A DNA stretch of 64,000 bases from a virus (taxonomy: Duplodnaviria; Caudoviricetes). The translations under genes were made by a program, and so were the position numbers. The stretch is taken from IMG/VR virus record IMGVR_UViG_3300018089_000001, positions 32,001-96,000 of that record; one strand, written 5' to 3'. The notes under the pieces were generated by a model. It did not search any database. It was not told where the DNA came from and worked only from the letters and a program-made list of their open reading frames with translations. Positions 1 to 64,000 of this stretch are shown here, one piece after another; position 1 is the stretch's first letter, and every line of letters begins with the position of its first letter.

Positions 1-162
1 CCACTGGTCCACCATCGCGAGGGCCGCCGGATGCTTGGTGACGAAGCCCCTGATGAGGGCCTCGAGGAGGGCCGGCACGGTGATCCGGTCCTCCCGACAG
101 CGGACGTAGAGGGACTCCCGGAGCTGGCGGGGGAGGCTACAGCGGATGGTCGTGAAGTCCAC
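1..162 (-). CDS. Putative ribbon-helix-helix DNA-binding protein (3' end runs off window)
   Basis: Manual translation MDFTTIRCSLPRQLRESLYVRCREDRITVPALLEALIRGF: beta-strand/helix/helix RHH-like pattern; GGAGAGG upstream. Confidence 0.4.
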   Translation of the reverse strand, partial: MDFTTIRCSLPRQLRESLYVRCREDRITVPALLEALIRGFVTKHPAALAMVDQW

Positions 163-188
163 CCGCCGGCGCCTCTCCGCCTCGATCC

Positions 189-608
189 TCAGGAGTTTTC
201 CGACCCGGGACACTGTCCGAGCAGGCAGCCGACGGACTGGACCGGGGAGTCGATCAGCCCAAGCTGGCTGTCAACCGCAGTCCCGCTGAGCGTGATCGTG
301 AACGTGCCCGGCCACCAGTGGTTCCCGCCGCAACCGACCTGCCCGCAGACGGGACAGGACACGACCCAGATCGGGTTCGGGTAATGGGGTGGCTGCGTCC
401 ACGGCCTCGGCAGCCGATCGACGACCCTCTCCGGGACCGACTGGATCTCCCGGAGGAGGTCCTCGAGCCCCTTGCCCTTCAGCACACCGGGCTTCTTCGG
501 AGCGGGTGGTCGCTCCTCGCGGAGCCTCCGCTCGTACTCGGCGAGCTCGTCGGCGGTTCCCTCCAGGACCTCCTCGGTCCCGTCGGCCCTCTTGAAGGTC
601 CGCTTCAC
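189..608 (-). CDS. Hypothetical protein (CxxC-containing)
   Basis: ORF track; coupled to upstream ORF by GTGA overlap. Confidence 0.55.
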   Translation of the reverse strand: MKRTFKRADGTEEVLEGTADELAEYERRLREERPPAPKKPGVLKGKGLEDLLREIQSVPERVVDRLPRPWTQPPHYPNPIWVVSCPVCGQVGCGGNHWWPGTFTITLSGTAVDSQLGLIDSPVQSVGCLLGQCPGSENS

Positions 609-763
609 CGGTCCTCCCCGTCCACCCTCTCGACCGAGAGGACCGTGACGTTGCCGTCGATCCCGGCGTCCCGGAGGGCCTCCCAGAAGGCCTCGACGAG
701 GGCGTCGAGCCCCCCGTCGTCCTCCTCGGACGCGATCTCCAGTGTCACCCGGGAGGCGCTCAC
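605..763 (-). CDS. Small acidic hypothetical protein (52 aa)
   Basis: Manual translation MSASRVTLEIASEEDDGGLDALVEAFWEALRDAGIDG...; GTGA overlaps at both ends. Confidence 0.55.
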   Translation of the reverse strand: MSASRVTLEIASEEDDGGLDALVEAFWEALRDAGIDGNVTVLSVERVDGEDR

Positions 764-1119
764 CCCTCCTCCGACTGGAGGTTAGGGGGGAGGAGGAGCG
801 GGACGAGCCGGACGAGCCCCTCCCTGTCCCCGACAGTCAGCGGGACGTGCTCGCTCGTGTTCGTCACCTTGACCACGATCTCCTCACCGGCCGGGATGAC
901 CTGCCGGACCTCGATGTGGGCCGCCGAGGGCAGCGCGATGAGGTTGCAGTTCGCGGCCACGCCCAGCCGGACGTCCATCGACACCTTGGGCGGCAGGGAC
1001 CGCTCGAACGGGTTCCGTCCGATGAACCAGTGGGGGGTCTGGGTGGGCCGGAGCCCGTCTCCGATCAGGTGCCAGACCACGCGGGGGCCGGTGGTCTCCT
1101 TTTCAGCATTCTTCGCCAT
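760..1119 (-). CDS. Degenerate trimeric dUTPase-fold protein
   Basis: SLPP..DVRLGV, GEEIVVKVTN..VPLTVGDREGLVRLV resemble dUTPase strands (GEI.V.L.N...I..GDRIAQLV); catalytic motifs absent. Confidence 0.45.
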   Translation of the reverse strand: MAKNAEKETTGPRVVWHLIGDGLRPTQTPHWFIGRNPFERSLPPKVSMDVRLGVAANCNLIALPSAAHIEVRQVIPAGEEIVVKVTNTSEHVPLTVGDREGLVRLVPLLLPPNLQSEEG

Positions 1120-2275
1120 CTGTTCCTTGTCGTTCAGTTGCCTCAGCAGTCGCCGCAGGAACCTCTCCTGCCACCGCATCTCCTACCAGCCCCTCGAGCA
1201 CGTCCACGAAGTTGCGGACGTCCATGTGAGACAAGATATGCGCGGCCTCCTCACGGATGACCCTCCTCCGGATCGGGGACACGTTTCGTAGCTCGGTGGC
1301 CTGCTCGAGGAGGCCCTGGGCGTCCCCGACCACCCGCTGCGCGTACTGGCCGACGCCGAGGTGGCACGCCAGCCCGATCGGAACGCTCCCGAACAAAACG
1401 GCCTCCCACGGCCGGGGCGTGATGAAGCCGCTCTCATAGTACGACTGCTTCGCGAGGAGTGGGACGGCGGCCACCCGGGAGTACGCCTCACGGAAACCCC
1501 GCACGCCGATCCGACCTGCGAAGGTGACGCCCGGCCAACGCCGCCGGACCTCCTCCGCGGGCTCCCACTTGCCCCAGAACTTGACCCGATGGGTCCTCGG
1601 AGGGGCGATCGGGCCGATCCAGCGGTCGATCGTCTCGTCCCGCTCGTAGCGGGACCCGATGTAGCCGAGGTGGTGGGACGGCTTCCGTTCGTCGATGTCG
1701 TGTTGGAGCAGGTCCGCGGTGACGAAGGGCGGCTCGACGCGAGTGGCCCCGATCAACGATCGTGACGCTGTCTCGATGACCTTGACTCCATGCCAGAATG
1801 CGAGGGACTCTTCGTCCAACTTGTGATCGAGATCCCAGACCACGACGGGGACGCCCAGATCGAGATAGTGGCGGAGGACCTCGACCTGCCGGTCGAGGTC
1901 GGACTGGAAGTTGGGCTTTCCGCGGTCCTCCGGAGTGTTTCGACCCGGGATGGACCACCGCCACTCGATCAGGACCATGTCCAGCTCGGGGAACCTGACG
2001 TCCGAGAGTCTCGTCCAGCCCCGGACGAGCATCCGCTCGTAGGAGAGGAGCCGCTTCCGGCCGCTGAAGGCTGAGAAGAGGTCCCCGCCCAACCGGGTGG
2101 CGGCCGGGGCGTCGAGGTTCGGGCCCAGGGGGATGAGCTTGTGACCCCGTCGCTCACACTCGTGCTCGATGGACCACGAGTACGTCGCATTGCCGTCGGG
2201 GGTCGACAACTCCGACCCGTCGGGAGCCATCTTGACGTCGCCGAGGAAGCCCCGGAAGAGGTAGCCGATCCTCAC
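1103..2275 (-). CDS. GT-B glycosyltransferase, T4 beta-glucosyltransferase-like (putative DNA glycosyltransferase)
   Basis: YIGSRYER, KFWGKW and YSRVAAVPLLAKQSYYESGFITPRPWE parallel the BGT C-domain (..Y.DNFITLRVWE); GTG start overlaps upstream stop. Confidence 0.7.
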   Translation of the reverse strand: MRIGYLFRGFLGDVKMAPDGSELSTPDGNATYSWSIEHECERRGHKLIPLGPNLDAPAATRLGGDLFSAFSGRKRLLSYERMLVRGWTRLSDVRFPELDMVLIEWRWSIPGRNTPEDRGKPNFQSDLDRQVEVLRHYLDLGVPVVVWDLDHKLDEESLAFWHGVKVIETASRSLIGATRVEPPFVTADLLQHDIDERKPSHHLGYIGSRYERDETIDRWIGPIAPPRTHRVKFWGKWEPAEEVRRRWPGVTFAGRIGVRGFREAYSRVAAVPLLAKQSYYESGFITPRPWEAVLFGSVPIGLACHLGVGQYAQRVVGDAQGLLEQATELRNVSPIRRRVIREEAAHILSHMDVRNFVDVLEGLVGDAVAGEVPAATAEATERQGTDGEEC

Positions 2276-2541
2276 TGATCGTACACGCCCTCCGCGAGGG
2301 CCCCGTTGAGGTACTCGAGGTGCCTCCGGATCCACCGCATGAACGTCAGGGCCTTGTCGCTCGGAAGAAACTCGCCCCCGCCGGCATCGGAGACGGGAAT
2401 CGGGAAGTCGAAGGAGTGGATGGAGCAGGTGCCACCCTCGGTGGTCCCCTCCCAGTCGATCCTGTACCACAGGTTACCGTCCTGGTACCGCTGGAACCAG
2501 GCGATGCTCTTCGCGAGTTGAACGATCGTCGGCAGCTTCAC
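2272..2541 (-). CDS. Hypothetical protein
   Basis: MKLPTIVQLAKSIAWFQRYQDGNLWY...FMRWIRRHLE; coupled at both ends. Confidence 0.65.
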   Translation of the reverse strand: MKLPTIVQLAKSIAWFQRYQDGNLWYRIDWEGTTEGGTCSIHSFDFPIPVSDAGGGEFLPSDKALTFMRWIRRHLEYLNGALAEGVYDQ

Positions 2542-3152
2542 AGGCCCATCTCCCTCTCGCCCAGCAGGGCGAGGCAACGCTTCGTGTCGAAGTCCTCCCG
2601 TTCCCTCCCGCTCAGGTGGAGGGACTGGGAGGTGTCGTAGCGGACGACACGGCAGTCCGTCCAACACATGAACATGTCGTACATCCGCTTCACGTCCCAG
2701 TACCGCTCCGGCGGGACCAGCTCGTCCTGTTCCTGGGGCTGGACGGAGGCGTAGAGGTACAGGATCACCGTCCCGAGGTTCACGTGGGCGTGGTCGATCT
2801 CGTCCAGGAGCCGCACGTCGGTCTCCCGCTCGAACACGGCCGAGTACACCCACTCGCAGGGGTAGGCCCGGTCGCTGATGAAGCGATATCCGGTCTGCTG
2901 GAGAAAGTGCGTGAGCGTGTAGTCGAAGGCCAGCGACGAGCGGCCGCCCTGTCGAAAGATCTGCTTCTCGGTCGGGCACTTGAACACCGGGATCCCGGTG
3001 AGCTCCGACATGCGTTTGGCGATCGTGGTCTTCCCGACTCCGTCGGGGCCGACGACGAGGACCGACGGACCCTTTCGGATGACTCTGGGCTTGAGAGCCC
3101 ACTCGGTGTCGGTCTCATCGGCAGTGCTGTCGATGACTATCGTGTCCTGCAT
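2538..3152 (-). CDS. Deoxynucleoside monophosphate (thymidylate-type) kinase
   Basis: Walker A GPDGVGKTT followed by ISDR..PCEWVYS, typical of the TMK fold. Confidence 0.75.
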   Translation of the reverse strand: MQDTIVIDSTADETDTEWALKPRVIRKGPSVLVVGPDGVGKTTIAKRMSELTGIPVFKCPTEKQIFRQGGRSSLAFDYTLTHFLQQTGYRFISDRAYPCEWVYSAVFERETDVRLLDEIDHAHVNLGTVILYLYASVQPQEQDELVPPERYWDVKRMYDMFMCWTDCRVVRYDTSQSLHLSGREREDFDTKRCLALLGEREMGL

Positions 3153-3319
3153 CAGTCCTCCATCGGATCACGGGGTTCCAGCTCACGCTCCACGGCGCGC
3201 TCGACGGCCCACTCGAACTGCTCGTTGATGTGTTGGGCGAGCCATGCAAGGGTCTTCCTCGTGGACCCGTCGACCCCGGCATCGGTCATCACCCTCGCGA
3301 GTTTCTCGAGGTCTATCAC
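3152..3319 (-). CDS. Small hypothetical protein
   Basis: C-terminal part of ORF 3152..3478; GTG start overlaps upstream stop. Confidence 0.5.
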   Translation of the reverse strand: MIDLEKLARVMTDAGVDGSTRKTLAWLAQHINEQFEWAVERAVERELEPRDPMED

Positions 3320-3738
3320 TTGCGTCTCCTTCGCATGCGGCGGAGGGTCCGCTGGGCCCTCTCGTTCATGATAACACCGTCGAGCCTGGAGGCCTCCTCG
3401 AGGGTCAGGAGCTCGCCGCACCTGCGGAGCTCTTCCTCGGTCACGACGAGGTACGTCCAGCCGTTCGCGGCGGCCCACGCCTCCGCGGCGCGCCTCTTCG
3501 CCGTGTTGTTGCGGTTCCCGGCGCGGGAGCTCGGCTTGATCTCGACCAGCGTCCTCGTCTGGGGGAGCGTGAGGTCCACCACGTAGGTCCTCCTCCCCTC
3601 TTTCCCGTAGGGTATCCTCGTCGCCTCATAGAGCATCGTGGACCCCAGGATTAGGCCGTCGGCCTCCAGGTTACGGATGACCGCCAGCTCGAGCAGGCTC
3701 CTGAACCGCGTCCCGCGATAGGTTCCGGAGAAGGCCAT
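3316..3738 (-). CDS. TnsA-like / T4 gp4-like PD-(D/E)xK endonuclease
   Basis: FRSLLE...YE..RIPY...YVVDL...LVEIKP motif. Confidence 0.7.
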   Translation of the reverse strand: MAFSGTYRGTRFRSLLELAVIRNLEADGLILGSTMLYEATRIPYGKEGRRTYVVDLTLPQTRTLVEIKPSSRAGNRNNTAKRRAAEAWAAANGWTYLVVTEEELRRCGELLTLEEASRLDGVIMNERAQRTLRRMRRRRK

Positions 3739-4094
3739 CAGCCCCCGTACGCGGTCTCAAACGCCCGATCGACCTGCCTCTGGACCTCTGGCGTCACGTC
3801 TGGTTCGGTGAACAGCGACTCCGTCGCGACCCGGGTGTCAGAGACCGGCAGCTTATAGCAGCTCAACATCACGCCCAGCTCATTCCGTTCCACGGAGAAC
3901 GAGGCGGAGGACGCCATCTCCAGGAAGGACTCGAACGGGACGATGATGCAGACCGGTTTCCCGAAATGGAGGTGCTCGATGACCCGCTTCCGCATGGCCT
4001 CGCACGGCTCCCGATACCTGTCACCGACGTACGAGGCGGGCGCGAGCGGGTCCCCTTCAAACCTGATGAAGAAATACGAGTCGATGGTCTTCAC
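3738..4094 (-). CDS. Hypothetical protein
   Basis: ORF track; overlaps with neighbours. Confidence 0.55.
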   Translation of the reverse strand: MKTIDSYFFIRFEGDPLAPASYVGDRYREPCEAMRKRVIEHLHFGKPVCIIVPFESFLEMASSASFSVERNELGVMLSCYKLPVSDTRVATESLFTEPDVTPEVQRQVDRAFETAYGG

Positions 4095-5182
4095 GGGACC
4101 TCGAAGAGTAGGGACCAGCACTCCATCGCGTCACCGAGTCGGCTCCAGTACGCCGCGTGCTCGCCGCCGAACCCCCGGACCGCGGAGGCGACCCTCCGGT
4201 AGCATTCGGTGGGTGTCCGGAGGCCATCGAGTCGCACCGCGTCGATCCTCTCCCAAAACGTTTCGTTCTGTTCGATCCCGTTGGCCTCCTTGCGGAGGTT
4301 CTTGAACGGGTCGGACGCCCGGTCGTGATGGATGTGCGGGGTACCTGTGCTGACGACCCACCCGAGGTGGTCGCAGATCCTCTTTTGGATGATGCCGCAC
4401 CATATGTCCCCCATCCTATCGAACGGAAGGGGCTCGGTGAAGCCCTCGAAGCCCCTCCGCACCGACTTGATCTGCCCCATGAGCAGGTGGTAGCTCAGCG
4501 GGATCGTCTCGCGCCGCCACATCACGTTCATCCCGCAGAAGGGGAAGAATGCCCCGTGCGGGACGATGCGGTTGTCATGGGTGTACGTCTCCGGGACCGG
4601 ATCGACGAGCTGCTGGGGGGCGTCGTAGTCGAGGACGCCCTGCCAGATCCCGTGGTTGACGTGGACCGGCCGCGAGCCGAGGTTCCGGTACGGGACCCCG
4701 CGCGGCCGGACGCTGTTCAGCGTGTTGAACCACCTCGTGCGTTGCAACATCCCCCTATGCAGGAGATCGAGCTGCTCGTAGCCCTTCGCGGGGTAACAGT
4801 CGTCGTCAAGGGTCTGCAGGAAACCGTACCCCTGGCTCCAGGCCCACCAGTAGCCGAAGCTCCTGACGGTGTCCGAGCGGCGGGGAATGATCCACGACCA
4901 AGCGTGCATGTCGATGTCCTCCCAGCAGAAGTGCTGGGCGACGTCGGTCACGGACGGCGTGAAGGTCTTCCGCGGATTGTCCTCGACGAGGATGAGGTCG
5001 ACCCGATCGAGCATCCCGGTGGGTCGCCACTCCGCGACGAACCGCGAGAAGCTCTCCCTCCTGATCGAGGGGACGACGAGGGCCACGCGGTCTCTGTTAG
5101 GACCTGTTAGGCCCTCGTCGTCATCGTCAGGGCCTAGATTCTCTGAGAGATCCTGAGGGAGGAGGGGGTAGTCAGCTTCCAT
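4091..5182 (-). CDS. RGP / UDP-arabinopyranose mutase family protein (GT75)
   Basis: TLDDDC, RGVPY, HGIW..VLDYDAPQQLV, FPFCGMN, DIWCG..KRICDHLG..V.TG.P.I.H.RASDPFKNLRKE match plant reversibly glycosylated polypeptide motifs along the whole length. Confidence 0.85.
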   Translation of the reverse strand: MEADYPLLPQDLSENLGPDDDDEGLTGPNRDRVALVVPSIRRESFSRFVAEWRPTGMLDRVDLILVEDNPRKTFTPSVTDVAQHFCWEDIDMHAWSWIIPRRSDTVRSFGYWWAWSQGYGFLQTLDDDCYPAKGYEQLDLLHRGMLQRTRWFNTLNSVRPRGVPYRNLGSRPVHVNHGIWQGVLDYDAPQQLVDPVPETYTHDNRIVPHGAFFPFCGMNVMWRRETIPLSYHLLMGQIKSVRRGFEGFTEPLPFDRMGDIWCGIIQKRICDHLGWVVSTGTPHIHHDRASDPFKNLRKEANGIEQNETFWERIDAVRLDGLRTPTECYRRVASAVRGFGGEHAAYWSRLGDAMECWSLLFEVP

Positions 5183-5546
5183 TTCGAATCCTCCAGAGCT
5201 CGATTGCCTGGCAGCAGTGGCCCTCCATGCCGAACATGTCGGAGAGGCCGCTGGCCGATCTTATCACGTCGAGCAGCCACGGGTTCTCCCTGATCCACTC
5301 GTCCCAGAGCCAGGAGTATAGCGCGGCGCACTCCGCCTGGTTCGTCACGCCGACTCCGGCGACCCGCTTCGCCTTGGCGGCCCTCCAGTCGAGACCAGTC
5401 GAGCCGTCCTCGAAGACCTTGTACGCCTGGTACGCCTCCTCAATGGAGGCCCCTCCGAGGCACGACGGCCTCGCGTAGAACGCCGAGAGCCGGGTGTCAC
5501 CCCGGCTACTACACTCGAGGTACGGTGGGTCGCCGACGCGGATCAA
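5172..5546 (-). CDS. NADAR/YbiA-like protein (tentative)
   Basis: LSAFY...SIEEAYQAYKVF resembles NADAR FSNF...E..YQA.KF. Confidence 0.4.
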   Translation of the reverse strand: MIRVGDPPYLECSSRGDTRLSAFYARPSCLGGASIEEAYQAYKVFEDGSTGLDWRAAKAKRVAGVGVTNQAECAALYSWLWDEWIRENPWLLDVIRSASGLSDMFGMEGHCCQAIELWRIRNGS

Positions 5547-5662
5547 TCGTCCCCCGAGAGCAGGTCGGCGATCATCGCGACCGGAGACATCACGAAGATG
5601 AACGCCCAGAACAGGACGTGGATGCACCACGGCTCACCACGGAGGTCACCGAAGTCTGCCAT
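5543..5662 (-). CDS. Small membrane protein (39 aa)
   Basis: Manual translation MADFGDLRGEPWCIHVLFWAFIFVMSPVAMIADLLSGDD; overlaps at both ends. Confidence 0.45.
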   Translation of the reverse strand: MADFGDLRGEPWCIHVLFWAFIFVMSPVAMIADLLSGDD

Positions 5663-5877
5663 CAGCAGATCCTCCTGTCACCGGCGGACGGACGGGGGAT
5701 GGGCTTCAGGATGTCCGCCAGGTTCGGCCTGTCGTGGGTCTGTTTCTGGAAGACGAGGGCGAGGTGGTCGTTGACCATGCGGATCTGCGCCGGACTCAGC
5801 GTGATCGCGGTATCGTCGCCGACCATCGACAGCTCGAAGAACCCCTGGAGCCAGTAGCAGAACTGCTCGGGCGTCAC
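5662..5877 (-). CDS. Small phage protein (MTPEQFCYWLQGFFE type)
   Basis: N-terminal motif common in phage hypothetical proteins. Confidence 0.65.
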   Translation of the reverse strand: MTPEQFCYWLQGFFELSMVGDDTAITLSPAQIRMVNDHLALVFQKQTHDRPNLADILKPIPRPSAGDRRIC

Positions 5878-6305
5878 ATGCCCTCCCGGTGGACGAAGTT
5901 ACCGCAGTTCCCGTTGGAGCACTCGACGCGGACGAACCCGACGTACGCGTCCGAGCCGCAGAGCGGGCACCCGTTCCTGTGCGGCCAGAAGTGGTCGTCG
6001 TGGGCCCTCGCCATGACCTCGGTCTCAGGATCGAGTCCGTCCGGGTCCTTGACCGGATATGGGACGGCCGCGATGGGTAGATCGATCTCGACGCAGGGGT
6101 TCACGCCCCCCCACCTCCTGTCGAAATCGAAGAGCAGCGAGGTCGGCAGCGGCATCGGCTGGATGCGCGGCTTAGTGATCTCGAAGATGCCGTCGGTGTA
6201 CGACATGACCTTGGTCCTCTGGTACTGAAGAAAGGGGAGCCTCTTCAGCTCCTCAGCGTACTCGTTCCACAGGGCCTTTACCTTGGCCCACTCGTCTTCG
6301 CCCAT
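5874..6305 (-). CDS. Hypothetical protein with C-terminal Zn ribbon
   Basis: CPLCG...ECSNGNC. Confidence 0.6.
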   Translation of the reverse strand: MGEDEWAKVKALWNEYAEELKRLPFLQYQRTKVMSYTDGIFEITKPRIQPMPLPTSLLFDFDRRWGGVNPCVEIDLPIAAVPYPVKDPDGLDPETEVMARAHDDHFWPHRNGCPLCGSDAYVGFVRVECSNGNCGNFVHREGM

Positions 6306-6315
6306 CCGAGTCCTT

Positions 6316-7863
6316 TCAGATTTCGATGCTGTCGACCGGAATGAAGTAGCTCGCGGCCTGCCTGGCCGAGTGGGCCCACCCCGGCTTCCCGACCACGAAG
6401 CCGTTGGGGTCCTCGAGCTTACGGTGCAGCACCGTGATGTACACGTCGCCCTGGCGGACGGCCGCCCGGACGTGCTCCCAGATGCCAGCGAACGCCGGCG
6501 CCTCGAACTCCATGCCGTCCCGGTCCGTGAGACGGAGCCAGGCCATGGGCCGCCCGTTCTTCTGGGGCCTCTCCTTGATCGACTTGACCAGGAGCGGGGC
6601 TATCAGGACCTCACGGTCCTCGTCCTCGACGAAGGCCGCGTAGCCCGGCTCGCAGAGACCCTCGCCGACGAGGCGGTCGACCTTCGCGTGCCGGTCGTTG
6701 ATGGAGAACGGGGTGCCGCGGAGGTTGAACCCGAGCAGCTCCCGCTCCCGCTCCATCAGCTCGATCGGGTCGTCCTTCGGGCCCCAGATCGCCTCGAGGA
6801 CGGGGGCCACGGCGTCCCGGTTCTTCTTATGGGAGAGCCGCTTGTCGGACCTGAAGGCCTCGTAGCGGAGGCGGAGGGTCGCCACGGACGTCCCGGGGAC
6901 CAGGTCGGTGAAGGCGCCCACGGCCATGAGGGCCTCGACGGACGTCTTCGTCGCCCCCGAGTCGAGCAGGAAGTCGGCGAACGAGGCGTACGGCTGACGG
7001 GCCGCGATCTTCTCGACCGCGGACGGTCCGATCCCCTTCACCGCCGTGAAGGGAAGCCGGATCCCGTTCCCTTCGATCCGAGGGGAGCGGCCCGACAGGT
7101 TCACGTCGACGGGCTTGATCTCGAAGCCCTGGCGGCGGATGTCGTTCACGTACGTCTGCAGGTCGGCCGCCTGGCCCGCGGAGAGCAGCGCGGCGAAGAA
7201 CTCCATCGGATAGTACGTCCGGAGGTACGCGGTCTGCATCGTGACCATGCCGTACGCCTTGGCGTGGGCCCGGTTGAAGCCGTAGGAGCCCCACTTGCCG
7301 AAGGCCTCCCAGAGGTCCTCGGCGGCGGAGCGGGCCATCCCGTTCCCCACGGCGCCCTCGACGACCTTGCCACGTAGCTCGGCGTCCTCCTGCCGGAGGA
7401 ACTCGTCGGACTTGCTCTTGTCCTTCTTGAGGAAGTGCTTGCGGACCCGGTTGGTGTCCTTCCAGGACATCCCGCAGAGCTTCCGGCAGGTCTCCAGGAG
7501 GTGCTCCTGGTAGACGAAGCAGCCGTAGGTGTCCCTCAGGACCTCCTCGAGCAGCGGGTGGTCGTACGTGACGTCCTCAAGGCCGTTCTTCCGCCTCGCG
7601 TACATCTGGTCCATGCCTGAGCCGAGTGGACCCGGACGGTAGAGGGCGCAGACGGCCGCGACGTCGTCGAAGCAGGTCGGCTTGACCTGCTGGAACAGCT
7701 TCATCATGCCCTGGGAGGTGACCGAGAAGATCCCCGTCATGTTCCCCTCCCAGAAGACCGTCCGCATGACCTCCATCGAGTTGAGGTCCATGGTCTTCGG
7801 GTCGATCTCATTGACGACGTCCTGGTAAGAACGTGGGACCCGCTTGATCGATTTGATCCGCAT
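6316..7863 (-). CDS. dnaE: DNA polymerase III alpha subunit, C-terminal half (split gene)
   Basis: ALYRPGPL, TYGCFVYQE, YGFNRAHAKAY, YYPMEFFAALL, VKGIG and C-terminal OB fold. Confidence 0.92.
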   Translation of the reverse strand: MRIKSIKRVPRSYQDVVNEIDPKTMDLNSMEVMRTVFWEGNMTGIFSVTSQGMMKLFQQVKPTCFDDVAAVCALYRPGPLGSGMDQMYARRKNGLEDVTYDHPLLEEVLRDTYGCFVYQEHLLETCRKLCGMSWKDTNRVRKHFLKKDKSKSDEFLRQEDAELRGKVVEGAVGNGMARSAAEDLWEAFGKWGSYGFNRAHAKAYGMVTMQTAYLRTYYPMEFFAALLSAGQAADLQTYVNDIRRQGFEIKPVDVNLSGRSPRIEGNGIRLPFTAVKGIGPSAVEKIAARQPYASFADFLLDSGATKTSVEALMAVGAFTDLVPGTSVATLRLRYEAFRSDKRLSHKKNRDAVAPVLEAIWGPKDDPIELMERERELLGFNLRGTPFSINDRHAKVDRLVGEGLCEPGYAAFVEDEDREVLIAPLLVKSIKERPQKNGRPMAWLRLTDRDGMEFEAPAFAGIWEHVRAAVRQGDVYITVLHRKLEDPNGFVVGKPGWAHSARQAASYFIPVDSIEI

Positions 7864-8099
7864 CAGTGACCCAGAGAGAGTGGGTCGAGGCCCAGTGGAA
7901 TCTCCGGCAGCCCCAACGATCTGAGGCTCTCATTGGCGGTGAGGTGCTCAGCGTAAACCTCCCGGTCTATCTCGGAATCCGGATGGAACCCGTGGCCTTG
8001 GTAGCCGCAACCGAAACACCTGAATAGGCAGACGCCGTCGAGAAAACCCCTCCGGTGCTCCGCGGAGCACCGGGGACAGACAAAGTGGATGTCACTCAT
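7863..8099 (-). CDS. Small Zn-ribbon protein between the dnaE halves
   Basis: CPRC...CFGCG; ATGA overlap-type coupling upstream, TGATG with dnaE-C. Confidence 0.6.
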   Translation of the reverse strand: MSDIHFVCPRCSAEHRRGFLDGVCLFRCFGCGYQGHGFHPDSEIDREVYAEHLTANESLRSLGLPEIPLGLDPLSLGH

Positions 8100-8862
8100 A
8101 CGCGAAACGTCTCCCCCTCGTTGTTCCAGAGACACGGGTGCCACGGGCGCAGGCGGCGATGGCCGCCTCGCTGATATCATAATGCTGACTGGCGAGACGG
8201 ACGGATTCAAAGACAAGGCCATCGTCGAGGCACTTGACACGCTTGACCTTGGAGAGGCGGATGCGATCGCGATGTTCCTGCGTGATCACGCGATTGCTGA
8301 TCCTCTCTTTCGTCTCCTCGGAGTGCTTCTTCCCGTAGAAGGGGTTCTTAGAACCGGACTGGTCGCCCTTCTTCTTGCGGGTCTGTCGTTTTGGAGGGAC
8401 GACGATATCGAGGCTAGTCTTCGCGGTGGACGGATCGGGAGCATCATCAGGGGTTCGCTCGAGAAAACGACGTAGCTGTGATTCACGCATTCTCGCTCGG
8501 GTCTCATCTGAGAGCTTATGGCCGAGCAGTCCGCCGCCTCCATCGGTACAGTTCAAGAGTGCGCATCCCTCGCTTCTCTTTAAGCGAATCCAACGCACCT
8601 CCGCGTCATTCAAGAGGGAATTCGCGAGTTCCCAGTCTTCAGACTGTCCGAGGTTTTCGAGCGTCACCACCCGAGGACTCATTCCGAGTCCTTTCAACTT
8701 TCGAATCCAACAGTAAACAGGATAGTGTGCTTCTGCAACTCTCTTGTTCTGCAGATGCCTGTATGGGCGAACTAAGCCGCTCGCAGATCGTCCGACATAT
8801 CGAACTTCATCGGTTCGCGGATCCACCAGCCCGTATATCAGAAGATTCCAGAATTTCGTCAT
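8092..8862 (-). mobile_element. Free-standing GIY-YIG homing endonuclease (NUMOD3 repeats, NUMOD1-like C-terminus)
   Basis: IYGLVDPRT..VRYVG; LLNCTDGGGG; GHKLSDETRARM, NPFYGKKHSEETKERIS; FESVRLAS...I..CARG; lower GC than flanks. Confidence 0.88.
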
Positions 8863-10852
8863 CTTCAATGAGCTGGTCGACTCTGATCGATCCTCGCTGT
8901 GTTTGCACTCGCTCATATGACAAAAACTTTCGGATTGAACCGTCCTCCATCTCCAGTTCGATCAATGGATGAGTTGCGGCGATCAGTTTGCAGGCTTGAG
9001 AGATGACCTCGAGCGAGGCAAGCGAAAGTATGTCAAACTTCACCAGCCCCATGTTGGAGGCCGACTTGTTCACGATCCCGTCGGTGAACGAGGCCTGGAC
9101 GACCCCCTTGGAGCGGAACACCGACGTCTCGGAGGGCAGGTCGTCGCCGATGACCACGCCCGAGGCGTGGCGCCCGACGTGGTGCTCCCGCCCGTACAGG
9201 CTCCGGACCGCACGCTCCAGCTGGGGGTACTGACGCATGAACGAGTTGAACGTCGGACTGAGGCGGTAGATGTCGTCGAGCTTGATGACGATGGCCGAGC
9301 GGGTCACCCCCTCGTCCTCGCTGTACAGGGCCCGCATCTCCCGCTCGATCTGCGCGTTGACGCGGTTGCAGAGGTTGTGGTCGATGTCGTGGACCCGGCA
9401 GAGGTCCTTCAGGAGGCCCTTGATCTGGTTGGTCCCGTACGTGCTGATGCAGGCGACGTTGTCCTCGCCGAAGTCGCGGCGGAGGATGTCCTTGACCCGG
9501 TCCACGTCCTGGAAGTCGAGGTCGATGTCCGGGGTCTCGACGCGGTCGATGTTGATGAACCGCTCGAACATCAGGTTGTGCTCGATCGGGTCGATGTTCG
9601 TGATCCCGGTGAGGTAGCAGATCAGGCTGCCGGCCGCCGATCCGCGGCCGGGACCGATGAGCATCTCCTTCCGCGCCGCGTCGCAGATGTTCCGGACGAC
9701 GAGGAAGTAGTTGGCGAGCCCCTTCTCCCGGATGACGCCCAGCTCGTAGCTCAGACGCTGGACGTACCGGTCGTCCCGCTCCAGCCCGCGGGACCTCAGT
9801 CCCACGGCCGCGGACCGCATGAGCTCCCTGAACGTGTCCGCGTACGGCAACGACGGGAGCCGCATCCGCGTGTCGGGCTCGAACTGCTCGACCAAGGAGT
9901 CCGCCATGAGCGTGTTATCGAACGCCTGGGCAAGGACGTCCTCCGGAACCTCGGGGTTGTTCAGGCGGAAGCTCTCCCACAGTTCGTCGGCCGACTTGAC
10001 GAAGAGGGAGCGCACGTCGAACCTATAGTCGGGCGGCAGGTTCCCGAGAGTGAGGCCCCCAGCCTTACCCCGATGCGTCAGGAGGAGGTGGAGGATCTGC
10101 TGCGACTGCCAGTCCGCGGGGTCCACATAGTGGCTGTCTTGCGTGACAAGGAGTGGGATCTTCGTCTCGTCGTGGATCTTAATGAGGGCGGAATTCAGTT
10201 CGGCTTGGTACGGCGCCGCGTTGGTCTGCAGCTCAAGGAAAAACCGACCCTGAAAGATCTCGGAGTACTCTTGAGCTAGCTTGACGACTTCATCCCATTC
10301 GCACTCGCCGCGTTTGAACAGCGAATAGCGAGCGCTGATGACACCGCCCATGCATGCTGATGAGGCGACTAGGCCCCTGCTGAGCTCAGCGAGCATCTCC
10401 TTGTCAAGGCGCGGCTTTTGGAAGTAGCCTTCCTTGTGGGCTCGGTACTGGAGCCGATAAAGGTTCGCCAGACCCTCCCTGCTTTGAGCCACCAAGACGA
10501 GATGGCCCTTCCGATAGAGGACCTTCCGCTTCGTCTTATCGAGGGCAGCGCGGTCAAGGTCGAACTCGACGTCCTCGACCGCGGCTTTCTTCTCAAGTGC
10601 CAGCTGCTCCTTGAGGGCTCGCCAGTCCTTGAGGCTATCGATGACGTAGCTCTCCATTCCGAGGAGAGCCCTCACGCCCTGCTTCTTGGCCTCGAGGAAA
10701 GTCCGTGCGTGCGAGTGGCAATGCCCGTGATTCGTGATCGCGAAGGACTTGAGTCCCTTGTCCTTCGCCGCCTTGACAAGCTCTTCAGGAGAACAGACGC
10801 CATCCTGAAAGCTGAAGGCATCGTGCGTATGCAGACTTGCCATCATCCTCAT
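8807..10852 (-). CDS. dnaE: DNA polymerase III alpha subunit, N-terminal half (PHP + palm) with Hint-like tail
   Basis: HTH..FS..DG, AITNHG, GPGRGSAAGSL, FERF, PDIDLDF, GRHASG, GLVKFDIL. Confidence 0.93.
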   Translation of the reverse strand: MRMMASLHTHDAFSFQDGVCSPEELVKAAKDKGLKSFAITNHGHCHSHARTFLEAKKQGVRALLGMESYVIDSLKDWRALKEQLALEKKAAVEDVEFDLDRAALDKTKRKVLYRKGHLVLVAQSREGLANLYRLQYRAHKEGYFQKPRLDKEMLAELSRGLVASSACMGGVISARYSLFKRGECEWDEVVKLAQEYSEIFQGRFFLELQTNAAPYQAELNSALIKIHDETKIPLLVTQDSHYVDPADWQSQQILHLLLTHRGKAGGLTLGNLPPDYRFDVRSLFVKSADELWESFRLNNPEVPEDVLAQAFDNTLMADSLVEQFEPDTRMRLPSLPYADTFRELMRSAAVGLRSRGLERDDRYVQRLSYELGVIREKGLANYFLVVRNICDAARKEMLIGPGRGSAAGSLICYLTGITNIDPIEHNLMFERFINIDRVETPDIDLDFQDVDRVKDILRRDFGEDNVACISTYGTNQIKGLLKDLCRVHDIDHNLCNRVNAQIEREMRALYSEDEGVTRSAIVIKLDDIYRLSPTFNSFMRQYPQLERAVRSLYGREHHVGRHASGVVIGDDLPSETSVFRSKGVVQASFTDGIVNKSASNMGLVKFDILSLASLEVISQACKLIAATHPLIELEMEDGSIRKFLSYERVQTQRGSIRVDQLIEDDEILESSDIRAGGSANR

Positions 10853-10862
10853 CGATGCAACC

Positions 10863-11006
10863 TCATTTCCACCACGGAGGGAGTAGATACCGACAACGGG
10901 CCCACTTCGCCATGCATGACCTATCGCAAAAAATCGTCTTTCCGCGCATCGGCCTTCGCACGATTCCGCCGCATGTCCAACAGAGGGACCGCCAGCCTCT
11001 GCTCAC
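10863..11006 (-). CDS. Small C4 zinc-finger protein (possible homing-endonuclease N-terminal remnant)
   Basis: Manual translation MSRGWRSLCWTCGGIVRRPMRGKTIFCDRSCMAKWARCRYLLPPWWK. Confidence 0.4.
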   Translation of the reverse strand: MSRGWRSLCWTCGGIVRRPMRGKTIFCDRSCMAKWARCRYLLPPWWK

Positions 11007-11458
11007 GGAACGATCTTCGCCACGTTCCATCCTACGGTGTAGGAGTACATCTCGATCGTCGGCTTGCCGTCGATCCGCGTCACGGCCCGCCGACGCTTCT
11101 GATCGATGAACTCCGTCCCGTCCTCCCGGCAGTACACGAACATCACGTAGTCCCGGGACTCCCTATAGACGTCGTCGCAGTAGTACCGGTGGGCCACCCG
11201 CTCCTTGCTCCGTGAGACCCAGACACCGTCCATGCGGCGCCCAGTGATCGCCTCCCTGAGGACGTACAACCCCCGTGCCCCCTCGACCCTCTCGAAATGA
11301 CGTCGGAAGATGTGCCCGAGGTTCATGTGGTAGTGGTGGTCGGATCGGGGGATGCCCGTGGCCATGCGGTACCTCGCGGCCGCCTCGCCCCAGCTGATCA
11401 CGCCGCCCGGCTGGAGACGAGCGAACCGCAGGATGCTAGCCGTCGCGCCGCGTTTCAT
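11003..11458 (-). CDS. Hypothetical protein (possible winged-helix N-terminus)
   Basis: ORF track; apparently leaderless behind an extended -10. Confidence 0.55.
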   Translation of the reverse strand: MKRGATASILRFARLQPGGVISWGEAAARYRMATGIPRSDHHYHMNLGHIFRRHFERVEGARGLYVLREAITGRRMDGVWVSRSKERVAHRYYCDDVYRESRDYVMFVYCREDGTEFIDQKRRRAVTRIDGKPTIEMYSYTVGWNVAKIVP

Positions 11459-11464
11459 CAGGAA

Positions 11465-11473
11465 ATCCTACCA
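11465..11473 (-). promoter_or_regulatory. Extended -10 promoter (TGGTAGGAT), ATG 6 nt downstream
   Basis: TGnTAnnAT match; same geometry at 18147. Confidence 0.4.
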
Positions 11474-11486
11474 CGTGATGGGGTTG

Positions 11487-11681
11487 TCAGTTGAGCGACG
11501 AGTCGTCCCGACGGGCCTCAGCGAGAGCGAGAGCCCTCCTCCTGATCCAGGACAGGAAGGAGACCTGCAGGTGCGCGGGGATCTCGTCAGCGAACCTACT
11601 GAGGTCAGAGAGCGTGGGGGCGGCGGCCATCATCCGAAAGTACTTCTCGATCAGCTCCGCCAGGCTCACTTGGCCCTCCAC
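11487..11681 (-). CDS. Hypothetical protein
   Basis: ORF track. Confidence 0.45.
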   Translation of the reverse strand: MEGQVSLAELIEKYFRMMAAAPTLSDLSRFADEIPAHLQVSFLSWIRRRALALAEARRDDSSLN

Positions 11682-12124
11682 TTGAGGAACGTGGGCTCAC
11701 GCTTGAGTTTCCGGGAGTACTCGATGGCGTCCCAGGTCCCCCCGTCCCTGACGCCGTCCCAGACGGCGGCGAGTCGGTCGCTGTTGTCGACCATCCATCG
11801 GTTCCTGATCGAATACACGGAGACCGAGTACCTGTCGACGTCGGACGTCACCCTCACGTCCGCGGCCTTCTCGAGACGAGCGAGGTACTGCTCACGGAGG
11901 GTCGGTGGCCACTCCAAGGCGTGACCGACCCACGGGACTGCCGCGGTGACCGGTATCCCGAGGTCCACGGCGATGTCGAAGGCCATCGAGTCGACCCCCT
12001 GGGCCATCCCCGAGATGACCCCGTCGGGCCGCTCGGTCATGAGGAACTCCTTGATGGCTATCCATGCCCCGGCGAGGTCGTCGCCGAGACGCTCGGAACG
12101 GTGTCCCGCGAAAGCGATTATCAT
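11666..12124 (-). CDS. SLOG-family (YspA/DUF1273-like) protein
   Basis: IAFAGHR, ISGMAQGVD, RNRWMVDNSD...VWDG...GGT. Confidence 0.8.
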   Translation of the reverse strand: MIIAFAGHRSERLGDDLAGAWIAIKEFLMTERPDGVISGMAQGVDSMAFDIAVDLGIPVTAAVPWVGHALEWPPTLREQYLARLEKAADVRVTSDVDRYSVSVYSIRNRWMVDNSDRLAAVWDGVRDGGTWDAIEYSRKLKREPTFLKWRAK

Positions 12125-12600
12125 TCGATCTCCCCGAACTCCCGCTGGATGCAGTCCAGGACCTCATCCAGGGGAATCCTTGATTTGATTGGTGGCTCGC
12201 TGGTATAATACCTCTCCTGACGGCCGTTCCGGTATCCGGAGCGTTCGACCGTGTGGGCGAGCACCGTCTCCCAGCGTTGGAACCAGCAGCCGAGCGTCTC
12301 GTCCTCATTCATCGCCATCAGCCACCTGGCCTGGCTCTTATTGAACTCGAAGGTCGACACGGAGACGCTGTCGGGGTACTTGGCGGACGGGGTCTTAACC
12401 TCGATCGTCAGGAGCGGGGCCTCGTCGGGCCTCGAGAAGAGGAGGTCACCCTTTATGCCGTTGGCTCGGGAGTGCCTCGGACCCCTCCGGACCGTGATCC
12501 GTGAGCCGCGCTCTGCCAACCTCCGTCGAATGATCTCCAGGGCCCGGTCGTTGCCTTCCTCGCCGACCTTGGCCTCCCATGAGTTTGGGTCGTAGCTCAC
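12121..12600 (-). CDS. PD-(D/E)xK nuclease-like protein
   Basis: GDLLF...TIEVKT. Confidence 0.5.
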   Translation of the reverse strand: MSYDPNSWEAKVGEEGNDRALEIIRRRLAERGSRITVRRGPRHSRANGIKGDLLFSRPDEAPLLTIEVKTPSAKYPDSVSVSTFEFNKSQARWLMAMNEDETLGCWFQRWETVLAHTVERSGYRNGRQERYYTSEPPIKSRIPLDEVLDCIQREFGEIE

Positions 12601-12634
12601 GCAACCCCGTCCTTGCCCAGCGGAGACAGCCCGA

Positions 12635-13024
12635 TCATTCGTTCACCACAACCCTTCCGTTCCTCAGGATCACCGTGCGGTCCGTCAGCGGGTCGTACTC
12701 ATACCAGGTCCTGGCCCACGGCCCCCGCAGCGTGAATACCCATGTGGTACCGAGGCTAACCACTCGATGGAAAGTGTCGCGTCTCGTGATGATAGGAAAC
12801 AGGCTCGGCACGTGGACCTCGATCCGTCCATCGAGGTGCTCCTCGATCAGGGTTCCCCACAGGACCCACGAGACGCTGTTGAAGGCGTGGGAGTGGTACT
12901 CGTCACGGCTGCCGTTCGCGAAACGCAGCAAGGCCACGCTGAACAGCCTCTTGACCTCAGCGAGCCAGTAGCCGACGACCGTCGACTTCGGGCCCCCGTC
13001 CTTGGCCCTGTGGAAGAACTTCAC
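12635..13024 (-). CDS. Cupin-fold protein
   Basis: YHSHAF...G.L.EEH...FHRV metal-binding cupin pattern. Confidence 0.6.
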   Translation of the reverse strand: MKFFHRAKDGGPKSTVVGYWLAEVKRLFSVALLRFANGSRDEYHSHAFNSVSWVLWGTLIEEHLDGRIEVHVPSLFPIITRRDTFHRVVSLGTTWVFTLRGPWARTWYEYDPLTDRTVILRNGRVVVNE

Positions 13025-13025
13025 A

Positions 13026-13256
13026 TCACACCGTGAATTCCGCGGCCTCGATCTCGATATGCAGCCATCCGGTCGCGACGATGTGTAGCTTTCCGTCAGC
13101 AGTCCTCAAGCGATGCGTCCCGCTTGGCCTGGCGAGGAAATGCGTCACGTCCGCGATGCAAACCTTCTCCCCTCCAGGGAAGGAGTACACCCGTGACTTC
13201 TCTGGCGGATCCAGCCTGGTCAACTCCACAACAGCAGCTTCGGGAAAATCAGTCAT
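13026..13256 (-). CDS. Small phage protein
   Basis: EKSRVYSFPGG...SGTHRL..ADGK.H....GW; TGATG coupling. Confidence 0.6.
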   Translation of the reverse strand: MTDFPEAAVVELTRLDPPEKSRVYSFPGGEKVCIADVTHFLARPSGTHRLRTADGKLHIVATGWLHIEIEAAEFTV

Positions 13257-13621
13257 CAGTATCCCTCCTGTAGCCTCCGCCGCACGACCGCGTTCTTCCG
13301 TCGAAACTCCTCGTAGAGCGCGTCGGGCGTCATCCCACTGATCACGCAGAGTTCCAGGAAGAACGCGAAGGCGTCGCCGATCTCCTCCCGGTAATGCTCG
13401 AGGTCCACCTCGGCGGCGTCGCTGAGGCGGTGCATCTTGTTCTTCAGCTCCACGGTGGCCTCGAAGAGCTCCGCGACGCAGTTGAAGACGCACTCCTTGA
13501 CGAAACGCTGGCCCGGCTTCGTACCGAGGTCAACGGGGTACTCGGGGAAGCGGTCGTGCTCCACGAGCATGTCCATGTACTCACGCTGGAGGGCGAAGGC
13601 CCGGTCGAGCTTGTCACTCAT
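13256..13621 (-). CDS. All-alpha dCTP/dUTP pyrophosphatase (T4 gp56 / dimeric dUTPase-like)
   Basis: AELFE...EEIGDAFAFF...LYEEF..KN....R...GY. Confidence 0.75.
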   Translation of the reverse strand: MSDKLDRAFALQREYMDMLVEHDRFPEYPVDLGTKPGQRFVKECVFNCVAELFEATVELKNKMHRLSDAAEVDLEHYREEIGDAFAFFLELCVISGMTPDALYEEFRRKNAVVRRRLQEGY

Positions 13622-13797
13622 CGGTCGAAGTAGTCCGTCCTCATCGGCTCGATCGTCGCCCGCGCGACGAGATCATCGCCCGCGCCGTGGAATGTCACCA
13701 TGACCCCGTGGTTCGGCTTGATGTGTCCAGCCTTGGTCAGGTACTCCCTGACCGCCTGGCTGATCTCCGGCTCGCTCAGTTCGACTGTCACCTTCAT
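13618..13797 (-). CDS. Small hypothetical protein
   Basis: MKVTVELSEPEISQAVREYL. Confidence 0.55.
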   Translation of the reverse strand: MKVTVELSEPEISQAVREYLTKAGHIKPNHGVMVTFHGAGDDLVARATIEPMRTDYFDR

Positions 13798-13798
13798 C

Positions 13799-14374
13799 TC
13801 ACCCCTTCGTCCAGCGTCTCTGGAGCACAGTCGAGAGACGTGGCTCCGCGCATCCCGTCCCATAGACCCAGCGCAGCCTCTTGCCGGACACGGTCACGTC
13901 ACGAATGCCGTATGAGCCGAGTTCGACGCGAGTGTCCTTCTCGACAATGTCGTAACCGTGCTCGGTGCGAAGCACGCGGATGTCAGGAAGGAACGTCTCG
14001 AAGAACGTGCACGCCTCGTGCACCATGTGCATCAGGTGACCCTCGTCCACGTCGTGGGCGTTGATCAACTCCGCCTTGAGGAAGTAGATGCGCCGGAGCT
14101 CGTCCAGCCTCTGCTCCCACCGGAAGCACGGCGTGACGCACACTGCCCGCTTCAGCGGCTGCCCGTCCAGCATCATCTGGATGAACGACTGCTCGCCGGA
14201 GGCCACGAGATTGCCGAAATGCCCCGCCGGGGTGGCGATTCGTAGGTCCGTGGCCCCCGGGGGCTTCGTGGCGTCGTACGCGGGCGGGTCCACGTACCAC
14301 GGGGCGTCCTGGACGTACACGTACCCCCGCTTCTGATAGAACTCGATGGCGCTCGCGATGTGTCGGTAGTCCAT
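13799..14374 (-). CDS. Stand-alone class II aminoacyl-tRNA-synthetase-like catalytic domain (SerRS-like)
   Basis: VASGEQSF, TPCFRWE (motif 2), F.K.EL, YDI...VELGS, GTGCAEPR (motif 3); no tRNA-binding domain. Confidence 0.72.
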   Translation of the reverse strand: MDYRHIASAIEFYQKRGYVYVQDAPWYVDPPAYDATKPPGATDLRIATPAGHFGNLVASGEQSFIQMMLDGQPLKRAVCVTPCFRWEQRLDELRRIYFLKAELINAHDVDEGHLMHMVHEACTFFETFLPDIRVLRTEHGYDIVEKDTRVELGSYGIRDVTVSGKRLRWVYGTGCAEPRLSTVLQRRWTKG

Positions 14375-14375
14375 G

Positions 14376-14780
14376 TCACTCCTCCTTGGGGACCCGGTGG
14401 CCCACCTTGAAGGCCCGCTTCGTGATCGCGGCCATTGACAGGAGATCGGACAACTCGATGCTCGGGTGATGGCGGTCGAGGTACCCCTCGATCGCTCCGA
14501 TGAGGTCCGCGAGCTCTAGGAGGGCCATCAGGGAACACCGCTGGGCCAGGGCGTCCTTGAACTCCGCCAGCTCCTCCTCGATCTTCGAGACCTCGCCGTA
14601 CTCGCCCTGCGGTATCCAGGCGATGTGGTATCCGATCGGGGATGGCGGTGTCTCGAGCTGCTGGATCGTCTTGAACGCCGTACACATGCAGGACGGAGCG
14701 GAGAGAGGCTTGGCGGTGCAGGCCCCAGTCCCCATGAAATGGAGGATGCTGACGTGTCCGCACCAGCACTTCGGCTCCAT
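14376..14780 (-). CDS. MazG-like NTP pyrophosphatase with N-terminal Cys motif
   Basis: KIEEELAEF.DA.......ELADL. Confidence 0.6.
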   Translation of the reverse strand: MEPKCWCGHVSILHFMGTGACTAKPLSAPSCMCTAFKTIQQLETPPSPIGYHIAWIPQGEYGEVSKIEEELAEFKDALAQRCSLMALLELADLIGAIEGYLDRHHPSIELSDLLSMAAITKRAFKVGHRVPKEE

Positions 14781-14782
14781 GG

Positions 14783-15202
14783 TCAGGCCTCCGCCTTTCC
14801 GAACATGTCCGGGAGCTCGTACCGGTCGTATGGGCGGCCACTGAAGCCGTGGGCCACGACCAGGCGTCCCAGTGACGAGTTGAGGGAGTAGAGCTCACAC
14901 CACGGTTGGACGGAGAGCAGGGCCTTCCGCACGGAGCGGGCGTGCTCCTCCCCCGTGACCGTGACTGCGACCAGCCGCGGTCGGCGCTGGGAGATGCTCG
15001 CGTACGTCCGTCTAGTCGGCTCGGCACCGTCGACGACGACGACGCTCTCCGGAACGACGAGCAGAAGCATCTCAGACAGCGTCAGCGGACGGAACCAGGC
15101 GGCCGGGTAGGTCCGCGACTGGTCGCGATTGGCGATGACGACGACACGCTCGTAAGAGCGGACGTCCAGGACGAGTTCGATGTTAGGGCGATTGCTGCTC
15201 AC
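14783..15202 (-). CDS. Hypothetical protein
   Basis: ORF track. Confidence 0.55.
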   Translation of the reverse strand: MSSNRPNIELVLDVRSYERVVVIANRDQSRTYPAAWFRPLTLSEMLLLVVPESVVVVDGAEPTRRTYASISQRRPRLVAVTVTGEEHARSVRKALLSVQPWCELYSLNSSLGRLVVAHGFSGRPYDRYELPDMFGKAEA

Positions 15203-16196
15203 GCTTGTCCTTCTCGATCTTCTCGATGACGCGCCTGTCGCGGTGGTCGACCAGCATGGAGACCATCCATTCCAGGGTCGTCTGGTCCGCGTCCCTCTCG
15301 GGTGAGGAGAAGGCGGGGGGCCAGGAAACGTTCAAAGGGGCCAGGGGGTTGCCGACTGACTGCCGACACGCCGGCTCGTACTGTGTCGCCAGCCACTCCA
15401 TCTGGTCCCACGTCACGGGGAGCATCGGAGCGGGCCAGGGGTGTTCCTCATTGGCCACCTCCCCCGCCATCCCCCAGTGTGTGTCATAGAGGTGGAGGGA
15501 GCCCGCCGTGTGATGGTAGGACCCCACGTCGTCCACCGGCACGCCGCGGCGACGCAGTTCCAGCATGAAGAGCTCCTGCAAGCAGGTGAAGCTGAAGACG
15601 TCGTAGGGCAGACCCCAGACGACGTCGTTGCTCCTCATCACCACGTGCATGTGGAGGTGGCGGTCCCTGATCAGGAGCTGTATCGAGAGGGTGCAGGGGA
15701 CGTCCTTGGAGCCCTGGACGACGGTCCGCCGGAGGTCCTCGGGCTCATTGATGTGCATGACGGCGCGGCGGCTGGCCGGATCGGCCGTCAGCTCGGCGAG
15801 GACCTGATCGAACTGGCCCTCCCCCTCCGTGAAGGAGGGGGAACCCGGTGGACCGAACCAGCGACCCCTGAACAGGCGGTTGCCGTAGGCGGAGTTGATG
15901 GTCAGCCCATCGTCGGAGAACTGGGCCATGCGCTTGTTGTAGTAGCGCATCGTCTCCAGGTCCGTGTCGCCCCGGAGGTACCAGCACAGCTCCCCGACGG
16001 CGAAGCCGTAGTTGACGGCCCGAGCGGGACTCGTGATGAGCCTGTTCCGGGGATCCGTCAGGGTGAACGTCGGAGCCACGAGCTCCCGGATCAGCTTGCC
16101 GCGGGGAGCGGACTCGAAGTCGAAGGACCACCGCAGGTCACCCATCAGGTCGCGGTGGATCTCCTCCAACGAGGAGCGGGTGATGTTGAGGGTCAT
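15183..16196 (-). CDS. Thymidylate-synthase-fold dCMP hydroxymethylase-like protein
   Basis: SRRA, DVPCT, MRSNDVVWGLPYD (Asp at the specificity position, as in T4 gp42), GSLHLY. Confidence 0.8.
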   Translation of the reverse strand: MTLNITRSSLEEIHRDLMGDLRWSFDFESAPRGKLIRELVAPTFTLTDPRNRLITSPARAVNYGFAVGELCWYLRGDTDLETMRYYNKRMAQFSDDGLTINSAYGNRLFRGRWFGPPGSPSFTEGEGQFDQVLAELTADPASRRAVMHINEPEDLRRTVVQGSKDVPCTLSIQLLIRDRHLHMHVVMRSNDVVWGLPYDVFSFTCLQELFMLELRRRGVPVDDVGSYHHTAGSLHLYDTHWGMAGEVANEEHPWPAPMLPVTWDQMEWLATQYEPACRQSVGNPLAPLNVSWPPAFSSPERDADQTTLEWMVSMLVDHRDRRVIEKIEKDKREQQSP

Positions 16197-16492
16197 CCCG
16201 CGTCCCACATCCGCACGTATGTGTCGCAGGCCTGACAGACGAGGTCCGCTTCGTGCCACATCATGTCGTAGTTCTCCATGCGAAGCTCCGTACCTCCACA
16301 CTCCGGACACGTGTTGTCATGCTTGCGGGCAGCGGTGAAGGCCTGCTCGTAGGTCGGATGGTCCCACGCCTGGGAGTGATCAAGGCCCTCAGCGACCAAG
16401 CGAGCCTCGATGCCTTTGAGGGAGGCCCAGAGCTCACGACTCCTCTCGATGTAACGGGCCCTTGCCTCAGTCGAGGGTTGACGGTAACTCAT
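16193..16492 (-). CDS. Hypothetical Zn-ribbon protein
   Basis: CPECG...CQAC. Confidence 0.55.
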   Translation of the reverse strand: MSYRQPSTEARARYIERSRELWASLKGIEARLVAEGLDHSQAWDHPTYEQAFTAARKHDNTCPECGGTELRMENYDMMWHEADLVCQACDTYVRMWDAG

Positions 16493-17373
16493 CCGAACGC
16501 TCCTCCGATCAGGCCGCGAAGTGTGGCGTCGATGCCTCCTGGCATCCTAAAACCGGCGGCCTTCGCGTGGCCGCCGCCGCCGTAGAGGCCCGCGATGACG
16601 CTGCAGTCGATACCGTTGGGGCGTGAACGGAGACTGACCATACCGCCCATGAGATCGAGGATGACGGCCACGTCGACCAGTGGTCGGGTGTCCAGGATCC
16701 TGTTGGCCGTGTCGTTCTTCCAGTCCTGGGGGCACGCGGCGGCGGCCGCGACGATGCGCCCAGTCGGTTCGGGTAACCAGATCTCGCTCTGGACGGCGGC
16801 GCGCGCCGCCCGCTCCGCGTAGACTGACCTGACCGCCTCGGCGCCGGCCGCCCGGGCCGCCATGGCGGGGTCGTTGATGATCCCGGCCTCATGCTCGAGG
16901 AGGACGTCGAGGAACTGCTCCTGCGTGTACGTCGCCGCGAGGTCCGCGAGTCGCCGACCGACCGGATTCTCGAAGCGACCCAGGTCGTAGTCCCTCATGC
17001 CCCCGATGAAGGCCTCTGTGTCATCGTCGAGGTTGCGTAGGGCGAGCCTGTTGGCCATCAGCGACGTCCCGCACTCCCCCATGTCGAACTCACAGCGTGG
17101 GTCCCTCCCGTGGACCCGCTGGGAGCTCACGTGGTGGTCGAAGACCCAGAAGGGTCGTCCGGCCGCCGGGTCACTGAGGTCCTGCGGACAGCAGTCCACG
17201 TACCAGACCTCCTCGACGGGACCCGGGACGTCGTCCCCGGACAGCTGCAACCCCGAGGGATTCCTGAACAAGACAAGATCCCTACTCCCGCCTGCCCAGA
17301 GGTACATCAGCGCCGACCCGGTGCCGTCGAGACACCCCCTGTGGGTCACCAACAGCGTGCGGTTGAGACTCAC
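16489..17373 (-). CDS. DHH/DHHA1 phosphoesterase
   Basis: H..CLDG, FDHH, SLRS, GGGGH..AAGF. Confidence 0.85.
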   Translation of the reverse strand: MSLNRTLLVTHRGCLDGTGSALMYLWAGGSRDLVLFRNPSGLQLSGDDVPGPVEEVWYVDCCPQDLSDPAAGRPFWVFDHHVSSQRVHGRDPRCEFDMGECGTSLMANRLALRNLDDDTEAFIGGMRDYDLGRFENPVGRRLADLAATYTQEQFLDVLLEHEAGIINDPAMAARAAGAEAVRSVYAERAARAAVQSEIWLPEPTGRIVAAAAACPQDWKNDTANRILDTRPLVDVAVILDLMGGMVSLRSRPNGIDCSVIAGLYGGGGHAKAAGFRMPGGIDATLRGLIGGAFG

Positions 17374-17864
17374 AGGCCCATCGCGATGTTGATCGCGCTC
17401 CATAGGTCCACGCACGTCGAGTCGCTGGGGTCATGCAACGCATGCCTGAAGTCGGGGTACTCACGGAGGTACATCTTGAAGGACGCGCCTCCGTGCCTGA
17501 CGTTGGCCAGGCGGTCAGCCAGCTTCAGCCGGACCGCGCGCGGACCAGCCGCCCGAATCTTCGGATAGGTCAGGGCGTTGCGGACCCTCCTGTTGAGGCC
17601 CTCTTCCGAGGTGACGGCCCCCACCAGCGCCGCCACGTCCTCCCCGAAGTTCTCCTCGACGTCCCGGAGCTTGACGTCCGTGTCCTCCACGATGTCGTGG
17701 AGCCATGCGGCGGTGAGGTCGACGTAGTCCGCCACCCCGAACTCCAGGAGAATCCGCTCGACGTCCTGGAGGTGATGCGTGTACGGGACGTTCCCGTACA
17801 GCTGCCCCTTCCGAATGACGTGATGGAGCGTGGCGTAGGCCTTAGCGGCCGACAGCGCGTCCAC
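17370..17864 (-). CDS. RelA/SpoT-type HD hydrolase (small alarmone hydrolase / Mesh1-like)
   Basis: PYTHH, AAWLHDIVEDT, LKLADRLAN. Confidence 0.85.
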   Translation of the reverse strand: MDALSAAKAYATLHHVIRKGQLYGNVPYTHHLQDVERILLEFGVADYVDLTAAWLHDIVEDTDVKLRDVEENFGEDVAALVGAVTSEEGLNRRVRNALTYPKIRAAGPRAVRLKLADRLANVRHGGASFKMYLREYPDFRHALHDPSDSTCVDLWSAINIAMGL

Positions 17865-17867
17865 GGA

Positions 17868-18140
17868 TCAGTACCTCGTCTTCTCGACGAAGCCCTTCCT
17901 GGGTATACGCCAGGAATACCTGGCGATGATTCGGCCCTCCTCGGGGAGCTGCTTGAGGGTGAAGCCGCCATCGCGGCTGCTCTCCATGGGGAAGCGCTCC
18001 ACGGCTTCCTCGAGTGCCCTCAGGGCCTTATCGAGGTCCGTGTAATAGCAGTCATTACTCGCGACCGCCAGCATATCGGGCTGGGGCTGACAGATGCTCG
18101 AGATGTTGTGACCGCTGTTGTTCAGTATGACGTACCGCAT
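17868..18140 (-). CDS. Hypothetical protein
   Basis: ORF track; ATG 6 nt after an extended -10. Confidence 0.5.
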   Translation of the reverse strand: MRYVILNNSGHNISSICQPQPDMLAVASNDCYYTDLDKALRALEEAVERFPMESSRDGGFTLKQLPEEGRIIARYSWRIPRKGFVEKTRY

Positions 18141-18146
18141 GCCCAC

Positions 18147-18155
18147 ATCATATCA
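18147..18155 (-). promoter_or_regulatory. Extended -10 promoter (TGATATGAT), leaderless geometry
   Basis: TGnTAnnAT match 6 nt before ATG. Confidence 0.45.
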
Positions 18156-18626
18156 CCTGCCGCCCTTGATGACAGCTCCGGGAGATATGAATATGCCGAG
18201 ACGAGCAGCGTTGTCGAGCGCACCGGGGCGGGCCACACACGCCCTCTCATCGAGGCATCGGCCGAAGCCGACGGGACCCTTCTGCGTGTCGACGACGCTT
18301 CCGCACAGGGCGCACGGGGCCGGTTTGAGCAGGGTGCTGTGGTGCAGCATCCCGGGCCTCGCGAGACGCTCGAACTTCCCCGCGACGGAGTCGTTGACCC
18401 GGCGCCAGTCGATCACTCCGAGACGGGAGAGGAGGTCAGCCACGGCGAGGATGTCAGTGATCTCGTCCTCGAGGGACGTCTTATTGTCGATCCCGCTGTA
18501 CGGGCTGACGCTGCTCACGCCGTGCCGGAGGATCTTTCCGACCCGCTGGACCACCTCGCCGCACTCCTCCGCGAGGATCGCCAGTAGCTCCGCGACCTCG
18601 GGGTCCAATCGATTGTAGTGCTCCAC
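18153..18626 (-). CDS. MazG-like pyrophosphatase
   Basis: ILAEECGEVVQ...KILRHG...LEDEITD. Confidence 0.75.
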   Translation of the reverse strand: MEHYNRLDPEVAELLAILAEECGEVVQRVGKILRHGVSSVSPYSGIDNKTSLEDEITDILAVADLLSRLGVIDWRRVNDSVAGKFERLARPGMLHHSTLLKPAPCALCGSVVDTQKGPVGFGRCLDERACVARPGALDNAARLGIFISPGAVIKGGR

Positions 18627-18637
18627 GGTGCCCTTTC

Positions 18638-20404
18638 TCAGACGTCACACTGGCCGCTTCGGCAGGCGTCGTTCCCGCCGGCCTGCGAGATTGACTGGAA
18701 GACGATCTCCTCCGCGCGCTCCCTGTCGAGGGGAGTCAGCGGCTGGTTCTCGCGGCTGCCGACCGGATACACGGTGACGCCCTTGAGGTCAGGGAGGAAC
18801 TCCATGAGCAGATCGGACAGCTCCTCACCGGTTGTCCCGGGCGGCAGATTGATGGTCTTGCTGACCGCGTTGTCGACGTGGCGCTGGCAGGTCCGCTGCA
18901 TCTCCAGGTGGTCACGCATGGAGAGGTCGTAGGCGTTCTGGAAGTTCTCCGTCGAGCGTCCCTCGGCCACGTACCGCTTGAACAGCGGGTCCGCGACCAC
19001 CTCCATGGCGATCTCCGCGCCCTTCCGGTACCTCCGCTCGTACGCCATCGCGAAGATCGACTCGATCCCGGAGCTGACCTCGCTCACCATCGAGATGGTC
19101 CCAGTCGGAGCGATCGTGTTGAGGGCGCAGTTGCGGATGCCGTTCCGCCTGATCCGCTCCCTAATCGACGGCTTGAGGGTCTTGGTGAACCCAGACTTGA
19201 GGAACTCGTCGGCCTTGAAGGCCGGGAACGGACCCTTCTCGATCGCCAGATCCACGGAGGCGTCGTACGACTCGTTCTTCAGGAACTTGAAGAGCTTGTC
19301 GACGAACTCGAGGCCCTCGACGGAGTTGTACTTCAGGCCCAGCTCGATGAGCATGTGATGCAGGCCCATGACGCCGAGTCCGATCCGGCGGAGCTGCGAG
19401 GTCTTGGCCTGCACCTCCGGAAGCGGGTAGCTGTTCACGGTCAGCACGTCGTCCAGGAACCTCACGCCGAGCCTGATGGTCTCGCGGAGGGCGTCCCAGT
19501 CGAGCTCCCGCCGGCCGGTGTGGGAGACGTGGTCGATCGTCCTGACGAACCTCGGCAGGACCAGGTGACCGAGACAGCAGCAGTCATACGGGGACATCCA
19601 GATCTCGCCGCACGGGTTGGTGCTGACGAGCGGCTCGACATACCAGATGTTCGACATCCGATTCGCGAGGTAGCCGTTCAGGAGACCCGGCTCGCCGCCC
19701 CTCAGGGCGTTCTCCACGATCCTATTCCAGATGTCCCGGGCCGGGATGGACCCAACCTGCTTCCCCCCGAACGTCAGGGGGAGGTCCCACCCAGCTCGGA
19801 CGTACTCGAACAGCAGCTCCGGGTCCTGATCGAGGACCACAGAGACGTTGGCGTTGTTGAGCTCGTGGAGGTCCAGCTTCTTGTCGAGGAACTCTACGAT
19901 GTCCGGGTGGGAGATCCGCAGGCACTGCATCAACGCGATGCGGCGGCCGCCGCCCGCTCCGATGACGTCGCCCACCGAGTTCTGGGCCACCATGAGGGAG
20001 ACGGCCCCCGTGGCCTCGCCGCCGGTCCCCACGATGAACGCGCCGCGCTGCCTGATCTCGCTGAAGTTAGCCCCGATGCCGCCGCCGGTTCCCGCGATGA
20101 CCACGGTGTCGTAGAGGGTCTTCCCCCATGCCTCGCGGCTGTCACCGGTCGGAATCACGAAGCAGTTCAGTAGCTGGCCCCTGGCCCTCCCGGAGCCATA
20201 CCAGATCCTACCGCCGGGCATGAAGAGGTTGTCCAGGAGGGCCTGCTTGAATGCCTCGAACCACCTGACGCGGGCCTCCCCCACCTCGGCAGCTGCCACG
20301 TGCCAGGAGACGCGCTTGCATGCATCGGCCCATGGCTCATCGGGGTACGCCGCATGGCGTGACGCGAAGATCTGTCGGGCGAAGCCCGTCGGCTCGTAGC
20401 TCAT
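18638..20404 (-). CDS. nrdJ: Ribonucleotide reductase, class II (B12-dependent) type
   Basis: PGGRI, LLNCF, TNPCGE, IAPTGT, VDNAVSKTIN, C-terminal CRSGQC; no nrdB in window. Confidence 0.85.
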   Translation of the reverse strand: MSYEPTGFARQIFASRHAAYPDEPWADACKRVSWHVAAAEVGEARVRWFEAFKQALLDNLFMPGGRIWYGSGRARGQLLNCFVIPTGDSREAWGKTLYDTVVIAGTGGGIGANFSEIRQRGAFIVGTGGEATGAVSLMVAQNSVGDVIGAGGGRRIALMQCLRISHPDIVEFLDKKLDLHELNNANVSVVLDQDPELLFEYVRAGWDLPLTFGGKQVGSIPARDIWNRIVENALRGGEPGLLNGYLANRMSNIWYVEPLVSTNPCGEIWMSPYDCCCLGHLVLPRFVRTIDHVSHTGRRELDWDALRETIRLGVRFLDDVLTVNSYPLPEVQAKTSQLRRIGLGVMGLHHMLIELGLKYNSVEGLEFVDKLFKFLKNESYDASVDLAIEKGPFPAFKADEFLKSGFTKTLKPSIRERIRRNGIRNCALNTIAPTGTISMVSEVSSGIESIFAMAYERRYRKGAEIAMEVVADPLFKRYVAEGRSTENFQNAYDLSMRDHLEMQRTCQRHVDNAVSKTINLPPGTTGEELSDLLMEFLPDLKGVTVYPVGSRENQPLTPLDRERAEEIVFQSISQAGGNDACRSGQCDV

Positions 20405-21804
20405 CCGACCTCCGAAATGCGCTCCGCCTTCTCGACGGGCCTCCTGCTGAACTCCTTCAGGCGGTCGCCCAGGAACTTGCGCATGCCCTCCTCACCGGTG
20501 CTCTTGACGAGCATCGTGACCGCGTCGGCGTCGCTGTCCATCAGCGTCACGCGGACGCTCTCCCTCGTCTGGAGGAGGAACGGGAGGACGATCCCGTCGG
20601 GACCGAAGCGGCTCTTCGCGAGGAAGAGCCGGCCCGTCCCGTTCATCTTGTCCTCGGCGGTGCGGGAGATCGTGAAGATGCCGTCGCAGACCGTCGCCTT
20701 GGCGTAGGACTCCGCGATGGAGCTGATGGTGACGATCTCGAGATCGAGGCCGCCGCGGTTGGTCTGGTCCGCGGTGATGACGACGCAGTTGAGCTCCTGG
20801 CCGAGCCCCCGGAGGTTCTCGTAGTTACTCTCCAGCTCGTGCCGCTTCTCGCCGTAGCTCCGCACGGGCCGCAGGCAGTCCGCGTAGTCGATGACGATCG
20901 CGTCGGGCTTGAAGTTCTTCGTCGCGATCAGGCGCTGGACATGGGACCGGATGGTCTCGACCGTGGCCGTCTTCGTCGGCCACTCCTTGATGAGGAGCCG
21001 GCCCTTCATCCGCTCCTTGATCGAGGCCTTGACCCTGTCGACGTCCCTCGGGACGTCGTCGATCGCCACGCCGCCGAACCAGCTGTCGTGCCGGAGGCCG
21101 ATCTTGAAGTCCGACATCTCGAGCGTCACGTATAGGACGTTGAGGCCCTGGGCGGCCAGCGCGGCGCTGACGTTCACCAGGAACATCGACTTGCCGGCGC
21201 CCGTCGGGGCGATGAACGTGACGAGGGTCTTCCGCTCCCAGCCGCCGCCGAGGTACTTGTCCAGCGTCGGCCAGCCGGTCGAGATGGGCTCGCGGACCGC
21301 CTTGGCGACGCGGACGTCGATGTCCTCGCCGTAGTCGTGGCCGTGGTCGCGGGGTGAGCCGCGGTCGAGGGCCTCGCGGATCGTCCCGGCGATGCTGTCG
21401 TACTTCTTGTTCTCGACCTGCTCCAGGCACTTGCCGAGGGCGCTGATGAGCTGCTGCCTCTTGCAGAACTCCAGCGAGCTCTCCTGGATCCAGGCCCGGT
21501 CCCCGTTGAGCGGGACCTCGGTCATCCGCTTGACGAGGTCCGTGGCCATCGCCATGGCCGCCGGGTCGTCGTCCTGCTGTCTCAGCTGCAGCAGGGAGAC
21601 CTCCATGCCCGGGAACTCTCGGTACTTGGCCCGGTGGTCGAATAGCACGCGGGCCAACCCCCGGAGGTGGGCGTACGTGAAGTACTCCGGGCTGAAGACC
21701 TCGAACATGCTCTCGGCGTACGTCGGGTCCTCGAAAAGCGCTTGAAGTACGCGCTCCTGATATCCCCGCCCCAGCTCCTCGAACGACCTCACGGCTTCAC
21801 TCAC
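20401..21804 (-). CDS. DnaB/gp41-like replicative helicase
   Basis: APTGAGKS, YVTLEM, IVIDYAD, ADQTNR, KSRFG. Confidence 0.9.
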   Translation of the reverse strand: MSEAVRSFEELGRGYQERVLQALFEDPTYAESMFEVFSPEYFTYAHLRGLARVLFDHRAKYREFPGMEVSLLQLRQQDDDPAAMAMATDLVKRMTEVPLNGDRAWIQESSLEFCKRQQLISALGKCLEQVENKKYDSIAGTIREALDRGSPRDHGHDYGEDIDVRVAKAVREPISTGWPTLDKYLGGGWERKTLVTFIAPTGAGKSMFLVNVSAALAAQGLNVLYVTLEMSDFKIGLRHDSWFGGVAIDDVPRDVDRVKASIKERMKGRLLIKEWPTKTATVETIRSHVQRLIATKNFKPDAIVIDYADCLRPVRSYGEKRHELESNYENLRGLGQELNCVVITADQTNRGGLDLEIVTISSIAESYAKATVCDGIFTISRTAEDKMNGTGRLFLAKSRFGPDGIVLPFLLQTRESVRVTLMDSDADAVTMLVKSTGEEGMRKFLGDRLKEFSRRPVEKAERISEVG

Positions 21805-21874
21805 TCGCCACCCCTCCGCAAAAAAAGCCTCCGCGAGGAGGCCGATCATACGCTCAATCGGATCAACGAAACCG

Positions 21875-23005
21875 TCAGGACTCAGCGGGAGGGGTCTCGC
21901 CCTCAGGTAGTCCGCCAGTTCCTGCGGCCTCTCCGGTATCCACCGGGTCCGCAGCCTTCGTCTCAGCAAGCACCCTCCGCCGCCGGTGCACGAACTCCCG
22001 GAAGACGTTCACGAACCCGTCGCCCTTGAAGGCCACGCCGTCGCGGACGATCCGCACCCTGAACTCGACCTCCTTGCATCCGAGGTCGAGGCGCAGCGCC
22101 TCGCGGCCCTGCCGCGCAGCGGTCGCGCTCAGCATTGGGGCAGATAGGTCAACGAGAGTGAGATTCTCGAGGAAACGGGATTTCTCCGCCGCGAGGCGCT
22201 TTCCCAATGTCGGGCTAAGCTCGTGGTCGATCTTGTCCGTGATCGTAGCCGGTCCACACAGCTTCTGCGCCAGCTCCGGGAAGAGCTTGACGACGGTCCT
22301 GACGCCGAATCCCCGTATCCCCTCGATATTATCACTCTTGTCGCCGGTCAGCGCCTTCACCAACCTGAAGTTCTCCGGGAGCACGGCGTATTCTGAGATG
22401 AACGCCTCGCGGTCGTACATCTTCGCCTTCACGGGCGAGTACACCCGCACCTCAGACACACGCGGGGTGCATCTCTCGGAGCATCCGTCAGCGTGGTTCT
22501 CCTCGGAGCAGCCGCCGGACGCCTCGCGGACCAGCTGGAGCATGTCCTGATCCGTCGTGACGATGACGCAGCCGCCGGGGTGATTCATCTTACCCGCGAG
22601 GTAGGCGATGAGGTCGTCGGCCTCCACCCCGTCCGCCCGCACCTGCGGGACGCCGAGCATCGTGAGGTAGTCCTGGGCGACGTTCCGCTGACGACGCATG
22701 TTCTCCATGCGCTGCTCCGGCGTCTCCCCGAAGTCGTTCTCCTCCCTCTCGTTGAGGCGGACGGTCCGCCCGGCCTTGTAGGAGGAGAGGATGGACTTCC
22801 GACGCTGCGATCCCCCCTGTCCGTCCCAGACGACGAGGCAGTTCGAGGCCTGAAAGTCGTTGATGATCTTCCGCACCGAGACGACCATCCCGGTCGCCCC
22901 TCCCATCCGCTCCCCGTGCGAGTCCGTATAGGGGGAGCGCACGTAGTTGCGGATGAAAGCGTTATGCCCGTCGATGAGGACGAGCGGACCGGTTGACTTA
23001 CCCAT
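21875..23005 (-). CDS. 5'-3' exonuclease / flap endonuclease (T4 RNase H / PolA N-domain-like)
   Basis: LIDGHN, VWDG, YKAGR, EADD, TTDQD, GDKSDNIEG. Confidence 0.9.
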   Translation of the reverse strand: MGKSTGPLVLIDGHNAFIRNYVRSPYTDSHGERMGGATGMVVSVRKIINDFQASNCLVVWDGQGGSQRRKSILSSYKAGRTVRLNEREENDFGETPEQRMENMRRQRNVAQDYLTMLGVPQVRADGVEADDLIAYLAGKMNHPGGCVIVTTDQDMLQLVREASGGCSEENHADGCSERCTPRVSEVRVYSPVKAKMYDREAFISEYAVLPENFRLVKALTGDKSDNIEGIRGFGVRTVVKLFPELAQKLCGPATITDKIDHELSPTLGKRLAAEKSRFLENLTLVDLSAPMLSATAARQGREALRLDLGCKEVEFRVRIVRDGVAFKGDGFVNVFREFVHRRRRVLAETKAADPVDTGEAAGTGGLPEGETPPAES

Positions 23006-23246
23006 CGGAATCCTCGGTTGCGGGAAACAGGGGCCCAGGGATCACCCCCCTGATCACAGGAAACACGACCGTCCTGAACTCGAAGGTCCCCTTCCCGGGG
23101 ACGAAGCGCGGCCCGTGGATGATGAGATCGGGACAAGGGTCGCAGTCGTCCCTGGGGTCGAAGCAGCTGAGGACATGGACCCTCTTGTTGTGGTCGGCCT
23201 CGCAGCGATACTGCCGATCACACCAACAGCGATGCAGGTGGGCCAT
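22998..23246 (-). CDS. Small Cys/His-rich hypothetical protein
   Basis: ORF track. Confidence 0.45.
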   Translation of the reverse strand: MAHLHRCWCDRQYRCEADHNKRVHVLSCFDPRDDCDPCPDLIIHGPRFVPGKGTFEFRTVVFPVIRGVIPGPLFPATEDSDG

Positions 23247-23617
23247 CAGCGCCGCCGGACCGTCACGTGTCGGAGCTCGACGCCCTGGATGATGTTGTCC
23301 TCACCCTCGGGGTTGTAGCTCAGCTCGAGGAAGGGGATCAGGCGCGCCTCGAGCCACACGATGTCGTACTCCTCAGTCACCTCGCCTTCGCTGTCGAGGA
23401 GCTTTAGGATCGCGTGTGTGCCGTCCAGGGGGAGCTCACTGAGGTCGGTGTTCTTGAGGGCGCGAAGCTGCACGGTCATCACGAGCCCGAAGTGTTCGCT
23501 CAGGCGGCAGGCGATCGCCTTCAAGCGGAAGGACTCGCAGCCGCTATTCTGGAAGACCCAGCGGAAGTTCCGTGCGGGATCGTACCTCTTCGTGAGGTTC
23601 TCTTCGTCGTCGGACAT
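23246..23617 (-). CDS. Divergent, shortened paralog of the tail tube protein
   Basis: YDPARNFRW..SGCESFRLK / LKLLDSEGEVTEEYDI / ELSY align with 45251..45742. Confidence 0.6.
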   Translation of the reverse strand: MSDDEENLTKRYDPARNFRWVFQNSGCESFRLKAIACRLSEHFGLVMTVQLRALKNTDLSELPLDGTHAILKLLDSEGEVTEEYDIVWLEARLIPFLELSYNPEGEDNIIQGVELRHVTVRRR

Positions 23618-23618
23618 G

Positions 23619-23899
23619 TCACACCTTCTTGAAAAGCGGTTTCGTGTTGGGTCCGCGACCCTCAGTCCCTCTCGCTCAGAGCAACGACTCGAAAGTTTGA
23701 CAGCAACCTAACGAACTGCCTCATCTGCTCTGCGCTTCCGATGATGGCTTTCGAAAATGTCTGCATCTCCTCAGCGTTCGGAACGGACACCATTCCGAGG
23801 TTTCCGAGCTCTTCGAATACGTCAGCCATCTCAGCGAACCTGCTCAGGAGGAATCGATACTGCTGGCTTGCGTCCATCTCACACCTTCTTGAAGAGCGG
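23619..23899. repeat. 21-bp direct repeat (23619-23639 and 23879-23899) flanking an inserted ORF
   Basis: TCACACCTTCTTGAA(A/G)AGCGG, both copies encoding PLFKKV-stop on the minus strand. Confidence 0.75.
23662..23877 (-). CDS. Small hypothetical protein, lower GC
   Basis: MDASQQYRFLL...; lies between the direct repeats. Confidence 0.5.
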   Translation of the reverse strand: MDASQQYRFLLSRFAEMADVFEELGNLGMVSVPNAEEMQTFSKAIIGSAEQMRQFVRLLSNFRVVALSERD

Positions 23900-24475
23900 G
23901 CGGGGGTTCGGGCCGGGCGTGACCTGCCTCGACTCTGTCCCGTGGAACAGCGGTCTCGGGTTAAAGACCTTCCCCTGCACATGAGTGTCTTCCACCACCT
24001 TAGCTGAGAACATCCACTGTTGCCAGTATTTCCGATATGCGTCCGCACCAGCAAGAAACGGTTTAACCAGAGTCTGGTAGCACAGAATCGGATTCTTGAC
24101 AGCCTCTACGGGATCCATCCTCTTCAAGATATCACGGATCAGAGCATAAGGCGGGACTCCCTCGACGGGCCACTCGCCTTCGTCCACTGCCCTCTTCACC
24201 TTGGGGTCGAAGACGGCCCGGAGCGTCTGCACCTGGGCCGGGGTCAGCCTCTTCAGGTCGATGGCGTGGACCTGGTTATGGTAGTTTGGATGCAGCACGA
24301 GCACGTACTTGCTCGGGTCGCTGGGCGGCTCGGGCTTCGGTTGGACGACCTGGGTGGTCCGCAGGACCGTCCCGTCGGGCTGTCGCACGTTCTGGAACAC
24401 CCGCCGGGGCCTCTTGGGGGGCTTCGCCGGCGGGCGGTAGGTGAACGTGATGAACTGGCCGGCCTCGAACCTCAC
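23879..24475 (-). CDS. Hypothetical protein (possibly gp2 DNA end-protector-like)
   Basis: G.FITFTY...YVLVL.....HAIDL pattern; weak. Confidence 0.4.
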   Translation of the reverse strand: MRFEAGQFITFTYRPPAKPPKRPRRVFQNVRQPDGTVLRTTQVVQPKPEPPSDPSKYVLVLHPNYHNQVHAIDLKRLTPAQVQTLRAVFDPKVKRAVDEGEWPVEGVPPYALIRDILKRMDPVEAVKNPILCYQTLVKPFLAGADAYRKYWQQWMFSAKVVEDTHVQGKVFNPRPLFHGTESRQVTPGPNPRPLFKKV

Positions 24476-24678
24476 GGTGCCTCCTCCGCCCAGAGGATGT
24501 GCTCCGCGTCACGCTCGACGCAGTAGCAGGGGCGGGCCGCGGCCAGCTGCGCCTGGGCGTCGCTATAGACGGGTCTGCCGTCCCTGTGCTCAACCCAGAT
24601 GAAGGCCGTCTCCCAGTCCGCCGGCGGGCACAGCCCCGTCTGTCGGTTGATCCTGAGCACCGTGAGCTTCCGACTCAC
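24472..24678 (-). CDS. Small hypothetical protein
   Basis: GTGA overlaps at both ends. Confidence 0.5.
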   Translation of the reverse strand: MSRKLTVLRINRQTGLCPPADWETAFIWVEHRDGRPVYSDAQAQLAAARPCYCVERDAEHILWAEEAP

Positions 24679-26069
24679 CGCGTCCACCTCTGCCCGTCGC
24701 CCCACGGCCGCTCGGTGCCAGCAGGGACCCTATCGACCATCCGGGCCACCCCGCCCGACAGCGTGTTCGAGGCCTGGATGACGTCGTCGGCCGCGTCGTC
24801 GTCGGTGTTCAGCTGCATCGCGACCGGCATGGTCGGGGTCGCTCCCGTGTCCGAGAACGAGTTGCCCGTGATCTCCGCGAAGTTGATCCTCGCGTTTCCG
24901 TTCCCGCCCAGGACCACGCCGTGCTGGCCGAAGTTCGAGATCGAGTTGCTGCGGATGACGGCGGACCGGACCGGTCCGAGCTCGCGGGTCGCCCTGATGA
25001 AGACGCCCGGGGCGAACCCGGGCCGACCGGCTCCGACGATGCGGTTGCCCGCGATAGCGATGTCCCTGACGCACACTCCGGAGACCCCGATCATGGGTTG
25101 GTCCGTCCGTAGGTCGTTGGCGATCACGGAGACCGACCCGGGCATCTGGTCGACCTCGGTCCCGGCGACCTGGACGATGCTACCCCCGTCGTATGACGGT
25201 GCGGCGGTCGCGTGGATCGTGTTCCTATGGACGAGGATCCTGTCGCAGGTGCGGTACACGTACACGGACGGCTTGCTCGAGGCGTTGACGCCGACGTTGT
25301 CGGCGTAGACGACGTCGGTGATCCAGAGGATCAGGGCCGCCCCGTTCACCACGTTCCGGGTGACGGTCCAACCGGAGCTGCGCACGGCCGCGGAGGTCCC
25401 GGTCATGGTGAGGACGAAGTCGTCCGAGGCGCCCAGGGTGTCGAACAGGCAGTCCGTGATCGTCACGTCGTCGATCGGCTTCCCGTTGACGCCGTCGGAC
25501 TCCGAGTCGAACTGCTGGGCCGCGTTGCCGACGAACTGGGACTTGGTGAACGTCCCTCCGGCGGTGCCGCCCCCAAGGGTCAGGCCGTTCCGGCCGTTCG
25601 AGCGGGCCAGGCAGTCGAACATCGTCACGTCGTCGGAGCCGTCATACGCGTAGAACCCGTCGCCGCAGAAGTTCTCCGCGGTCACGTGCCGGAGGGTCAT
25701 CCGCGGTCCCTGCTTGGCGAAGATCCCCGCCTGGTGTGGGTTCCCCTGCGGCTGGTTAGCCCTGTTCCCGTCGACCGTCAGGTTGACCGCGGTGAACCCC
25801 GGGGATGAGACCTGCACCATGCTCATCGAGCCCACCACGTTGGGAGCCAGCAGCAGCCGGGTGCCCTGCCTCGTGTCACCGCGGAGGACCGTGCCCGGCC
25901 TGGTCTGGACGCACCAGGGCCGCCCCTCCGTCGGGGTGAGTCGGTACGTCCCGTCCGGGAAACGGACGGCGTCGGATCCACCCGCCGCGTCGATGGCGCG
26001 CTGCACCGCGACGCGGTCGTCAGTCACGCCGTCGCCGACGGCCCCGAAGTCCCTCACGTTGATCGTCAT
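24675..26069 (-). CDS. Right-handed beta-helix (pectate lyase 3-like) protein, putative depolymerase
   Basis: NVRDFGAVGDGVTDD..AVQRAIDAA, FPDGTY, repeated Asn-ladder strands. Confidence 0.8.
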   Translation of the reverse strand: MTINVRDFGAVGDGVTDDRVAVQRAIDAAGGSDAVRFPDGTYRLTPTEGRPWCVQTRPGTVLRGDTRQGTRLLLAPNVVGSMSMVQVSSPGFTAVNLTVDGNRANQPQGNPHQAGIFAKQGPRMTLRHVTAENFCGDGFYAYDGSDDVTMFDCLARSNGRNGLTLGGGTAGGTFTKSQFVGNAAQQFDSESDGVNGKPIDDVTITDCLFDTLGASDDFVLTMTGTSAAVRSSGWTVTRNVVNGAALILWITDVVYADNVGVNASSKPSVYVYRTCDRILVHRNTIHATAAPSYDGGSIVQVAGTEVDQMPGSVSVIANDLRTDQPMIGVSGVCVRDIAIAGNRIVGAGRPGFAPGVFIRATRELGPVRSAVIRSNSISNFGQHGVVLGGNGNARINFAEITGNSFSDTGATPTMPVAMQLNTDDDAADDVIQASNTLSGGVARMVDRVPAGTERPWGDGQRWTR

Positions 26070-27289
26070 TCGCTGGCTTCCTCCTGTCCGCCGGTGTCGT
26101 CCGTCCCCTCCTCGTTGGGGACCTCCTCGCCCTCGCGGACCGGCCGCGTGTCGTCGTACTTCCTCACGAGGAGCTTCTCCAGGGTGTCGAGGGCCCACTT
26201 CCGCACGCGCTGGTCCTCCCGGCAGAGTCTGCCGAACTCGGCCTCCCGGAACTGGACGCCGCGGTCCTTGCCCGCGTGGACGCCCTTGTCCCATAGCCTG
26301 CCCGACGGGAGCTGCTCGATGTAACACCACCCGTTGTCCTTCTCGATCATCCCGGCCTCGTGGAGGACCGGGAACCACGAGGCCTCGTCGTCGATCCCGT
26401 GGTCGAAGTGGATCTCGAACTTGCAGGTCCGGTGCGCCGTCCCGAGCCTGCTCTTGATGATCCGGCCGTTGGTCACGAGCCCGTAGATCTCCCCGTCCCT
26501 GTCCTTCAGCTTCGTGCTGGAGGTCACCCTGAGGCGGATCGAGGAGTGGTACGGGAGGGCCTTCCCGTACTTCGTGCCGAGAGGGTCGCCGTAAAGGCCG
26601 GCGTCCATCCGGTACGTGAGCGGCTGGGTGAAGACCATCGTGACCTGCTCCTTACCGATCATGTCGGTGATCTTGCGGAGGCCCTTGGCCATCGCCTTGG
26701 CCCCGAGGCCCATGCGGCTGTTCGGGTCGTAGTCGCCCTCCACCTCGGCCTGCGGCGGGGTGTTCCCGACGGAGTCCCAGATGATGAGGAGGGCCTGGGT
26801 CGGCGCCTTCGCCCGGATCGTCATGACGACCCCCTCGATCACCTCGAAGGCCCGCTCGATGGTGCCCGGCTGCACGTAGATCATGCGCTCCAGGTCGACC
26901 CCGATGCGGCGCATGAAGTCCGGGTTGGCGGCGTTCTCCGTGTCCATGTACACGGCGATCCCGCCCCTCCGCTGGACGTTCGCGATGAGGTGGGCGCAGA
27001 GGAGGGACTTGCCGCTCGACTCCTCGCCCTGGATCTCCACGATCTTTCCCGCCGGGACCCCGCCGTCCCGGCGGTTACTGATGGCGTAGTCGAGGAGCGT
27101 GCTCCCGGTGGGAATCCAGTCCTTGATGTGCGTCGGGGAGTCGTCCTTGGTCAGGTCGTAGGCCACGGGGTCCGCGTCCTTGCCGTTGGACTTGTTCAGG
27201 GCGTCGCGGAGCGTCCGCGCGGCCTGCTTCTGGTCGATCGCCTTCGCCGCCGCCGGCTCCGCCGGCACCTCGCTCATCCGCTTCGCCAT
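26066..27289 (-). CDS. recA: RecA/UvsX recombinase
   Basis: IPTGS..LD, GEESSGKS, YMDTE, IIWDSV. Confidence 0.9.
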   Translation of the reverse strand: MAKRMSEVPAEPAAAKAIDQKQAARTLRDALNKSNGKDADPVAYDLTKDDSPTHIKDWIPTGSTLLDYAISNRRDGGVPAGKIVEIQGEESSGKSLLCAHLIANVQRRGGIAVYMDTENAANPDFMRRIGVDLERMIYVQPGTIERAFEVIEGVVMTIRAKAPTQALLIIWDSVGNTPPQAEVEGDYDPNSRMGLGAKAMAKGLRKITDMIGKEQVTMVFTQPLTYRMDAGLYGDPLGTKYGKALPYHSSIRLRVTSSTKLKDRDGEIYGLVTNGRIIKSRLGTAHRTCKFEIHFDHGIDDEASWFPVLHEAGMIEKDNGWCYIEQLPSGRLWDKGVHAGKDRGVQFREAEFGRLCREDQRVRKWALDTLEKLLVRKYDDTRPVREGEEVPNEEGTDDTGGQEEASE

Positions 27290-27789
27290 CAGACTCCCGA
27301 GACCGCCAGCAGGGACAGCATCTCGTCCACCTCGCCGCCGCCGACGAACTGCTCCTCGATCAGGCGGACGTTGTCGAGCGACACCGTCGCCGAGCCGAGG
27401 ACGGTCCCGGAGGAGGTGTCGTCCAGGGCCACCTGGGCCATGCTCTCGTACTCCACCACTCGAAGGGCCAGACCGTCCGAGCGGTCGTGGTCCCGCTCCT
27501 CCACGACGGCCCCGTACGGGCGGTCCGTGGCGATCTCTACGACGTCGTCCTGGATCGGGCTCTCGACGAGTTGAGATTCAGCAATCAGCAAACCGAGATT
27601 CTGTCCATCCGCAGCCACCCTTTGATAGGGCCTGTCACCTTGAAAGACGTCAACGCGACGCACCGCGTCTATGATCAGGAAGCTTCCCGCAGAGAGGTTC
27701 TCCCACGCAGCTTCCTCGAAGTTAGCAAGCCGACCCCTCACGTCGCATCCGCTCAGTGGGCTGAGCGGGTCGTTCACCCTATACCACAT
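27289..27789 (-). CDS. Hypothetical protein
   Basis: ORF track. Confidence 0.55.
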   Translation of the reverse strand: MWYRVNDPLSPLSGCDVRGRLANFEEAAWENLSAGSFLIIDAVRRVDVFQGDRPYQRVAADGQNLGLLIAESQLVESPIQDDVVEIATDRPYGAVVEERDHDRSDGLALRVVEYESMAQVALDDTSSGTVLGSATVSLDNVRLIEEQFVGGGEVDEMLSLLAVSGV

Positions 27790-27862
27790 GCGTCCCCCTC
27801 ATGAGAAAAGGAGGGGCACGGGAGGGACGTTGATCCCTCCCGCAGCCCCGCCGCGGGCGGCC

Positions 27863-28753
27863 TCAGCGGCCCGCGCTGACCATCGCCTCGAGCTTGGCGA
27901 TGGTGGACTCGACGTCCCCGCCGCCCTGGGCGGGCCTCTCGGACCCAGCCGAGCCGCCGTACTCGAGGTCGCTGTCGTCGGACTTGCCCTTGGACGAGTC
28001 CCCGCCGCCCTCCCTCATGGACGCCTCCCAGGCGGCGAAGACCTTCTCGGCCTCCTCGGTGCTGACGGGCTTGGCGATGTCGGCGGCCGTCGGGATGCGC
28101 TCGAGGAGCATCCGGGCCTTCGCCTCACCGCCGTCCGCGGCCTTGAAGATCGGGGAGAACTTCTTCCGCTCCTCGACCTCCGTGAGGTCGAAGGACGTGG
28201 TGTTCCCCTTCTCGCCCTTCTTCTTCAGGGTGACCACCAGGTCGAGGGCGTGGGTGAGCGAGGTCAGGACCCGCAGTCCGCCGCCCTCCGGATGGTCGTC
28301 ATTCCAGTCGTCGTTGGCGCAGATCTTCAGGACCGCCTGGTAGGTCTTCGGGGTCAGCTCCCACAGGAACGGCCCCTCGACGTCGGTCGAGTCCTTCTTC
28401 CGGACGACGACCGGGATGTAGTGCTTGACGGCCGCGTCGACCTTCTTGAAGCACTCCCAGTCCATCTTGCGGACGTGCTCGGGCTTGTCGCGGCCCTTCT
28501 CGTCCTTCCAGGACTTCAGCCGCTTGGCCACGTCGCAGAACGGACACTCCTCGTCCCACGTCCCGGGACATGCCATCTGACGCCCGTTGTCGACGCCGTA
28601 GTGCCACTTGATGACCAGCGCCAGGTCATCCTCGCCGGGGAGCGGGAGCGCCCGGACGGTGTGCTCGTCCTTGGGCTTCCAGCGCTTGCTCTTGGGCTTG
28701 CCCTCCTCCAGGTTCTTCAGCTTCGCGCGGATCGCGTTTAGATCGAAAGCCAT
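27863..28753 (-). CDS. gp32-like single-stranded DNA-binding protein
   Basis: WKP...VR.LP, HYG, CP..W.E.CPFC, acidic C-tail. Confidence 0.82.
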   Translation of the reverse strand: MAFDLNAIRAKLKNLEEGKPKSKRWKPKDEHTVRALPLPGEDDLALVIKWHYGVDNGRQMACPGTWDEECPFCDVAKRLKSWKDEKGRDKPEHVRKMDWECFKKVDAAVKHYIPVVVRKKDSTDVEGPFLWELTPKTYQAVLKICANDDWNDDHPEGGGLRVLTSLTHALDLVVTLKKKGEKGNTTSFDLTEVEERKKFSPIFKAADGGEAKARMLLERIPTAADIAKPVSTEEAEKVFAAWEASMREGGGDSSKGKSDDSDLEYGGSAGSERPAQGGGDVESTIAKLEAMVSAGR

Positions 28754-29213
28754 CTTCCTTCACCTTTCCCTCTTCAAATCGCTTCAAATACTCAATCGCT
28801 CTTGTCAGAATTTCTGTTGAATCTCGAAGACTACCAATGCCCACATTACAGTAATGACACAGTAATCCTCGAACTTGACCGTTTACGTGTGAATGATCAA
28901 CGTGCCAATTTCCCTTACCACCCGGTTCGGAAGTATGACAGACAGCACACTTCGAATCTTGCTCACGAAGCAACGTGTTGAAAGTTTCAAGCGTGATCCC
29001 GTATCGAACCACATAGTACATGTTCTGATAGTAATCAGAACGACAGGATGCGCAGAATCGGCCCGGTTTTCCATCCCGAGGAGAGCCACACATCTTGCAA
29101 AGTTTATCGGGAACTCTCCCGATCCTTGTCCTGTGATGGCCCCGTGACCAGGTTCCCATCACCATCTTGCCGCATCCGCACCTGCAAGGGTTCCCTGGGA
29201 ATTTTTCCGACAT
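28626..29213 (-). mobile_element. Endonuclease VII-family (His-Me) homing-type endonuclease
   Basis: YGITL......Q..KCAVC, VDHSH..GQVRGLLC..CN.GIG; N-terminal C.CGCG; markedly lower GC. Confidence 0.85.
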
Positions 29214-29970
29214 ACCGGAGCTTGACCCCTTCAGAGCTCGCGCTATCAAAGACTAGGAATTGCGCGATTTCATCCCTAGAAACCATTGTATATAGGGGTC
29301 CGGCGACGAGGAAGATTCCCTCGAGGTCAGCGAAACCGCCAACGATGTCAGACGGTTGGACGCGATTGTACAGCAGGTCCCTAGCGACGGGAAGCATCGT
29401 CGGGATCCTGAGGGAGACCTGCGCGAGCCGCTCAAAGCGAGCGGCGAAGGACTTCGAGTGCCTCCGCTGCATGGCCTGATCGATCAGGGTGTGGGTCTCC
29501 TCGACGAACCTCGTCAGCTCGTCCCTGGAGCGCTTCCCCCAACCCGGATGGGAGACGGAGTCCTGCAGGATGTGATCGACCTGGGTCTCCAGTGCCACGG
29601 CGAAGGCCTTGATCAGGGAGTCGCGGCGGCCGTAGAACTTCTCTCCCCTGCGGCCGACCTTGAAACGGGGGTCGAAGGCCCGCACCTCGGTCTTGCGCCA
29701 CAGGGCCTTCACCTCGTAGCGACCCGGCTCGATGCCGGCCGCCCGGGCGAAGACGCGGTCGTTGATCTCGAGGTCGTACGACTGGGTCCGCTTGCCGGCC
29801 CGCTTGACCGGGACGCCGTACCGGACGTAGACCGTGTGGGCCACTTGCTGCTCAGCGGAGCAGGGGGCCGCCGTCGGATCGATGAACAGCTCACGCCAGC
29901 CGAAGGCCGGCTCAGATGCTTGCCCCGGTGATGCGGCCGGGTCCCCAGTCCAACGCCCTGTCTGCGTCAC
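29104..29970 (-). CDS. Hypothetical protein, possible PD-(D/E)xK nuclease
   Basis: SYDL...RYEVK. Confidence 0.45.
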   Translation of the reverse strand: MTQTGRWTGDPAASPGQASEPAFGWRELFIDPTAAPCSAEQQVAHTVYVRYGVPVKRAGKRTQSYDLEINDRVFARAAGIEPGRYEVKALWRKTEVRAFDPRFKVGRRGEKFYGRRDSLIKAFAVALETQVDHILQDSVSHPGWGKRSRDELTRFVEETHTLIDQAMQRRHSKSFAARFERLAQVSLRIPTMLPVARDLLYNRVQPSDIVGGFADLEGIFLVAGPLYTMVSRDEIAQFLVFDSASSEGVKLRYVGKIPREPLQVRMRQDGDGNLVTGPSQDKDRESSR

Positions 29971-30832
29971 GCTCGTTCTCGTCCTCCGGGACGTGGTTCT
30001 GGGGGGCCTTCAGGGCGCCCCGCCCGTTGGACCACGACGACGAGTTCGATCCCCGCATCGTGGCGGGCCCCGCCGCGCCTGACCCGGGAGCCCCCGTCCC
30101 GAACTCACGGAGCATCCCCTGTCCCGACAGGACCCGACGGTAGCGCTCCAGGCCCATGTCGTCAGAGAAGACGTGGGGGTCCAGGAGGCTCTCCATGCGA
30201 TCGGCGTCCTGTCGGTCGATGGCATCGATTATACCATCGCCGTCGTCAGTGGGAACCCTTCCCGTCCTGATCCTGATGAGGCCCGGGTCGACCCGGGCGT
30301 TACCCAGCTCGAACGAGCGCCTCAGCTCCGCGGCCTGCTCGGGGCTGCAGAAGACCTCCAGCGCCTCGTTCGGGAGGTGCATCCCCTCCTTCATCGCGGC
30401 CTCGATGGCCCCTTGGGCCGAGGGCTGGTGATCGAGGACGCGCAGCTTGGAGGCGCAGTCGGGCATCGACACCTGGAGGAGCTGCTCCAGCGCCCCGGCC
30501 GGTAGCCTGCCGCCGGTGCCGACGACGATGACGGAGGTCCGCCCGCGGACGAGGTCCCGAAGGAACTTGCAGGTGTGCTTACCCGGCGGGTCACCGGCCA
30601 CGAGGAGCATGGCGGACGAGCCCTGACGACCCGTCTCCCTCAGGGTGAGGAGCTCGGCCACGGCCGCCGGGCCTCCCAGGAGGGCCAGCTCGAGCTCCTC
30701 GTCCGTTTCCATCGAATCAGAGACGTGCTTGGGTAGCTTCTTTCCCTTGGGCGTGTGCGCGTCCCAGCGGCGGGCCATCTTCGGGTGATGGATGTGCATC
30801 CACGCCCTTTGCGACTGAGACTTATAGGGCAT
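29912..30832 (-). CDS. Hypothetical protein (MPYKSQSQRAWM N-terminal motif; degenerate Rossmann-like core)
   Basis: ATG at 30832. Confidence 0.55.
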   Translation of the reverse strand: MPYKSQSQRAWMHIHHPKMARRWDAHTPKGKKLPKHVSDSMETDEELELALLGGPAAVAELLTLRETGRQGSSAMLLVAGDPPGKHTCKFLRDLVRGRTSVIVVGTGGRLPAGALEQLLQVSMPDCASKLRVLDHQPSAQGAIEAAMKEGMHLPNEALEVFCSPEQAAELRRSFELGNARVDPGLIRIRTGRVPTDDGDGIIDAIDRQDADRMESLLDPHVFSDDMGLERYRRVLSGQGMLREFGTGAPGSGAAGPATMRGSNSSSWSNGRGALKAPQNHVPEDENERDADRALDWGPGRITGASI

Positions 30833-30837
30833 GACGT

Positions 30838-31149
30838 TCAGAGCATCTTGGCCAGGGTCATGGCCAGGGTCATCGTGCTGAAGAGCGACGAGATCACGAT
30901 ACCGACCCAGGCCGACCTGGGCAGCTTCCTCAGCGCCCGCTCCTCGGCGACACGCTTCAGCTCGTTCTCCACGAGCGCCAGCCGGACCGTCATGGCCGGC
31001 TGACCGTTGCCCTCGATGAGGACGTGCTTGATCTGGGAGACGTCCTCCTTGAGGAGCCGCTGCTCGATGGCGTGCTCCCGCTGGCTGACGCACAGGTCAG
31101 ACAGCATGTCCCGGATGCCCTTCAGCTCGACGTCGATAGATTCCGCCAC
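30838..31149 (-). CDS. Coiled-coil protein with C-terminal TM helix
   Basis: Heptads followed by AWVGIVISSLFSTMTLAM. Confidence 0.55.
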   Translation of the reverse strand: MAESIDVELKGIRDMLSDLCVSQREHAIEQRLLKEDVSQIKHVLIEGNGQPAMTVRLALVENELKRVAEERALRKLPRSAWVGIVISSLFSTMTLAMTLAKML

Positions 31150-31179
31150 GGCGGGGTCCTTTCACTCTCTCTCACAGGT

Positions 31180-31695
31180 TCACGGGATGTCGTGAAGCTG
31201 GTTCTTCCACAGGAACTTCACCTCGTCGGAGATGACCAGGATCACCAGGGAGTCCGTGGTCTCGTTGAACGTGATCACGACCTCCTTCGCGCCCGGCAGG
31301 TGCTCCGACTTGGGGTTGATGCTGATCGCCTGGACGGTCTTCCCGGAGACCTCGTCGCTCACGGCCCCCGAGGGGTCCTCCCCCGCGTCGCCGTCCTTGT
31401 CCAGGGCATCCGGGTCGGGCGAGTTCCCGTCCACGGCGGGACCGTCGGGGTCCGCGTCCGGCTCCTGGCCGCCCTCGGGGGAGGACGCGCCGACGTCGGG
31501 TGACCCGACGGTCGCGTCCGGTGACTCGGGGTTCCCCGCGTCGGGCGGCTCGTCCTGGTCGGCGGAGGCCACGCCGGGCTTCCGCTTCTTGACGGGGACC
31601 TCGTCGTCCTCCTCGCCGGCCTCGACGAGCTCCCGGAGCCTCCGGCGGACCTCCTCGGCGACGATCTCTGCGAGCCTTTTCCGTGAGATGTTCAT
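31180..31695 (-). CDS. Acidic hypothetical protein
   Basis: MNISRKRLAEIVAEE, preceded by ATAGGTA motif. Confidence 0.6.
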   Translation of the reverse strand: MNISRKRLAEIVAEEVRRRLRELVEAGEEDDEVPVKKRKPGVASADQDEPPDAGNPESPDATVGSPDVGASSPEGGQEPDADPDGPAVDGNSPDPDALDKDGDAGEDPSGAVSDEVSGKTVQAISINPKSEHLPGAKEVVITFNETTDSLVILVISDEVKFLWKNQLHDIP

Positions 31696-31728
31696 GGCTT
31701 ACGGGCCCTCCGCGGGATCCCTAACGCC

Positions 31729-31735
31729 TACCTAT
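31729..31735 (-). promoter_or_regulatory. Candidate late-promoter motif ATAGGTA
   Basis: Recurs at 43138, 45788 and 55546 upstream of gene starts. Confidence 0.5.
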
Positions 31736-31761
31736 GGCCCGCGGCCTCCGGACCACCGCGT

Positions 31762-32358
31762 TCAGCGGATTACGCCGGGTGTGGCGTGCTTCCGTAGATA
31801 TTCCTGGGCAGCCTCATGCCATCCCCCAGGTATCTCCAAGCACCCAATGCCCCAATTGCATCGGATGCAAAGTAAGCCCCTGGTTTTGCCTGTCTCATGA
31901 TTGTGATCGACAACCTGAGGTTCGTTCAAGCAACCGACAACGGCGCAAGTGCCTCCCTGATCTTTCAAAATCCTATCCCACTCGCGTCGGGAGACTCCGT
32001 ATTTGGCAAGCCGTCCGCGGCTGATATCATCGGGCACACACGTTAGACACCAACGCTGCGTGTTTGAAGTGGGACGAAAAATCTCAGCACAGTGCTCGCA
32101 ACGAAGTTCAGAAAAGATTCGACACGCGCGTTTGCGGCCGAGCGAGACCAGAGTTTGCTCACGCACCCTAAACGCTTCGGTGGGCGCGAAGGTCCGATTC
32201 ATGAAATTCTTCATTTCATGGGGTGTGACCTCGATCCCGGCGCGCGCAGCGAACATCTGCAATTCAGTCGCCGATTTCCCTGCGCAGTACAATCTCTCGA
32301 GGTCAGGCTGGATCTCGCTCAGTCGATTTCTGCTTGCTTTTCTTGAAGTGTCGTCCAA
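31762..32358 (-). mobile_element. Endonuclease VII-family homing-type endonuclease
   Basis: KYGVS..EW......QGGTCAV, VVDHNH.TGKTRGLLC..CN.GIG; lower GC. Confidence 0.82.
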
Positions 32359-32951
32359 AGGTCCCCCATATGGACGATCACAGCGAGGTGCGGCTCCTTG
32401 AGCCGGTAATCCTTGTTTCGATCGACGTATTGGCCATCCGCGAGCATCAACGCGAGGTACTCGTCGTGATCCAGCGTGATCCCCTGCTGCTGTAGAGTAA
32501 ACAGGGTCCGCTGCGAAACGTCCATGTGTGGGCAATTAGGGTTCACCTCGTAAAACTCGCCCCTTTTTCGCTTCCATTCTTCGTTGACTTCACGATAATA
32601 TTCAAGACCGGGGCTGCCCGCCTTCCCGAAGTCATGGAAAAGTCCGCAGAAGGTCAGCGTCGGAAGGGCCCACCTGCCCGGAGCTAGTGCCTGGGCGATC
32701 TTCAGGACGTTCGTCACCACCGTGAGGGAGTGGGCGACCAGGCCACACGGGTAGGCGTTGTGGTGGGCCCGACGCGTCGAGGCCGGCGCCGTCATGAACT
32801 GCTCGCCCATCGGGCCGTCGAGCATCGCCCGGACCCTCGCCCGCCTCGGCTCGGGAAAGCCGTCGACGATGTTGGTGACGGCCCGGTGATACTCATCCAG
32901 CCGCCTGGTCCCCTGGGACCAGTACTCATCCGCAGTCATTCGCTCGCTCAT
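32319..32951 (-). CDS. HD-domain hydrolase (YhaM-like HD)
   Basis: APAS...HH.A..GL..HSL.V, LFHDFGK, H..D. Confidence 0.8.
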   Translation of the reverse strand: MSERMTADEYWSQGTRRLDEYHRAVTNIVDGFPEPRRARVRAMLDGPMGEQFMTAPASTRRAHHNAYPCGLVAHSLTVVTNVLKIAQALAPGRWALPTLTFCGLFHDFGKAGSPGLEYYREVNEEWKRKRGEFYEVNPNCPHMDVSQRTLFTLQQQGITLDHDEYLALMLADGQYVDRNKDYRLKEPHLAVIVHMGDLWTTLQEKQAEID

Positions 32952-33163
32952 CACATCCATCCCCTTCGCTTCTTGCGTCGCATCCTCTGCTGGCGTTTGA
33001 ACTTCCGATACCACGGAAGGAGTGATCCGTAGGCGGCCCTCAGCTCGGTGTCTAGACCCGAGGACCGGCAGCTCCGGCAGATGCAGACCGCCAGGGGCCC
33101 GTCGGGCGTCATGATGTGTACGGTGACCTCGGGAGGGGCCACCTCGATCTCATCGGCTGCCAT
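32951..33163 (-). CDS. Small basic Cys-containing protein
   Basis: C.C..C, Arg/Lys-rich tail. Confidence 0.5.
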   Translation of the reverse strand: MAADEIEVAPPEVTVHIMTPDGPLAVCICRSCRSSGLDTELRAAYGSLLPWYRKFKRQQRMRRKKRRGWM

Positions 33164-34193
33164 TCTTCGCTTCCTCGTAGCTGGTTCCGATCGAGACGCC
33201 CACCCGGTAGGGGACGCCGATCCTCTGGGACGCTCCCTCCTCGAGGGCCTTGGCCACCACGGCCAGCGCGTCCGAGTGTGTCTCAGAATAATCCAGGGCC
33301 AGCTCGTCGTGGACGGTGAAGAGGGGCACGACGTGGTCGCCGGCCAGCAGCGGAAGGGCCCGCGCCAGCGCGGCGCGAAAGGCCAGCGCGGACTGGGCCT
33401 GCACCCGCCGGCCGGCCTCCCCCTGCGGCATCCTCCGTAGGAAGTCCAACTCGGGAAAGTGGTAGGAGAACTTCCGCTCGAGCGACGAGTGGCCGCCGTA
33501 GGCGTAGACGAAGGTCTCGCGCTTGACCTCGTCCCGAACCTCGGGGGGAGGCACCGCCCCGTAGAGCGTGGCGGCCGTGTGGAAGTGGAGGTCCTCCTGG
33601 CCCACGTACCGCGCCGCGAGGCCGGGAACGACGGAGACCATCGAGCAGAGGTCCATCGCCCGGAAGTCCAGGACTGCGATCCGACGGCACGCGGCCCGGG
33701 GGACCACCCTCCAACGGTCATCGGGACCGAGCGAGAGCGGGTTGAAGGTCCAGTCCGCGACCCGGACTGGCTCGGTCCCGAATCGACCGGTGACCGTCCC
33801 CCTGAGGCGCCAGCGAACATGCAGAAGACCCCGTCCCTTCACCTGGATCCCGCGGACCCGGGCCAATTCGAGGACTAGCCCCGCGCGGGTCCAGTCGACG
33901 AGGTCCCGCACCCCGGTCTCGAACAGCAGCTCCCGGGCCGCGGCGGCTCGCCTCAGCTCGCGGGCCTTCTCCCACACCCAGTCAGGAGCCAGGGCGTGGA
34001 CGCAGGACCAGCCGGTCTCCAGCTCGGACCTCCGGAACGGGGCGAGCAGCTCGGCCGCCGGGTCGACCTCGTAGATCGGGCCGAGCGCGACGACGACCGG
34101 CCTGTCCCGGAGCGCCAGGGAGAGGGCGGGAATGAACGAGTCGTCCAGCGCGTGGTAGACCTGCGTCCCGTCCTGGAGCTCGACGATCCTCAC
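33150..34193 (-). CDS. Compact family A DNA polymerase-like protein
   Basis: TVTGRF, VLDFRAMDL (motif A), R..VK...F...YG (motif B), VHDEL (motif C). Confidence 0.78.
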   Translation of the reverse strand: MRIVELQDGTQVYHALDDSFIPALSLALRDRPVVVALGPIYEVDPAAELLAPFRRSELETGWSCVHALAPDWVWEKARELRRAAAARELLFETGVRDLVDWTRAGLVLELARVRGIQVKGRGLLHVRWRLRGTVTGRFGTEPVRVADWTFNPLSLGPDDRWRVVPRAACRRIAVLDFRAMDLCSMVSVVPGLAARYVGQEDLHFHTAATLYGAVPPPEVRDEVKRETFVYAYGGHSSLERKFSYHFPELDFLRRMPQGEAGRRVQAQSALAFRAALARALPLLAGDHVVPLFTVHDELALDYSETHSDALAVVAKALEEGASQRIGVPYRVGVSIGTSYEEAKNGSR

Positions 34194-34393
34194 GGGGGGT
34201 CCTTGAGCACGCGAAGCACCCAGGATCGCTCCTCGGGACGACGGGCGGCGTCCTCGCGACAGAGACGCGCGGCCTCGTCGAGGGGGGTCCCGTCGAAGGA
34301 ACCGGAGGTCAGCGGGACCAGGACGCGTGAGGAGGTGAAGTTCCCGACGACGTCGAGACGCACCCGAACGAATCTCTCGAGGTAGAGCGGCAC
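34190..34393 (-). CDS. Small hypothetical protein
   Basis: ORF track; downstream of candidate extended -10 TGATACGAT (34403-34411). Confidence 0.45.
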   Translation of the reverse strand: MPLYLERFVRVRLDVVGNFTSSRVLVPLTSGSFDGTPLDEAARLCREDAARRPEERSWVLRVLKDPP

Positions 34394-34408
34394 GGCGTGA
34401 ACATCGTA

Positions 34409-36151
34409 TCACTTCTCCTGACGGAGGCGTCGCGCCCGCTCGTTCGCCGTCTCAATCTCCTGGTCGGTGAGGCGACGGCGGGTGTTGAGGGGATCGACGC
34501 CCTCGGAGATGAGGCGGAACTTCGAGGTGAACCGCCCGGGCTCGACTGTGTCCGTCTTCTCCAGGACGTGGAAGACGCCGCTGATCGACGGCGATCGGAA
34601 GAACTCGACCCAGATGAGGGCAAACGACTCGAGGACGAAGTTCCCGTACATTGTGACCTCGCCCTCCAGGATCGAGGCCGGGACGATCTCCCGGGCCCCC
34701 GCCTGGCCCCGTCGGGACTCCACGTCAGGCATCGCCGTCGACTGGACGCGGTCCTTGCGGTCCCGGTACGCGGAGTCGACCTGGATGGCCTGGAGCAGGG
34801 CGTCCGGTTGCATCTCGAAGCTGGCGTCTAGGACCAGCGAGCCGGCCACGCCGAACTCCAGCACGGGAACGTCCTTGGCCCGGAGGACCCGCATGACGTT
34901 GTCGCGGGTCTGCTGGGCGAGGGGGAGCCGGTCGGAGTCGGTGAAGACGTCCGTGACCAGCTTGCGGTCGTAGATCGAGAGCACGAGCGTCACCGACCCG
35001 TCCCGGTTCCGGACGGTGTCCGCCCTCATGACAATCTCAGGCTTCGCCCGCCCCCCCGTCTGGTCGGGACCCCAGGCCTCCGCGGCGTTCGCCAGGCCGA
35101 TGAGGATCGAGATGAAGTTGTGGAGGAGCATCGAGCGTCCCGCCGCGAAGTGCGCCGAGAGCAGCTCCCGGAGCCTGGAGGCGGGGACGAGCAGGTCGCC
35201 GATCGAGCGGCCGGACATGTCCCGCCCCCCGTACCCGTCGGACTGCCGACCCGCCCGCCTGTTGAAGTTCGCGAGCAGGAGCTGGGTCGGCGGACTTCCG
35301 GAGTAACCGAAGCCGCGGGCGGCCGCGTCGACCATGGGGGCGACGACCGCGTCCAGGACGTCCCCGAGCACGTACATGTTCCCCCGACCCTGAGCGAGCT
35401 GGGGGGTCAGTCCGTCGAGAAGCAGCTTCAGGCGCTGGGCGTTGGAGGAGTCGTCCTCGCGGACGGGCTCCCTGAAGCGGAAGCGCGGGCCGAAGGCGGA
35501 GTCCACGACGTCAGAGAAGCGGGACTCGCGCAGGGCGATGTCCCCGTTCTCCAGGGCATGCACCGCCACGTCCACCTCGCCGGTCTGTCGGAGGTGGAGG
35601 GTGTACCGGGCGACGACCAGCAGGACCGTCTGGGTGGACTTGACCGCGAGCCCCCGCTCGGTGACGTGCCCCGTCCCGTTGAAGAGATCGTTCGGCACCA
35701 GCGTCGGGTCGGCGGACCAGCCGTACTCCAGGGAGAAGGAGTTGCCCTCCTCAAGGAGCTCCCGCCACGGGACCCGGGAGGCCCGGTCGAAGACGAGCTC
35801 CGGGCGGTGGACCACGAAGTTCAGGGTCACCTCGCGGAAGAGCATCAGGCCGTACGAGAGCTTCGAGTCCACCGTCAGGGACTGGAGCGACACGAGGGCC
35901 CGCTCGCGAAACGTCTCCTGGTCCACCCCGAAGTCGTCCCCGGCGGCGCCGAACTGCGGGGTCTGGACGAGGTCGAACATGAGCGGGCGGGCGTCCTCCG
36001 CGGGCCTACCGGACCGGGAGTCGATCTTCAGGATCCTGATGAGAGGGACGCACGCGCCGATCTGCTCGGAAGTGATCGACTGCAGGAGCAGCATCGGCTC
36101 CTGCGAGGCGCCGGCGAACGGGTTGACGTCCGGACCGCGACGGAATGGCAT
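34409..36151 (-). CDS. Putative baseplate hub / tail protein
   Basis: Position after LysM/gp53-like gene; LEYGWS and C-terminal GVFHV..KTD.V.PG.FTS typical of hub proteins. Confidence 0.55.
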   Translation of the reverse strand: MPFRRGPDVNPFAGASQEPMLLLQSITSEQIGACVPLIRILKIDSRSGRPAEDARPLMFDLVQTPQFGAAGDDFGVDQETFRERALVSLQSLTVDSKLSYGLMLFREVTLNFVVHRPELVFDRASRVPWRELLEEGNSFSLEYGWSADPTLVPNDLFNGTGHVTERGLAVKSTQTVLLVVARYTLHLRQTGEVDVAVHALENGDIALRESRFSDVVDSAFGPRFRFREPVREDDSSNAQRLKLLLDGLTPQLAQGRGNMYVLGDVLDAVVAPMVDAAARGFGYSGSPPTQLLLANFNRRAGRQSDGYGGRDMSGRSIGDLLVPASRLRELLSAHFAAGRSMLLHNFISILIGLANAAEAWGPDQTGGRAKPEIVMRADTVRNRDGSVTLVLSIYDRKLVTDVFTDSDRLPLAQQTRDNVMRVLRAKDVPVLEFGVAGSLVLDASFEMQPDALLQAIQVDSAYRDRKDRVQSTAMPDVESRRGQAGAREIVPASILEGEVTMYGNFVLESFALIWVEFFRSPSISGVFHVLEKTDTVEPGRFTSKFRLISEGVDPLNTRRRLTDQEIETANERARRLRQEK

Positions 36152-36249
36152 CAGAGTTTCCCTCTCAAGACCCACCACGCATAGACGAGCAGGATTGAAG
36201 CGAGGAGCGCCTCAGCTAGAATGAACAGGACCCAGGAGGCAGTGATCAC
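36151..36249 (-). CDS. Small membrane peptide
   Basis: Hydrophobic 32 aa; overlaps at both ends. Confidence 0.4.
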   Translation of the reverse strand: MITASWVLFILAEALLASILLVYAWWVLRGKL

Positions 36250-45250: not shown

Positions 45251-45742
45251 TCAGAAGAGGTGGATCGCCGCGTCGAACCGGACGACGATGCTGATCTCGG
45301 CGTTGTCGCTGGAGGCGTAGTCGAGCTCGCCGCCGTTGAAGTCCTGGATCCAGGCCCCGGTGATGTCCCACTGCTCGATGACGGCGCCCTGGGGGTCAAG
45401 CATCTTCAGCGAGAAGTTCTTCTTGTACATGGACGCGTAGCCCATGCGGCCCGTGATGACCTCGTAGGCCAGTCGGACCCAGTCCATGACCTTCTGGGCC
45501 GCGGACGGCGCGATCGGGTCCTGGAGGGTGATGTTGAGGGGCGAGTAGGCCTGCTTACCGGCGACGTACCGCTTCGTGTTGATGAAGTCGATCACCGTCT
45601 CCTCGAAGGTGAGCTGCGGGCGGGCGCCGGTCTTCAGCGTGAAGGCGTCGATGCCGTCGATCTCCATCGTCCAGCGGAACTTCCGCTTGGGCTCGAAGGT
45701 GTTCGCCAGCATGAGGTTGGTCTCGAGGATCTCTGCGGCCAT
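45251..45742 (-). CDS. Tail tube protein (gp19-like)
   Basis: FEPKRKFRW, DPIAPSAAQKVMDW, YKK...LKMLDP.G. Confidence 0.88.
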   Translation of the reverse strand: MAAEILETNLMLANTFEPKRKFRWTMEIDGIDAFTLKTGARPQLTFEETVIDFINTKRYVAGKQAYSPLNITLQDPIAPSAAQKVMDWVRLAYEVITGRMGYASMYKKNFSLKMLDPQGAVIEQWDITGAWIQDFNGGELDYASSDNAEISIVVRFDAAIHLF

Positions 45743-45833
45743 CTGGGTCTCCTTGGGTCGCCGGGTCGACCGGCGGCATTCCCGGAGTACCTATCGGCGG
45801 TCCGCGGTTCCCGTCCCAACCCGACGGTTCCGT

Positions 45834-46622
45834 TCAGACGAACTCGTCGATCACGATCGCCCCGGCCGAGCCGGAGGCCCCGGCGACGGAGAGGAAATCG
45901 ATCGCCCCCCCGCTACCGCCGGAACCGAACCCGAAGCCCGGGACGCCGAACGCCTGGCCGGTACTGACCGCATAGCCGCCGGTGCCGAAGGGCGGGACCC
46001 CTCCCCCGCTACCGCCGAACTGCAGGCCCAGGCTCTCTGCCTCGACCGTGGTCCCCCCCGTGATGCCAGGCATGCCGGGGCAATAACACGCGAAATCGAT
46101 TCCCGATGAGGTCGATCCCGTGGCCGGGGCGAACGGAGCGCCGTTCAGATCGCTCGCCGCCCCGCCCCCAGTGCCGCCCCTGGCGGTGTAGGTCGTGCCG
46201 TTGATCACAAGCGTCGTGTCCCCGCCCGTCCCCCCGGCCCCCGGAGCAGAGGAGCCTCCCAGGCCTCCCGCGCCGCAGCTGTATGGCCCCCCCGTGAGGC
46301 TCCCGCTGACGCGAAACTCGATGTACCAGCCCGAGTTCCCGCCGGCGCCGGAGGCATTCGGGTGCCCGCTTACGGATGCGGCGCCGCCCCCGCCGCCCCC
46401 TCCGCCGATCATGCGAACGAGGACCCGCCGGGTCCCGTTCGTCGGGGAGTATGTCCCCGCCCCCACCAGGACCTGGCGGTTAACCCAGAGGCGTCCGAAC
46501 CCGACGAGGGAACTCAGGGCGTTGACCGTTGCGAGCAAGGACCCGACGCCCGTCTCCAGGGCCCGTATCCTGGCCTCCAGGGCGTCGAGGCCCCTCTGGA
46601 TGACAGGCTTCATGTCGTCCAC
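45834..46622 (-). CDS. Glycine-rich tail-fibre-like protein
   Basis: GTYSPT.GT..V.V.M.GGGGGGG ... G..G.IVIDE. Confidence 0.65.
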   Translation of the reverse strand: MDDMKPVIQRGLDALEARIRALETGVGSLLATVNALSSLVGFGRLWVNRQVLVGAGTYSPTNGTRRVLVRMIGGGGGGGGAASVSGHPNASGAGGNSGWYIEFRVSGSLTGGPYSCGAGGLGGSSAPGAGGTGGDTTLVINGTTYTARGGTGGGAASDLNGAPFAPATGSTSSGIDFACYCPGMPGITGGTTVEAESLGLQFGGSGGGVPPFGTGGYAVSTGQAFGVPGFGFGSGGSGGAIDFLSVAGASGSAGAIVIDEFV

Positions 46623-46648
46623 GGCCCCCGCGTGGGGGCCCGCTCAGA

Positions 46649-47065
46649 TCACCGCCGGGCCCGACGGCGCTCGCCCAGCGCGGTCCCCGGCCTCATCCCG
46701 GATCGGTCGCCCCCGGAGTGCCGGTAGTCCATCGCCTCGTCGGGCTCGTCGTCGTCCGAGTCGTCGTCCGAGTCGTCGTCCGGCTCGTCCAGGTCGAGGT
46801 CGGGGACCGGGCCGTCGTCGCCCCCGTCGCCCATGAGGGAGGCCAGCGGGTCCGCGTCGTCCGCGTCGCCGTCGGGGGTCCCGCCCATGTCGTCCTCGTC
46901 GGGCTCCATGTGCTCCCCCTCGCCGCCGCCGTCCATCTCCAGGGCCCCCATCAGGACCCCGACCAGCTCCTGGGCGATCTCGCGCGGCAGCGTGAAGGTG
47001 ACCGTCGGCCCCTCCATCGACTCCTCGGTCAGCGTCTCCCAGATGCTCCTCGCTCGTCTGCTCAT
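46649..47065 (-). CDS. Acidic hypothetical protein
   Basis: ATG at 47065 with GGAG. Confidence 0.55.
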   Translation of the reverse strand: MSRRARSIWETLTEESMEGPTVTFTLPREIAQELVGVLMGALEMDGGGEGEHMEPDEDDMGGTPDGDADDADPLASLMGDGGDDGPVPDLDLDEPDDDSDDDSDDDEPDEAMDYRHSGGDRSGMRPGTALGERRRARR

Positions 47066-47066
47066 C

Positions 47067-47351
47067 TCACATCTCCTCGTCGTCCGGTCCCGGACCCGCG
47101 TCGTCATCGAAGCTGTCGAGGCTCGGCGCCGCCTCGTACGCGGGCAGCGTGACGCTGCCGCTGCCCGACCTGATGGCCTGGCTGAGGGCGATCGTGGCCC
47201 GGTTGATCCACTCGGCGTACTCGTCGGCGGCCTCGCCGGTCGCCTCGTCGATGATCTCGGCGAGGACCCGGAGGGTCCCGACGTCTCCGGAGATGCGGAG
47301 CCCGGAGCGCTGCTCCGGGGCCTCACGCAGGATGTCACGGAGTCTCGTCAT
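47067..47351 (-). CDS. Hypothetical protein
   Basis: ORF track. Confidence 0.55.
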   Translation of the reverse strand: MTRLRDILREAPEQRSGLRISGDVGTLRVLAEIIDEATGEAADEYAEWINRATIALSQAIRSGSGSVTLPAYEAAPSLDSFDDDAGPGPDDEEM

Positions 47352-48025
47352 CGCGTCACGTCCCTCCCCCTGATGAGCCTGCTGAGTGTCCCCTGCTTGC
47401 CGGCGCGGCGGCGGGCCTCCCTGTCGGCGGCCTTCAGGGCCTTATCGAGCTGCCTCCTGCCGTCCGGCGGCCTCCGCCTGAAGAGGCGGGAGATGCTCCC
47501 GGGGCGCCTCGGCTCGGTACCGCGGAGCGTGCGCATCCCGCGGCCCCCGCCCGGCTCGGGGACCTCGATGCCGCGGTCGTCGTCGCCCCCCAGGATCCCC
47601 TGGGAGTAGACCCGGTCGTCCGCGGGGTACCCCACGTGGGTCGCGGCAGGACGCGGGGCCGGGAAGTCCGGGAAGTCCGACGGACCCACGCCGGGATCCG
47701 TGGGCTCGTCCTCGAAGTCATCCGGCCCCGCCGCGGCCTGCTGCACGAACCGATTCGTGGAGGGAAGCTCGCGTCCCTTCCGGGCGCTCCGGGACCCCGT
47801 GGGGGCCGCCGGCGGAGGGGAACCGGACGGCGCGACGGGTCGGTCGGACGCCCGGCGGTTCCGCGTCGGGGCCTTGATCCAGTCCCTGGCGTTGGCCGGC
47901 AGCACCCGGCGCCGCGCGGCGCCGCGCAGGACCATCCCGAGCGGCTCCACCCACTCGTCGGGGACCTCGAACGTGGCCTCGGCGAGGAACGCCTCGGTCA
48001 GGAGCCTGCGCGAGTCAGCGGCCAT
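47348..48025 (-). CDS. Hypothetical protein
   Basis: ORF track. Confidence 0.55.
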   Translation of the reverse strand: MAADSRRLLTEAFLAEATFEVPDEWVEPLGMVLRGAARRRVLPANARDWIKAPTRNRRASDRPVAPSGSPPPAAPTGSRSARKGRELPSTNRFVQQAAAGPDDFEDEPTDPGVGPSDFPDFPAPRPAATHVGYPADDRVYSQGILGGDDDRGIEVPEPGGGRGMRTLRGTEPRRPGSISRLFRRRPPDGRRQLDKALKAADREARRRAGKQGTLSRLIRGRDVTR

Positions 48026-48027
48026 GC

Positions 48028-50382
48028 TCAGCTGCCGAAGGCCACCCCGGCCGCCGAGATGATGAAGTCGACGGTGATGTACTCCGCCGCCTTCACGGGC
48101 TCGAGGAAGATCTTGCCCCTCATCTCGTTCCGGTCGATCACGTCGCTCGTGTTCGTGGTGGAGTCCATCACGACCTTGAAGCGGTTGATGCCGCGGTCAC
48201 GCCGGTACCCCTCGAGGATCGGGTTGACCGCGTTGACGAAGCGGGTCCAGTTGGGCGGCGAGTTGGGCTCGAAGACCAGCTGACGGGCCTCGGCGGCGAC
48301 CGCCCGCTTGGCCAGGATGAGGAGGCGACGCACGTTGATCCGATCGAGGGCCGAGGGCCGGAGCTGCAGGGTCTTCTGCCCGAAGACCACGATGCCCTCG
48401 TTGGGGAACCGGGTGATCGGGTTGATGCGGGCGTCGTACAGCGCGTCCCGGTCACCGTGGTCCAGGCGGTCCACGATGTCCGTGACGTTGAACTGGGCGA
48501 GGCCCCCGCGGTTGAGGCCGGCGGGGGCGAAGAACGCCTGGGCGACGCGGTCCGTCAGGGCGAGCGCCCCGAGCACGCCGACCGAGGGCGGGACCCGGAC
48601 CACCTTCCCGGAGGGGAGGGGCTCGGTGTACCAGAGGTCGGGGTAGTAGGCCGCCGTGTAGTTGTCGTCGATCTCCCGGGCCGCCAGGTTCGCGATGACC
48701 TCCTGTCGGGTCGAGCCGGTCAGGTCCATCACGTAGAACATGTCGCGGCGGGCGTTGACCAGGCTCCGGGCATAGTCCGTGACGGCCAGGTTGTGCTGGC
48801 CCGGCAGGGCGATGACGTCCGATCCGATCATGTCCGGGTTGGCCACCGTGTCGAGGGCCCTCTTGAGGGCCACCACGCCGATGACTCCGTCCGTGTCTGA
48901 GTTGTTCAGGTACAGCGGGTCGGTGACCCGGAGGTCGAACCCGTCGAAGCCCCCGTAGAAGGGCATGGCGAAGCTCTGGAGTGAGCCCGAGGCGAGGATG
49001 GGCGCGTACCGGTTCCAGCCGGCCTGGTAGGCGTACCGGAGGTTGCCGTTGATGTACGAGCTCGTCAGGTTGGCGAGCGTGAAGTCGGGGTCGGAGGCCG
49101 TCAGGAACGAGGTGAGGACCCCGTCGGCCTCGGCCGTCATGCGGAAGCCGACGCCGCCGGAGACGAAGGAGACGCCCCAGACGATGCCCGGGTTGAAGTT
49201 CCCGTTCGCGTCGAACTGGTTCGGCGTGTAGGGGAGGGACGGGACGTTGGCGATGCCCAGCCCGAGCCCGTTGCCGATATTGGAGCCCGAGTAGAGGGCC
49301 TTCGGGTAGCCCCGGAAGCCGAACGGGATCGCCTGCGGCGGGAAGTTCGCGTTGGAGTTGAGCTCGACCCTGATCAGGGAGCTCCTGTTGTCGAACCGGC
49401 CCTGGGTCCTGATGAACTTGCGGGTGGCGGTGTCGAAGGACTCGTGGGCGTCCCCGATCCGCTTCAGGATGTAGTTCGGGGAGCCCGGGTCGAGTGAGAG
49501 GTTCGCGAAGCGCTCGAGCTCGACCGGCCGGAGGTCGGTGTCGCCGAAGCCGCGGACGATGACGTCGAAGCTGCCGAACGGCTGGCTGGAGGGCGCGGAA
49601 CTGGGCCGCACGTTGGCGACCACCACCTTGAACTGGCGGTTCGTGGCGCGACCGGAGCCGAGCGTCCAGAAGCGGAAGAGGTCGTACTCCGATCCGCCGA
49701 TCGGCTGCGACTTGACCCACGTCGTCTGCCCGTCGGAGTAGTCGCGGGTGAACGTGGTGAAGGACGAGCTGATCCCCTGGACCGGGTACCAGGAGGCGCT
49801 GGCCGCCTGCTTCTGGTACGGGAAGAGCTGGTAGACGTAGTGCCCGTACGTCGAGTGCTTCGTCGGGTCCGTGTTCAGGGACTTCCCGACGTAGTCGTCG
49901 GACGACGTCAGGAAGCTCGCGGTGACCGCGAAGGTCGTGCCGACCCGGAAGACGAAGCGGTTGGCGTCGCCGGCGACGCCTGACACCGTGACCGCGGCGA
50001 ACGAGGCGGTCGTGTGGATGACCGCCAGGATCGACCCGGTGGTCCCGATCGTCCCGGACGTGTCCGTGATCCCGATCGAGTTGATCCCCGTGAAGCCGTT
50101 CGTGGTCGTGGTCCCGTCGGCGTGGCCGAGGACCCGGACGACGGTGAGTGAGGTGGAGTTCGCCAGGTACGCCTTGGCGGCGTAGGGGACGAAGAGCCCC
50201 TCCTGCGTGCCACCGAAGACGTTCGTGAACTGTGTGAAGTCCTGCACGGTGGTCGGCACGAAGGCCGGTCCCTGCAGCGTCCTGCCGATCAGGACCGCCC
50301 CGGGGAGGGCCACGGCCTGCTGGAGGAACGACTGGTCGATCTCGTTGGTCTCGACCCCGGGGGACTTGAAGGTCTGCGGCAT
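48028..50382 (-). CDS. Contractile tail sheath protein (gp18-like)
   Basis: SPGV...EID, FFAPAGLNRG, INPI, FGQKTL, LDRINVRRLL, FEPN. Confidence 0.95.
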   Translation of the reverse strand: MPQTFKSPGVETNEIDQSFLQQAVALPGAVLIGRTLQGPAFVPTTVQDFTQFTNVFGGTQEGLFVPYAAKAYLANSTSLTVVRVLGHADGTTTTNGFTGINSIGITDTSGTIGTTGSILAVIHTTASFAAVTVSGVAGDANRFVFRVGTTFAVTASFLTSSDDYVGKSLNTDPTKHSTYGHYVYQLFPYQKQAASASWYPVQGISSSFTTFTRDYSDGQTTWVKSQPIGGSEYDLFRFWTLGSGRATNRQFKVVVANVRPSSAPSSQPFGSFDVIVRGFGDTDLRPVELERFANLSLDPGSPNYILKRIGDAHESFDTATRKFIRTQGRFDNRSSLIRVELNSNANFPPQAIPFGFRGYPKALYSGSNIGNGLGLGIANVPSLPYTPNQFDANGNFNPGIVWGVSFVSGGVGFRMTAEADGVLTSFLTASDPDFTLANLTSSYINGNLRYAYQAGWNRYAPILASGSLQSFAMPFYGGFDGFDLRVTDPLYLNNSDTDGVIGVVALKRALDTVANPDMIGSDVIALPGQHNLAVTDYARSLVNARRDMFYVMDLTGSTRQEVIANLAAREIDDNYTAAYYPDLWYTEPLPSGKVVRVPPSVGVLGALALTDRVAQAFFAPAGLNRGGLAQFNVTDIVDRLDHGDRDALYDARINPITRFPNEGIVVFGQKTLQLRPSALDRINVRRLLILAKRAVAAEARQLVFEPNSPPNWTRFVNAVNPILEGYRRDRGINRFKVVMDSTTNTSDVIDRNEMRGKIFLEPVKAAEYITVDFIISAAGVAFGS

Positions 50383-50466
50383 CTAGTGGGTTTCCTCGCC
50401 GAAGCGGTCACGGGGGTGCGACCCCGGCGCTAAATAGCGGCCCAGGTCGGGCAAGGCCGCCGGGCA

Positions 50467-51381
50467 TCACTTCGGGGTCCCGAAGATGCGGTCGAGGTCC
50501 GCCGGGTCGTCCACGAAGTGGACCTCCTCGTCGTTTAGCTCGACCGTGAAGGCCGTCCGCTCGACCTGGACGGCCGGCCGCTCGCCCTCCGGATCGAGCA
50601 GCAGGGCGGCGGGGACGCTGAAGTTGAACCTCAGCTGCAGGATCCGCTCCTGATCGGTGAACTCATCGATGTTCCCGGAGTCGCCGATGTCCCCCTCGAT
50701 GTAGCCGACCACGTAGTACTGGGAGAGCGGCCGCCGGTCCTCGTACGGGGAGTGGAACTCCGGCTCGAGCTCCGTGGATCCTCGGCCGCGCGTTATCCCG
50801 GACTCGCGGTCGTCACCGGTGAGGCTGATGACGAAGGAGGGGACGTCGAAGAACTCGAGCTTCGAGAGGACCTTCTCGATCACCTCGTTCATGTGGGTCT
50901 GGTACTGGCACTGGGCCGTTACCTGGTAGCGGAGCAGGTTGGTCGTCGGGAACGGCACCGTGTACACGTCGTAGACGGCCCCCTCCCTCAGGCGACGGGA
51001 GGAGAGGGGGCGGGCCGCGTCGAGGTTCGCGAGGGCCGTCGTCTTCTCCGAGACGAGGCGGGCCACCTGCAGCCGGGGCACGTTGGCCCCGAGCGCGGTC
51101 ATCCCGCTCGTCGCGTCGATCCCGGTCCGCCGGACCTGGATGACGGGGAGGATGAGGCGGCCGTCGCGGTCCCGGATCCCCTGCCTGTCCGCCGCGGCGA
51201 CCCAGCGCTCGCCGGCGGAGAACTTGACAGTGACCTTGCGCCGGTCGCCCTGGGGGGTCGTCACATGGACGTCCGCGGTGCGATCGAACCAGTGCACCAC
51301 CCCGCGGTCGACGTCCTCGATGCGGACGACCCGATGGGTGATCGGGAGCGTACGCGGGCCTAGTCCCGGGTCATTCGCCAT
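50467..51381 (-). CDS. Tail completion/terminator-like protein (gp15-like)
   Basis: Position; GERW, LILP.I.V.R, MNE.IE. Confidence 0.55.
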   Translation of the reverse strand: MANDPGLGPRTLPITHRVVRIEDVDRGVVHWFDRTADVHVTTPQGDRRKVTVKFSAGERWVAAADRQGIRDRDGRLILPVIQVRRTGIDATSGMTALGANVPRLQVARLVSEKTTALANLDAARPLSSRRLREGAVYDVYTVPFPTTNLLRYQVTAQCQYQTHMNEVIEKVLSKLEFFDVPSFVISLTGDDRESGITRGRGSTELEPEFHSPYEDRRPLSQYYVVGYIEGDIGDSGNIDEFTDQERILQLRFNFSVPAALLLDPEGERPAVQVERTAFTVELNDEEVHFVDDPADLDRIFGTPK

Positions 51382-51390
51382 GGAATGGAA

Positions 51391-51918
51391 TTAGGGGATG
51401 TCGTCGGCGAGCGTGCGCGGGGGCCGGGGCTCGATCGGATGGGTGTTGTCGACCCCGTCGGAGCGGACGCTGTCGACCTTGAACTGGCCCTCGCGCGACG
51501 GGACGCAGGTCAGCTCGTACTTGAGCTTGTCGTTGACCTGTCCGAAGACCGGCTGGGCGTGCCGCACGCTGGTGACCTCGAAGACCACCTGCCCGTACTC
51601 GACGAAGTCGCCCTCCCGTGGGTTCAGGTTCCGCTGCCGGCACTCCTCGGAGTGCAGGATGACCCGCGCCGTGAAGGTCGAGTCGATGGTGCCGCCCTTG
51701 GCGACCGCCGGTCCCTGATCGAACTCGACGCGGGCGTTGATCCTGACGGGCTGGAGGTACTCCTTCGTGACGGCCTCGTCGTAGACGTCGTGCACCCTCG
51801 ACTCCTCGTAGGAGATGCCGTAGTAGATCACCTCCTGCTGGACGGTCCCCTGGATCAGCTCGCGGTTCCACGAGTCGATCAGGCGTAGCTCCCGGGTCGT
51901 GATGAACTTACGGGCCAC
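51391..51918 (-). CDS. Neck/head-closure protein (gp14-like)
   Basis: VYDEA..K.Y, P.EGDFV.Y....FEV. Confidence 0.65.
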   Translation of the reverse strand: MARKFITTRELRLIDSWNRELIQGTVQQEVIYYGISYEESRVHDVYDEAVTKEYLQPVRINARVEFDQGPAVAKGGTIDSTFTARVILHSEECRQRNLNPREGDFVEYGQVVFEVTSVRHAQPVFGQVNDKLKYELTCVPSREGQFKVDSVRSDGVDNTHPIEPRPPRTLADDIP

Positions 51919-52728
51919 TCACTTCCCCCTCTTGGGTGGGAAGAGGGGCTGCTCCTCGCCCTCCTCCCCCCTACGCTTGCGGACGCCGGGGACGTACTCG
52001 CGATCATGCTTCGCGAGCTTCGCCGAGAAGCCCGTGTTCCTTCCGCCGCCGGCCCCGGTCGGCCGCTCCGGCTCGTCCTCACTGGCCCGGCGGACGTTCT
52101 GGCCGACGCGCGGGACCGGTTGGGCAGGAGGCAGCGGGGTCTCTGGCTCCTGTGGCTCGGGCTTCTCGGGCTGCGGCCGGTGTCGGAGTGCGAGCGGGTC
52201 CCGGCCGGCCATCAGGTCCTCGAGCCTGGCCGCGCGCTCCTCGAACCGACCCTGGCTGGGGGCCCAGGCGATGCGAGTCATGACGTCGCCCTCGGCCCGC
52301 ATGAGCACGTCGTAGGTGTCCATCGCGGAGGGACGCATCTCGTGGGACTGGTCCCTCCGTCCGGGCTGGTAGACAACCCGGCCGCCGTAGCTCCGCTTCA
52401 TCACGGTGCCGCCGCGGGGGGTCCCGGGGTACTGCGAGACCCGGGCGGTGTCCGTCGCCGCCTTGGCCAGGGCGGAATTGGGGTTCGACTGCCAGCCACC
52501 CCAGCCCTTCCGGTCGAAGTCGTACGCGCAGTCGATCGCCCCGCCGGCCGGCTTGAGTTGCATGAGGGCCTTCCGGCGCCTCTCGCCCTTCTCCATGGAG
52601 TGGTCGGGGTCGATGATGTTGCTGAAGAGCGAGATCAGGTTCTCGAAGGTCCAGCCGCTGACCCCGCGGTACTCGGCGGCCTCGATCAGCAGCAGGGCCT
52701 CGCGGAGGGCGCCCCATGTGTTCGTCAT
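51919..52728 (-). CDS. Hypothetical protein
   Basis: ORF track. Confidence 0.55.
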   Translation of the reverse strand: MTNTWGALREALLLIEAAEYRGVSGWTFENLISLFSNIIDPDHSMEKGERRRKALMQLKPAGGAIDCAYDFDRKGWGGWQSNPNSALAKAATDTARVSQYPGTPRGGTVMKRSYGGRVVYQPGRRDQSHEMRPSAMDTYDVLMRAEGDVMTRIAWAPSQGRFEERAARLEDLMAGRDPLALRHRPQPEKPEPQEPETPLPPAQPVPRVGQNVRRASEDEPERPTGAGGGRNTGFSAKLAKHDREYVPGVRKRRGEEGEEQPLFPPKRGK

Positions 52729-52782
52729 GGCTTCGGTTCTCTCCAGAGTTTGTCCGGGGGCCTCCCCCTATAGATCCTGTGA

Positions 52783-53091
52783 TCAGGACGGCCCATAGTC
52801 GTCCTCCCCCGCGGGGGACTCGCGGTCGAATGAGGGGGTAAACTGACACTGGGTGGGGATCACGCCGGAGTCATCGAGGACCTCCCTGATCGCCCCCATG
52901 AGCCCAGTCAGGGCGACGCCGTCCCGACTGGGAAACGCCTTCACACCGTGTCTGGCGGCGTTAGCCGCCAGGTCCTGGGGTTTACAGAAGGCCATGGCCT
53001 CGTTGGGGACGAAGCACCGCTCCGCGGTGGACTCCCTGCCGCCGCCCGGGGTGTCCAGGAAAGCCTCCATGAGGAATCTCTTGTGGTTCAT
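52783..53091 (-). CDS. Hypothetical protein
   Basis: ORF track. Confidence 0.5.
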   Translation of the reverse strand: MNHKRFLMEAFLDTPGGGRESTAERCFVPNEAMAFCKPQDLAANAARHGVKAFPSRDGVALTGLMGAIREVLDDSGVIPTQCQFTPSFDRESPAGEDDYGPS

Positions 53092-53098
53092 GTCAGTC

Positions 53099-54271
53099 TC
53101 ATCCCGTGTACACCTTTAGTGGTATGCCGCTGAGGACCCGCAGCAGGGACTCGGCCTGCTGGGCCTCCTTCTCGGCGAGCTTCTCGTAGGTCATCGACTC
53201 CAGGAGGTCCCGGAGCTCTCCCCGGAGGGCGTCCATCTCCGTCCGGGCGTCGCCGACGAGGTCGGCGCCGTCCAGCTGGAGGGTCTCCCCGCCGGCGACC
53301 GGCACGCCGAGCATCTTTCGCCTGATCAGACCCAAGACCTCCTTCGAGAGGGCGAGGGTCATCTTCCAGATCCACTGGCGGCCGATCGAGTTGATCTTGG
53401 AGTACTGGATGTTCCCGAAGGGGATGTCGGAGACGTTCGACACGCCGAAGGACATGGAGTCGCTCGGGTCTAGCGGAAACAGCGACGGGTCGAGCAGGTT
53501 GTACGTGAAGAAGAGGTTCAGGTCCTGCGTGGGGACGGGGAGGATCCTGAGCTGGTTGTTCGCCCCGTGCAGCTCGTAGCTGTAGTTCGAGCGCCTCACC
53601 TTGTTGGAGAGCTCGAACTGGGAGCCGCGGAGCACGTCCTCCCAGACCGGGAGGAGGTAGAAGACGCTCTCGGGCGTGAAGCTCTGGAAGTTGAACTGTC
53701 CGTTCAGGTAGTTGATCGCGGCGGTCGTGCCGAAGAACCTGAAGCTGGCGAAGGGGGAGAAGTGGAAGACCTGCCGGAGGATCATGTGGGCGGGCAGCCC
53801 GTCGCTCCCGGTGGGCCCGACGAGGGCCTGGAGGTCGTAGTCCTGGACGCCCGCCTTCATGAGGATGGACCCGCTGTAGAGGGTCCGGTCGCCGCCGACG
53901 TAGGCCTCCTCGCCGAACGGCTGGGCCTGCCGGCGGGCCCACTCGAGCGAGCCCCGCGGGTAGCGGTTCTGCCCCCCCGAGAGGGTCCCGGTCGCTGAGC
54001 CGAGGAACGAGGCCATCGAGGACTTCGCCTGATAGGCGTTGACGATGGCCCCGTACTCCACGGCGGCCTCCTCGAAGCACGTGTAGACGTCGGTGGCCGA
54101 GAGCTCGACCTGGACGTGACGCTCGTCCTCCTCGGACTCGGTGGGGAGCGGACGGGCGAACCCGCCGCCGAGCTTGACGGAGACGTACCTGACGAGACGG
54201 TCGGCGTCGGCCTGGAAGCTCGGGTCGGAGTCGAAGACCCCGAACGCGGTTGAGCCCGTGGTGAACGGCAT
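53099..54271 (-). CDS. Neck/head-tail adaptor protein (gp13-like)
   Basis: KLG...VQVEL, WI..MTLALSKE.LG.IR.K, L.LDG..L. Confidence 0.75.
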   Translation of the reverse strand: MPFTTGSTAFGVFDSDPSFQADADRLVRYVSVKLGGGFARPLPTESEEDERHVQVELSATDVYTCFEEAAVEYGAIVNAYQAKSSMASFLGSATGTLSGGQNRYPRGSLEWARRQAQPFGEEAYVGGDRTLYSGSILMKAGVQDYDLQALVGPTGSDGLPAHMILRQVFHFSPFASFRFFGTTAAINYLNGQFNFQSFTPESVFYLLPVWEDVLRGSQFELSNKVRRSNYSYELHGANNQLRILPVPTQDLNLFFTYNLLDPSLFPLDPSDSMSFGVSNVSDIPFGNIQYSKINSIGRQWIWKMTLALSKEVLGLIRRKMLGVPVAGGETLQLDGADLVGDARTEMDALRGELRDLLESMTYEKLAEKEAQQAESLLRVLSGIPLKVYTG

Positions 54272-54756
54272 CAGACCCTCTCCTTCTCACGCTGCGAGTC
54301 GTGGAGCCAGTCCCAGGGGCCCCGGAGCGTGGGGGCGTGTCCCACGAACGCCCTGACGGGCATCCCGATCGCCGCGTACGCGAGTGACCTGTGGTGGCCG
54401 TCGACAACCATGAGCGTCTTCTTCCCGGGGCGGGCCATCAGGATCACCGGCTTCTTCCAGCCCCCCTCGATGCGCTTGGCGAACCGCTTCACCTTCTTCC
54501 GTTCCTTCCAGGCCCGCCACTCGCGGTGGTTCGAGTAGTCGATCTCGTCGAGCGGGACGTCCACGGGCCCCTCCCAGTCGACCCCGCTGATCCAGTCGAG
54601 GGCCTCCGGCGGGTAGTCGAACTCCAGTTGGGCGATGACCTCGCGGGTCGGTGACTCGGCCGACGGGACGTCCTCCTCGCTCACGGGTCCCTCCTCGAGG
54701 ACGTCCCGGGCGATGCGGACCCACGCGGGGGTCATGAGGGGGCCGATGGGTCCCAA
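54271..54756 (-). CDS. ParB/Srx N-terminal-domain protein
   Basis: PVIL......VVDGHHR..A. Confidence 0.7.
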   Translation of the reverse strand: MGPIGPLMTPAWVRIARDVLEEGPVSEEDVPSAESPTREVIAQLEFDYPPEALDWISGVDWEGPVDVPLDEIDYSNHREWRAWKERKKVKRFAKRIEGGWKKPVILMARPGKKTLMVVDGHHRSLAYAAIGMPVRAFVGHAPTLRGPWDWLHDSQREKERV

Positions 54757-54762
54757 GCGTCC

Positions 54763-55224
54763 TCAGGGCTGGTCAGAGTACTCGGTCATCACGACGGTGG
54801 AGCCCGAGAGGGTCCCGCTGCCGAACCACGCCACGTTGATCGGTCCGGTGTAGGTGGGCAGCCGACCCTCGAAGTCCAGGGAGGGCGTGGTCCCCTGGTT
54901 GCCCTTCAGGGTGACGGTCCCCTGGATGAGGTTGTCCCAGTGGGACGCGACTGTCGGCGGGTTAGTCCGCGGGTCGAACGTGTTGCCGTGGGCCAGACCG
55001 AGGTCCAGTGAACCTGAGTTCAGGAGGGTGTACCTGACCCGATTGAGGTTCCTGGGTGCCAGCTGGACGGACCCCGTCATGGTGCCGCCGGGGTGATAGA
55101 AGATGTACACGCTCGCCGAGGAGACCTGCTGGATGACGCGCAGGTACACCGTGGCCGGCTGGTTCGCGATGTTCGCGGAGCCGGAGATCGGATACTGGGT
55201 TACGGCGTCGCCGAGGTGGGGCAT
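54763..55224 (-). CDS. Putative virion structural protein
   Basis: Beta-rich; in the head module. Confidence 0.5.
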   Translation of the reverse strand: MPHLGDAVTQYPISGSANIANQPATVYLRVIQQVSSASVYIFYHPGGTMTGSVQLAPRNLNRVRYTLLNSGSLDLGLAHGNTFDPRTNPPTVASHWDNLIQGTVTLKGNQGTTPSLDFEGRLPTYTGPINVAWFGSGTLSGSTVVMTEYSDQP

Positions 55225-55227
55225 CGC

Positions 55228-55539
55228 TCAGTCCACGTCGTAGAGGAAGCTGCCGGAGAGCGTGACCTCCTGGCCGGCGCTCGGGCCGGAGCCCGAGAAC
55301 GCGACGTGGAGGAGGCCGGGGGTCGGCAGGGAGGCGGTCAGCAGGGTGAAGCCCTGGACGAACGCCCCGGTGACGACGTCGGGGAAGGTCAGCTTGGGGA
55401 AGCTGAAGGCCGGGGGCGTGTTCGCCGGAACGGGACCGGCGAGCCGCCAGGAGACGGGGACCTGGGTGAGGTCGATGTCGACCGACCCGGCGCCGTCGGA
55501 GATCAGCTCGATCATGAAGCCGAGGGGGACCCTGTACAT
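55228..55539 (-). CDS. Putative virion structural protein
   Basis: Preceded by ATAGGTA motif. Confidence 0.5.
   Translation of the reverse strand: MYRVPLGFMIELISDGAGSVDIDLTQVPVSWRLAGPVPANTPPAFSFPKLTFPDVVTGAFVQGFTLLTASLPTPGLLHVAFSGSGPSAGQEVTLSGSFLYDVD

Positions 55540-64000: not shown

Follow-up and report, generated by a model that had tools for sequence, protein, structure and literature searches.

The gene repertoire of an uncultured, soil-type phage, represented by a 185,486-bp IMG/VR record, suggests that it makes hm-dC DNA and glycosylates it with an NDP-furanose from its own GT75 mutase, a proposal that we consider evenly poised. The candidate donors are UDP-D-Galf, UDP-L-Araf, and GDP-L-Fucf/L-Galf. 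The proposal builds on gene identities, folds, signature residues, and a conserved gene linkage, all established in this analysis of one part of the record, a stretch of 64,000 nucleotides (the window). The five genes singled out in a preliminary description of this DNA are all present as ORFs on its minus strand, at the positions given there, and the interpretation given there is supported overall, having come through all the computational tests able to refute it. They are listed here with the ORFs that lie among them.

1103..2275, minus strand: orphan GT-B glycosyltransferase, 390 aa, candidate DNA hmC glycosyltransferase (AlphaFold model, residues, linkage)
2272..2541, minus strand: small ORF, 89 aa, between kinase and GT-B (read from sequence)
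2538..3152, minus strand: P-loop nucleotide kinase, 204 aa, candidate hm-dCMP kinase (PHROG, Pfam, RB69 gp45)
3316..4121, minus strand: two inserted ORFs that break up the cassette (TnsA-like endonuclease, 3316-3738; second ORF, 3738-4121)
4091..5182, minus strand: candidate NDP-sugar pyranose-furanose mutase of the GT75/RGP family, 363 aa (Pfam RGP, profile, model)
13256..13621, minus strand: all-alpha NTP pyrophosphohydrolase, 121 aa, candidate dCTPase (PHROG, weak T4 gp56 match)
15183..16196, minus strand: candidate ThyA-fold dCMP hydroxymethylase, 337 aa (predicted product 5-hm-dCMP)

The TS homologue (Pfam Thymidylat_synt, PF00303, at 2.2e-21), whose ATG at 16196 overlaps the TGA of the upstream ORF, has the CMP hydroxymethylase MilA as its closest solved relative (8.6e-39). 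It carries Asp at the position of E. coli N177, as had been described, and its motifs DVPCT, MRSND, and PYD correspond to L143D, a retained D169, and N177D, a pattern identical to that of T4 gp42. The positions of MilA K133 and A176 are occupied by Arg and Ser, which is the deoxyribose type (PMC5175136). The same signature is present in the 17 TS homologues that BLAST recovered from related viral records, with L143D in all but one, which has E. The enzyme bears the published signature of dCMP hydroxymethylases and not that of 5-hydroxy-dCMP synthases, of which D169N is diagnostic (PMC13326640). The preliminary description had allowed for either hm-dC or hydroxy-dC; these residues favour the former and disfavour the latter. 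It is very improbable that the enzyme yields 5-hydroxy-dCMP, like RB69 gp48 and DLP3 gp80, with the sugar ether-linked straight to the C5 oxygen: although MilA is also the top structural match reported for the DLP3 5hodCMP synthase (PMC13326640), and the furanosyl decorations known to date (Araf, Gal) are on 5hoC, the window enzyme and its 17 relatives keep Asp at D169 like T4 gp42, whereas RB69 gp48, the control in the same alignment, reads RSQN, with Asn at this position. The TS homologue is the sole ThyA-fold gene of the genome, and a separate ThyX is encoded for dTMP.

The 121-aa protein, whose gene is syntenic beside the TS homologue in nine related loci, matches PHROG 12184 (nucleotide pyrophosphohydrolase, 1e-12), Pfam dUTPase_2 (1.1e-3, under the model cut-off), and, in a pairwise comparison limited to the C-terminal 42 residues, T4 gp56 (6e-4). 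Because of these matches it can be classified as an all-alpha NTP pyrophosphatase, and the narrower label that it had been given, gp56-like dCTPase, is weakly plausible. The supposed dNMP kinase proved to be a P-loop kinase, with matches to a PHROG of thymidylate kinases (6.4e-10), to Pfam AAA/P-loop models, and to gp45 (30% identity, E 6e-7), the kinase encoded in the arabinosylation cluster of RB69.

The gene of the GT-B protein starts with a GTG at 2275 that overlaps the stop of the small upstream ORF, and its product has no match in Pfam or PHROG, the Pfam model of T4 BGT included. Its AlphaFold model (pLDDT 90) adopts a GT-B fold and aligns with T4 BGT over the whole length (Z 21.3, rmsd 3.5 A, 303 residues), a score tied with those of PimA and other GT4 enzymes, with T4 AGT at about Z 20; hhalign against BGT gave E 0.0017 and Prob 15.7%. 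Judging from the model, the fold alone does not separate the protein from GT4 enzymes acting on lipids or small molecules. The residues that are invariant across 19 homologues (29-70% identity to the window protein) include E104, R106, S208, and R212, which align to T4 BGT D100, R102, S189, and R195, and Y279, T286, R288, and E291, which align to Y261, T267, R269, and E272. These are the catalytic and UDP-binding positions of BGT, the FITxRxWE block among them, and together with the structural match they bear out the earlier description of the protein as BGT-like.

The GT75 protein was also correctly recognised: it matches Pfam RGP at 8.8e-36 (cut-off 23.8 bits), the family profile gives 3.8e-25 for OsUAM2 (8cid) and 1.9e-22 for MtdL, and its model scores highest against rice UAM2 (Z 26.9) and MtdL (26.8), with the next fold at 14.2. 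The residues D104, R107, D126-D128, R161, D185, R256, D259, H286, and R288, invariant in 28 homologues, are in order the equivalents of MtdL D87, R90, DDD, R159, D195, R257, D260, H287, and R289 (PMC9937993). Membership in GT75 is established, and no catalytic residue is lost, including the DDD motif and the Arg that becomes glycosylated. The known GT75 mutases are the plant UAM/RGP (UDP-L-Arap, UDP-D-Galp) and the actinomycete MtdL/Hyg20 (GDP-L-Galp, GDP-L-Fucp), and among the plant GT75 proteins some have no catalytic activity (PMC9937993). The phage protein agrees with these enzymes in Pfam family, in fold (Z ~27), and in every catalytic residue, but whereas they serve in the synthesis of cell walls or antibiotics, it would act in DNA modification. 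At the base and sugar sites its residues are a mixture of the two types, with Pro38 (MtdL T13) and Gly217 (S228) plant-like and Ser103-Asp104 (S86-D87) MtdL-like, which leaves Araf as one among several candidate sugars. The phage proteins make up a third group, lying at the same distance from plant UAM as from MtdL, and as the latter is a GDP-sugar mutase, the term 'plant-type UDP-sugar' mutase used earlier is unwarranted. Given that GT75 proteins adopt a GT-A fold, with a conserved Arg that is autoglycosylated with several NDP-sugars (PMC9937993), and that GT-A DNA glycosyltransferases are known in phages (bioRxiv 10.1101/2023.12.21.572611), one may ask if GT75 is itself a transferase onto DNA, nucleotide, or protein via its Arg-sugar, in a module with two glycosyltransferases. 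We think the chances of this are slim: the GT75 literature consulted here describes only autoglycosylation of the protein's own Arg and mutase activity, and not transfer to another acceptor (PMC9937993), and the residues of mutase chemistry (equivalents of D195, D260, and R257) are all invariant in the phage proteins. No flavin-type mutase (Glf) was found in this phage genome.

A survey of co-occurrence, as suggested in the preliminary description, tied these genes together. First, of 18 viral records with the GT-B family, 17 also have an Asp-type TS homologue, and the only exception is a 12%-complete fragment. Second, GT75, kinase, and GT-B are contiguous, with the kinase in the middle, in 13 of the 13 GT75-carrying contigs (34-65% GC); this arrangement was seen in the window, in a 197-kb NCBI contig, and in 12 contigs of IMG/VR, and when the GT75 profile was used for a scan in reverse, exactly these 12 viral contigs came up again. 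Third, GT75 is found only alongside the GT-B subclade of at least 40% identity, within 0.5-2 kb of it, and is absent from all nine loci at or below 38%, a pattern suggestive of a donor switch in this subclade. In the GT75-lacking phages L015, L016, L018, L019, and L020, the GT-B directly adjoins the TS gene, as b-gt lies beside gene 42 in T4.

These associations make it improbable that GT75 and GT-B form an auxiliary glycan module (for envelope, capsule, or virion protein) merely sited in the replication region. GT75 has been listed as a carbon or cell-membrane 'AMG' of soil phages in soil viromes (PMC12016548), and the GT75 homologue of the 595-kb phage LR756511.1 has sulfotransferases and methyltransferases as neighbours and not DNA-modification genes, a glycan-like context which implies that GT75 in phages is not intrinsically a marker of DNA modification. 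The tie of the GT-B fold with lipid and small-molecule GT4 enzymes points the same way. However, the GT-B is often adjacent to the TS homologue, the cassette has a nucleotide kinase within it, and the BGT-specific residues are conserved. It is also rather unlikely, if worth keeping in mind, that the GT-B acts on hmC with an ordinary host pyranose donor (e.g., UDP-glucose), as in T4, and that the GT75 product is used elsewhere, be it for a second sugar added by another phage glycosyltransferase or for a non-DNA glycan of the virion or host surface. The GT75-lacking relatives, with the same GT-B family beside the TS gene, evidently need no mutase, and poly-glycosylated bases built by several glycosyltransferases are known (PMC13326640). 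Furthermore, five or more other glycosyltransferases (including GT4-conflict, GT9, and a 1050-aa multi-GT) and three other sugar-nucleotide modules are encoded in the genome, so that the furanose could feed a different transferase. Yet these other genes for glycosyltransferases are ~100 kb distant, GT75 is never away from the GT-B in the clade, and it tracks a distinct GT-B subclade.

The T4 hmC pathway consists of the gp56 dCTPase, the gp42 dCMP hydroxymethylase, the gp1 kinase, and the beta-glucosyltransferase. We propose that the phage follows the same scheme, pre-replicative replacement of cytosine and then post-replicative glycosylation, with a different route to the sugar donor, and we infer for it the enzymatic activities, DNA as the acceptor, and the GT75 product as the donor of the GT-B. 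The steps would be 1) hydrolysis by the NTP pyrophosphatase, lowering dCTP and yielding dCMP; 2) conversion of dCMP to 5-hm-dCMP by the ThyA-fold enzyme; 3) phosphorylation to hm-dCTP by the P-loop kinase and the host NDP kinase; 4) incorporation of hm-dCTP by the phage DnaE-type polymerase; 5) conversion of an NDP-pyranose to the NDP-furanose by GT75, with Mn2+/Mg2+ and a covalent Arg161-sugar intermediate; and 6) transfer of the furanose by the BGT-like GT-B onto the 5-CH2OH of hmC in DNA, in a probably inverting reaction for which E104 would be the likely general base. The logic, the enzyme classes, the TS active-site signature, the GT-B fold, and the aligned catalytic and UDP-binding residues are those of T4. 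Unlike in T4, the GT-B is too diverged for the BGT Pfam model, the kinase is Tmk-like and not gp1-like, the replicase is of the DnaE type, and, with the gene of a GT75 mutase firmly linked to that of the transferase, the donor would not come straight from the host pool.

The preliminary description knew of no such donor route in characterised phages, the arabinosylating T-even-like ones included. A GT75 route to DNA glycosylation did not turn up in the literature that we searched, but a parallel one, in which a flavin-type phage mutase (Glf) feeds DNA glycosylation, was proposed in 2026 for the Rhizobium phage RL38J1 (PMC13326640). In RL38J1 and Pootjesviridae, as here, an NDP-sugar mutase encoded by the phage is proposed to supply a DNA glycosyltransferase, and the RL38J1 mutase also lies in a cluster with a TS homologue and a kinase (PMC13326640). 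The RL38J1 enzyme belongs to the FAD-dependent UGM family, whereas GT75 is unrelated and metal-dependent, and the base is 5-hydroxycytosine (D169N) there, whereas the signature here is that of hydroxymethylation. RB69, DLP3, and HY126 resemble our phage in their cluster of kinase (homologous, E 6e-7), glycosyltransferase, and TS homologue, and in the furanose on a modified cytosine that we propose here; they differ in the base, 5hoC, and in having no GT75. Their UDP-D-Araf is made from ribulose-5-P via an Ara5P isomerase, a kinase/uridylyltransferase, and a phosphatase, with no mutase (PMC13326640). The pairing of a DNA sugar-transferase with a metal-dependent enzyme for pyranose-to-furanose conversion of its donor, which is not known from any characterised phage, points to an undescribed DNA modification. 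If so, furanosyl-hmC DNA would withstand restriction enzymes and Cas nucleases, as well as type IV enzymes and glycosylases specific for hmC or glucosyl-hmC.

The 89-aa ORF between kinase and GT-B has a homologue only in the closest relative, L003, and a 60-aa gene occupies the same site in L047. The two ORFs at 3316-4121, the first of which matches Pfam Tn7_TnsA-like_N (4.1e-7) and a PHROG endonuclease (1.1e-15), occur in just two of the 21 related loci and are probably a mobile insertion outside the pathway.

The presence of the flagged genes is confirmed, and the reading of the region as a DNA modification pathway is supported computationally by sequence comparisons and structural models, with labels such as 'plant-type' corrected and the enzymatic activities standing as predictions. 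With a confidence that falls a little short of even, we propose that a widespread clade of uncultured phages of about 100-210 kb, whose hosts would range from 34% to 65% G+C, makes an undescribed base, 5-(furanosyl-oxymethyl)cytosine, the donor coming from a phage-specific third branch of the metal-dependent GT75 mutases and the transfer resembling that of the T4 beta-glucosyltransferase (BGT). The genes come from a single IMG/VR record of 185,486 bp (estimated completeness 91%, G+C about 65%), for which megablast of window positions 1-20000 found no relatives at the DNA level in 50,697 phage records. All five flagged genes are on the minus strand, in a region of replication and nucleotide metabolism that also holds a split DnaE polymerase. 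The features of this region are as follows (window positions).

1103-2275, minus strand: GT-B glycosyltransferase, 390 aa
2538-3152, minus strand: P-loop kinase, 204 aa
3316-3738, minus strand: TnsA-like endonuclease (Pfam 4.1e-7; PHROG endonuclease 1.1e-15), between the kinase and GT75 genes
4091-5182, minus strand: GT75/RGP protein, 363 aa
5172-5630, minus strand: 152-aa ORF overlapping the start of the GT75 gene
6316-7863 and 8807-10852, minus strand: DnaE polymerase in two genes, a PHP + NTPase half and a finger + HhH half
11666-12124, minus strand: YpsA/SLOG-family protein
12635-13024, minus strand: protein matching a PHROG named 'cysteine dioxygenase'
13256-13621, minus strand: NTP pyrophosphatase, 121 aa, candidate dCTPase
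13799-14374, minus strand: protein matching a PHROG named 'histidyl tRNA synthetase' (6.5e-32)
15183-16196, minus strand: thymidylate synthase (TS) homolog, 337 aa
16489-17415, minus strand: DHH phosphoesterase

The gap between the DnaE halves spans about 0.9 kb and contains small ORFs, and several relatives have a one-piece DnaE (1170 aa at locus L047). The 152-aa ORF matches PHROG 9995, of unknown function (1.2e-29), shows a weak match below the cut-off to the DarT1-associated NADAR family (E 0.001), and is not conserved in the relatives.

The TS homolog, whose ATG start overlaps the stop codon of the upstream gene, matches Pfam Thymidylat_synt (2.2e-21), and its nearest solved relative is MilA, a CMP 5-hydroxymethylase (8.6e-39). 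A 2026 study showed that the TS homologs of RB69 and DLP3 make 5-hydroxy-dCMP and not hm-dCMP, that the change of Asp169 to Asn (E. coli ThyA numbering) marks such 5-hydroxy-dCMP synthases, and that N177D marks cytosine specificity while L143D/E, assigned to the hydration of the methylene, accompanies hydroxymethylation (PMC13326640). When the window protein is aligned with T4 gp42, RB69 gp48, and 17 TS homologs of related viral records, its motifs DVPCT, MRSND, and PYD follow the gp42 pattern, which bears out the initial description of a TS-fold enzyme with Asp at the specificity position and favours its hm-dC reading. The protein has the features of dCMP hydroxymethylases, namely the catalytic Cys, N177D, L143D, and a retained D169; all 17 relatives also keep Asp at the diagnostic site, where RB69 gp48 reads RSQN. 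The alternative product allowed for at first, hydroxy-dC, is disfavoured, as D169 is retained and the diagnostic D169N is absent from the window protein in this alignment. The ribo-CMP preference of MilA is due to K133 and A176, where deoxy-specific enzymes have Arg and Ser (PMC5175136); aligned to MilA, the window protein is of the deoxyribose type, with Arg (in DPASRRAV) and Ser (in MRSND). The comparisons thus favour a product of the hm-dC type. The phage genome has no second ThyA-fold gene and encodes ThyX, so dTMP synthesis is covered separately.

Two further enzymes could act on nucleotides. The NTP pyrophosphatase matches a PHROG nucleotide pyrophosphohydrolase family (1e-12), scores 19.7 bits against Pfam dUTPase_2, i.e., below the cut-off of 22.9, resembles T4 gp56 weakly (6e-4) and over 42 residues only, and has no match among PDB sequences (phmmer). 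The kinase, presented at first as a dNMP kinase, is indeed a P-loop kinase whose top PHROG is thymidylate kinase, and it is homologous (E 6e-7) to RB69 gp45, the kinase of the cytosine-arabinosylation cluster of that phage.

The GT-B gene, for which the GTG start initially chosen is kept, encodes the putative transferase. Sequence searches place it outside known families: it has no match in Pfam up to an E of 0.01 and none in PHROG, it falls outside the BGT sequence family, phmmer against PDB sequences returned just a chance match to an alpha-galactosidase (E 0.97), and tblastn found no homolog in 50,697 phage records and hence no cultured phage there with this gene. Its 291 homologs, many of which lie on contigs of 100-215 kb, are all unannotated. 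From 37 of these homologs, AlphaFold gave a model that has a GT-B fold (pLDDT 90) and superposes on T4 BGT with a Z of 21.3 (rmsd 3.5 A over 303 residues, covering BGT chain 1-351 of 351) and on the T4 alpha-glucosyltransferase with a Z of about 20. These scores are tied with those of PimA (Z 21.9), BshA, and other GT4 enzymes, so that the fold alone cannot point to DNA as the acceptor. For the residues, we aligned the window protein, 22 homologs (29-70% identical to it), and T4 BGT with MAFFT, and scored invariance in 19 of the family's sequences. E104, R106, S208, R212, Y279, T286, R288, and E291 align to BGT D100, R102, S189, R195, Y261, T267, R269, and E272, respectively; all are invariant in the 19 members except S208, which is Asn in two, and the block FITxRxWE is common to the family and T4 BGT. 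We take D100 of BGT, the residue mutated in PDB 1nzd, to be its catalytic base, and S189, R195, Y261, R269, and E272 to bind UDP. The base is an Asp in T4 BGT, whereas the window protein has a Glu at that position. Profile comparison with hhalign gave a probability of 15.7% (E 0.0017) restricted to 134 C-terminal columns, in a register that agrees with the MAFFT alignment.

The genomic context adds to this. Of 18 viral records with the GT-B family, 17 also have an Asp-type TS homolog, and the remaining one is a 12%-complete fragment. In phages lacking GT75, including complete 45-kb genomes, the GT-B and TS homolog genes adjoin, much as b-gt adjoins gene 42 in T4. Because of the fold, the residues, and the association with the TS homolog, we read the GT-B protein as a candidate DNA hmC glycosyltransferase acting like BGT, which we do not file in the BGT family (GT63). 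The original label of a BGT-like transferase therefore stands for the fold and for the aligned catalytic and UDP-binding residues, and fails for membership of the sequence family. Only W290 and R341 emerged as special to the subclade linked to GT75, too few to assign the donor.

The donor would come from the GT75 protein. It matches Pfam RGP (PF03214) over profile positions 2-335 of 342 at 8.8e-36 (124.2 bits, cut-off 23.8), and a six-frame search of the whole phage genome returned the same result. Its model, in which loop 156-201 has low confidence, contains the GT-A core and the helical domain of the family, with Z scores of 26.9 to rice OsUAM2 (278 residues, rmsd 3.1) and 26.8 to MtdL; the next-best fold is a generic GT-A (Z 14.2). 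A profile of 28 phage GT75 homologs matches rice UAM2 (8cid) over its full length (3.8e-25) and MtdL (1.9e-22). MtdL, which corresponds to the PDB entries named 'Transglycosylse', is a GT75 GDP-L-galactose/fucose pyranose-furanose mutase whose structures define the catalytic residues: the DDD metal motif, the autoglycosylated Arg (OsUAM1 R158, MtdL R159), Asp195, Asp260, Arg257, and His287 (PMC9937993). Their equivalents in the window protein, mapped from HMMER alignments to MtdL, are D104, R107, D126-D128, R161, D185, R256, D259, H286, and R288, all invariant in the 28 phage homologs, and with the catalytic residues kept the assignment to RGP/GT75 holds. The positions proposed to select the nucleotide and the sugar give a mixed picture, with Pro at T13 and Gly at S228 as in plants, and Ser-Asp at S86-D87 as in MtdL. 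Judged by these residues, the phage proteins are a third GT75 branch, for which 'plant-type', as the preliminary description had it, is unwarranted and the substrate unreadable from sequence.

Several products are conceivable. UDP-Gal is common among bacteria. The GT75 enzymes of plants also turn UDP-D-Galp into UDP-D-Galf (PMC9937993). On both counts, Galf would be at least as plausible as L-Araf. For a possible feeder route from UDP-Glc through UDP-GlcA and UDP-Xyl to UDP-L-Arap, a clear UDP-xylose synthase was not among the NDP-sugar dehydrogenase and three SDR epimerase/dehydratases of the genome. GDP-L-Fucf/L-Galf is also possible. By tblastn, the 50,697 phage records contain no cultured phage with GT75 and a single phage homolog (42%), in the uncultured 595-kb LR756511.1. 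There (positions 204400-209100, locus L002), the neighbouring genes encode two sulfotransferases, a methyltransferase, and an F5/8-type-C carbohydrate-binding protein, and none of them is a TS, kinase, or GT-B gene. This context hints at a furanose glycan that is sulfated or methylated and has no relation to the TS-linked cassette; it lends no support to the DNA reading, and the GT75 family has other contexts.

In the phages studied here, the cassette genes are linked. The window, 12 IMG/VR contigs, and an NCBI contig of 197 kb all have the contiguous order GT75, kinase, GT-B; GT75 and GT-B are 0.5-2 kb apart, and upstream there usually follow TS, NTP pyrophosphatase, and DnaE in that order. 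Conversely, scanning IMG/VR with the GT75 profile recovered exactly those 12 contigs. Together with the TS homolog in 17/18 GT-B records, this provides the co-occurrence of GT75, BGT-like, and Asp-type TS genes that was proposed as a check. Since the cassette contigs range from 34% to 65% G+C, the linkage has persisted through wide divergence and changes of host. GT75 accompanies every GT-B at least 40% identical to the window protein and is absent from all nine loci at or below 38%, which fits a putative donor switch in one GT-B subclade. Of 21 related loci, just 2 have a homolog of the TnsA-like endonuclease that lies within the cassette, and the adjacent unknown ORF has none in the relatives, so the two are probably a mobile insertion, i.e., a mobile or homing element.

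Parts of such a pathway have precedents. It is established that GT-B transferases are tied to TS homologs and that DNA-modification clusters of phages contain sugar-nucleotide genes (bioRxiv 10.1101/2023.12.21.572611). RB69-type phages make UDP-Araf from arabinose-5-phosphate, and the FAD-type mutase Glf was proposed to supply Galf for the DNA of RL38J1 (PMC13326640). We found no report in the literature linking GT75 to DNA modification, and the sole mention found of a phage GT75 describes a soil carbon or cell-membrane auxiliary gene (PMC12016548). If our reading is true, then 1) GT75-fed furanosyl-hmC is a new base chemistry; 2) GT75 has its first physiological role in nucleic-acid modification; 3) phages have a third independent source of furanose donors, beside the arabinose-5-phosphate and Glf routes; 4) the sugar, if it is L-Araf or L-Fucf/L-Galf, is the first L-furanose reported in DNA; and 5) the 'GT75 carbon-cycling AMGs' of soil viromes are really anti-restriction DNA-modification genes, which corrects their ecological annotation. 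Glycosylated cytosines decide the survival of phages against restriction enzymes, CRISPR nucleases, and type IV enzymes, and also against the newly found glycosylases of hmC and glucosyl-hmC. Each new sugar is a new class of escape and a new target for defence systems. The compact cassette of three genes plus the TS homolog lends itself to reconstitution in a heterologous host, as has been done for other metagenomic clusters of DNA glycosylation, and it may be a source of enzymes for NDP-furanose synthesis and for hmC tagging in DNA.

The phage genome encodes further glycan modules outside the window. At positions 13100-15900 of the record (L044), a gene resembling glucose-1-phosphate cytidylyltransferase (1.6e-58, below the equivalog cut-off) and a 4,6-dehydratase/epimerase-like SDR are about 0.9 kb apart and possibly form a CDP-deoxyhexose (CDP-glucose-like) module. 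Positions 133500-141200 (L045) hold an ADP-heptose-like cluster with a PfkB sugar kinase and a cytidylyl/adenylyltransferase-like protein (HldE-like), an NDP-sugar dehydrogenase, a methyltransferase, GT1-like and GT9 (heptosyltransferase-like) enzymes, and a heptose-6-epimerase-like SDR; in a 96%-complete relative (G006), an NDP-sugar dehydrogenase and an SDR are about 4 kb apart. Positions 147300-154200 (L046) encode a 1050-aa protein with GT9, GT4, and GT2 domains alongside a GalE-like 4-epimerase (SDR; best PDB 5e-51), a 441-aa 'GT4-conflict' glycosyltransferase, and a PD-(D/E)XK nuclease. These modules could have other targets, and it might be one of them that actually uses the furanose; they could also extend the DNA glycan, which is conceivable because heptosyl-hmC is known (bioRxiv 10.1101/2023.12.21.572611). 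Finally, a relative lacking GT75 (G017, IMGVR_UViG_3300027896_002454, positions 10250-19003) has a homolog of the NDP-sugar dehydrogenase (37% identity) at a distance of about 2.5 kb to the TS homolog and about 7 kb to the GT-B gene, with three SDR genes elsewhere on the contig, and may provide the same GT-B family with another donor, possibly a uronic acid.

Follow-up and report, generated by a model that had tools for sequence, protein, structure and literature searches.

The 185-kb genome of a T4-like soil phage carries a predicted GT75/RGP-type NDP-sugar pyranose-furanose mutase gene, which forms, together with genes for a P-loop NTPase and a GT-B fold glycosyltransferase, a conserved module in this T4-like lineage. 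The mutase gene (P0001; 363 aa, ATG start, Pfam RGP) lies at 4,091–5,182 on the minus strand of the analysed window, a 64,000-nt stretch (positions 32,001–96,000) of a 185,486-bp IMG/VR virus record, and all other features given with coordinates below are on the same strand. The module is located directly after the replicative polymerase gene, within a nucleotide-metabolism cluster that includes a MilA-like cytosine C5-hydroxymethylase, NTP pyrophosphatases and ThyX. Judged from its sequence, P0001 may encode a working Mn2+-dependent GT75 mutase, which would make an NDP-furanose donor for the glycosylation of 5hmC DNA (sugar, nucleotide, acceptor and protective role all being putative); we regard the chances for and against this joint reading as about evenly balanced. 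What the analysis shows directly is the family membership, the completeness of the catalytic set, the conserved linkage of the genes, the partner's GT-B fold and a hydroxymethylase signature of the cytosine type.

The first-pass annotation had placed the gene exactly and left its strand unstated; the 363-aa reading frame has the properties of a real gene, with a Shine-Dalgarno sequence (GGAGG) 7 nt 5′ of the ATG and a GC content at codon position 3 (0.87) in line with that of the genome's other genes (overall GC 66%). A plus-strand 317-aa ORF overlapping the mutase gene was rejected as the usual high-GC shadow. The mutase stop is overlapped by 31 nt by a 127-aa ORF (3,738–4,121) without family matches, for which no homologue was found in three relatives carrying the module (L002, L003 and L106), while the mutase start is overlapped by 11 nt by the end of a 152-aa ORF (5,172–5,630; phrog_9995, with a weak NADAR-like match) that has a homologue upstream of the mutase in L003. 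No paralogues of the mutase or of the GT-B protein were found elsewhere in the phage genome. The phage context proposed earlier is borne out by Gp23 capsid, tail sheath, DnaE, RNR and DnaB genes on the same record, which is of metagenomic origin and represents an uncultured phage.

Assignment to GT75, also proposed in the first-pass annotation, is supported by Pfam, structure and individual residues alike. A Pfam search, which had been suggested as a check, gave a full-length match to RGP (PF03214; E 8.8e-36; 124.2 bits, cut-off 23.8), spanning residues 29–358 of the protein and profile positions 2–335 of 342. A profile of the mutase family matched rice UAM2 (5e-45) and MtdL (7.6e-39) over the full length. 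The AlphaFold model (pLDDT 90) consists of a GT-A Rossmann-like N-domain, a GT75-specific core and a C-terminal helical region, and GT75 structures such as 8cid and 7xpr take all of the first seven places in the Foldseek ranking (E 1e-21 to 9e-20, TM 0.67–0.77), with OsUAM2 (8cid; 1e-21) and MtdL (8e-21, TM 0.70) leading and the first generic GT-A match following at 2.7e-7 (TM below 0.45). As the best structural matches are GT75 proteins, including a biochemically proven mutase, the objection that the closest structure might be a generic GT-A transferase lacking mutase activity falls away. The GT-A fold, which is not of the GLF/FAD-binding type, also separates the protein from the UGM family, whose kind of ring change it would share, and no flavin UGM (Pfam GLF) was found in the whole phage genome at E 0.1 or better, leaving the GT75 gene as the only mutase candidate. 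PHROGs and NCBIfam gave no family for either the mutase or the GT-B protein. To our knowledge, GT75 is the only flavin-free route to NDP-furanoses, and the members characterised so far all come from plants or from two antibiotic pathways.

All five motifs listed in the first-pass annotation were found in the protein, far beyond chance: DDD (residues 126–128), RGVPY (161–165), DYDAPQQL (185–192), CGMN (216–219) and ICDHLG (269–274). Residue conservation was read from 35 homologues, down to 31% identity. DDD (D126–D128; 4,799–4,807) is the metal/NDP-binding DxD, equivalent to MtdL D109–D111 (role from PMC9937993), and has the form of the active class, D126 and D128 being invariant. RGVPY (4,688–4,702) contains R161, equivalent to MtdL R159 and OsUAM1 R158, the nucleophile and autoglycosylated arginine of those enzymes (PMC9937993, PMC6861824); R161, G162 and P164 are invariant. 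By alignment, DYDAPQQL (4,607–4,630) includes D185 (MtdL D195) and D187 and provides the third DxD, in the DYD form found in plants (PMC6861824). The closest relatives (rows 1–12 of the alignment) have DYD, as do two distant homologues; elsewhere the motif reads DLD, DFD or DVD. FDRMGDIW (4,400–4,423) carries R256 (MtdL R257, assigned to the beta-phosphate and ring oxygen) and D259 (MtdL D260, the proposed general base; PMC9937993), both invariant, and HHDRAS (4,313–4,330) carries the invariant H286 (MtdL H287) and R288 (MtdL R289).

In MtdL, D111 and H287 are Mn ligands, R289 binds the diphosphate, and mutation of D87, D109, R159, D195, R257 or D260 abolishes activity (PMC9937993). The phage equivalents (D104, D126, D128, R161, D185, R256, D259, H286 and R288) are all kept, and all except D104 and R288 are invariant in the 35 homologues; D104 is kept in the phage clade, whereas many distant homologues, like the plant enzymes, have Ser instead. 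The non-catalytic class 2 proteins of plants have lost precisely R256 and H286: the Arg equivalent to MtdL R257 is absent from them (PMC9937993), and 8cid, one of their number, has Thr in place of R256 and Arg in place of H286.

Comparison with characterised enzymes suggests a mixture of bacterial and plant features. MtdL (A201A) and Hyg20 (hygromycin A) are bacterial GT75 GDP-L-Fuc/GDP-L-Gal mutases (PDB 7xpr, 7yua; PMC9937993). The phage protein shares with MtdL the family, the fold, the Mn ligands, the nucleophilic Arg, the general-base Asp, the diphosphate-binding Arg and the S103–D104 pair before a conserved Arg, but identity is about 22% and the two sugar-site positions S228–Q229 of MtdL are replaced by G217–M218, following the plant pattern; of the residues that mutagenesis has shown MtdL to need, these two are the only ones that the phage protein does not keep. 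Nucleotide selectivity in MtdL involves T13, N42 and S86, with UDP used by the plant enzymes and GDP by MtdL/Hyg20 (PMC9937993); at these positions the phage protein has P38 (plant/UDP-like), P70 (like neither) and S103 (MtdL/GDP-like), and, as T13 and N42 are both replaced by Pro, GDP specificity is not implied. The genomic settings also differ, MtdL and Hyg20 being encoded in antibiotic gene clusters and the phage mutase in a replication cluster. With plant class 1 UAM/RGP enzymes (OsUAM1, AtRGP1-3; PMC6861824) the phage protein has in common the full-length Pfam RGP match, DDD, DYD, the autoglycosylated Arg within R-G-x-P a G-hydrophobic-N sugar site (G-M-N in the phage, G-I-N in plants) and a Pro (Pro38 in the phage) at a position where UDP-using plant enzymes have this residue. 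Rice UAM2, the best structural and profile match, is a class 2 non-catalytic RGP that has DDN and is without the Arg/His equivalent to R256/H286, whereas the phage mutase keeps the active-class residues. The first DxD, which is DGD in plants, is E-D-N in the phage mutase, and the plant enzymes have Ser at the D104 position.

L003 (65% identity), L106 (48%) and L002 (47%) share with the present phage the gene order DnaE, mutase, P-loop NTPase, GT-B, with DnaE and the P-loop NTPase homologue adjoining the mutase and the GT-B homologue syntenic with it in all three. In the present phage, dnaE (6,316–10,852), the conserved upstream neighbour, is split into a C-half (6,316–7,863) and an N-half (8,807–10,852) with a NUMOD3 homing endonuclease between them. 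On the other side of the mutase, a TnsA-like endonuclease gene (3,316–3,738; Pfam Tn7_TnsA-like_N, 4e-7; phrog_15427 endonuclease) has probably been inserted between the mutase and P-loop genes as a mobile element, and is absent from the corresponding place in L002 and L106. The P-loop NTPase (2,538–3,152; Pfam AAA_28 and other P-loop families), the conserved downstream partner, is weakly kinase-like: it matched phrog_761 ‘thymidylate kinase’ at 6.4e-10, and PDB and NCBIfam searches gave generic P-loop matches only, which leaves a role as dNMP kinase putative. Upstream lie a dUTPase_2-like all-alpha NTP pyrophosphatase gene (13,256–13,621; candidate dCTPase/dUTPase, with a weak Pfam dUTPase_2 match at 1.1e-3), conserved in L002, L003 and L106, and a gene for a MazG-type nucleotide pyrophosphohydrolase (18,153–18,626; Pfam MazG, 5.2e-6). 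A promoter/terminator scan of 800–8,300 gave counts near the shuffled background and no operon boundary was called.

The third member of the module, P0271 (1,103–2,275; 390 aa), is a GT-B fold glycosyltransferase by fold match and a candidate DNA glycosyltransferase. It had no match in Pfam, PHROG or NCBIfam, but its model (pLDDT 90.8) gave T4 AGT with DNA (1.9e-9) and T4 BGT as top Foldseek matches. VIA gave a Z of 21.0 to T4 BGT in a tie with PimA, TarM and BshA, so the fold does not single out DNA as the acceptor. A BFVD fold search was likewise not discriminating, returning generic viral GT-B proteins only, with DNA alpha/beta-glycosyltransferases and Bacillus phage SP-15 transferases among many. 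No T4 BGT/AGT was detected at the sequence level in the genome; for BGT this result has little weight, as the BGT control was also silent. In a search for a second glycosyltransferase among unassigned upstream genes of 322–439 aa, hhalign with a GT-B profile against three of them gave probabilities below 1%.

A candidate source of the acceptor is encoded ~10 kb from the module, not adjoining it. The 375-aa TS-fold protein (15,183–16,310; Pfam Thymidylat_synt, 2.2e-21), a predicted MilA-like cytosine hydroxymethylase, has MilA CMP 5-hydroxymethylase as its best PDB match (1e-38, versus about 1e-13 for TS) and keeps the catalytic Cys. In the motif RSNDVVWGLPYD the Asp equivalent to ThyA D169 is kept and the N177 specificity position is occupied by Asp, a signature of the cytosine-type hydroxymethylases as read from the sequence. 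Retention of the D169 equivalent indicates that the protein is not of the 5-hydroxycytosine type, by the diagnostic of PMC13326640.

In the proposed pathway, (d)CMP would be hydroxymethylated, phosphorylated and incorporated as 5hmC. The mutase would open an NDP-pyranose, with R161 forming a covalent arginine-sugar intermediate and D259 serving as general base, and re-close it as an NDP-furanose. The GT-B enzyme would then use this furanosyl donor to glycosylate the hydroxymethyl group on DNA, which might thereby be shielded from host nucleases. By extension, a clade of ~180–215 kb T4-like soil phages could make an undescribed base, 5-hydroxymethylcytosine with a furanosyl sugar whose donor comes from a GT75 arginine-mediated mutase, a suggestion made tentatively and at somewhat less than an even chance. 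The linkage of a vertically inherited viral GT75 gene with those of a GT-B enzyme and a cytosine hydroxymethylase suggests that phage DNA is hypermodified in a chemically new way. If correct, this would be the first role of GT75 in nucleic acid modification and the first characterised viral GT75, and would mean that the unrelated mutase families UGM and GT75 were recruited convergently for the same viral purpose. Hypermodified bases decide the sensitivity of phage DNA to restriction enzymes, type IV nucleases, DNA glycosylases and CRISPR, and are a source of new DNA-modifying enzymes.

Furanosyl sugars on phage DNA have precedents: the DNA of RB69 and DLP3, which have an arabinofuranosyl-5hoC system, carries arabinofuranosyl chains. 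This system and the T4 glucosyl-hmC system (gp42, gp56, gp1, AGT/BGT) share with the present phage a T4-like virion, a TS-fold cytosine enzyme, NTP pyrophosphatases and a GT-B transferase, T4 AGT/BGT being among the best fold matches of P0271. However, T4 relies on UDP-glucose from the host and has no need of a mutase, RB69 derives UDP-Araf from ribulose-5-P without one, the replicase here is DnaE rather than a family B polymerase, and the transferase is no sequence-level relative of BGT/AGT. Rhizobium phage RL38J1 (Pootjesviridae) has a predicted flavin UDP-galactopyranose mutase in a DNA-glycosylation cluster (PMC13326640), and thus also a phage NDP-sugar mutase near TS homologue, kinase and GT-B genes, for which the same furanosyl-donor logic has been proposed. 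The RL38J1 mutase has the FAD-dependent UGM fold, unrelated to the metal-dependent GT-A mutase described here, and the base modified in RL38J1 is 5-hydroxycytosine, in contrast to the hydroxymethylase signature of the TS homologue described here.

Several features count against a role in DNA modification: the base-selectivity residues of the mutase are mixed (P38, S103, P70), its contexts in other phages (with GT2, GT1 and GT9 genes in L025, with sulfotransferases in L004) are not DNA-modification contexts, and the furanose donor could in truth be consumed by a separate large glycosylation island in the genome. The fold-score tie of P0271 and its lack of sequence-level kinship with T4 BGT/AGT, the ~10 kb between hydroxymethylase and module, and the generic matches of the P-loop NTPase count on the same side. 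An active mutase might feed transferases that decorate virion proteins or the envelope of the infected cell instead of DNA, a reading we consider possible but rather unlikely. The island encodes a 1050-aa GT2+GT1 fusion, two GT1, a GT2-like protein, three SDR epimerase/dehydratases and a Glc-1-P cytidylyltransferase. In phage contig L025, structural genes are followed by the mutase and then by GT2, GT1, GT9 and methyltransferase genes; in the huge phage LR756511 the mutase is surrounded by sulfotransferases, a methyltransferase and an F5/8-type-C domain protein, while cellular homologues are found in envelope-glycan clusters with GT2, GT8 and PMT_2. In the present phage, however, the mutase is >100 kb from the island and is fixed between DnaE and the P-loop/GT-B pair in relatives down to 47% identity, and a cytosine hydroxymethylase is present that would create a DNA acceptor. 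Capsid or tail shielding and exclusion of other phages are among the purposes that virion or envelope decoration could serve.

P0001 could also act mainly as a glycosyltransferase: it would then self-glycosylate on R161 as a primer, or pass sugar on, either directly to DNA or to an arginine in a protein of the host or the phage. GT75 members are true arginine-autoglycosylating GT-A transferases, and with some NDP-sugars they give the transferase reaction alone (PMC9937993); the phage protein has the GT-A fold. This reading is nevertheless improbable, given that all residues of the mutase cycle are conserved and that a dedicated GT-B transferase is a fixed neighbour; moreover, we know of no GT75 member that glycosylates a second molecule. 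We consider it very improbable that P0001 is a general auxiliary metabolic gene (AMG) boosting host cell-wall polysaccharide synthesis during infection. Soil virome surveys have read viral GT75 in this way, as an AMG of cell-wall or carbon-cycling function (PMC11032446, PMC12016548), and bacterial homologues are common, but CAZy labels are the sole basis of these listings, a lytic T4-like phage would gain little from building host wall, and the mutase is vertically conserved with phage-specific partners in a replication module. The habit of scoring viral GT75 in this way would need correction if the proposed DNA role holds.

The first-pass annotation had described the family as best known from plants and algae for the supply of cell-wall arabinofuranose, a role that is conjectural for the phage enzyme, and its presence in a phage as unexpected. 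Plant-type features are indeed present (DYD, Pro38, G-M-N), and the nearest Atlas clusters are plant UAMs, but in sequence space the family is not mainly plant: it comprises over 1000 homologue clusters and at least 574 stretches in prokaryote genomes, with homologues at 35–44% identity common in Planctomycetota, Patescibacteria, Chloroflexota, Acidobacteriota and others. The gene is uncommon in cultured phages: among 50,697 phage records, tblastn of the mutase matched a single one, that of the 595-kb uncultured phage LR756511, and megablast of the region matched none. Homologues nevertheless occur in several unrelated phage lineages, and an earlier listing of soil viral AMGs includes GT75 (PMC11032446). 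Viral contigs scanned with a single-protein pattern yielded one locus only, and metagenome protein searches were far richer. Direct transfer from plants to phages need not be invoked, given the abundance of bacterial and viral homologues at 35–47% identity. A quick tree, unrooted and built without CAZy members from plants or archaea, groups the mutases of this phage lineage in a single clade (SH-aLRT 99).

The putative mutase gene, at the coordinates given in the first-pass annotation, is a minus-strand ORF (4091-5182; ATG start, 363 aa). In a genome of 66% GC with long ORFs on both strands, a plus-strand shadow ORF of 317 aa overlaps it; GC3 in the minus-strand frame is 0.87, matching the other genes of the genome, and a GGAGG box lies 7 nt 5′ of the ATG. 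All five motifs originally named are found in the translation: DDD (residues 126-128), RGVPY (161-165), DYDAPQQL (185-192), CGMN (216-219) and ICDHLG (269-274). The N-terminus (~30 residues) is acidic, disordered in the model and missing from many homologues.

Pfam RGP (PF03214) spans the whole protein (E 8.8e-36), and the only solved structures matched by a profile of 35 homologues, in each case at full length, were rice UAM2 (8cid; 5e-45) and the bacterial mutase MtdL (7xpr, 7yua and others; 7.6e-39). In Foldseek searches with the AlphaFold model (pLDDT 90), the best seven matches were GT75 structures (E 1e-21 to 9e-20, TM 0.67-0.77), while generic GT-A enzymes appeared only from 2.7e-7 (TM <0.45), thirteen orders of magnitude away. 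A generic GT-A transferase as best structural match, the outcome that would have counted against a GT75/RGP assignment, is ruled out by this gap (2.7e-7 vs 1e-21), and the assignment is upheld. Judged from sequence and model, this gene adds a new viral member to the GT75 family.

In MtdL the Mn ligands are D111 and H287, R159 is the nucleophile and D260 the proposed base, assisted by aspartates D195 and D87, while R257 and R289 bind diphosphate and sugar (PMC9937993). In the alignment these correspond, respectively, to D128 and H286, R161, D259, D185 and D104, and R256 and R288 of the phage mutase, all invariant in the 35 homologues (identity down to 31%) except D104 and R288. The equivalents of R257 and H287 are missing in catalytically dead plant class 2 proteins (PMC9937993); rice UAM2 has Thr and Arg at these positions, whereas the phage mutase keeps the active-class residues. 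By sequence, the GT75 catalytic apparatus is intact. In the sugar site, S228-Q229 of MtdL is replaced by G217-M218, near the plant G-I. Base-choice positions give mixed UDP- and GDP-type signals, P38 being shared with plant UDP users and S103 with MtdL, while P70 resembles neither. A review (PMC6861824) gives the third DxD motif as DYD for plant, DLD for bacterial and DVD for archaeal members; it is DYD in the phage mutase, and in the 35-sequence alignment DYD is found in the first 12 rows (closest relatives) and two distant homologues.

The premise of an essentially plant and algal family fails in sequence space. With HMMER, an exhaustive search recovered 1025 representative clusters (251 below 1e-30). 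A separate scan of one genome per prokaryote species gave at least 574 stretches at 35-44% identity, in Planctomycetota, Patescibacteria, Chloroflexota, Acidobacteriota, Myxococcota and others, some on megabase chromosomes. The cellular copies that were sampled belong to gene clusters for envelope glycans, together with SDR epimerase, GT8, GT2 and PMT_2-type GT-C genes. On one Logan contig (SRR7637203), a cellular homologue (47% identity) adjoins GT2, two PMT_2-type GT-C and an SDR epimerase, an arrangement suggestive of an envelope pathway that uses lipid-linked furanose. Clusters titled ‘RGP domain-containing protein’ in the Atlas are mostly from Uroviricota. In a quick unrooted tree, mutases of the present lineage form one clade (SH-aLRT 99) and other phage copies are dispersed among bacterial ones, a pattern consistent with a single early acquisition here and several separate acquisitions elsewhere.

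Downstream (3′), in the orientation of the mutase and with stop and start codons that overlap, are genes for a 127-aa protein of unknown function, a TnsA-like endonuclease, a P-loop NTPase and a 390-aa protein (1103-2275, minus) that had no family match, including to Pfam BGT or AGT. The model of the latter, from an alignment built for it (pLDDT 90.8), has a GT-B fold; Foldseek ranked DNA-bound T4 alpha-glucosyltransferase and T4 beta-glucosyltransferase first, and VIA-align gave Z 21.0 to the beta-enzyme, tied with PimA, TarM and BshA. Three relatives (L003, 65% identity; L106, 48%; L002, 47%) share the gene order DnaE, mutase, P-loop, GT-B, and the GT-B protein is a fixed partner of the mutase. 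L002 and L106 lack the TnsA-like gene, and no homologue of the 127-aa protein was found in the three relatives; both therefore look like insertions or fast-evolving filler.

About 10 kb from this module, a thymidylate-synthase-fold protein (15183-16310, minus; 375 aa), with a syntenic homologue in L002, matches the CMP 5-hydroxymethylase MilA at 1e-38 vs about 1e-13 for true thymidylate synthases. Its active-site strand RSNDVVWGLPYD retains the Asp equivalent to ThyA D169 and, at the N177 specificity position, has Asp as in cytosine-specific enzymes. Since 5-hydroxycytosine synthases have D169N (PMC13326640), the protein looks like a hydroxymethylase, and a cytosine-specific one is predicted; dTMP supply is covered by ThyX.

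The replication and nucleotide cluster holds both the mutase/GT-B pair and the predicted hydroxymethylase. The mutase would convert a host- or phage-made NDP-pyranose to NDP-furanose, and the GT-B enzyme would move the furanose onto 5hmC in DNA, a scheme to which we give even chances. Arabinofuranosyl chains occur on cytosine in RB69 and DLP3, and Rhizobium phage RL38J1 has a predicted flavin-dependent UDP-galactopyranose mutase (UGM) in its DNA-glycosylation cluster (PMC13326640). No flavin UGM was found in the present phage genome, where an unrelated metal-dependent GT75 would serve the same proposed end. Pending chemistry, the most fitting class for the module is a variant of the phage pathways for DNA glycosylation; our literature search found no paper on a characterised viral GT75 or on a link between viral GT75 and DNA.

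The main rival, judged less probable than the DNA scheme, is that the furanose donor serves virion or cell-surface glycosylation through a separate glycan island, as GT75 contexts in other phages suggest. One viral contig with a GpA-type terminase and portal has its copy beside methyltransferases; in another phage GT75 directly follows structural genes and precedes GT2, GT1, GT9 and methyltransferases; and a 595-kb uncultured phage (LR756511.1, locus 195984-216910) has it flanked by two sulfotransferases, methyltransferases and an F5/8-type-C domain protein, hinting at a sulfated or methylated glycan. A sparsely annotated 187-kb contig with GT75, taken to be phage, also encodes an HNH endonuclease and has a faint GT1 match. 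The present genome also has, outside the window, a minus-strand island (genome 137000-154000) and a smaller NDP-sugar cluster (genome 13-16 kb), together encoding a 1050-aa GT2+GT1 fusion (147346-150498), two GT1 (151882-153207 and 144769-145800), a GT2-like protein (146215-147054) and three SDR, GalE-like (150495-151559), heptose-epimerase-like (139248-140180) and NDP-glucose 4,6-dehydratase-like (13174-14208). The last adjoins a Glc-1-P cytidylyltransferase-like gene (15069-15923; TIGR02623 1.6e-58, below cut-off), and the pair would be a phage-encoded start to a CDP-6-deoxyhexose. GT75 is counted among viral AMGs, and given a cell-wall role, in two papers on soil viromes (PMC11032446, PMC12016548); a host cell-wall AMG is a less likely role here, as is a pure transferase.

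The window covers bases 32001-96000 of a 185,486-bp IMG/VR record. The phage, a distantly T4-like myovirus, has a Gp23 capsid, tail sheath, RNR and DnaB; it also encodes ThyX, NT5C and MazG, along with an HD hydrolase and a protein weakly similar to dUTPase_2. Many metagenome contigs (140-215 kb) carry a close homologue of the mutase (60-82% identity), which suggests that such phages form a whole clade. The replicative DnaE, unsplit in L002, L003 and L106, is here divided into C- (6316-7863) and N-terminal (8807-10852) halves, both minus, on either side of a NUMOD3 homing endonuclease gene (8092-8916). A 152-aa ORF (5172-5630, minus; phrog_9995, unknown function), whose 3′ end overlaps the mutase start, weakly matches a DarT1-associated NADAR antitoxin domain (E 1e-3, below cut-off). 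Between the RNR and hydroxymethylase genes, a small HD_4 protein (17370-17864, minus) resembling SpoT/RelA hydrolase domains (TIGR00691 8.5e-17) may hydrolyse (p)ppGpp. A 567-aa protein (24675-26378, minus) with pectate-lyase-like right-handed beta-helix domains, encoded away from the main tail module, is probably a depolymerase or tail spike, and a Pth2-type peptidyl-tRNA hydrolase (Pfam PTH2 8.9e-33) is encoded outside the window at genome 23335-23730.

Follow-up and report, generated by a model that had tools for sequence, protein, structure and literature searches.

How can a phage DNA polymerase function when its gene is broken in two, and what are the foreign segments at the broken ends? 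These questions are raised by a dnaE gene in the 64,000-nucleotide stretch of caudoviricete DNA analyzed here (hereafter, the window). ORF calls divide this gene into two reading frames on the minus strand, DnaE-N and DnaE-C, and the content between them is a homing endonuclease gene and a small Zn-ribbon ORF, with all four genes translationally coupled (Table 1). The arrangement has the layout of the fractured genes of Dassa et al. (2009), in which a conserved enzyme gene is broken and a free-standing endonuclease gene lies between the halves. We propose that the two DnaE halves are probably held together as an active enzyme by intein-derived tags that dock with each other but do not splice. 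The computational tests able to refute this reading of the tags as a non-splicing clasp all favoured it.

Table 1. Features of the split dnaE locus, with positions in the window.
Feature	Position	Strand	Description
DnaE-N	10852..8807	-	681 aa; Pfam PHP and DNA_pol3_alpha
DnaE-N native part, residues 1–626	8975..10852	-	PHP, palm with catalytic Asp motif, up to LIAA
DnaE-N C-terminal tail, 55 aa	8810..8974	-	NrdJ-1 profile match; Hint-like model; substitutions biased to third codon positions
Conserved 38-aa tail core	8962..8849	-	Distal half of a split-intein N fragment; block B missing
I-TevI-like (GIY-YIG type) free-standing homing endonuclease gene	8092..8862, alternative ATG 8916	-	NUMOD3, 1i3j, PHROG
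Zn-ribbon ORF	8240..7863, likely start ATG 8099 (7863..8099)	-	78 aa, CxxC...CxxC
DnaE-C	7863..6316	-	515 aa
DnaE-C N-tag MRIKSIK	7843..7863	-	Predicted counterpart of the first C-intein strand
DnaE-C native part (fingers, HhH)	6316..7842	-	Pfam DNA_pol3_finger and HHH_6

The break point was mapped by BLASTP against three unsplit relatives (P0003, P0006, and P0017; 76–82 per cent identity). Residues 1–625/626 of DnaE-N correspond to residues 1–622/625 of the unsplit proteins, and residues 8–515 of DnaE-C (12–515 against P0003) correspond to unsplit residues 624/630 to the end (624/626 where the alignment starts at residue 8). The ends of the alignments on both halves therefore place the break after LIAA, 18 residues downstream of the KFDIL motif, in agreement with an initial annotation of the locus that had the gene split shortly after KFDIL by a GIY-YIG gene and a Zn-ribbon gene. 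No native residues are missing from the split DnaE, and its only additions relative to the unsplit proteins are the tail of DnaE-N and the seven-residue N-tag of DnaE-C; the possibility that unsplit homologs hold the extra segment natively is thus not borne out in these three relatives, which carry neither tag. The break falls at the boundary of the palm and fingers, with DnaE-C residue 40 matching approximately residue 603 of the solved Escherichia coli Pol III alpha structure (this position was obtained through the alignment offset of DnaE-C, as a 197-aa fragment used as a query gave no match).

The cassette that separates the halves is foreign to dnaE: its GC3 is 0.45–0.72 (0.45 in the tail, 0.61 in the endonuclease gene, and 0.72 in the Zn-ribbon ORF), compared with 0.86–0.95 in dnaE. 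The native part of DnaE-N has a GC3 of 0.86 overall and of 1.0 up to approximately residue 605, and about 20 native codons on each flank of the cassette are also reduced in GC3. The endonuclease has a DNA-binding region of the I-TevI type (NUMOD3, helix-turn-helix), as indicated by its Pfam match to NUMOD3 (E = 6.7e-10) and its match to the I-TevI DNA-binding domain 1i3j (E = 5.5e-5, improving to 5.6e-7 when a profile replaced the single sequence), and it falls in PHROG homing endonuclease families. Motifs of a GIY-YIG catalytic domain can be recognized by eye in the alignment; Pfam PF01541 gave no match, and GIY-YIG proteins of the PDB were reached by profile at E values of 0.1–0.3. The endonuclease gene, which is kept in loci L005 (76 per cent) and L013 (45 per cent), starts 56 nt inside the coding end of the tail in a different frame, and the last 14 residues of the tail are a variable read-out over this start. 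The Zn-ribbon ORF begins 8 nt inside the end of the endonuclease gene, and its TGA stop runs into the ATG of DnaE-C (TGATG). This ORF has weak Zn-ribbon matches in Pfam, and no PHROG family was found for it; because it lacks a firm family and is absent from the other loci, we leave it outside the module.

The initial annotation described the tail of DnaE-N as a non-DnaE sequence resembling the distal half of an N-intein, and both profile searches and structure models bear out this resemblance. In searches of Pfam with single tails, no intein family was found, and only chance matches (E > 0.1) were returned; the homology is visible only by profile against PDB sequences. There, a profile of seven tails has one significant match, to residues 62–105 of the NrdJ-1 split intein (E = 1.4e-4 and 1.5e-5), which are the distal half of the N fragment and end at the intein split site. 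The next intein in the ranking is gp41-1 (E = 0.06). An hhalign comparison of the tail profile with the canonical N-intein of locus L011 is supportive but weak (21 columns, probability 46 per cent, E = 2e-4). These comparisons indicate that the tail descends from the distal half of a split-intein N fragment.

At the other cut end, the motif M-K/R-I/V-x-x-I/V, followed by a variable linker, is conserved as the opening of 11 DnaE-C halves, which share 42–70 per cent identity with that of the window. The N-tag carries a net charge of 0 to +5, complementary to that of the tail (–1 to –6). Short and Lys-rich, the N-tag may owe part of its composition to preferences at translation starts.

We modelled the two tags together as a read-through construct of the endonuclease-free locus L010, consisting of the tail, the 21-aa natural spacer, and the N-tag; in this construct the docking partners are joined by a read-through linker that is artificial, and we assessed strand pairing from superposition rather than contacts. 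The resulting model (AlphaFold, single chain, unpaired shallow alignment) has five strands and a pLDDT of 73. Its best 50 Foldseek matches are all Hint domains, and in an unbiased scan of 48,161 chains, 26 Hint domains rank first, with Z scores from 7.6 to 3.8. (For small beta domains, Z scores in the range of 5 to 7.6 are middling.) The model aligns to residues 55–128 of NrdJ-1, 39–104 of gp41-1, and 52–114 of Npu DnaE, a region that comprises the distal N half and the first C strand of these inteins. In this superposition, the N-tag strand lies on the first C-intein strand of all three, as the initial annotation had supposed for the MRIKSIKRV start of DnaE-C. The window's own tail, modelled alone, forms four strands and likewise matches only Hint folds. 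Homology to the Hint domain of a split intein is partial, and extends to sequence and fold.

The same tags were sought in homologs and were found, beyond the 11 DnaE-C halves, on unrelated genes. The pair occurs on DnaE at two sites, on a split PolA with a GIY-YIG gene (where PolA-C starts with MKLKKI), and on a split UvsW with an HNH gene (where UvsW-C starts with MKINNI); tails of the window type are also present at the ends of helicases, RNA ligases, radical-SAM enzymes, and RNR fragments. The profile hits number 375.

Tails at the ends of split phage genes have precedents. In phage Aeh1, the free-standing homing endonuclease gene mobE lies between nrdA-a and nrdA-b, the 'genes in pieces' of an essential gene (Friedrich 2007; Crona et al. 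2011, PMC3045599). In T4, extension tails at the C and N termini go with the MobA element of gp39/gp60 (Manning and Atkins, bioRxiv 10.1101/2022.08.31.505936). These cases and the window have in common an essential phage replication gene interrupted by a free-standing homing endonuclease, unique tails of opposite charge at both cuts that unsplit homologs lack, the persistence of the tails after the endonuclease has gone, and the absence of RNA and protein splicing. The low GC3 of the tail and cassette indicates that, as in the Aeh1 type, the tails came with the insertion. The split dnaE is a variant of a known theme, in which tails reassemble genes split by endonucleases, here with intein-derived tags. 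It differs in that the ancestry of the Aeh1 and T4 tails is unrecognized, whereas the tail in the window is demonstrably derived from a split intein and belongs to a pair that serves several host genes. The charge polarity is reversed (the C-terminal tail is basic in Aeh1 but acidic in the window), and the endonuclease is I-TevI-like rather than MobE or MobA (HNH).

The Aeh1 case, the one precedent with experimental tests, also bears on what the tags do. Deletion of the NrdA tails abolished activity and higher-order assembly, but the heterodimer was kept (PMC3045599); since these tails are essential for activity and not for the heterodimer, the term 'clasp' may be too narrow. The native DnaE interface might suffice to join the halves, with the tags fixing the geometry of the cut, aiding folding or solubility, or contacting another part of the replisome, and the conservation of the tags speaks for a function without specifying which. 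We regard such a role as unlikely, because one tag pair is found on unrelated hosts (DnaE at two sites, PolA, and UvsW), as expected if its role, for example mutual docking, does not depend on the host, and because in the modelled fold the N-tag lies against the tail in the manner of split inteins.

The tags could instead be inert relics, of a decayed split intein or of cassette DNA, that bring no benefit and last only by hitch-hiking with the cassette. The tail does change faster than the DnaE core (38–40 versus 16–25 per cent amino-acid differences), and its last 14 residues are plainly unconstrained. However, substitutions in the tail are biased toward third codon positions (13, 4, and 26 at positions 1, 2, and 3 between the window and L007; 19, 8, and 29 between the window and L005), and seven columns are invariant across the seven tails, from lineages whose DnaE proteins are only about 50 per cent identical. 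By this measure, the tags are under purifying selection. Furthermore, the frames of the tags stay intact where the endonuclease has been lost (in L006 and L010, the halves are separated solely by a 57-nt spacer with AGGAG) or replaced (L007 and L009 carry other ORFs between the halves), and on other genes the tags always recur as a pair. That the tags are mere debris is accordingly improbable.

The residues on which intein splicing depends are absent, as the initial annotation had noted for block A, the TxxH histidine, block F, and the terminal His-Asn. Block A with Cys or Ser at position 1 is absent: the native sequence ends at LIAA, the conserved tail core begins 4–8 residues further on, no conserved Cys or Ser is present, and the N-terminal lobe of approximately 55 aa is missing, whereas the canonical relative L011 has block A. 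The positions aligned with block B (T-x-x-H) are variable, with no conserved Thr or His, compared with T-x-D-H in NrdJ-1 and L011. On the DnaE-C side, blocks F and G, the terminal His-Asn, and the +1 Cys, Ser, or Thr are absent from the starts of the halves, where an N-tag of 6–8 residues is followed by a linker and native DnaE; P0136 and P0140 have the canonical C-intein form, with an HN end and then Cys, at another site. In the fractured genes, by comparison, the split-intein halves on either side of the free-standing endonuclease gene (GIY-YIG or Vsr-like) retain the complete set of six Hint motifs and five catalytic residues (Dassa et al. 2009, PMC2677866). The window resembles them in its order (an enzyme half bearing the intein N piece, then the endonuclease gene, then an intein C piece leading into the other enzyme half), in the kind of gene affected (phage replication genes, including DnaE), and in having an acidic N piece and a basic C piece, but it lacks complete, catalytically competent intein halves on both sides. 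The inteins of Dassa et al., NrdJ-1, and gp41-1 trans-splice, whereas the pieces in the window lack approximately 55 intein residues at the N terminus and approximately 28 at the C terminus; these include every catalytic one, and hence the halves cannot be ligated.

Nor does the locus resemble a group I intron, as the interval is filled by overlapping ORFs and the flanks of its minimal form are translated and under protein-level selection. Rfam scans, at E up to 10, of window positions 5500–11500 and of positions 1100–1700 of the minimal locus L010 found no intron, only chance snoRNA-like matches. Together with the NrdJ-1 homology and the missing catalytic residues, this upholds the initial reading of the tags as intein-derived and non-splicing. 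Although the Rfam group I model can miss divergent phage introns, covalent joining of the halves by an undetected cis or trans intron or by unconventional protein splicing, a possibility that the initial annotation itself raised, is very improbable, given that no RNA family was found in either region, that translationally coupled ORFs take up the whole interval, that the tail is translated and intein-like, and that there is no conserved junction Cys, Ser, or Thr, no terminal Asn, no N-terminal lobe, and no block F or G.

On the preferred reading, a mobile endonuclease cassette inserted into phage dnaE at the palm–fingers boundary, and two split-intein coding pieces arrived with it. The first, an acidic distal N-fragment half of approximately 40 aa, became fused to the end of DnaE-N, and the second, a basic first C-fragment strand of approximately 7 aa, now forms the start of DnaE-C. 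With the splicing chemistry all gone, DnaE-N and DnaE-C stay separate polypeptides. The tail and N-tag would then dock by charge attraction and strand complementation into a partial Hint fold, through the contact that begins the assembly of true split inteins, and the docked tags would hold the cut ends of the polymerase together, giving an active enzyme without RNA or protein splicing. In the capture-and-collapse model of Npu DnaE, the N fragment first makes electrostatic contact, through its distal half, with the beginning of the C fragment. These 'capture' regions are the pieces kept in the window; true inteins go on to the full Hint fold and splicing, whereas here capture would be the end point. 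The analysis establishes the gene anatomy, the intein ancestry of the tail, the lack of catalytic motifs, and the conservation and mobility of the tags; that the tags most likely dock, and that polymerase activity needs this docking, we infer.

The initial annotation also suggested that the locus may be an intermediate state. We do not favour this view: the presence of the same module on several unrelated genes, and its clustering apart from complete split inteins, argue for a half-intein module that looks derived and mobile, and not for a dnaE intein caught partway through decay. Split forms occur in at least five separate places in the DnaE tree, among 102 unsplit relatives. In a tree of tails (54 aligned columns), shortened tails cluster, with 7 label changes versus about 32 in shuffles; the label is partly set by residues inside these columns, so the clustering is a hint only. 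When all six frames of the 185-kb genome were scanned with the tail profile, no further tail was found. A DnaE-N search of viral contigs returned one distant locus, L004, which was left out of the comparisons, and no close relative was found in the GenBank phage collection, where the only matches were local DNA matches of 66–73 per cent to actinophage dnaE. It is an evenly balanced proposition that the half-Hint pair is a self-standing docking module usable by any endonuclease, one that lets nuclease cassettes invade essential genes without splicing and moves between unrelated phage genes (DnaE, PolA, UvsW, RNA ligase, RNR, and radical-SAM enzymes). If so, the module, derived from split inteins by separating out their 'capture' contact, would be a third route to neutralize an insertion, beside introns and inteins, and a family of small natural heterodimerization tags would be at hand.

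If the tags dock, debris of a parasite has been reused to keep a host gene working, and the passage from a split intein to an enzyme of two non-covalently joined subunits is visible in sequence. Crona et al. (2011, PMC3045599) went no further than to speculate that the Aeh1 tails are a degenerate intein, and docking would answer that speculation concretely. A natural pair of 40 and 7 aa that does not react could serve as an orthogonal tag for protein assembly. For annotation, the locus is a warning that such gene halves are not pseudogenes, and it adds to the ways in which essential phage genes are known to survive fragmentation.

The window derives from a 185-kb IMG/VR virus record with a completeness of about 91 per cent, and its dnaE gene is divided between the first and last of four successive minus-strand ORFs, each overlapping the next, which encode the N-terminal half (DnaE-N), an endonuclease, a small Zn-ribbon protein and the C-terminal half (DnaE-C). 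The endonuclease ORF starts inside the final codons of DnaE-N in a different frame, and the ATG of DnaE-C shares its A with the TGA of the preceding ORF. The DNA-binding part of the endonuclease resembles I-TevI (1i3j, E = 5.6e-7), and its GIY-YIG catalytic domain is visible as motifs only. In all related loci examined, an RGP gene (PF03214, GT75-type) lies shortly downstream of dnaE; the corresponding position in the window holds a 363-aa ORF.

Features of the window and of related loci on other viral contigs (L007–L015)
Feature	Coordinates	Strand	Description
DnaE-N	10852..8807	minus	681 aa; Pfam PHP and DNA_pol3_alpha
Endonuclease ORF	ATG 8862 or 8916, to 8092	minus	Pfam NUMOD3; I-TevI-like DNA-binding part
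Small Zn-ribbon ORF	ATG 8099 to 7863	minus	8-nt overlap with endonuclease stop
DnaE-C	7863..6316	minus	515 aa; Pfam finger and HhH
GC3 trough	9037-7803		1.0 falling to 0.3-0.7; cassette and ~20 native dnaE codons each side
363-aa ORF	4091-5182		
Two adjacent tRNA genes	43144-43313	minus	one tRNA-Asn with unusual anticodon ATT (ARAGORN)
L007 ORF	3680-4207	minus	between DnaE halves
L009 ORF	2163-2498	minus	between DnaE halves
L009 DnaE tail	2012-2191		D-D-x-W-L-T motif
L011 split intein halves	733-1734 and 1718-1822		canonical
L014 ORF	6236-6466		76 aa, between PolA halves
L015 UvsW tail	1039-1797		D-D-x-W-L-T motif

More than 100 unsplit relatives of DnaE were found (1131–1135 aa, identity up to 82 per cent). 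In BLASTP alignments, DnaE-N residues 1–625/626 correspond to unsplit residues 1–622/625, and DnaE-C residues 8–515 (12–515 with the unsplit relative P0003) to unsplit residues 624/630 through to the end. The gene is therefore cut after LIAA, 18 residues past the KFDIL motif just after which the initial annotation had placed the split, and by these alignments no native DnaE residue is missing from the two halves. The offset between DnaE-C and solved Pol III alpha in their alignment puts the break near residue 570 of the E. coli protein, which we take to be near the palm–fingers boundary. Beyond the native sequence, DnaE-N carries a 55-aa tail and DnaE-C starts with seven additional residues, MRIKSIK (the N-tag); neither is present in the unsplit relatives, which speaks against a native insertion.

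Profile and model comparisons identify the tail as part of a split intein, bearing out its proposed resemblance to the distal half of an N-intein. Homologous tails occur on other split N halves, from lineages with 50–82 per cent identical DnaE, and seven columns are invariant across seven tails. Against all PDB sequences, the tail profile significantly matched only the split intein NrdJ-1 (E = 1.4e-4 when built from six tails, 1.5e-5 from seven). The alignment spans residues 62–105, the distal half of the N fragment, and reaches the natural split site; gp41-1 was the second-ranking intein. In a related phage DnaE (L011), a canonical split intein lies 40 residues downstream of the window's break position, and its distal N half and C-fragment start resemble the tail and the N-tag, respectively. 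This intein has Cys1 and T-x-D-H, its C fragment terminates in HN with Cys next, and its N fragment carries a fused C-terminal extension of ~235 aa that contains a Zn ribbon and a nuclease-like domain; the L011 DnaE halves directly overlap each other, and no free-standing endonuclease gene separates them.

At locus L010, the DnaE halves are only 57 nt apart, in frame, with two TGA codons between them. With both codons translated as Gly (table 25), tail, 21-aa spacer and N-tag form a natural single chain, which was modelled with AlphaFold2 from unpaired alignment rows of tails and N-tags (pLDDT 73; four strands in the tail, one in the N-tag). All 50 best PDB matches of this model in Foldseek, a check proposed in the initial annotation, were inteins or Hedgehog Hint domains, and when the model was compared exhaustively with 48,161 representative chains, 26 Hint domains ranked first (Z 7.6 to 3.8), ahead of other folds. 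The aligned ranges (NrdJ-1 55–128, gp41-1 39–104, Npu DnaE 52–114) comprise the distal N half and the first C-fragment strand. Modelled alone, the window's tail forms the same four strands and again matches Hint domains only, including residues 48–99 of the Npu N fragment.

Eleven DnaE-C halves (42–70 per cent identical to that of the window) begin M-K/R-I/V-x-x-I/V, followed by a linker variable in length and sequence and then native DnaE, the pattern that a flexibly tethered tag would be expected to show. This motif is weaker evidence than the tail, because it is short and a Lys-rich start could partly reflect translation preferences.

The dnaE halves are predicted not to be spliced. The residues reported missing at the outset (block A, TxxH, block F and the terminal His-Asn) were found in neither the tail nor the N-tag. 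Tails start 4–8 residues beyond the native sequence and show no conserved Cys, Ser or Thr at this junction. They have no conserved Thr or His at positions aligned to block B and lack the N-terminal intein lobe (about 55 aa in L011). The final ~28 C-fragment residues (blocks F/G, His-Asn) are absent after the N-tag, and the residue directly following it is variable. Rfam scans of window positions 5500–11500 and of the minimal locus L010 gave no intron, and the interval between the dnaE halves is filled with coupled ORFs. The layout is that of fractured genes, but fractured-gene inteins have all motifs and splice (Dassa et al. 2009, PMC2677866).

The cassette between the halves is, in its sequence characteristics, foreign and mobile. 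The two dnaE parts have GC3 values of 0.86 and 0.95; the tail has 0.45, the endonuclease gene 0.61 and the Zn-ribbon ORF 0.72. The drop starts ~20 native codons before the break and stops ~20 codons past it; such flanks are expected from co-conversion during homing and look like a co-conversion tract, and the trough may indicate a fairly recent insertion into the genome of this high-GC phage. In a tree of N-terminal cores of the best matches, seven split forms fall at at least five separate places among 102 unsplit relatives.

The tags are under constraint and do not depend on the endonuclease. Tail substitutions between lineages lie mostly at third codon positions (13, 4 and 26 at positions 1, 2 and 3 for the window versus L007; 19, 8 and 29 versus L005), and the content between the halves changes: an I-TevI-like gene and the Zn-ribbon ORF in the window; an I-TevI-like gene and then a 209-nt stretch without a called gene in L005; an I-TevI-like gene in L013 and the contigs of proteins P0070 and P0144; unrelated ORFs in L007 and L009; and only a spacer with AGGAG in L006/L010. 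The L007 and L009 ORFs, on the opposite strand, are homologous to each other and have no PHROG match; the I-TevI-like gene is absent there.

Searched against 1.84 billion representative proteins, the tail profile gave 375 matches at E <= 0.001. Most of the best 150 come from ordinary split inteins, in which the profile matches the C-terminal end of an N fragment that has block A and T-x-x-H; ~30 are truncated tails of the window's type, attached directly to native UvsW-like helicases, RNA ligases, one PolA, radical-SAM enzymes, one RNR fragment and DnaE at a second site. In the clustering of tails, truncated ones group together across host genes and not with complete inteins, which is a hint only, because the label partly depends on the aligned residues. 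At the DNA level, PolA-N with its tail is followed by a GIY-YIG gene and a PolA-C beginning MKLKKI, and UvsW-N with its tail by an HNH gene and a UvsW-C beginning MKINNI. At its end, the L014 ORF has a segment resembling a second tail of this type, here free-standing. The L009 DnaE tail and the L015 UvsW tail share an extra segment past the acidic end, which suggests that one cassette variant moved between these genes. In three P-loop, DnaB/gp41-like N halves (P0299, P0306 and P0384), a Cys comes after the P-loop Lys, then ~16 residues and a truncated-type tail without T-x-x-H; these could be intermediates that kept Cys1 and the first strand and lost the rest of the N lobe.

In functional logic, the window's tags match two earlier cases, the Aeh1 NrdA/mobE tails and those that belong to the MobA element of T4-like topoisomerase genes; the authors of these studies proposed tails as a general strategy (PMC3045599; bioRxiv 10.1101/2022.08.31.505936); a degenerate intein was mentioned as one possible origin of the Aeh1 tails (PMC3045599). 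Our literature search found no paper demonstrating intein-derived, non-splicing tails. We infer that the tail and N-tag dock and that this docking is necessary: the cassette would bring its own antidote, two split-intein fragments that still recognize each other. Translation of the downstream genes is probably coupled, and after translation the acidic tail (net charge −1 to −6 across tails) and the basic N-tag (0 to +5) would dock by strand complementation into a partial Hint fold, tethering residue 626 of DnaE-N to residue 8 of DnaE-C, so that the polymerase palm and fingers would assemble without ligation. Because Aeh1 NrdA needs its tails for activity and not to form the heterodimer (PMC3045599), the tags may have a role beyond simple tethering.
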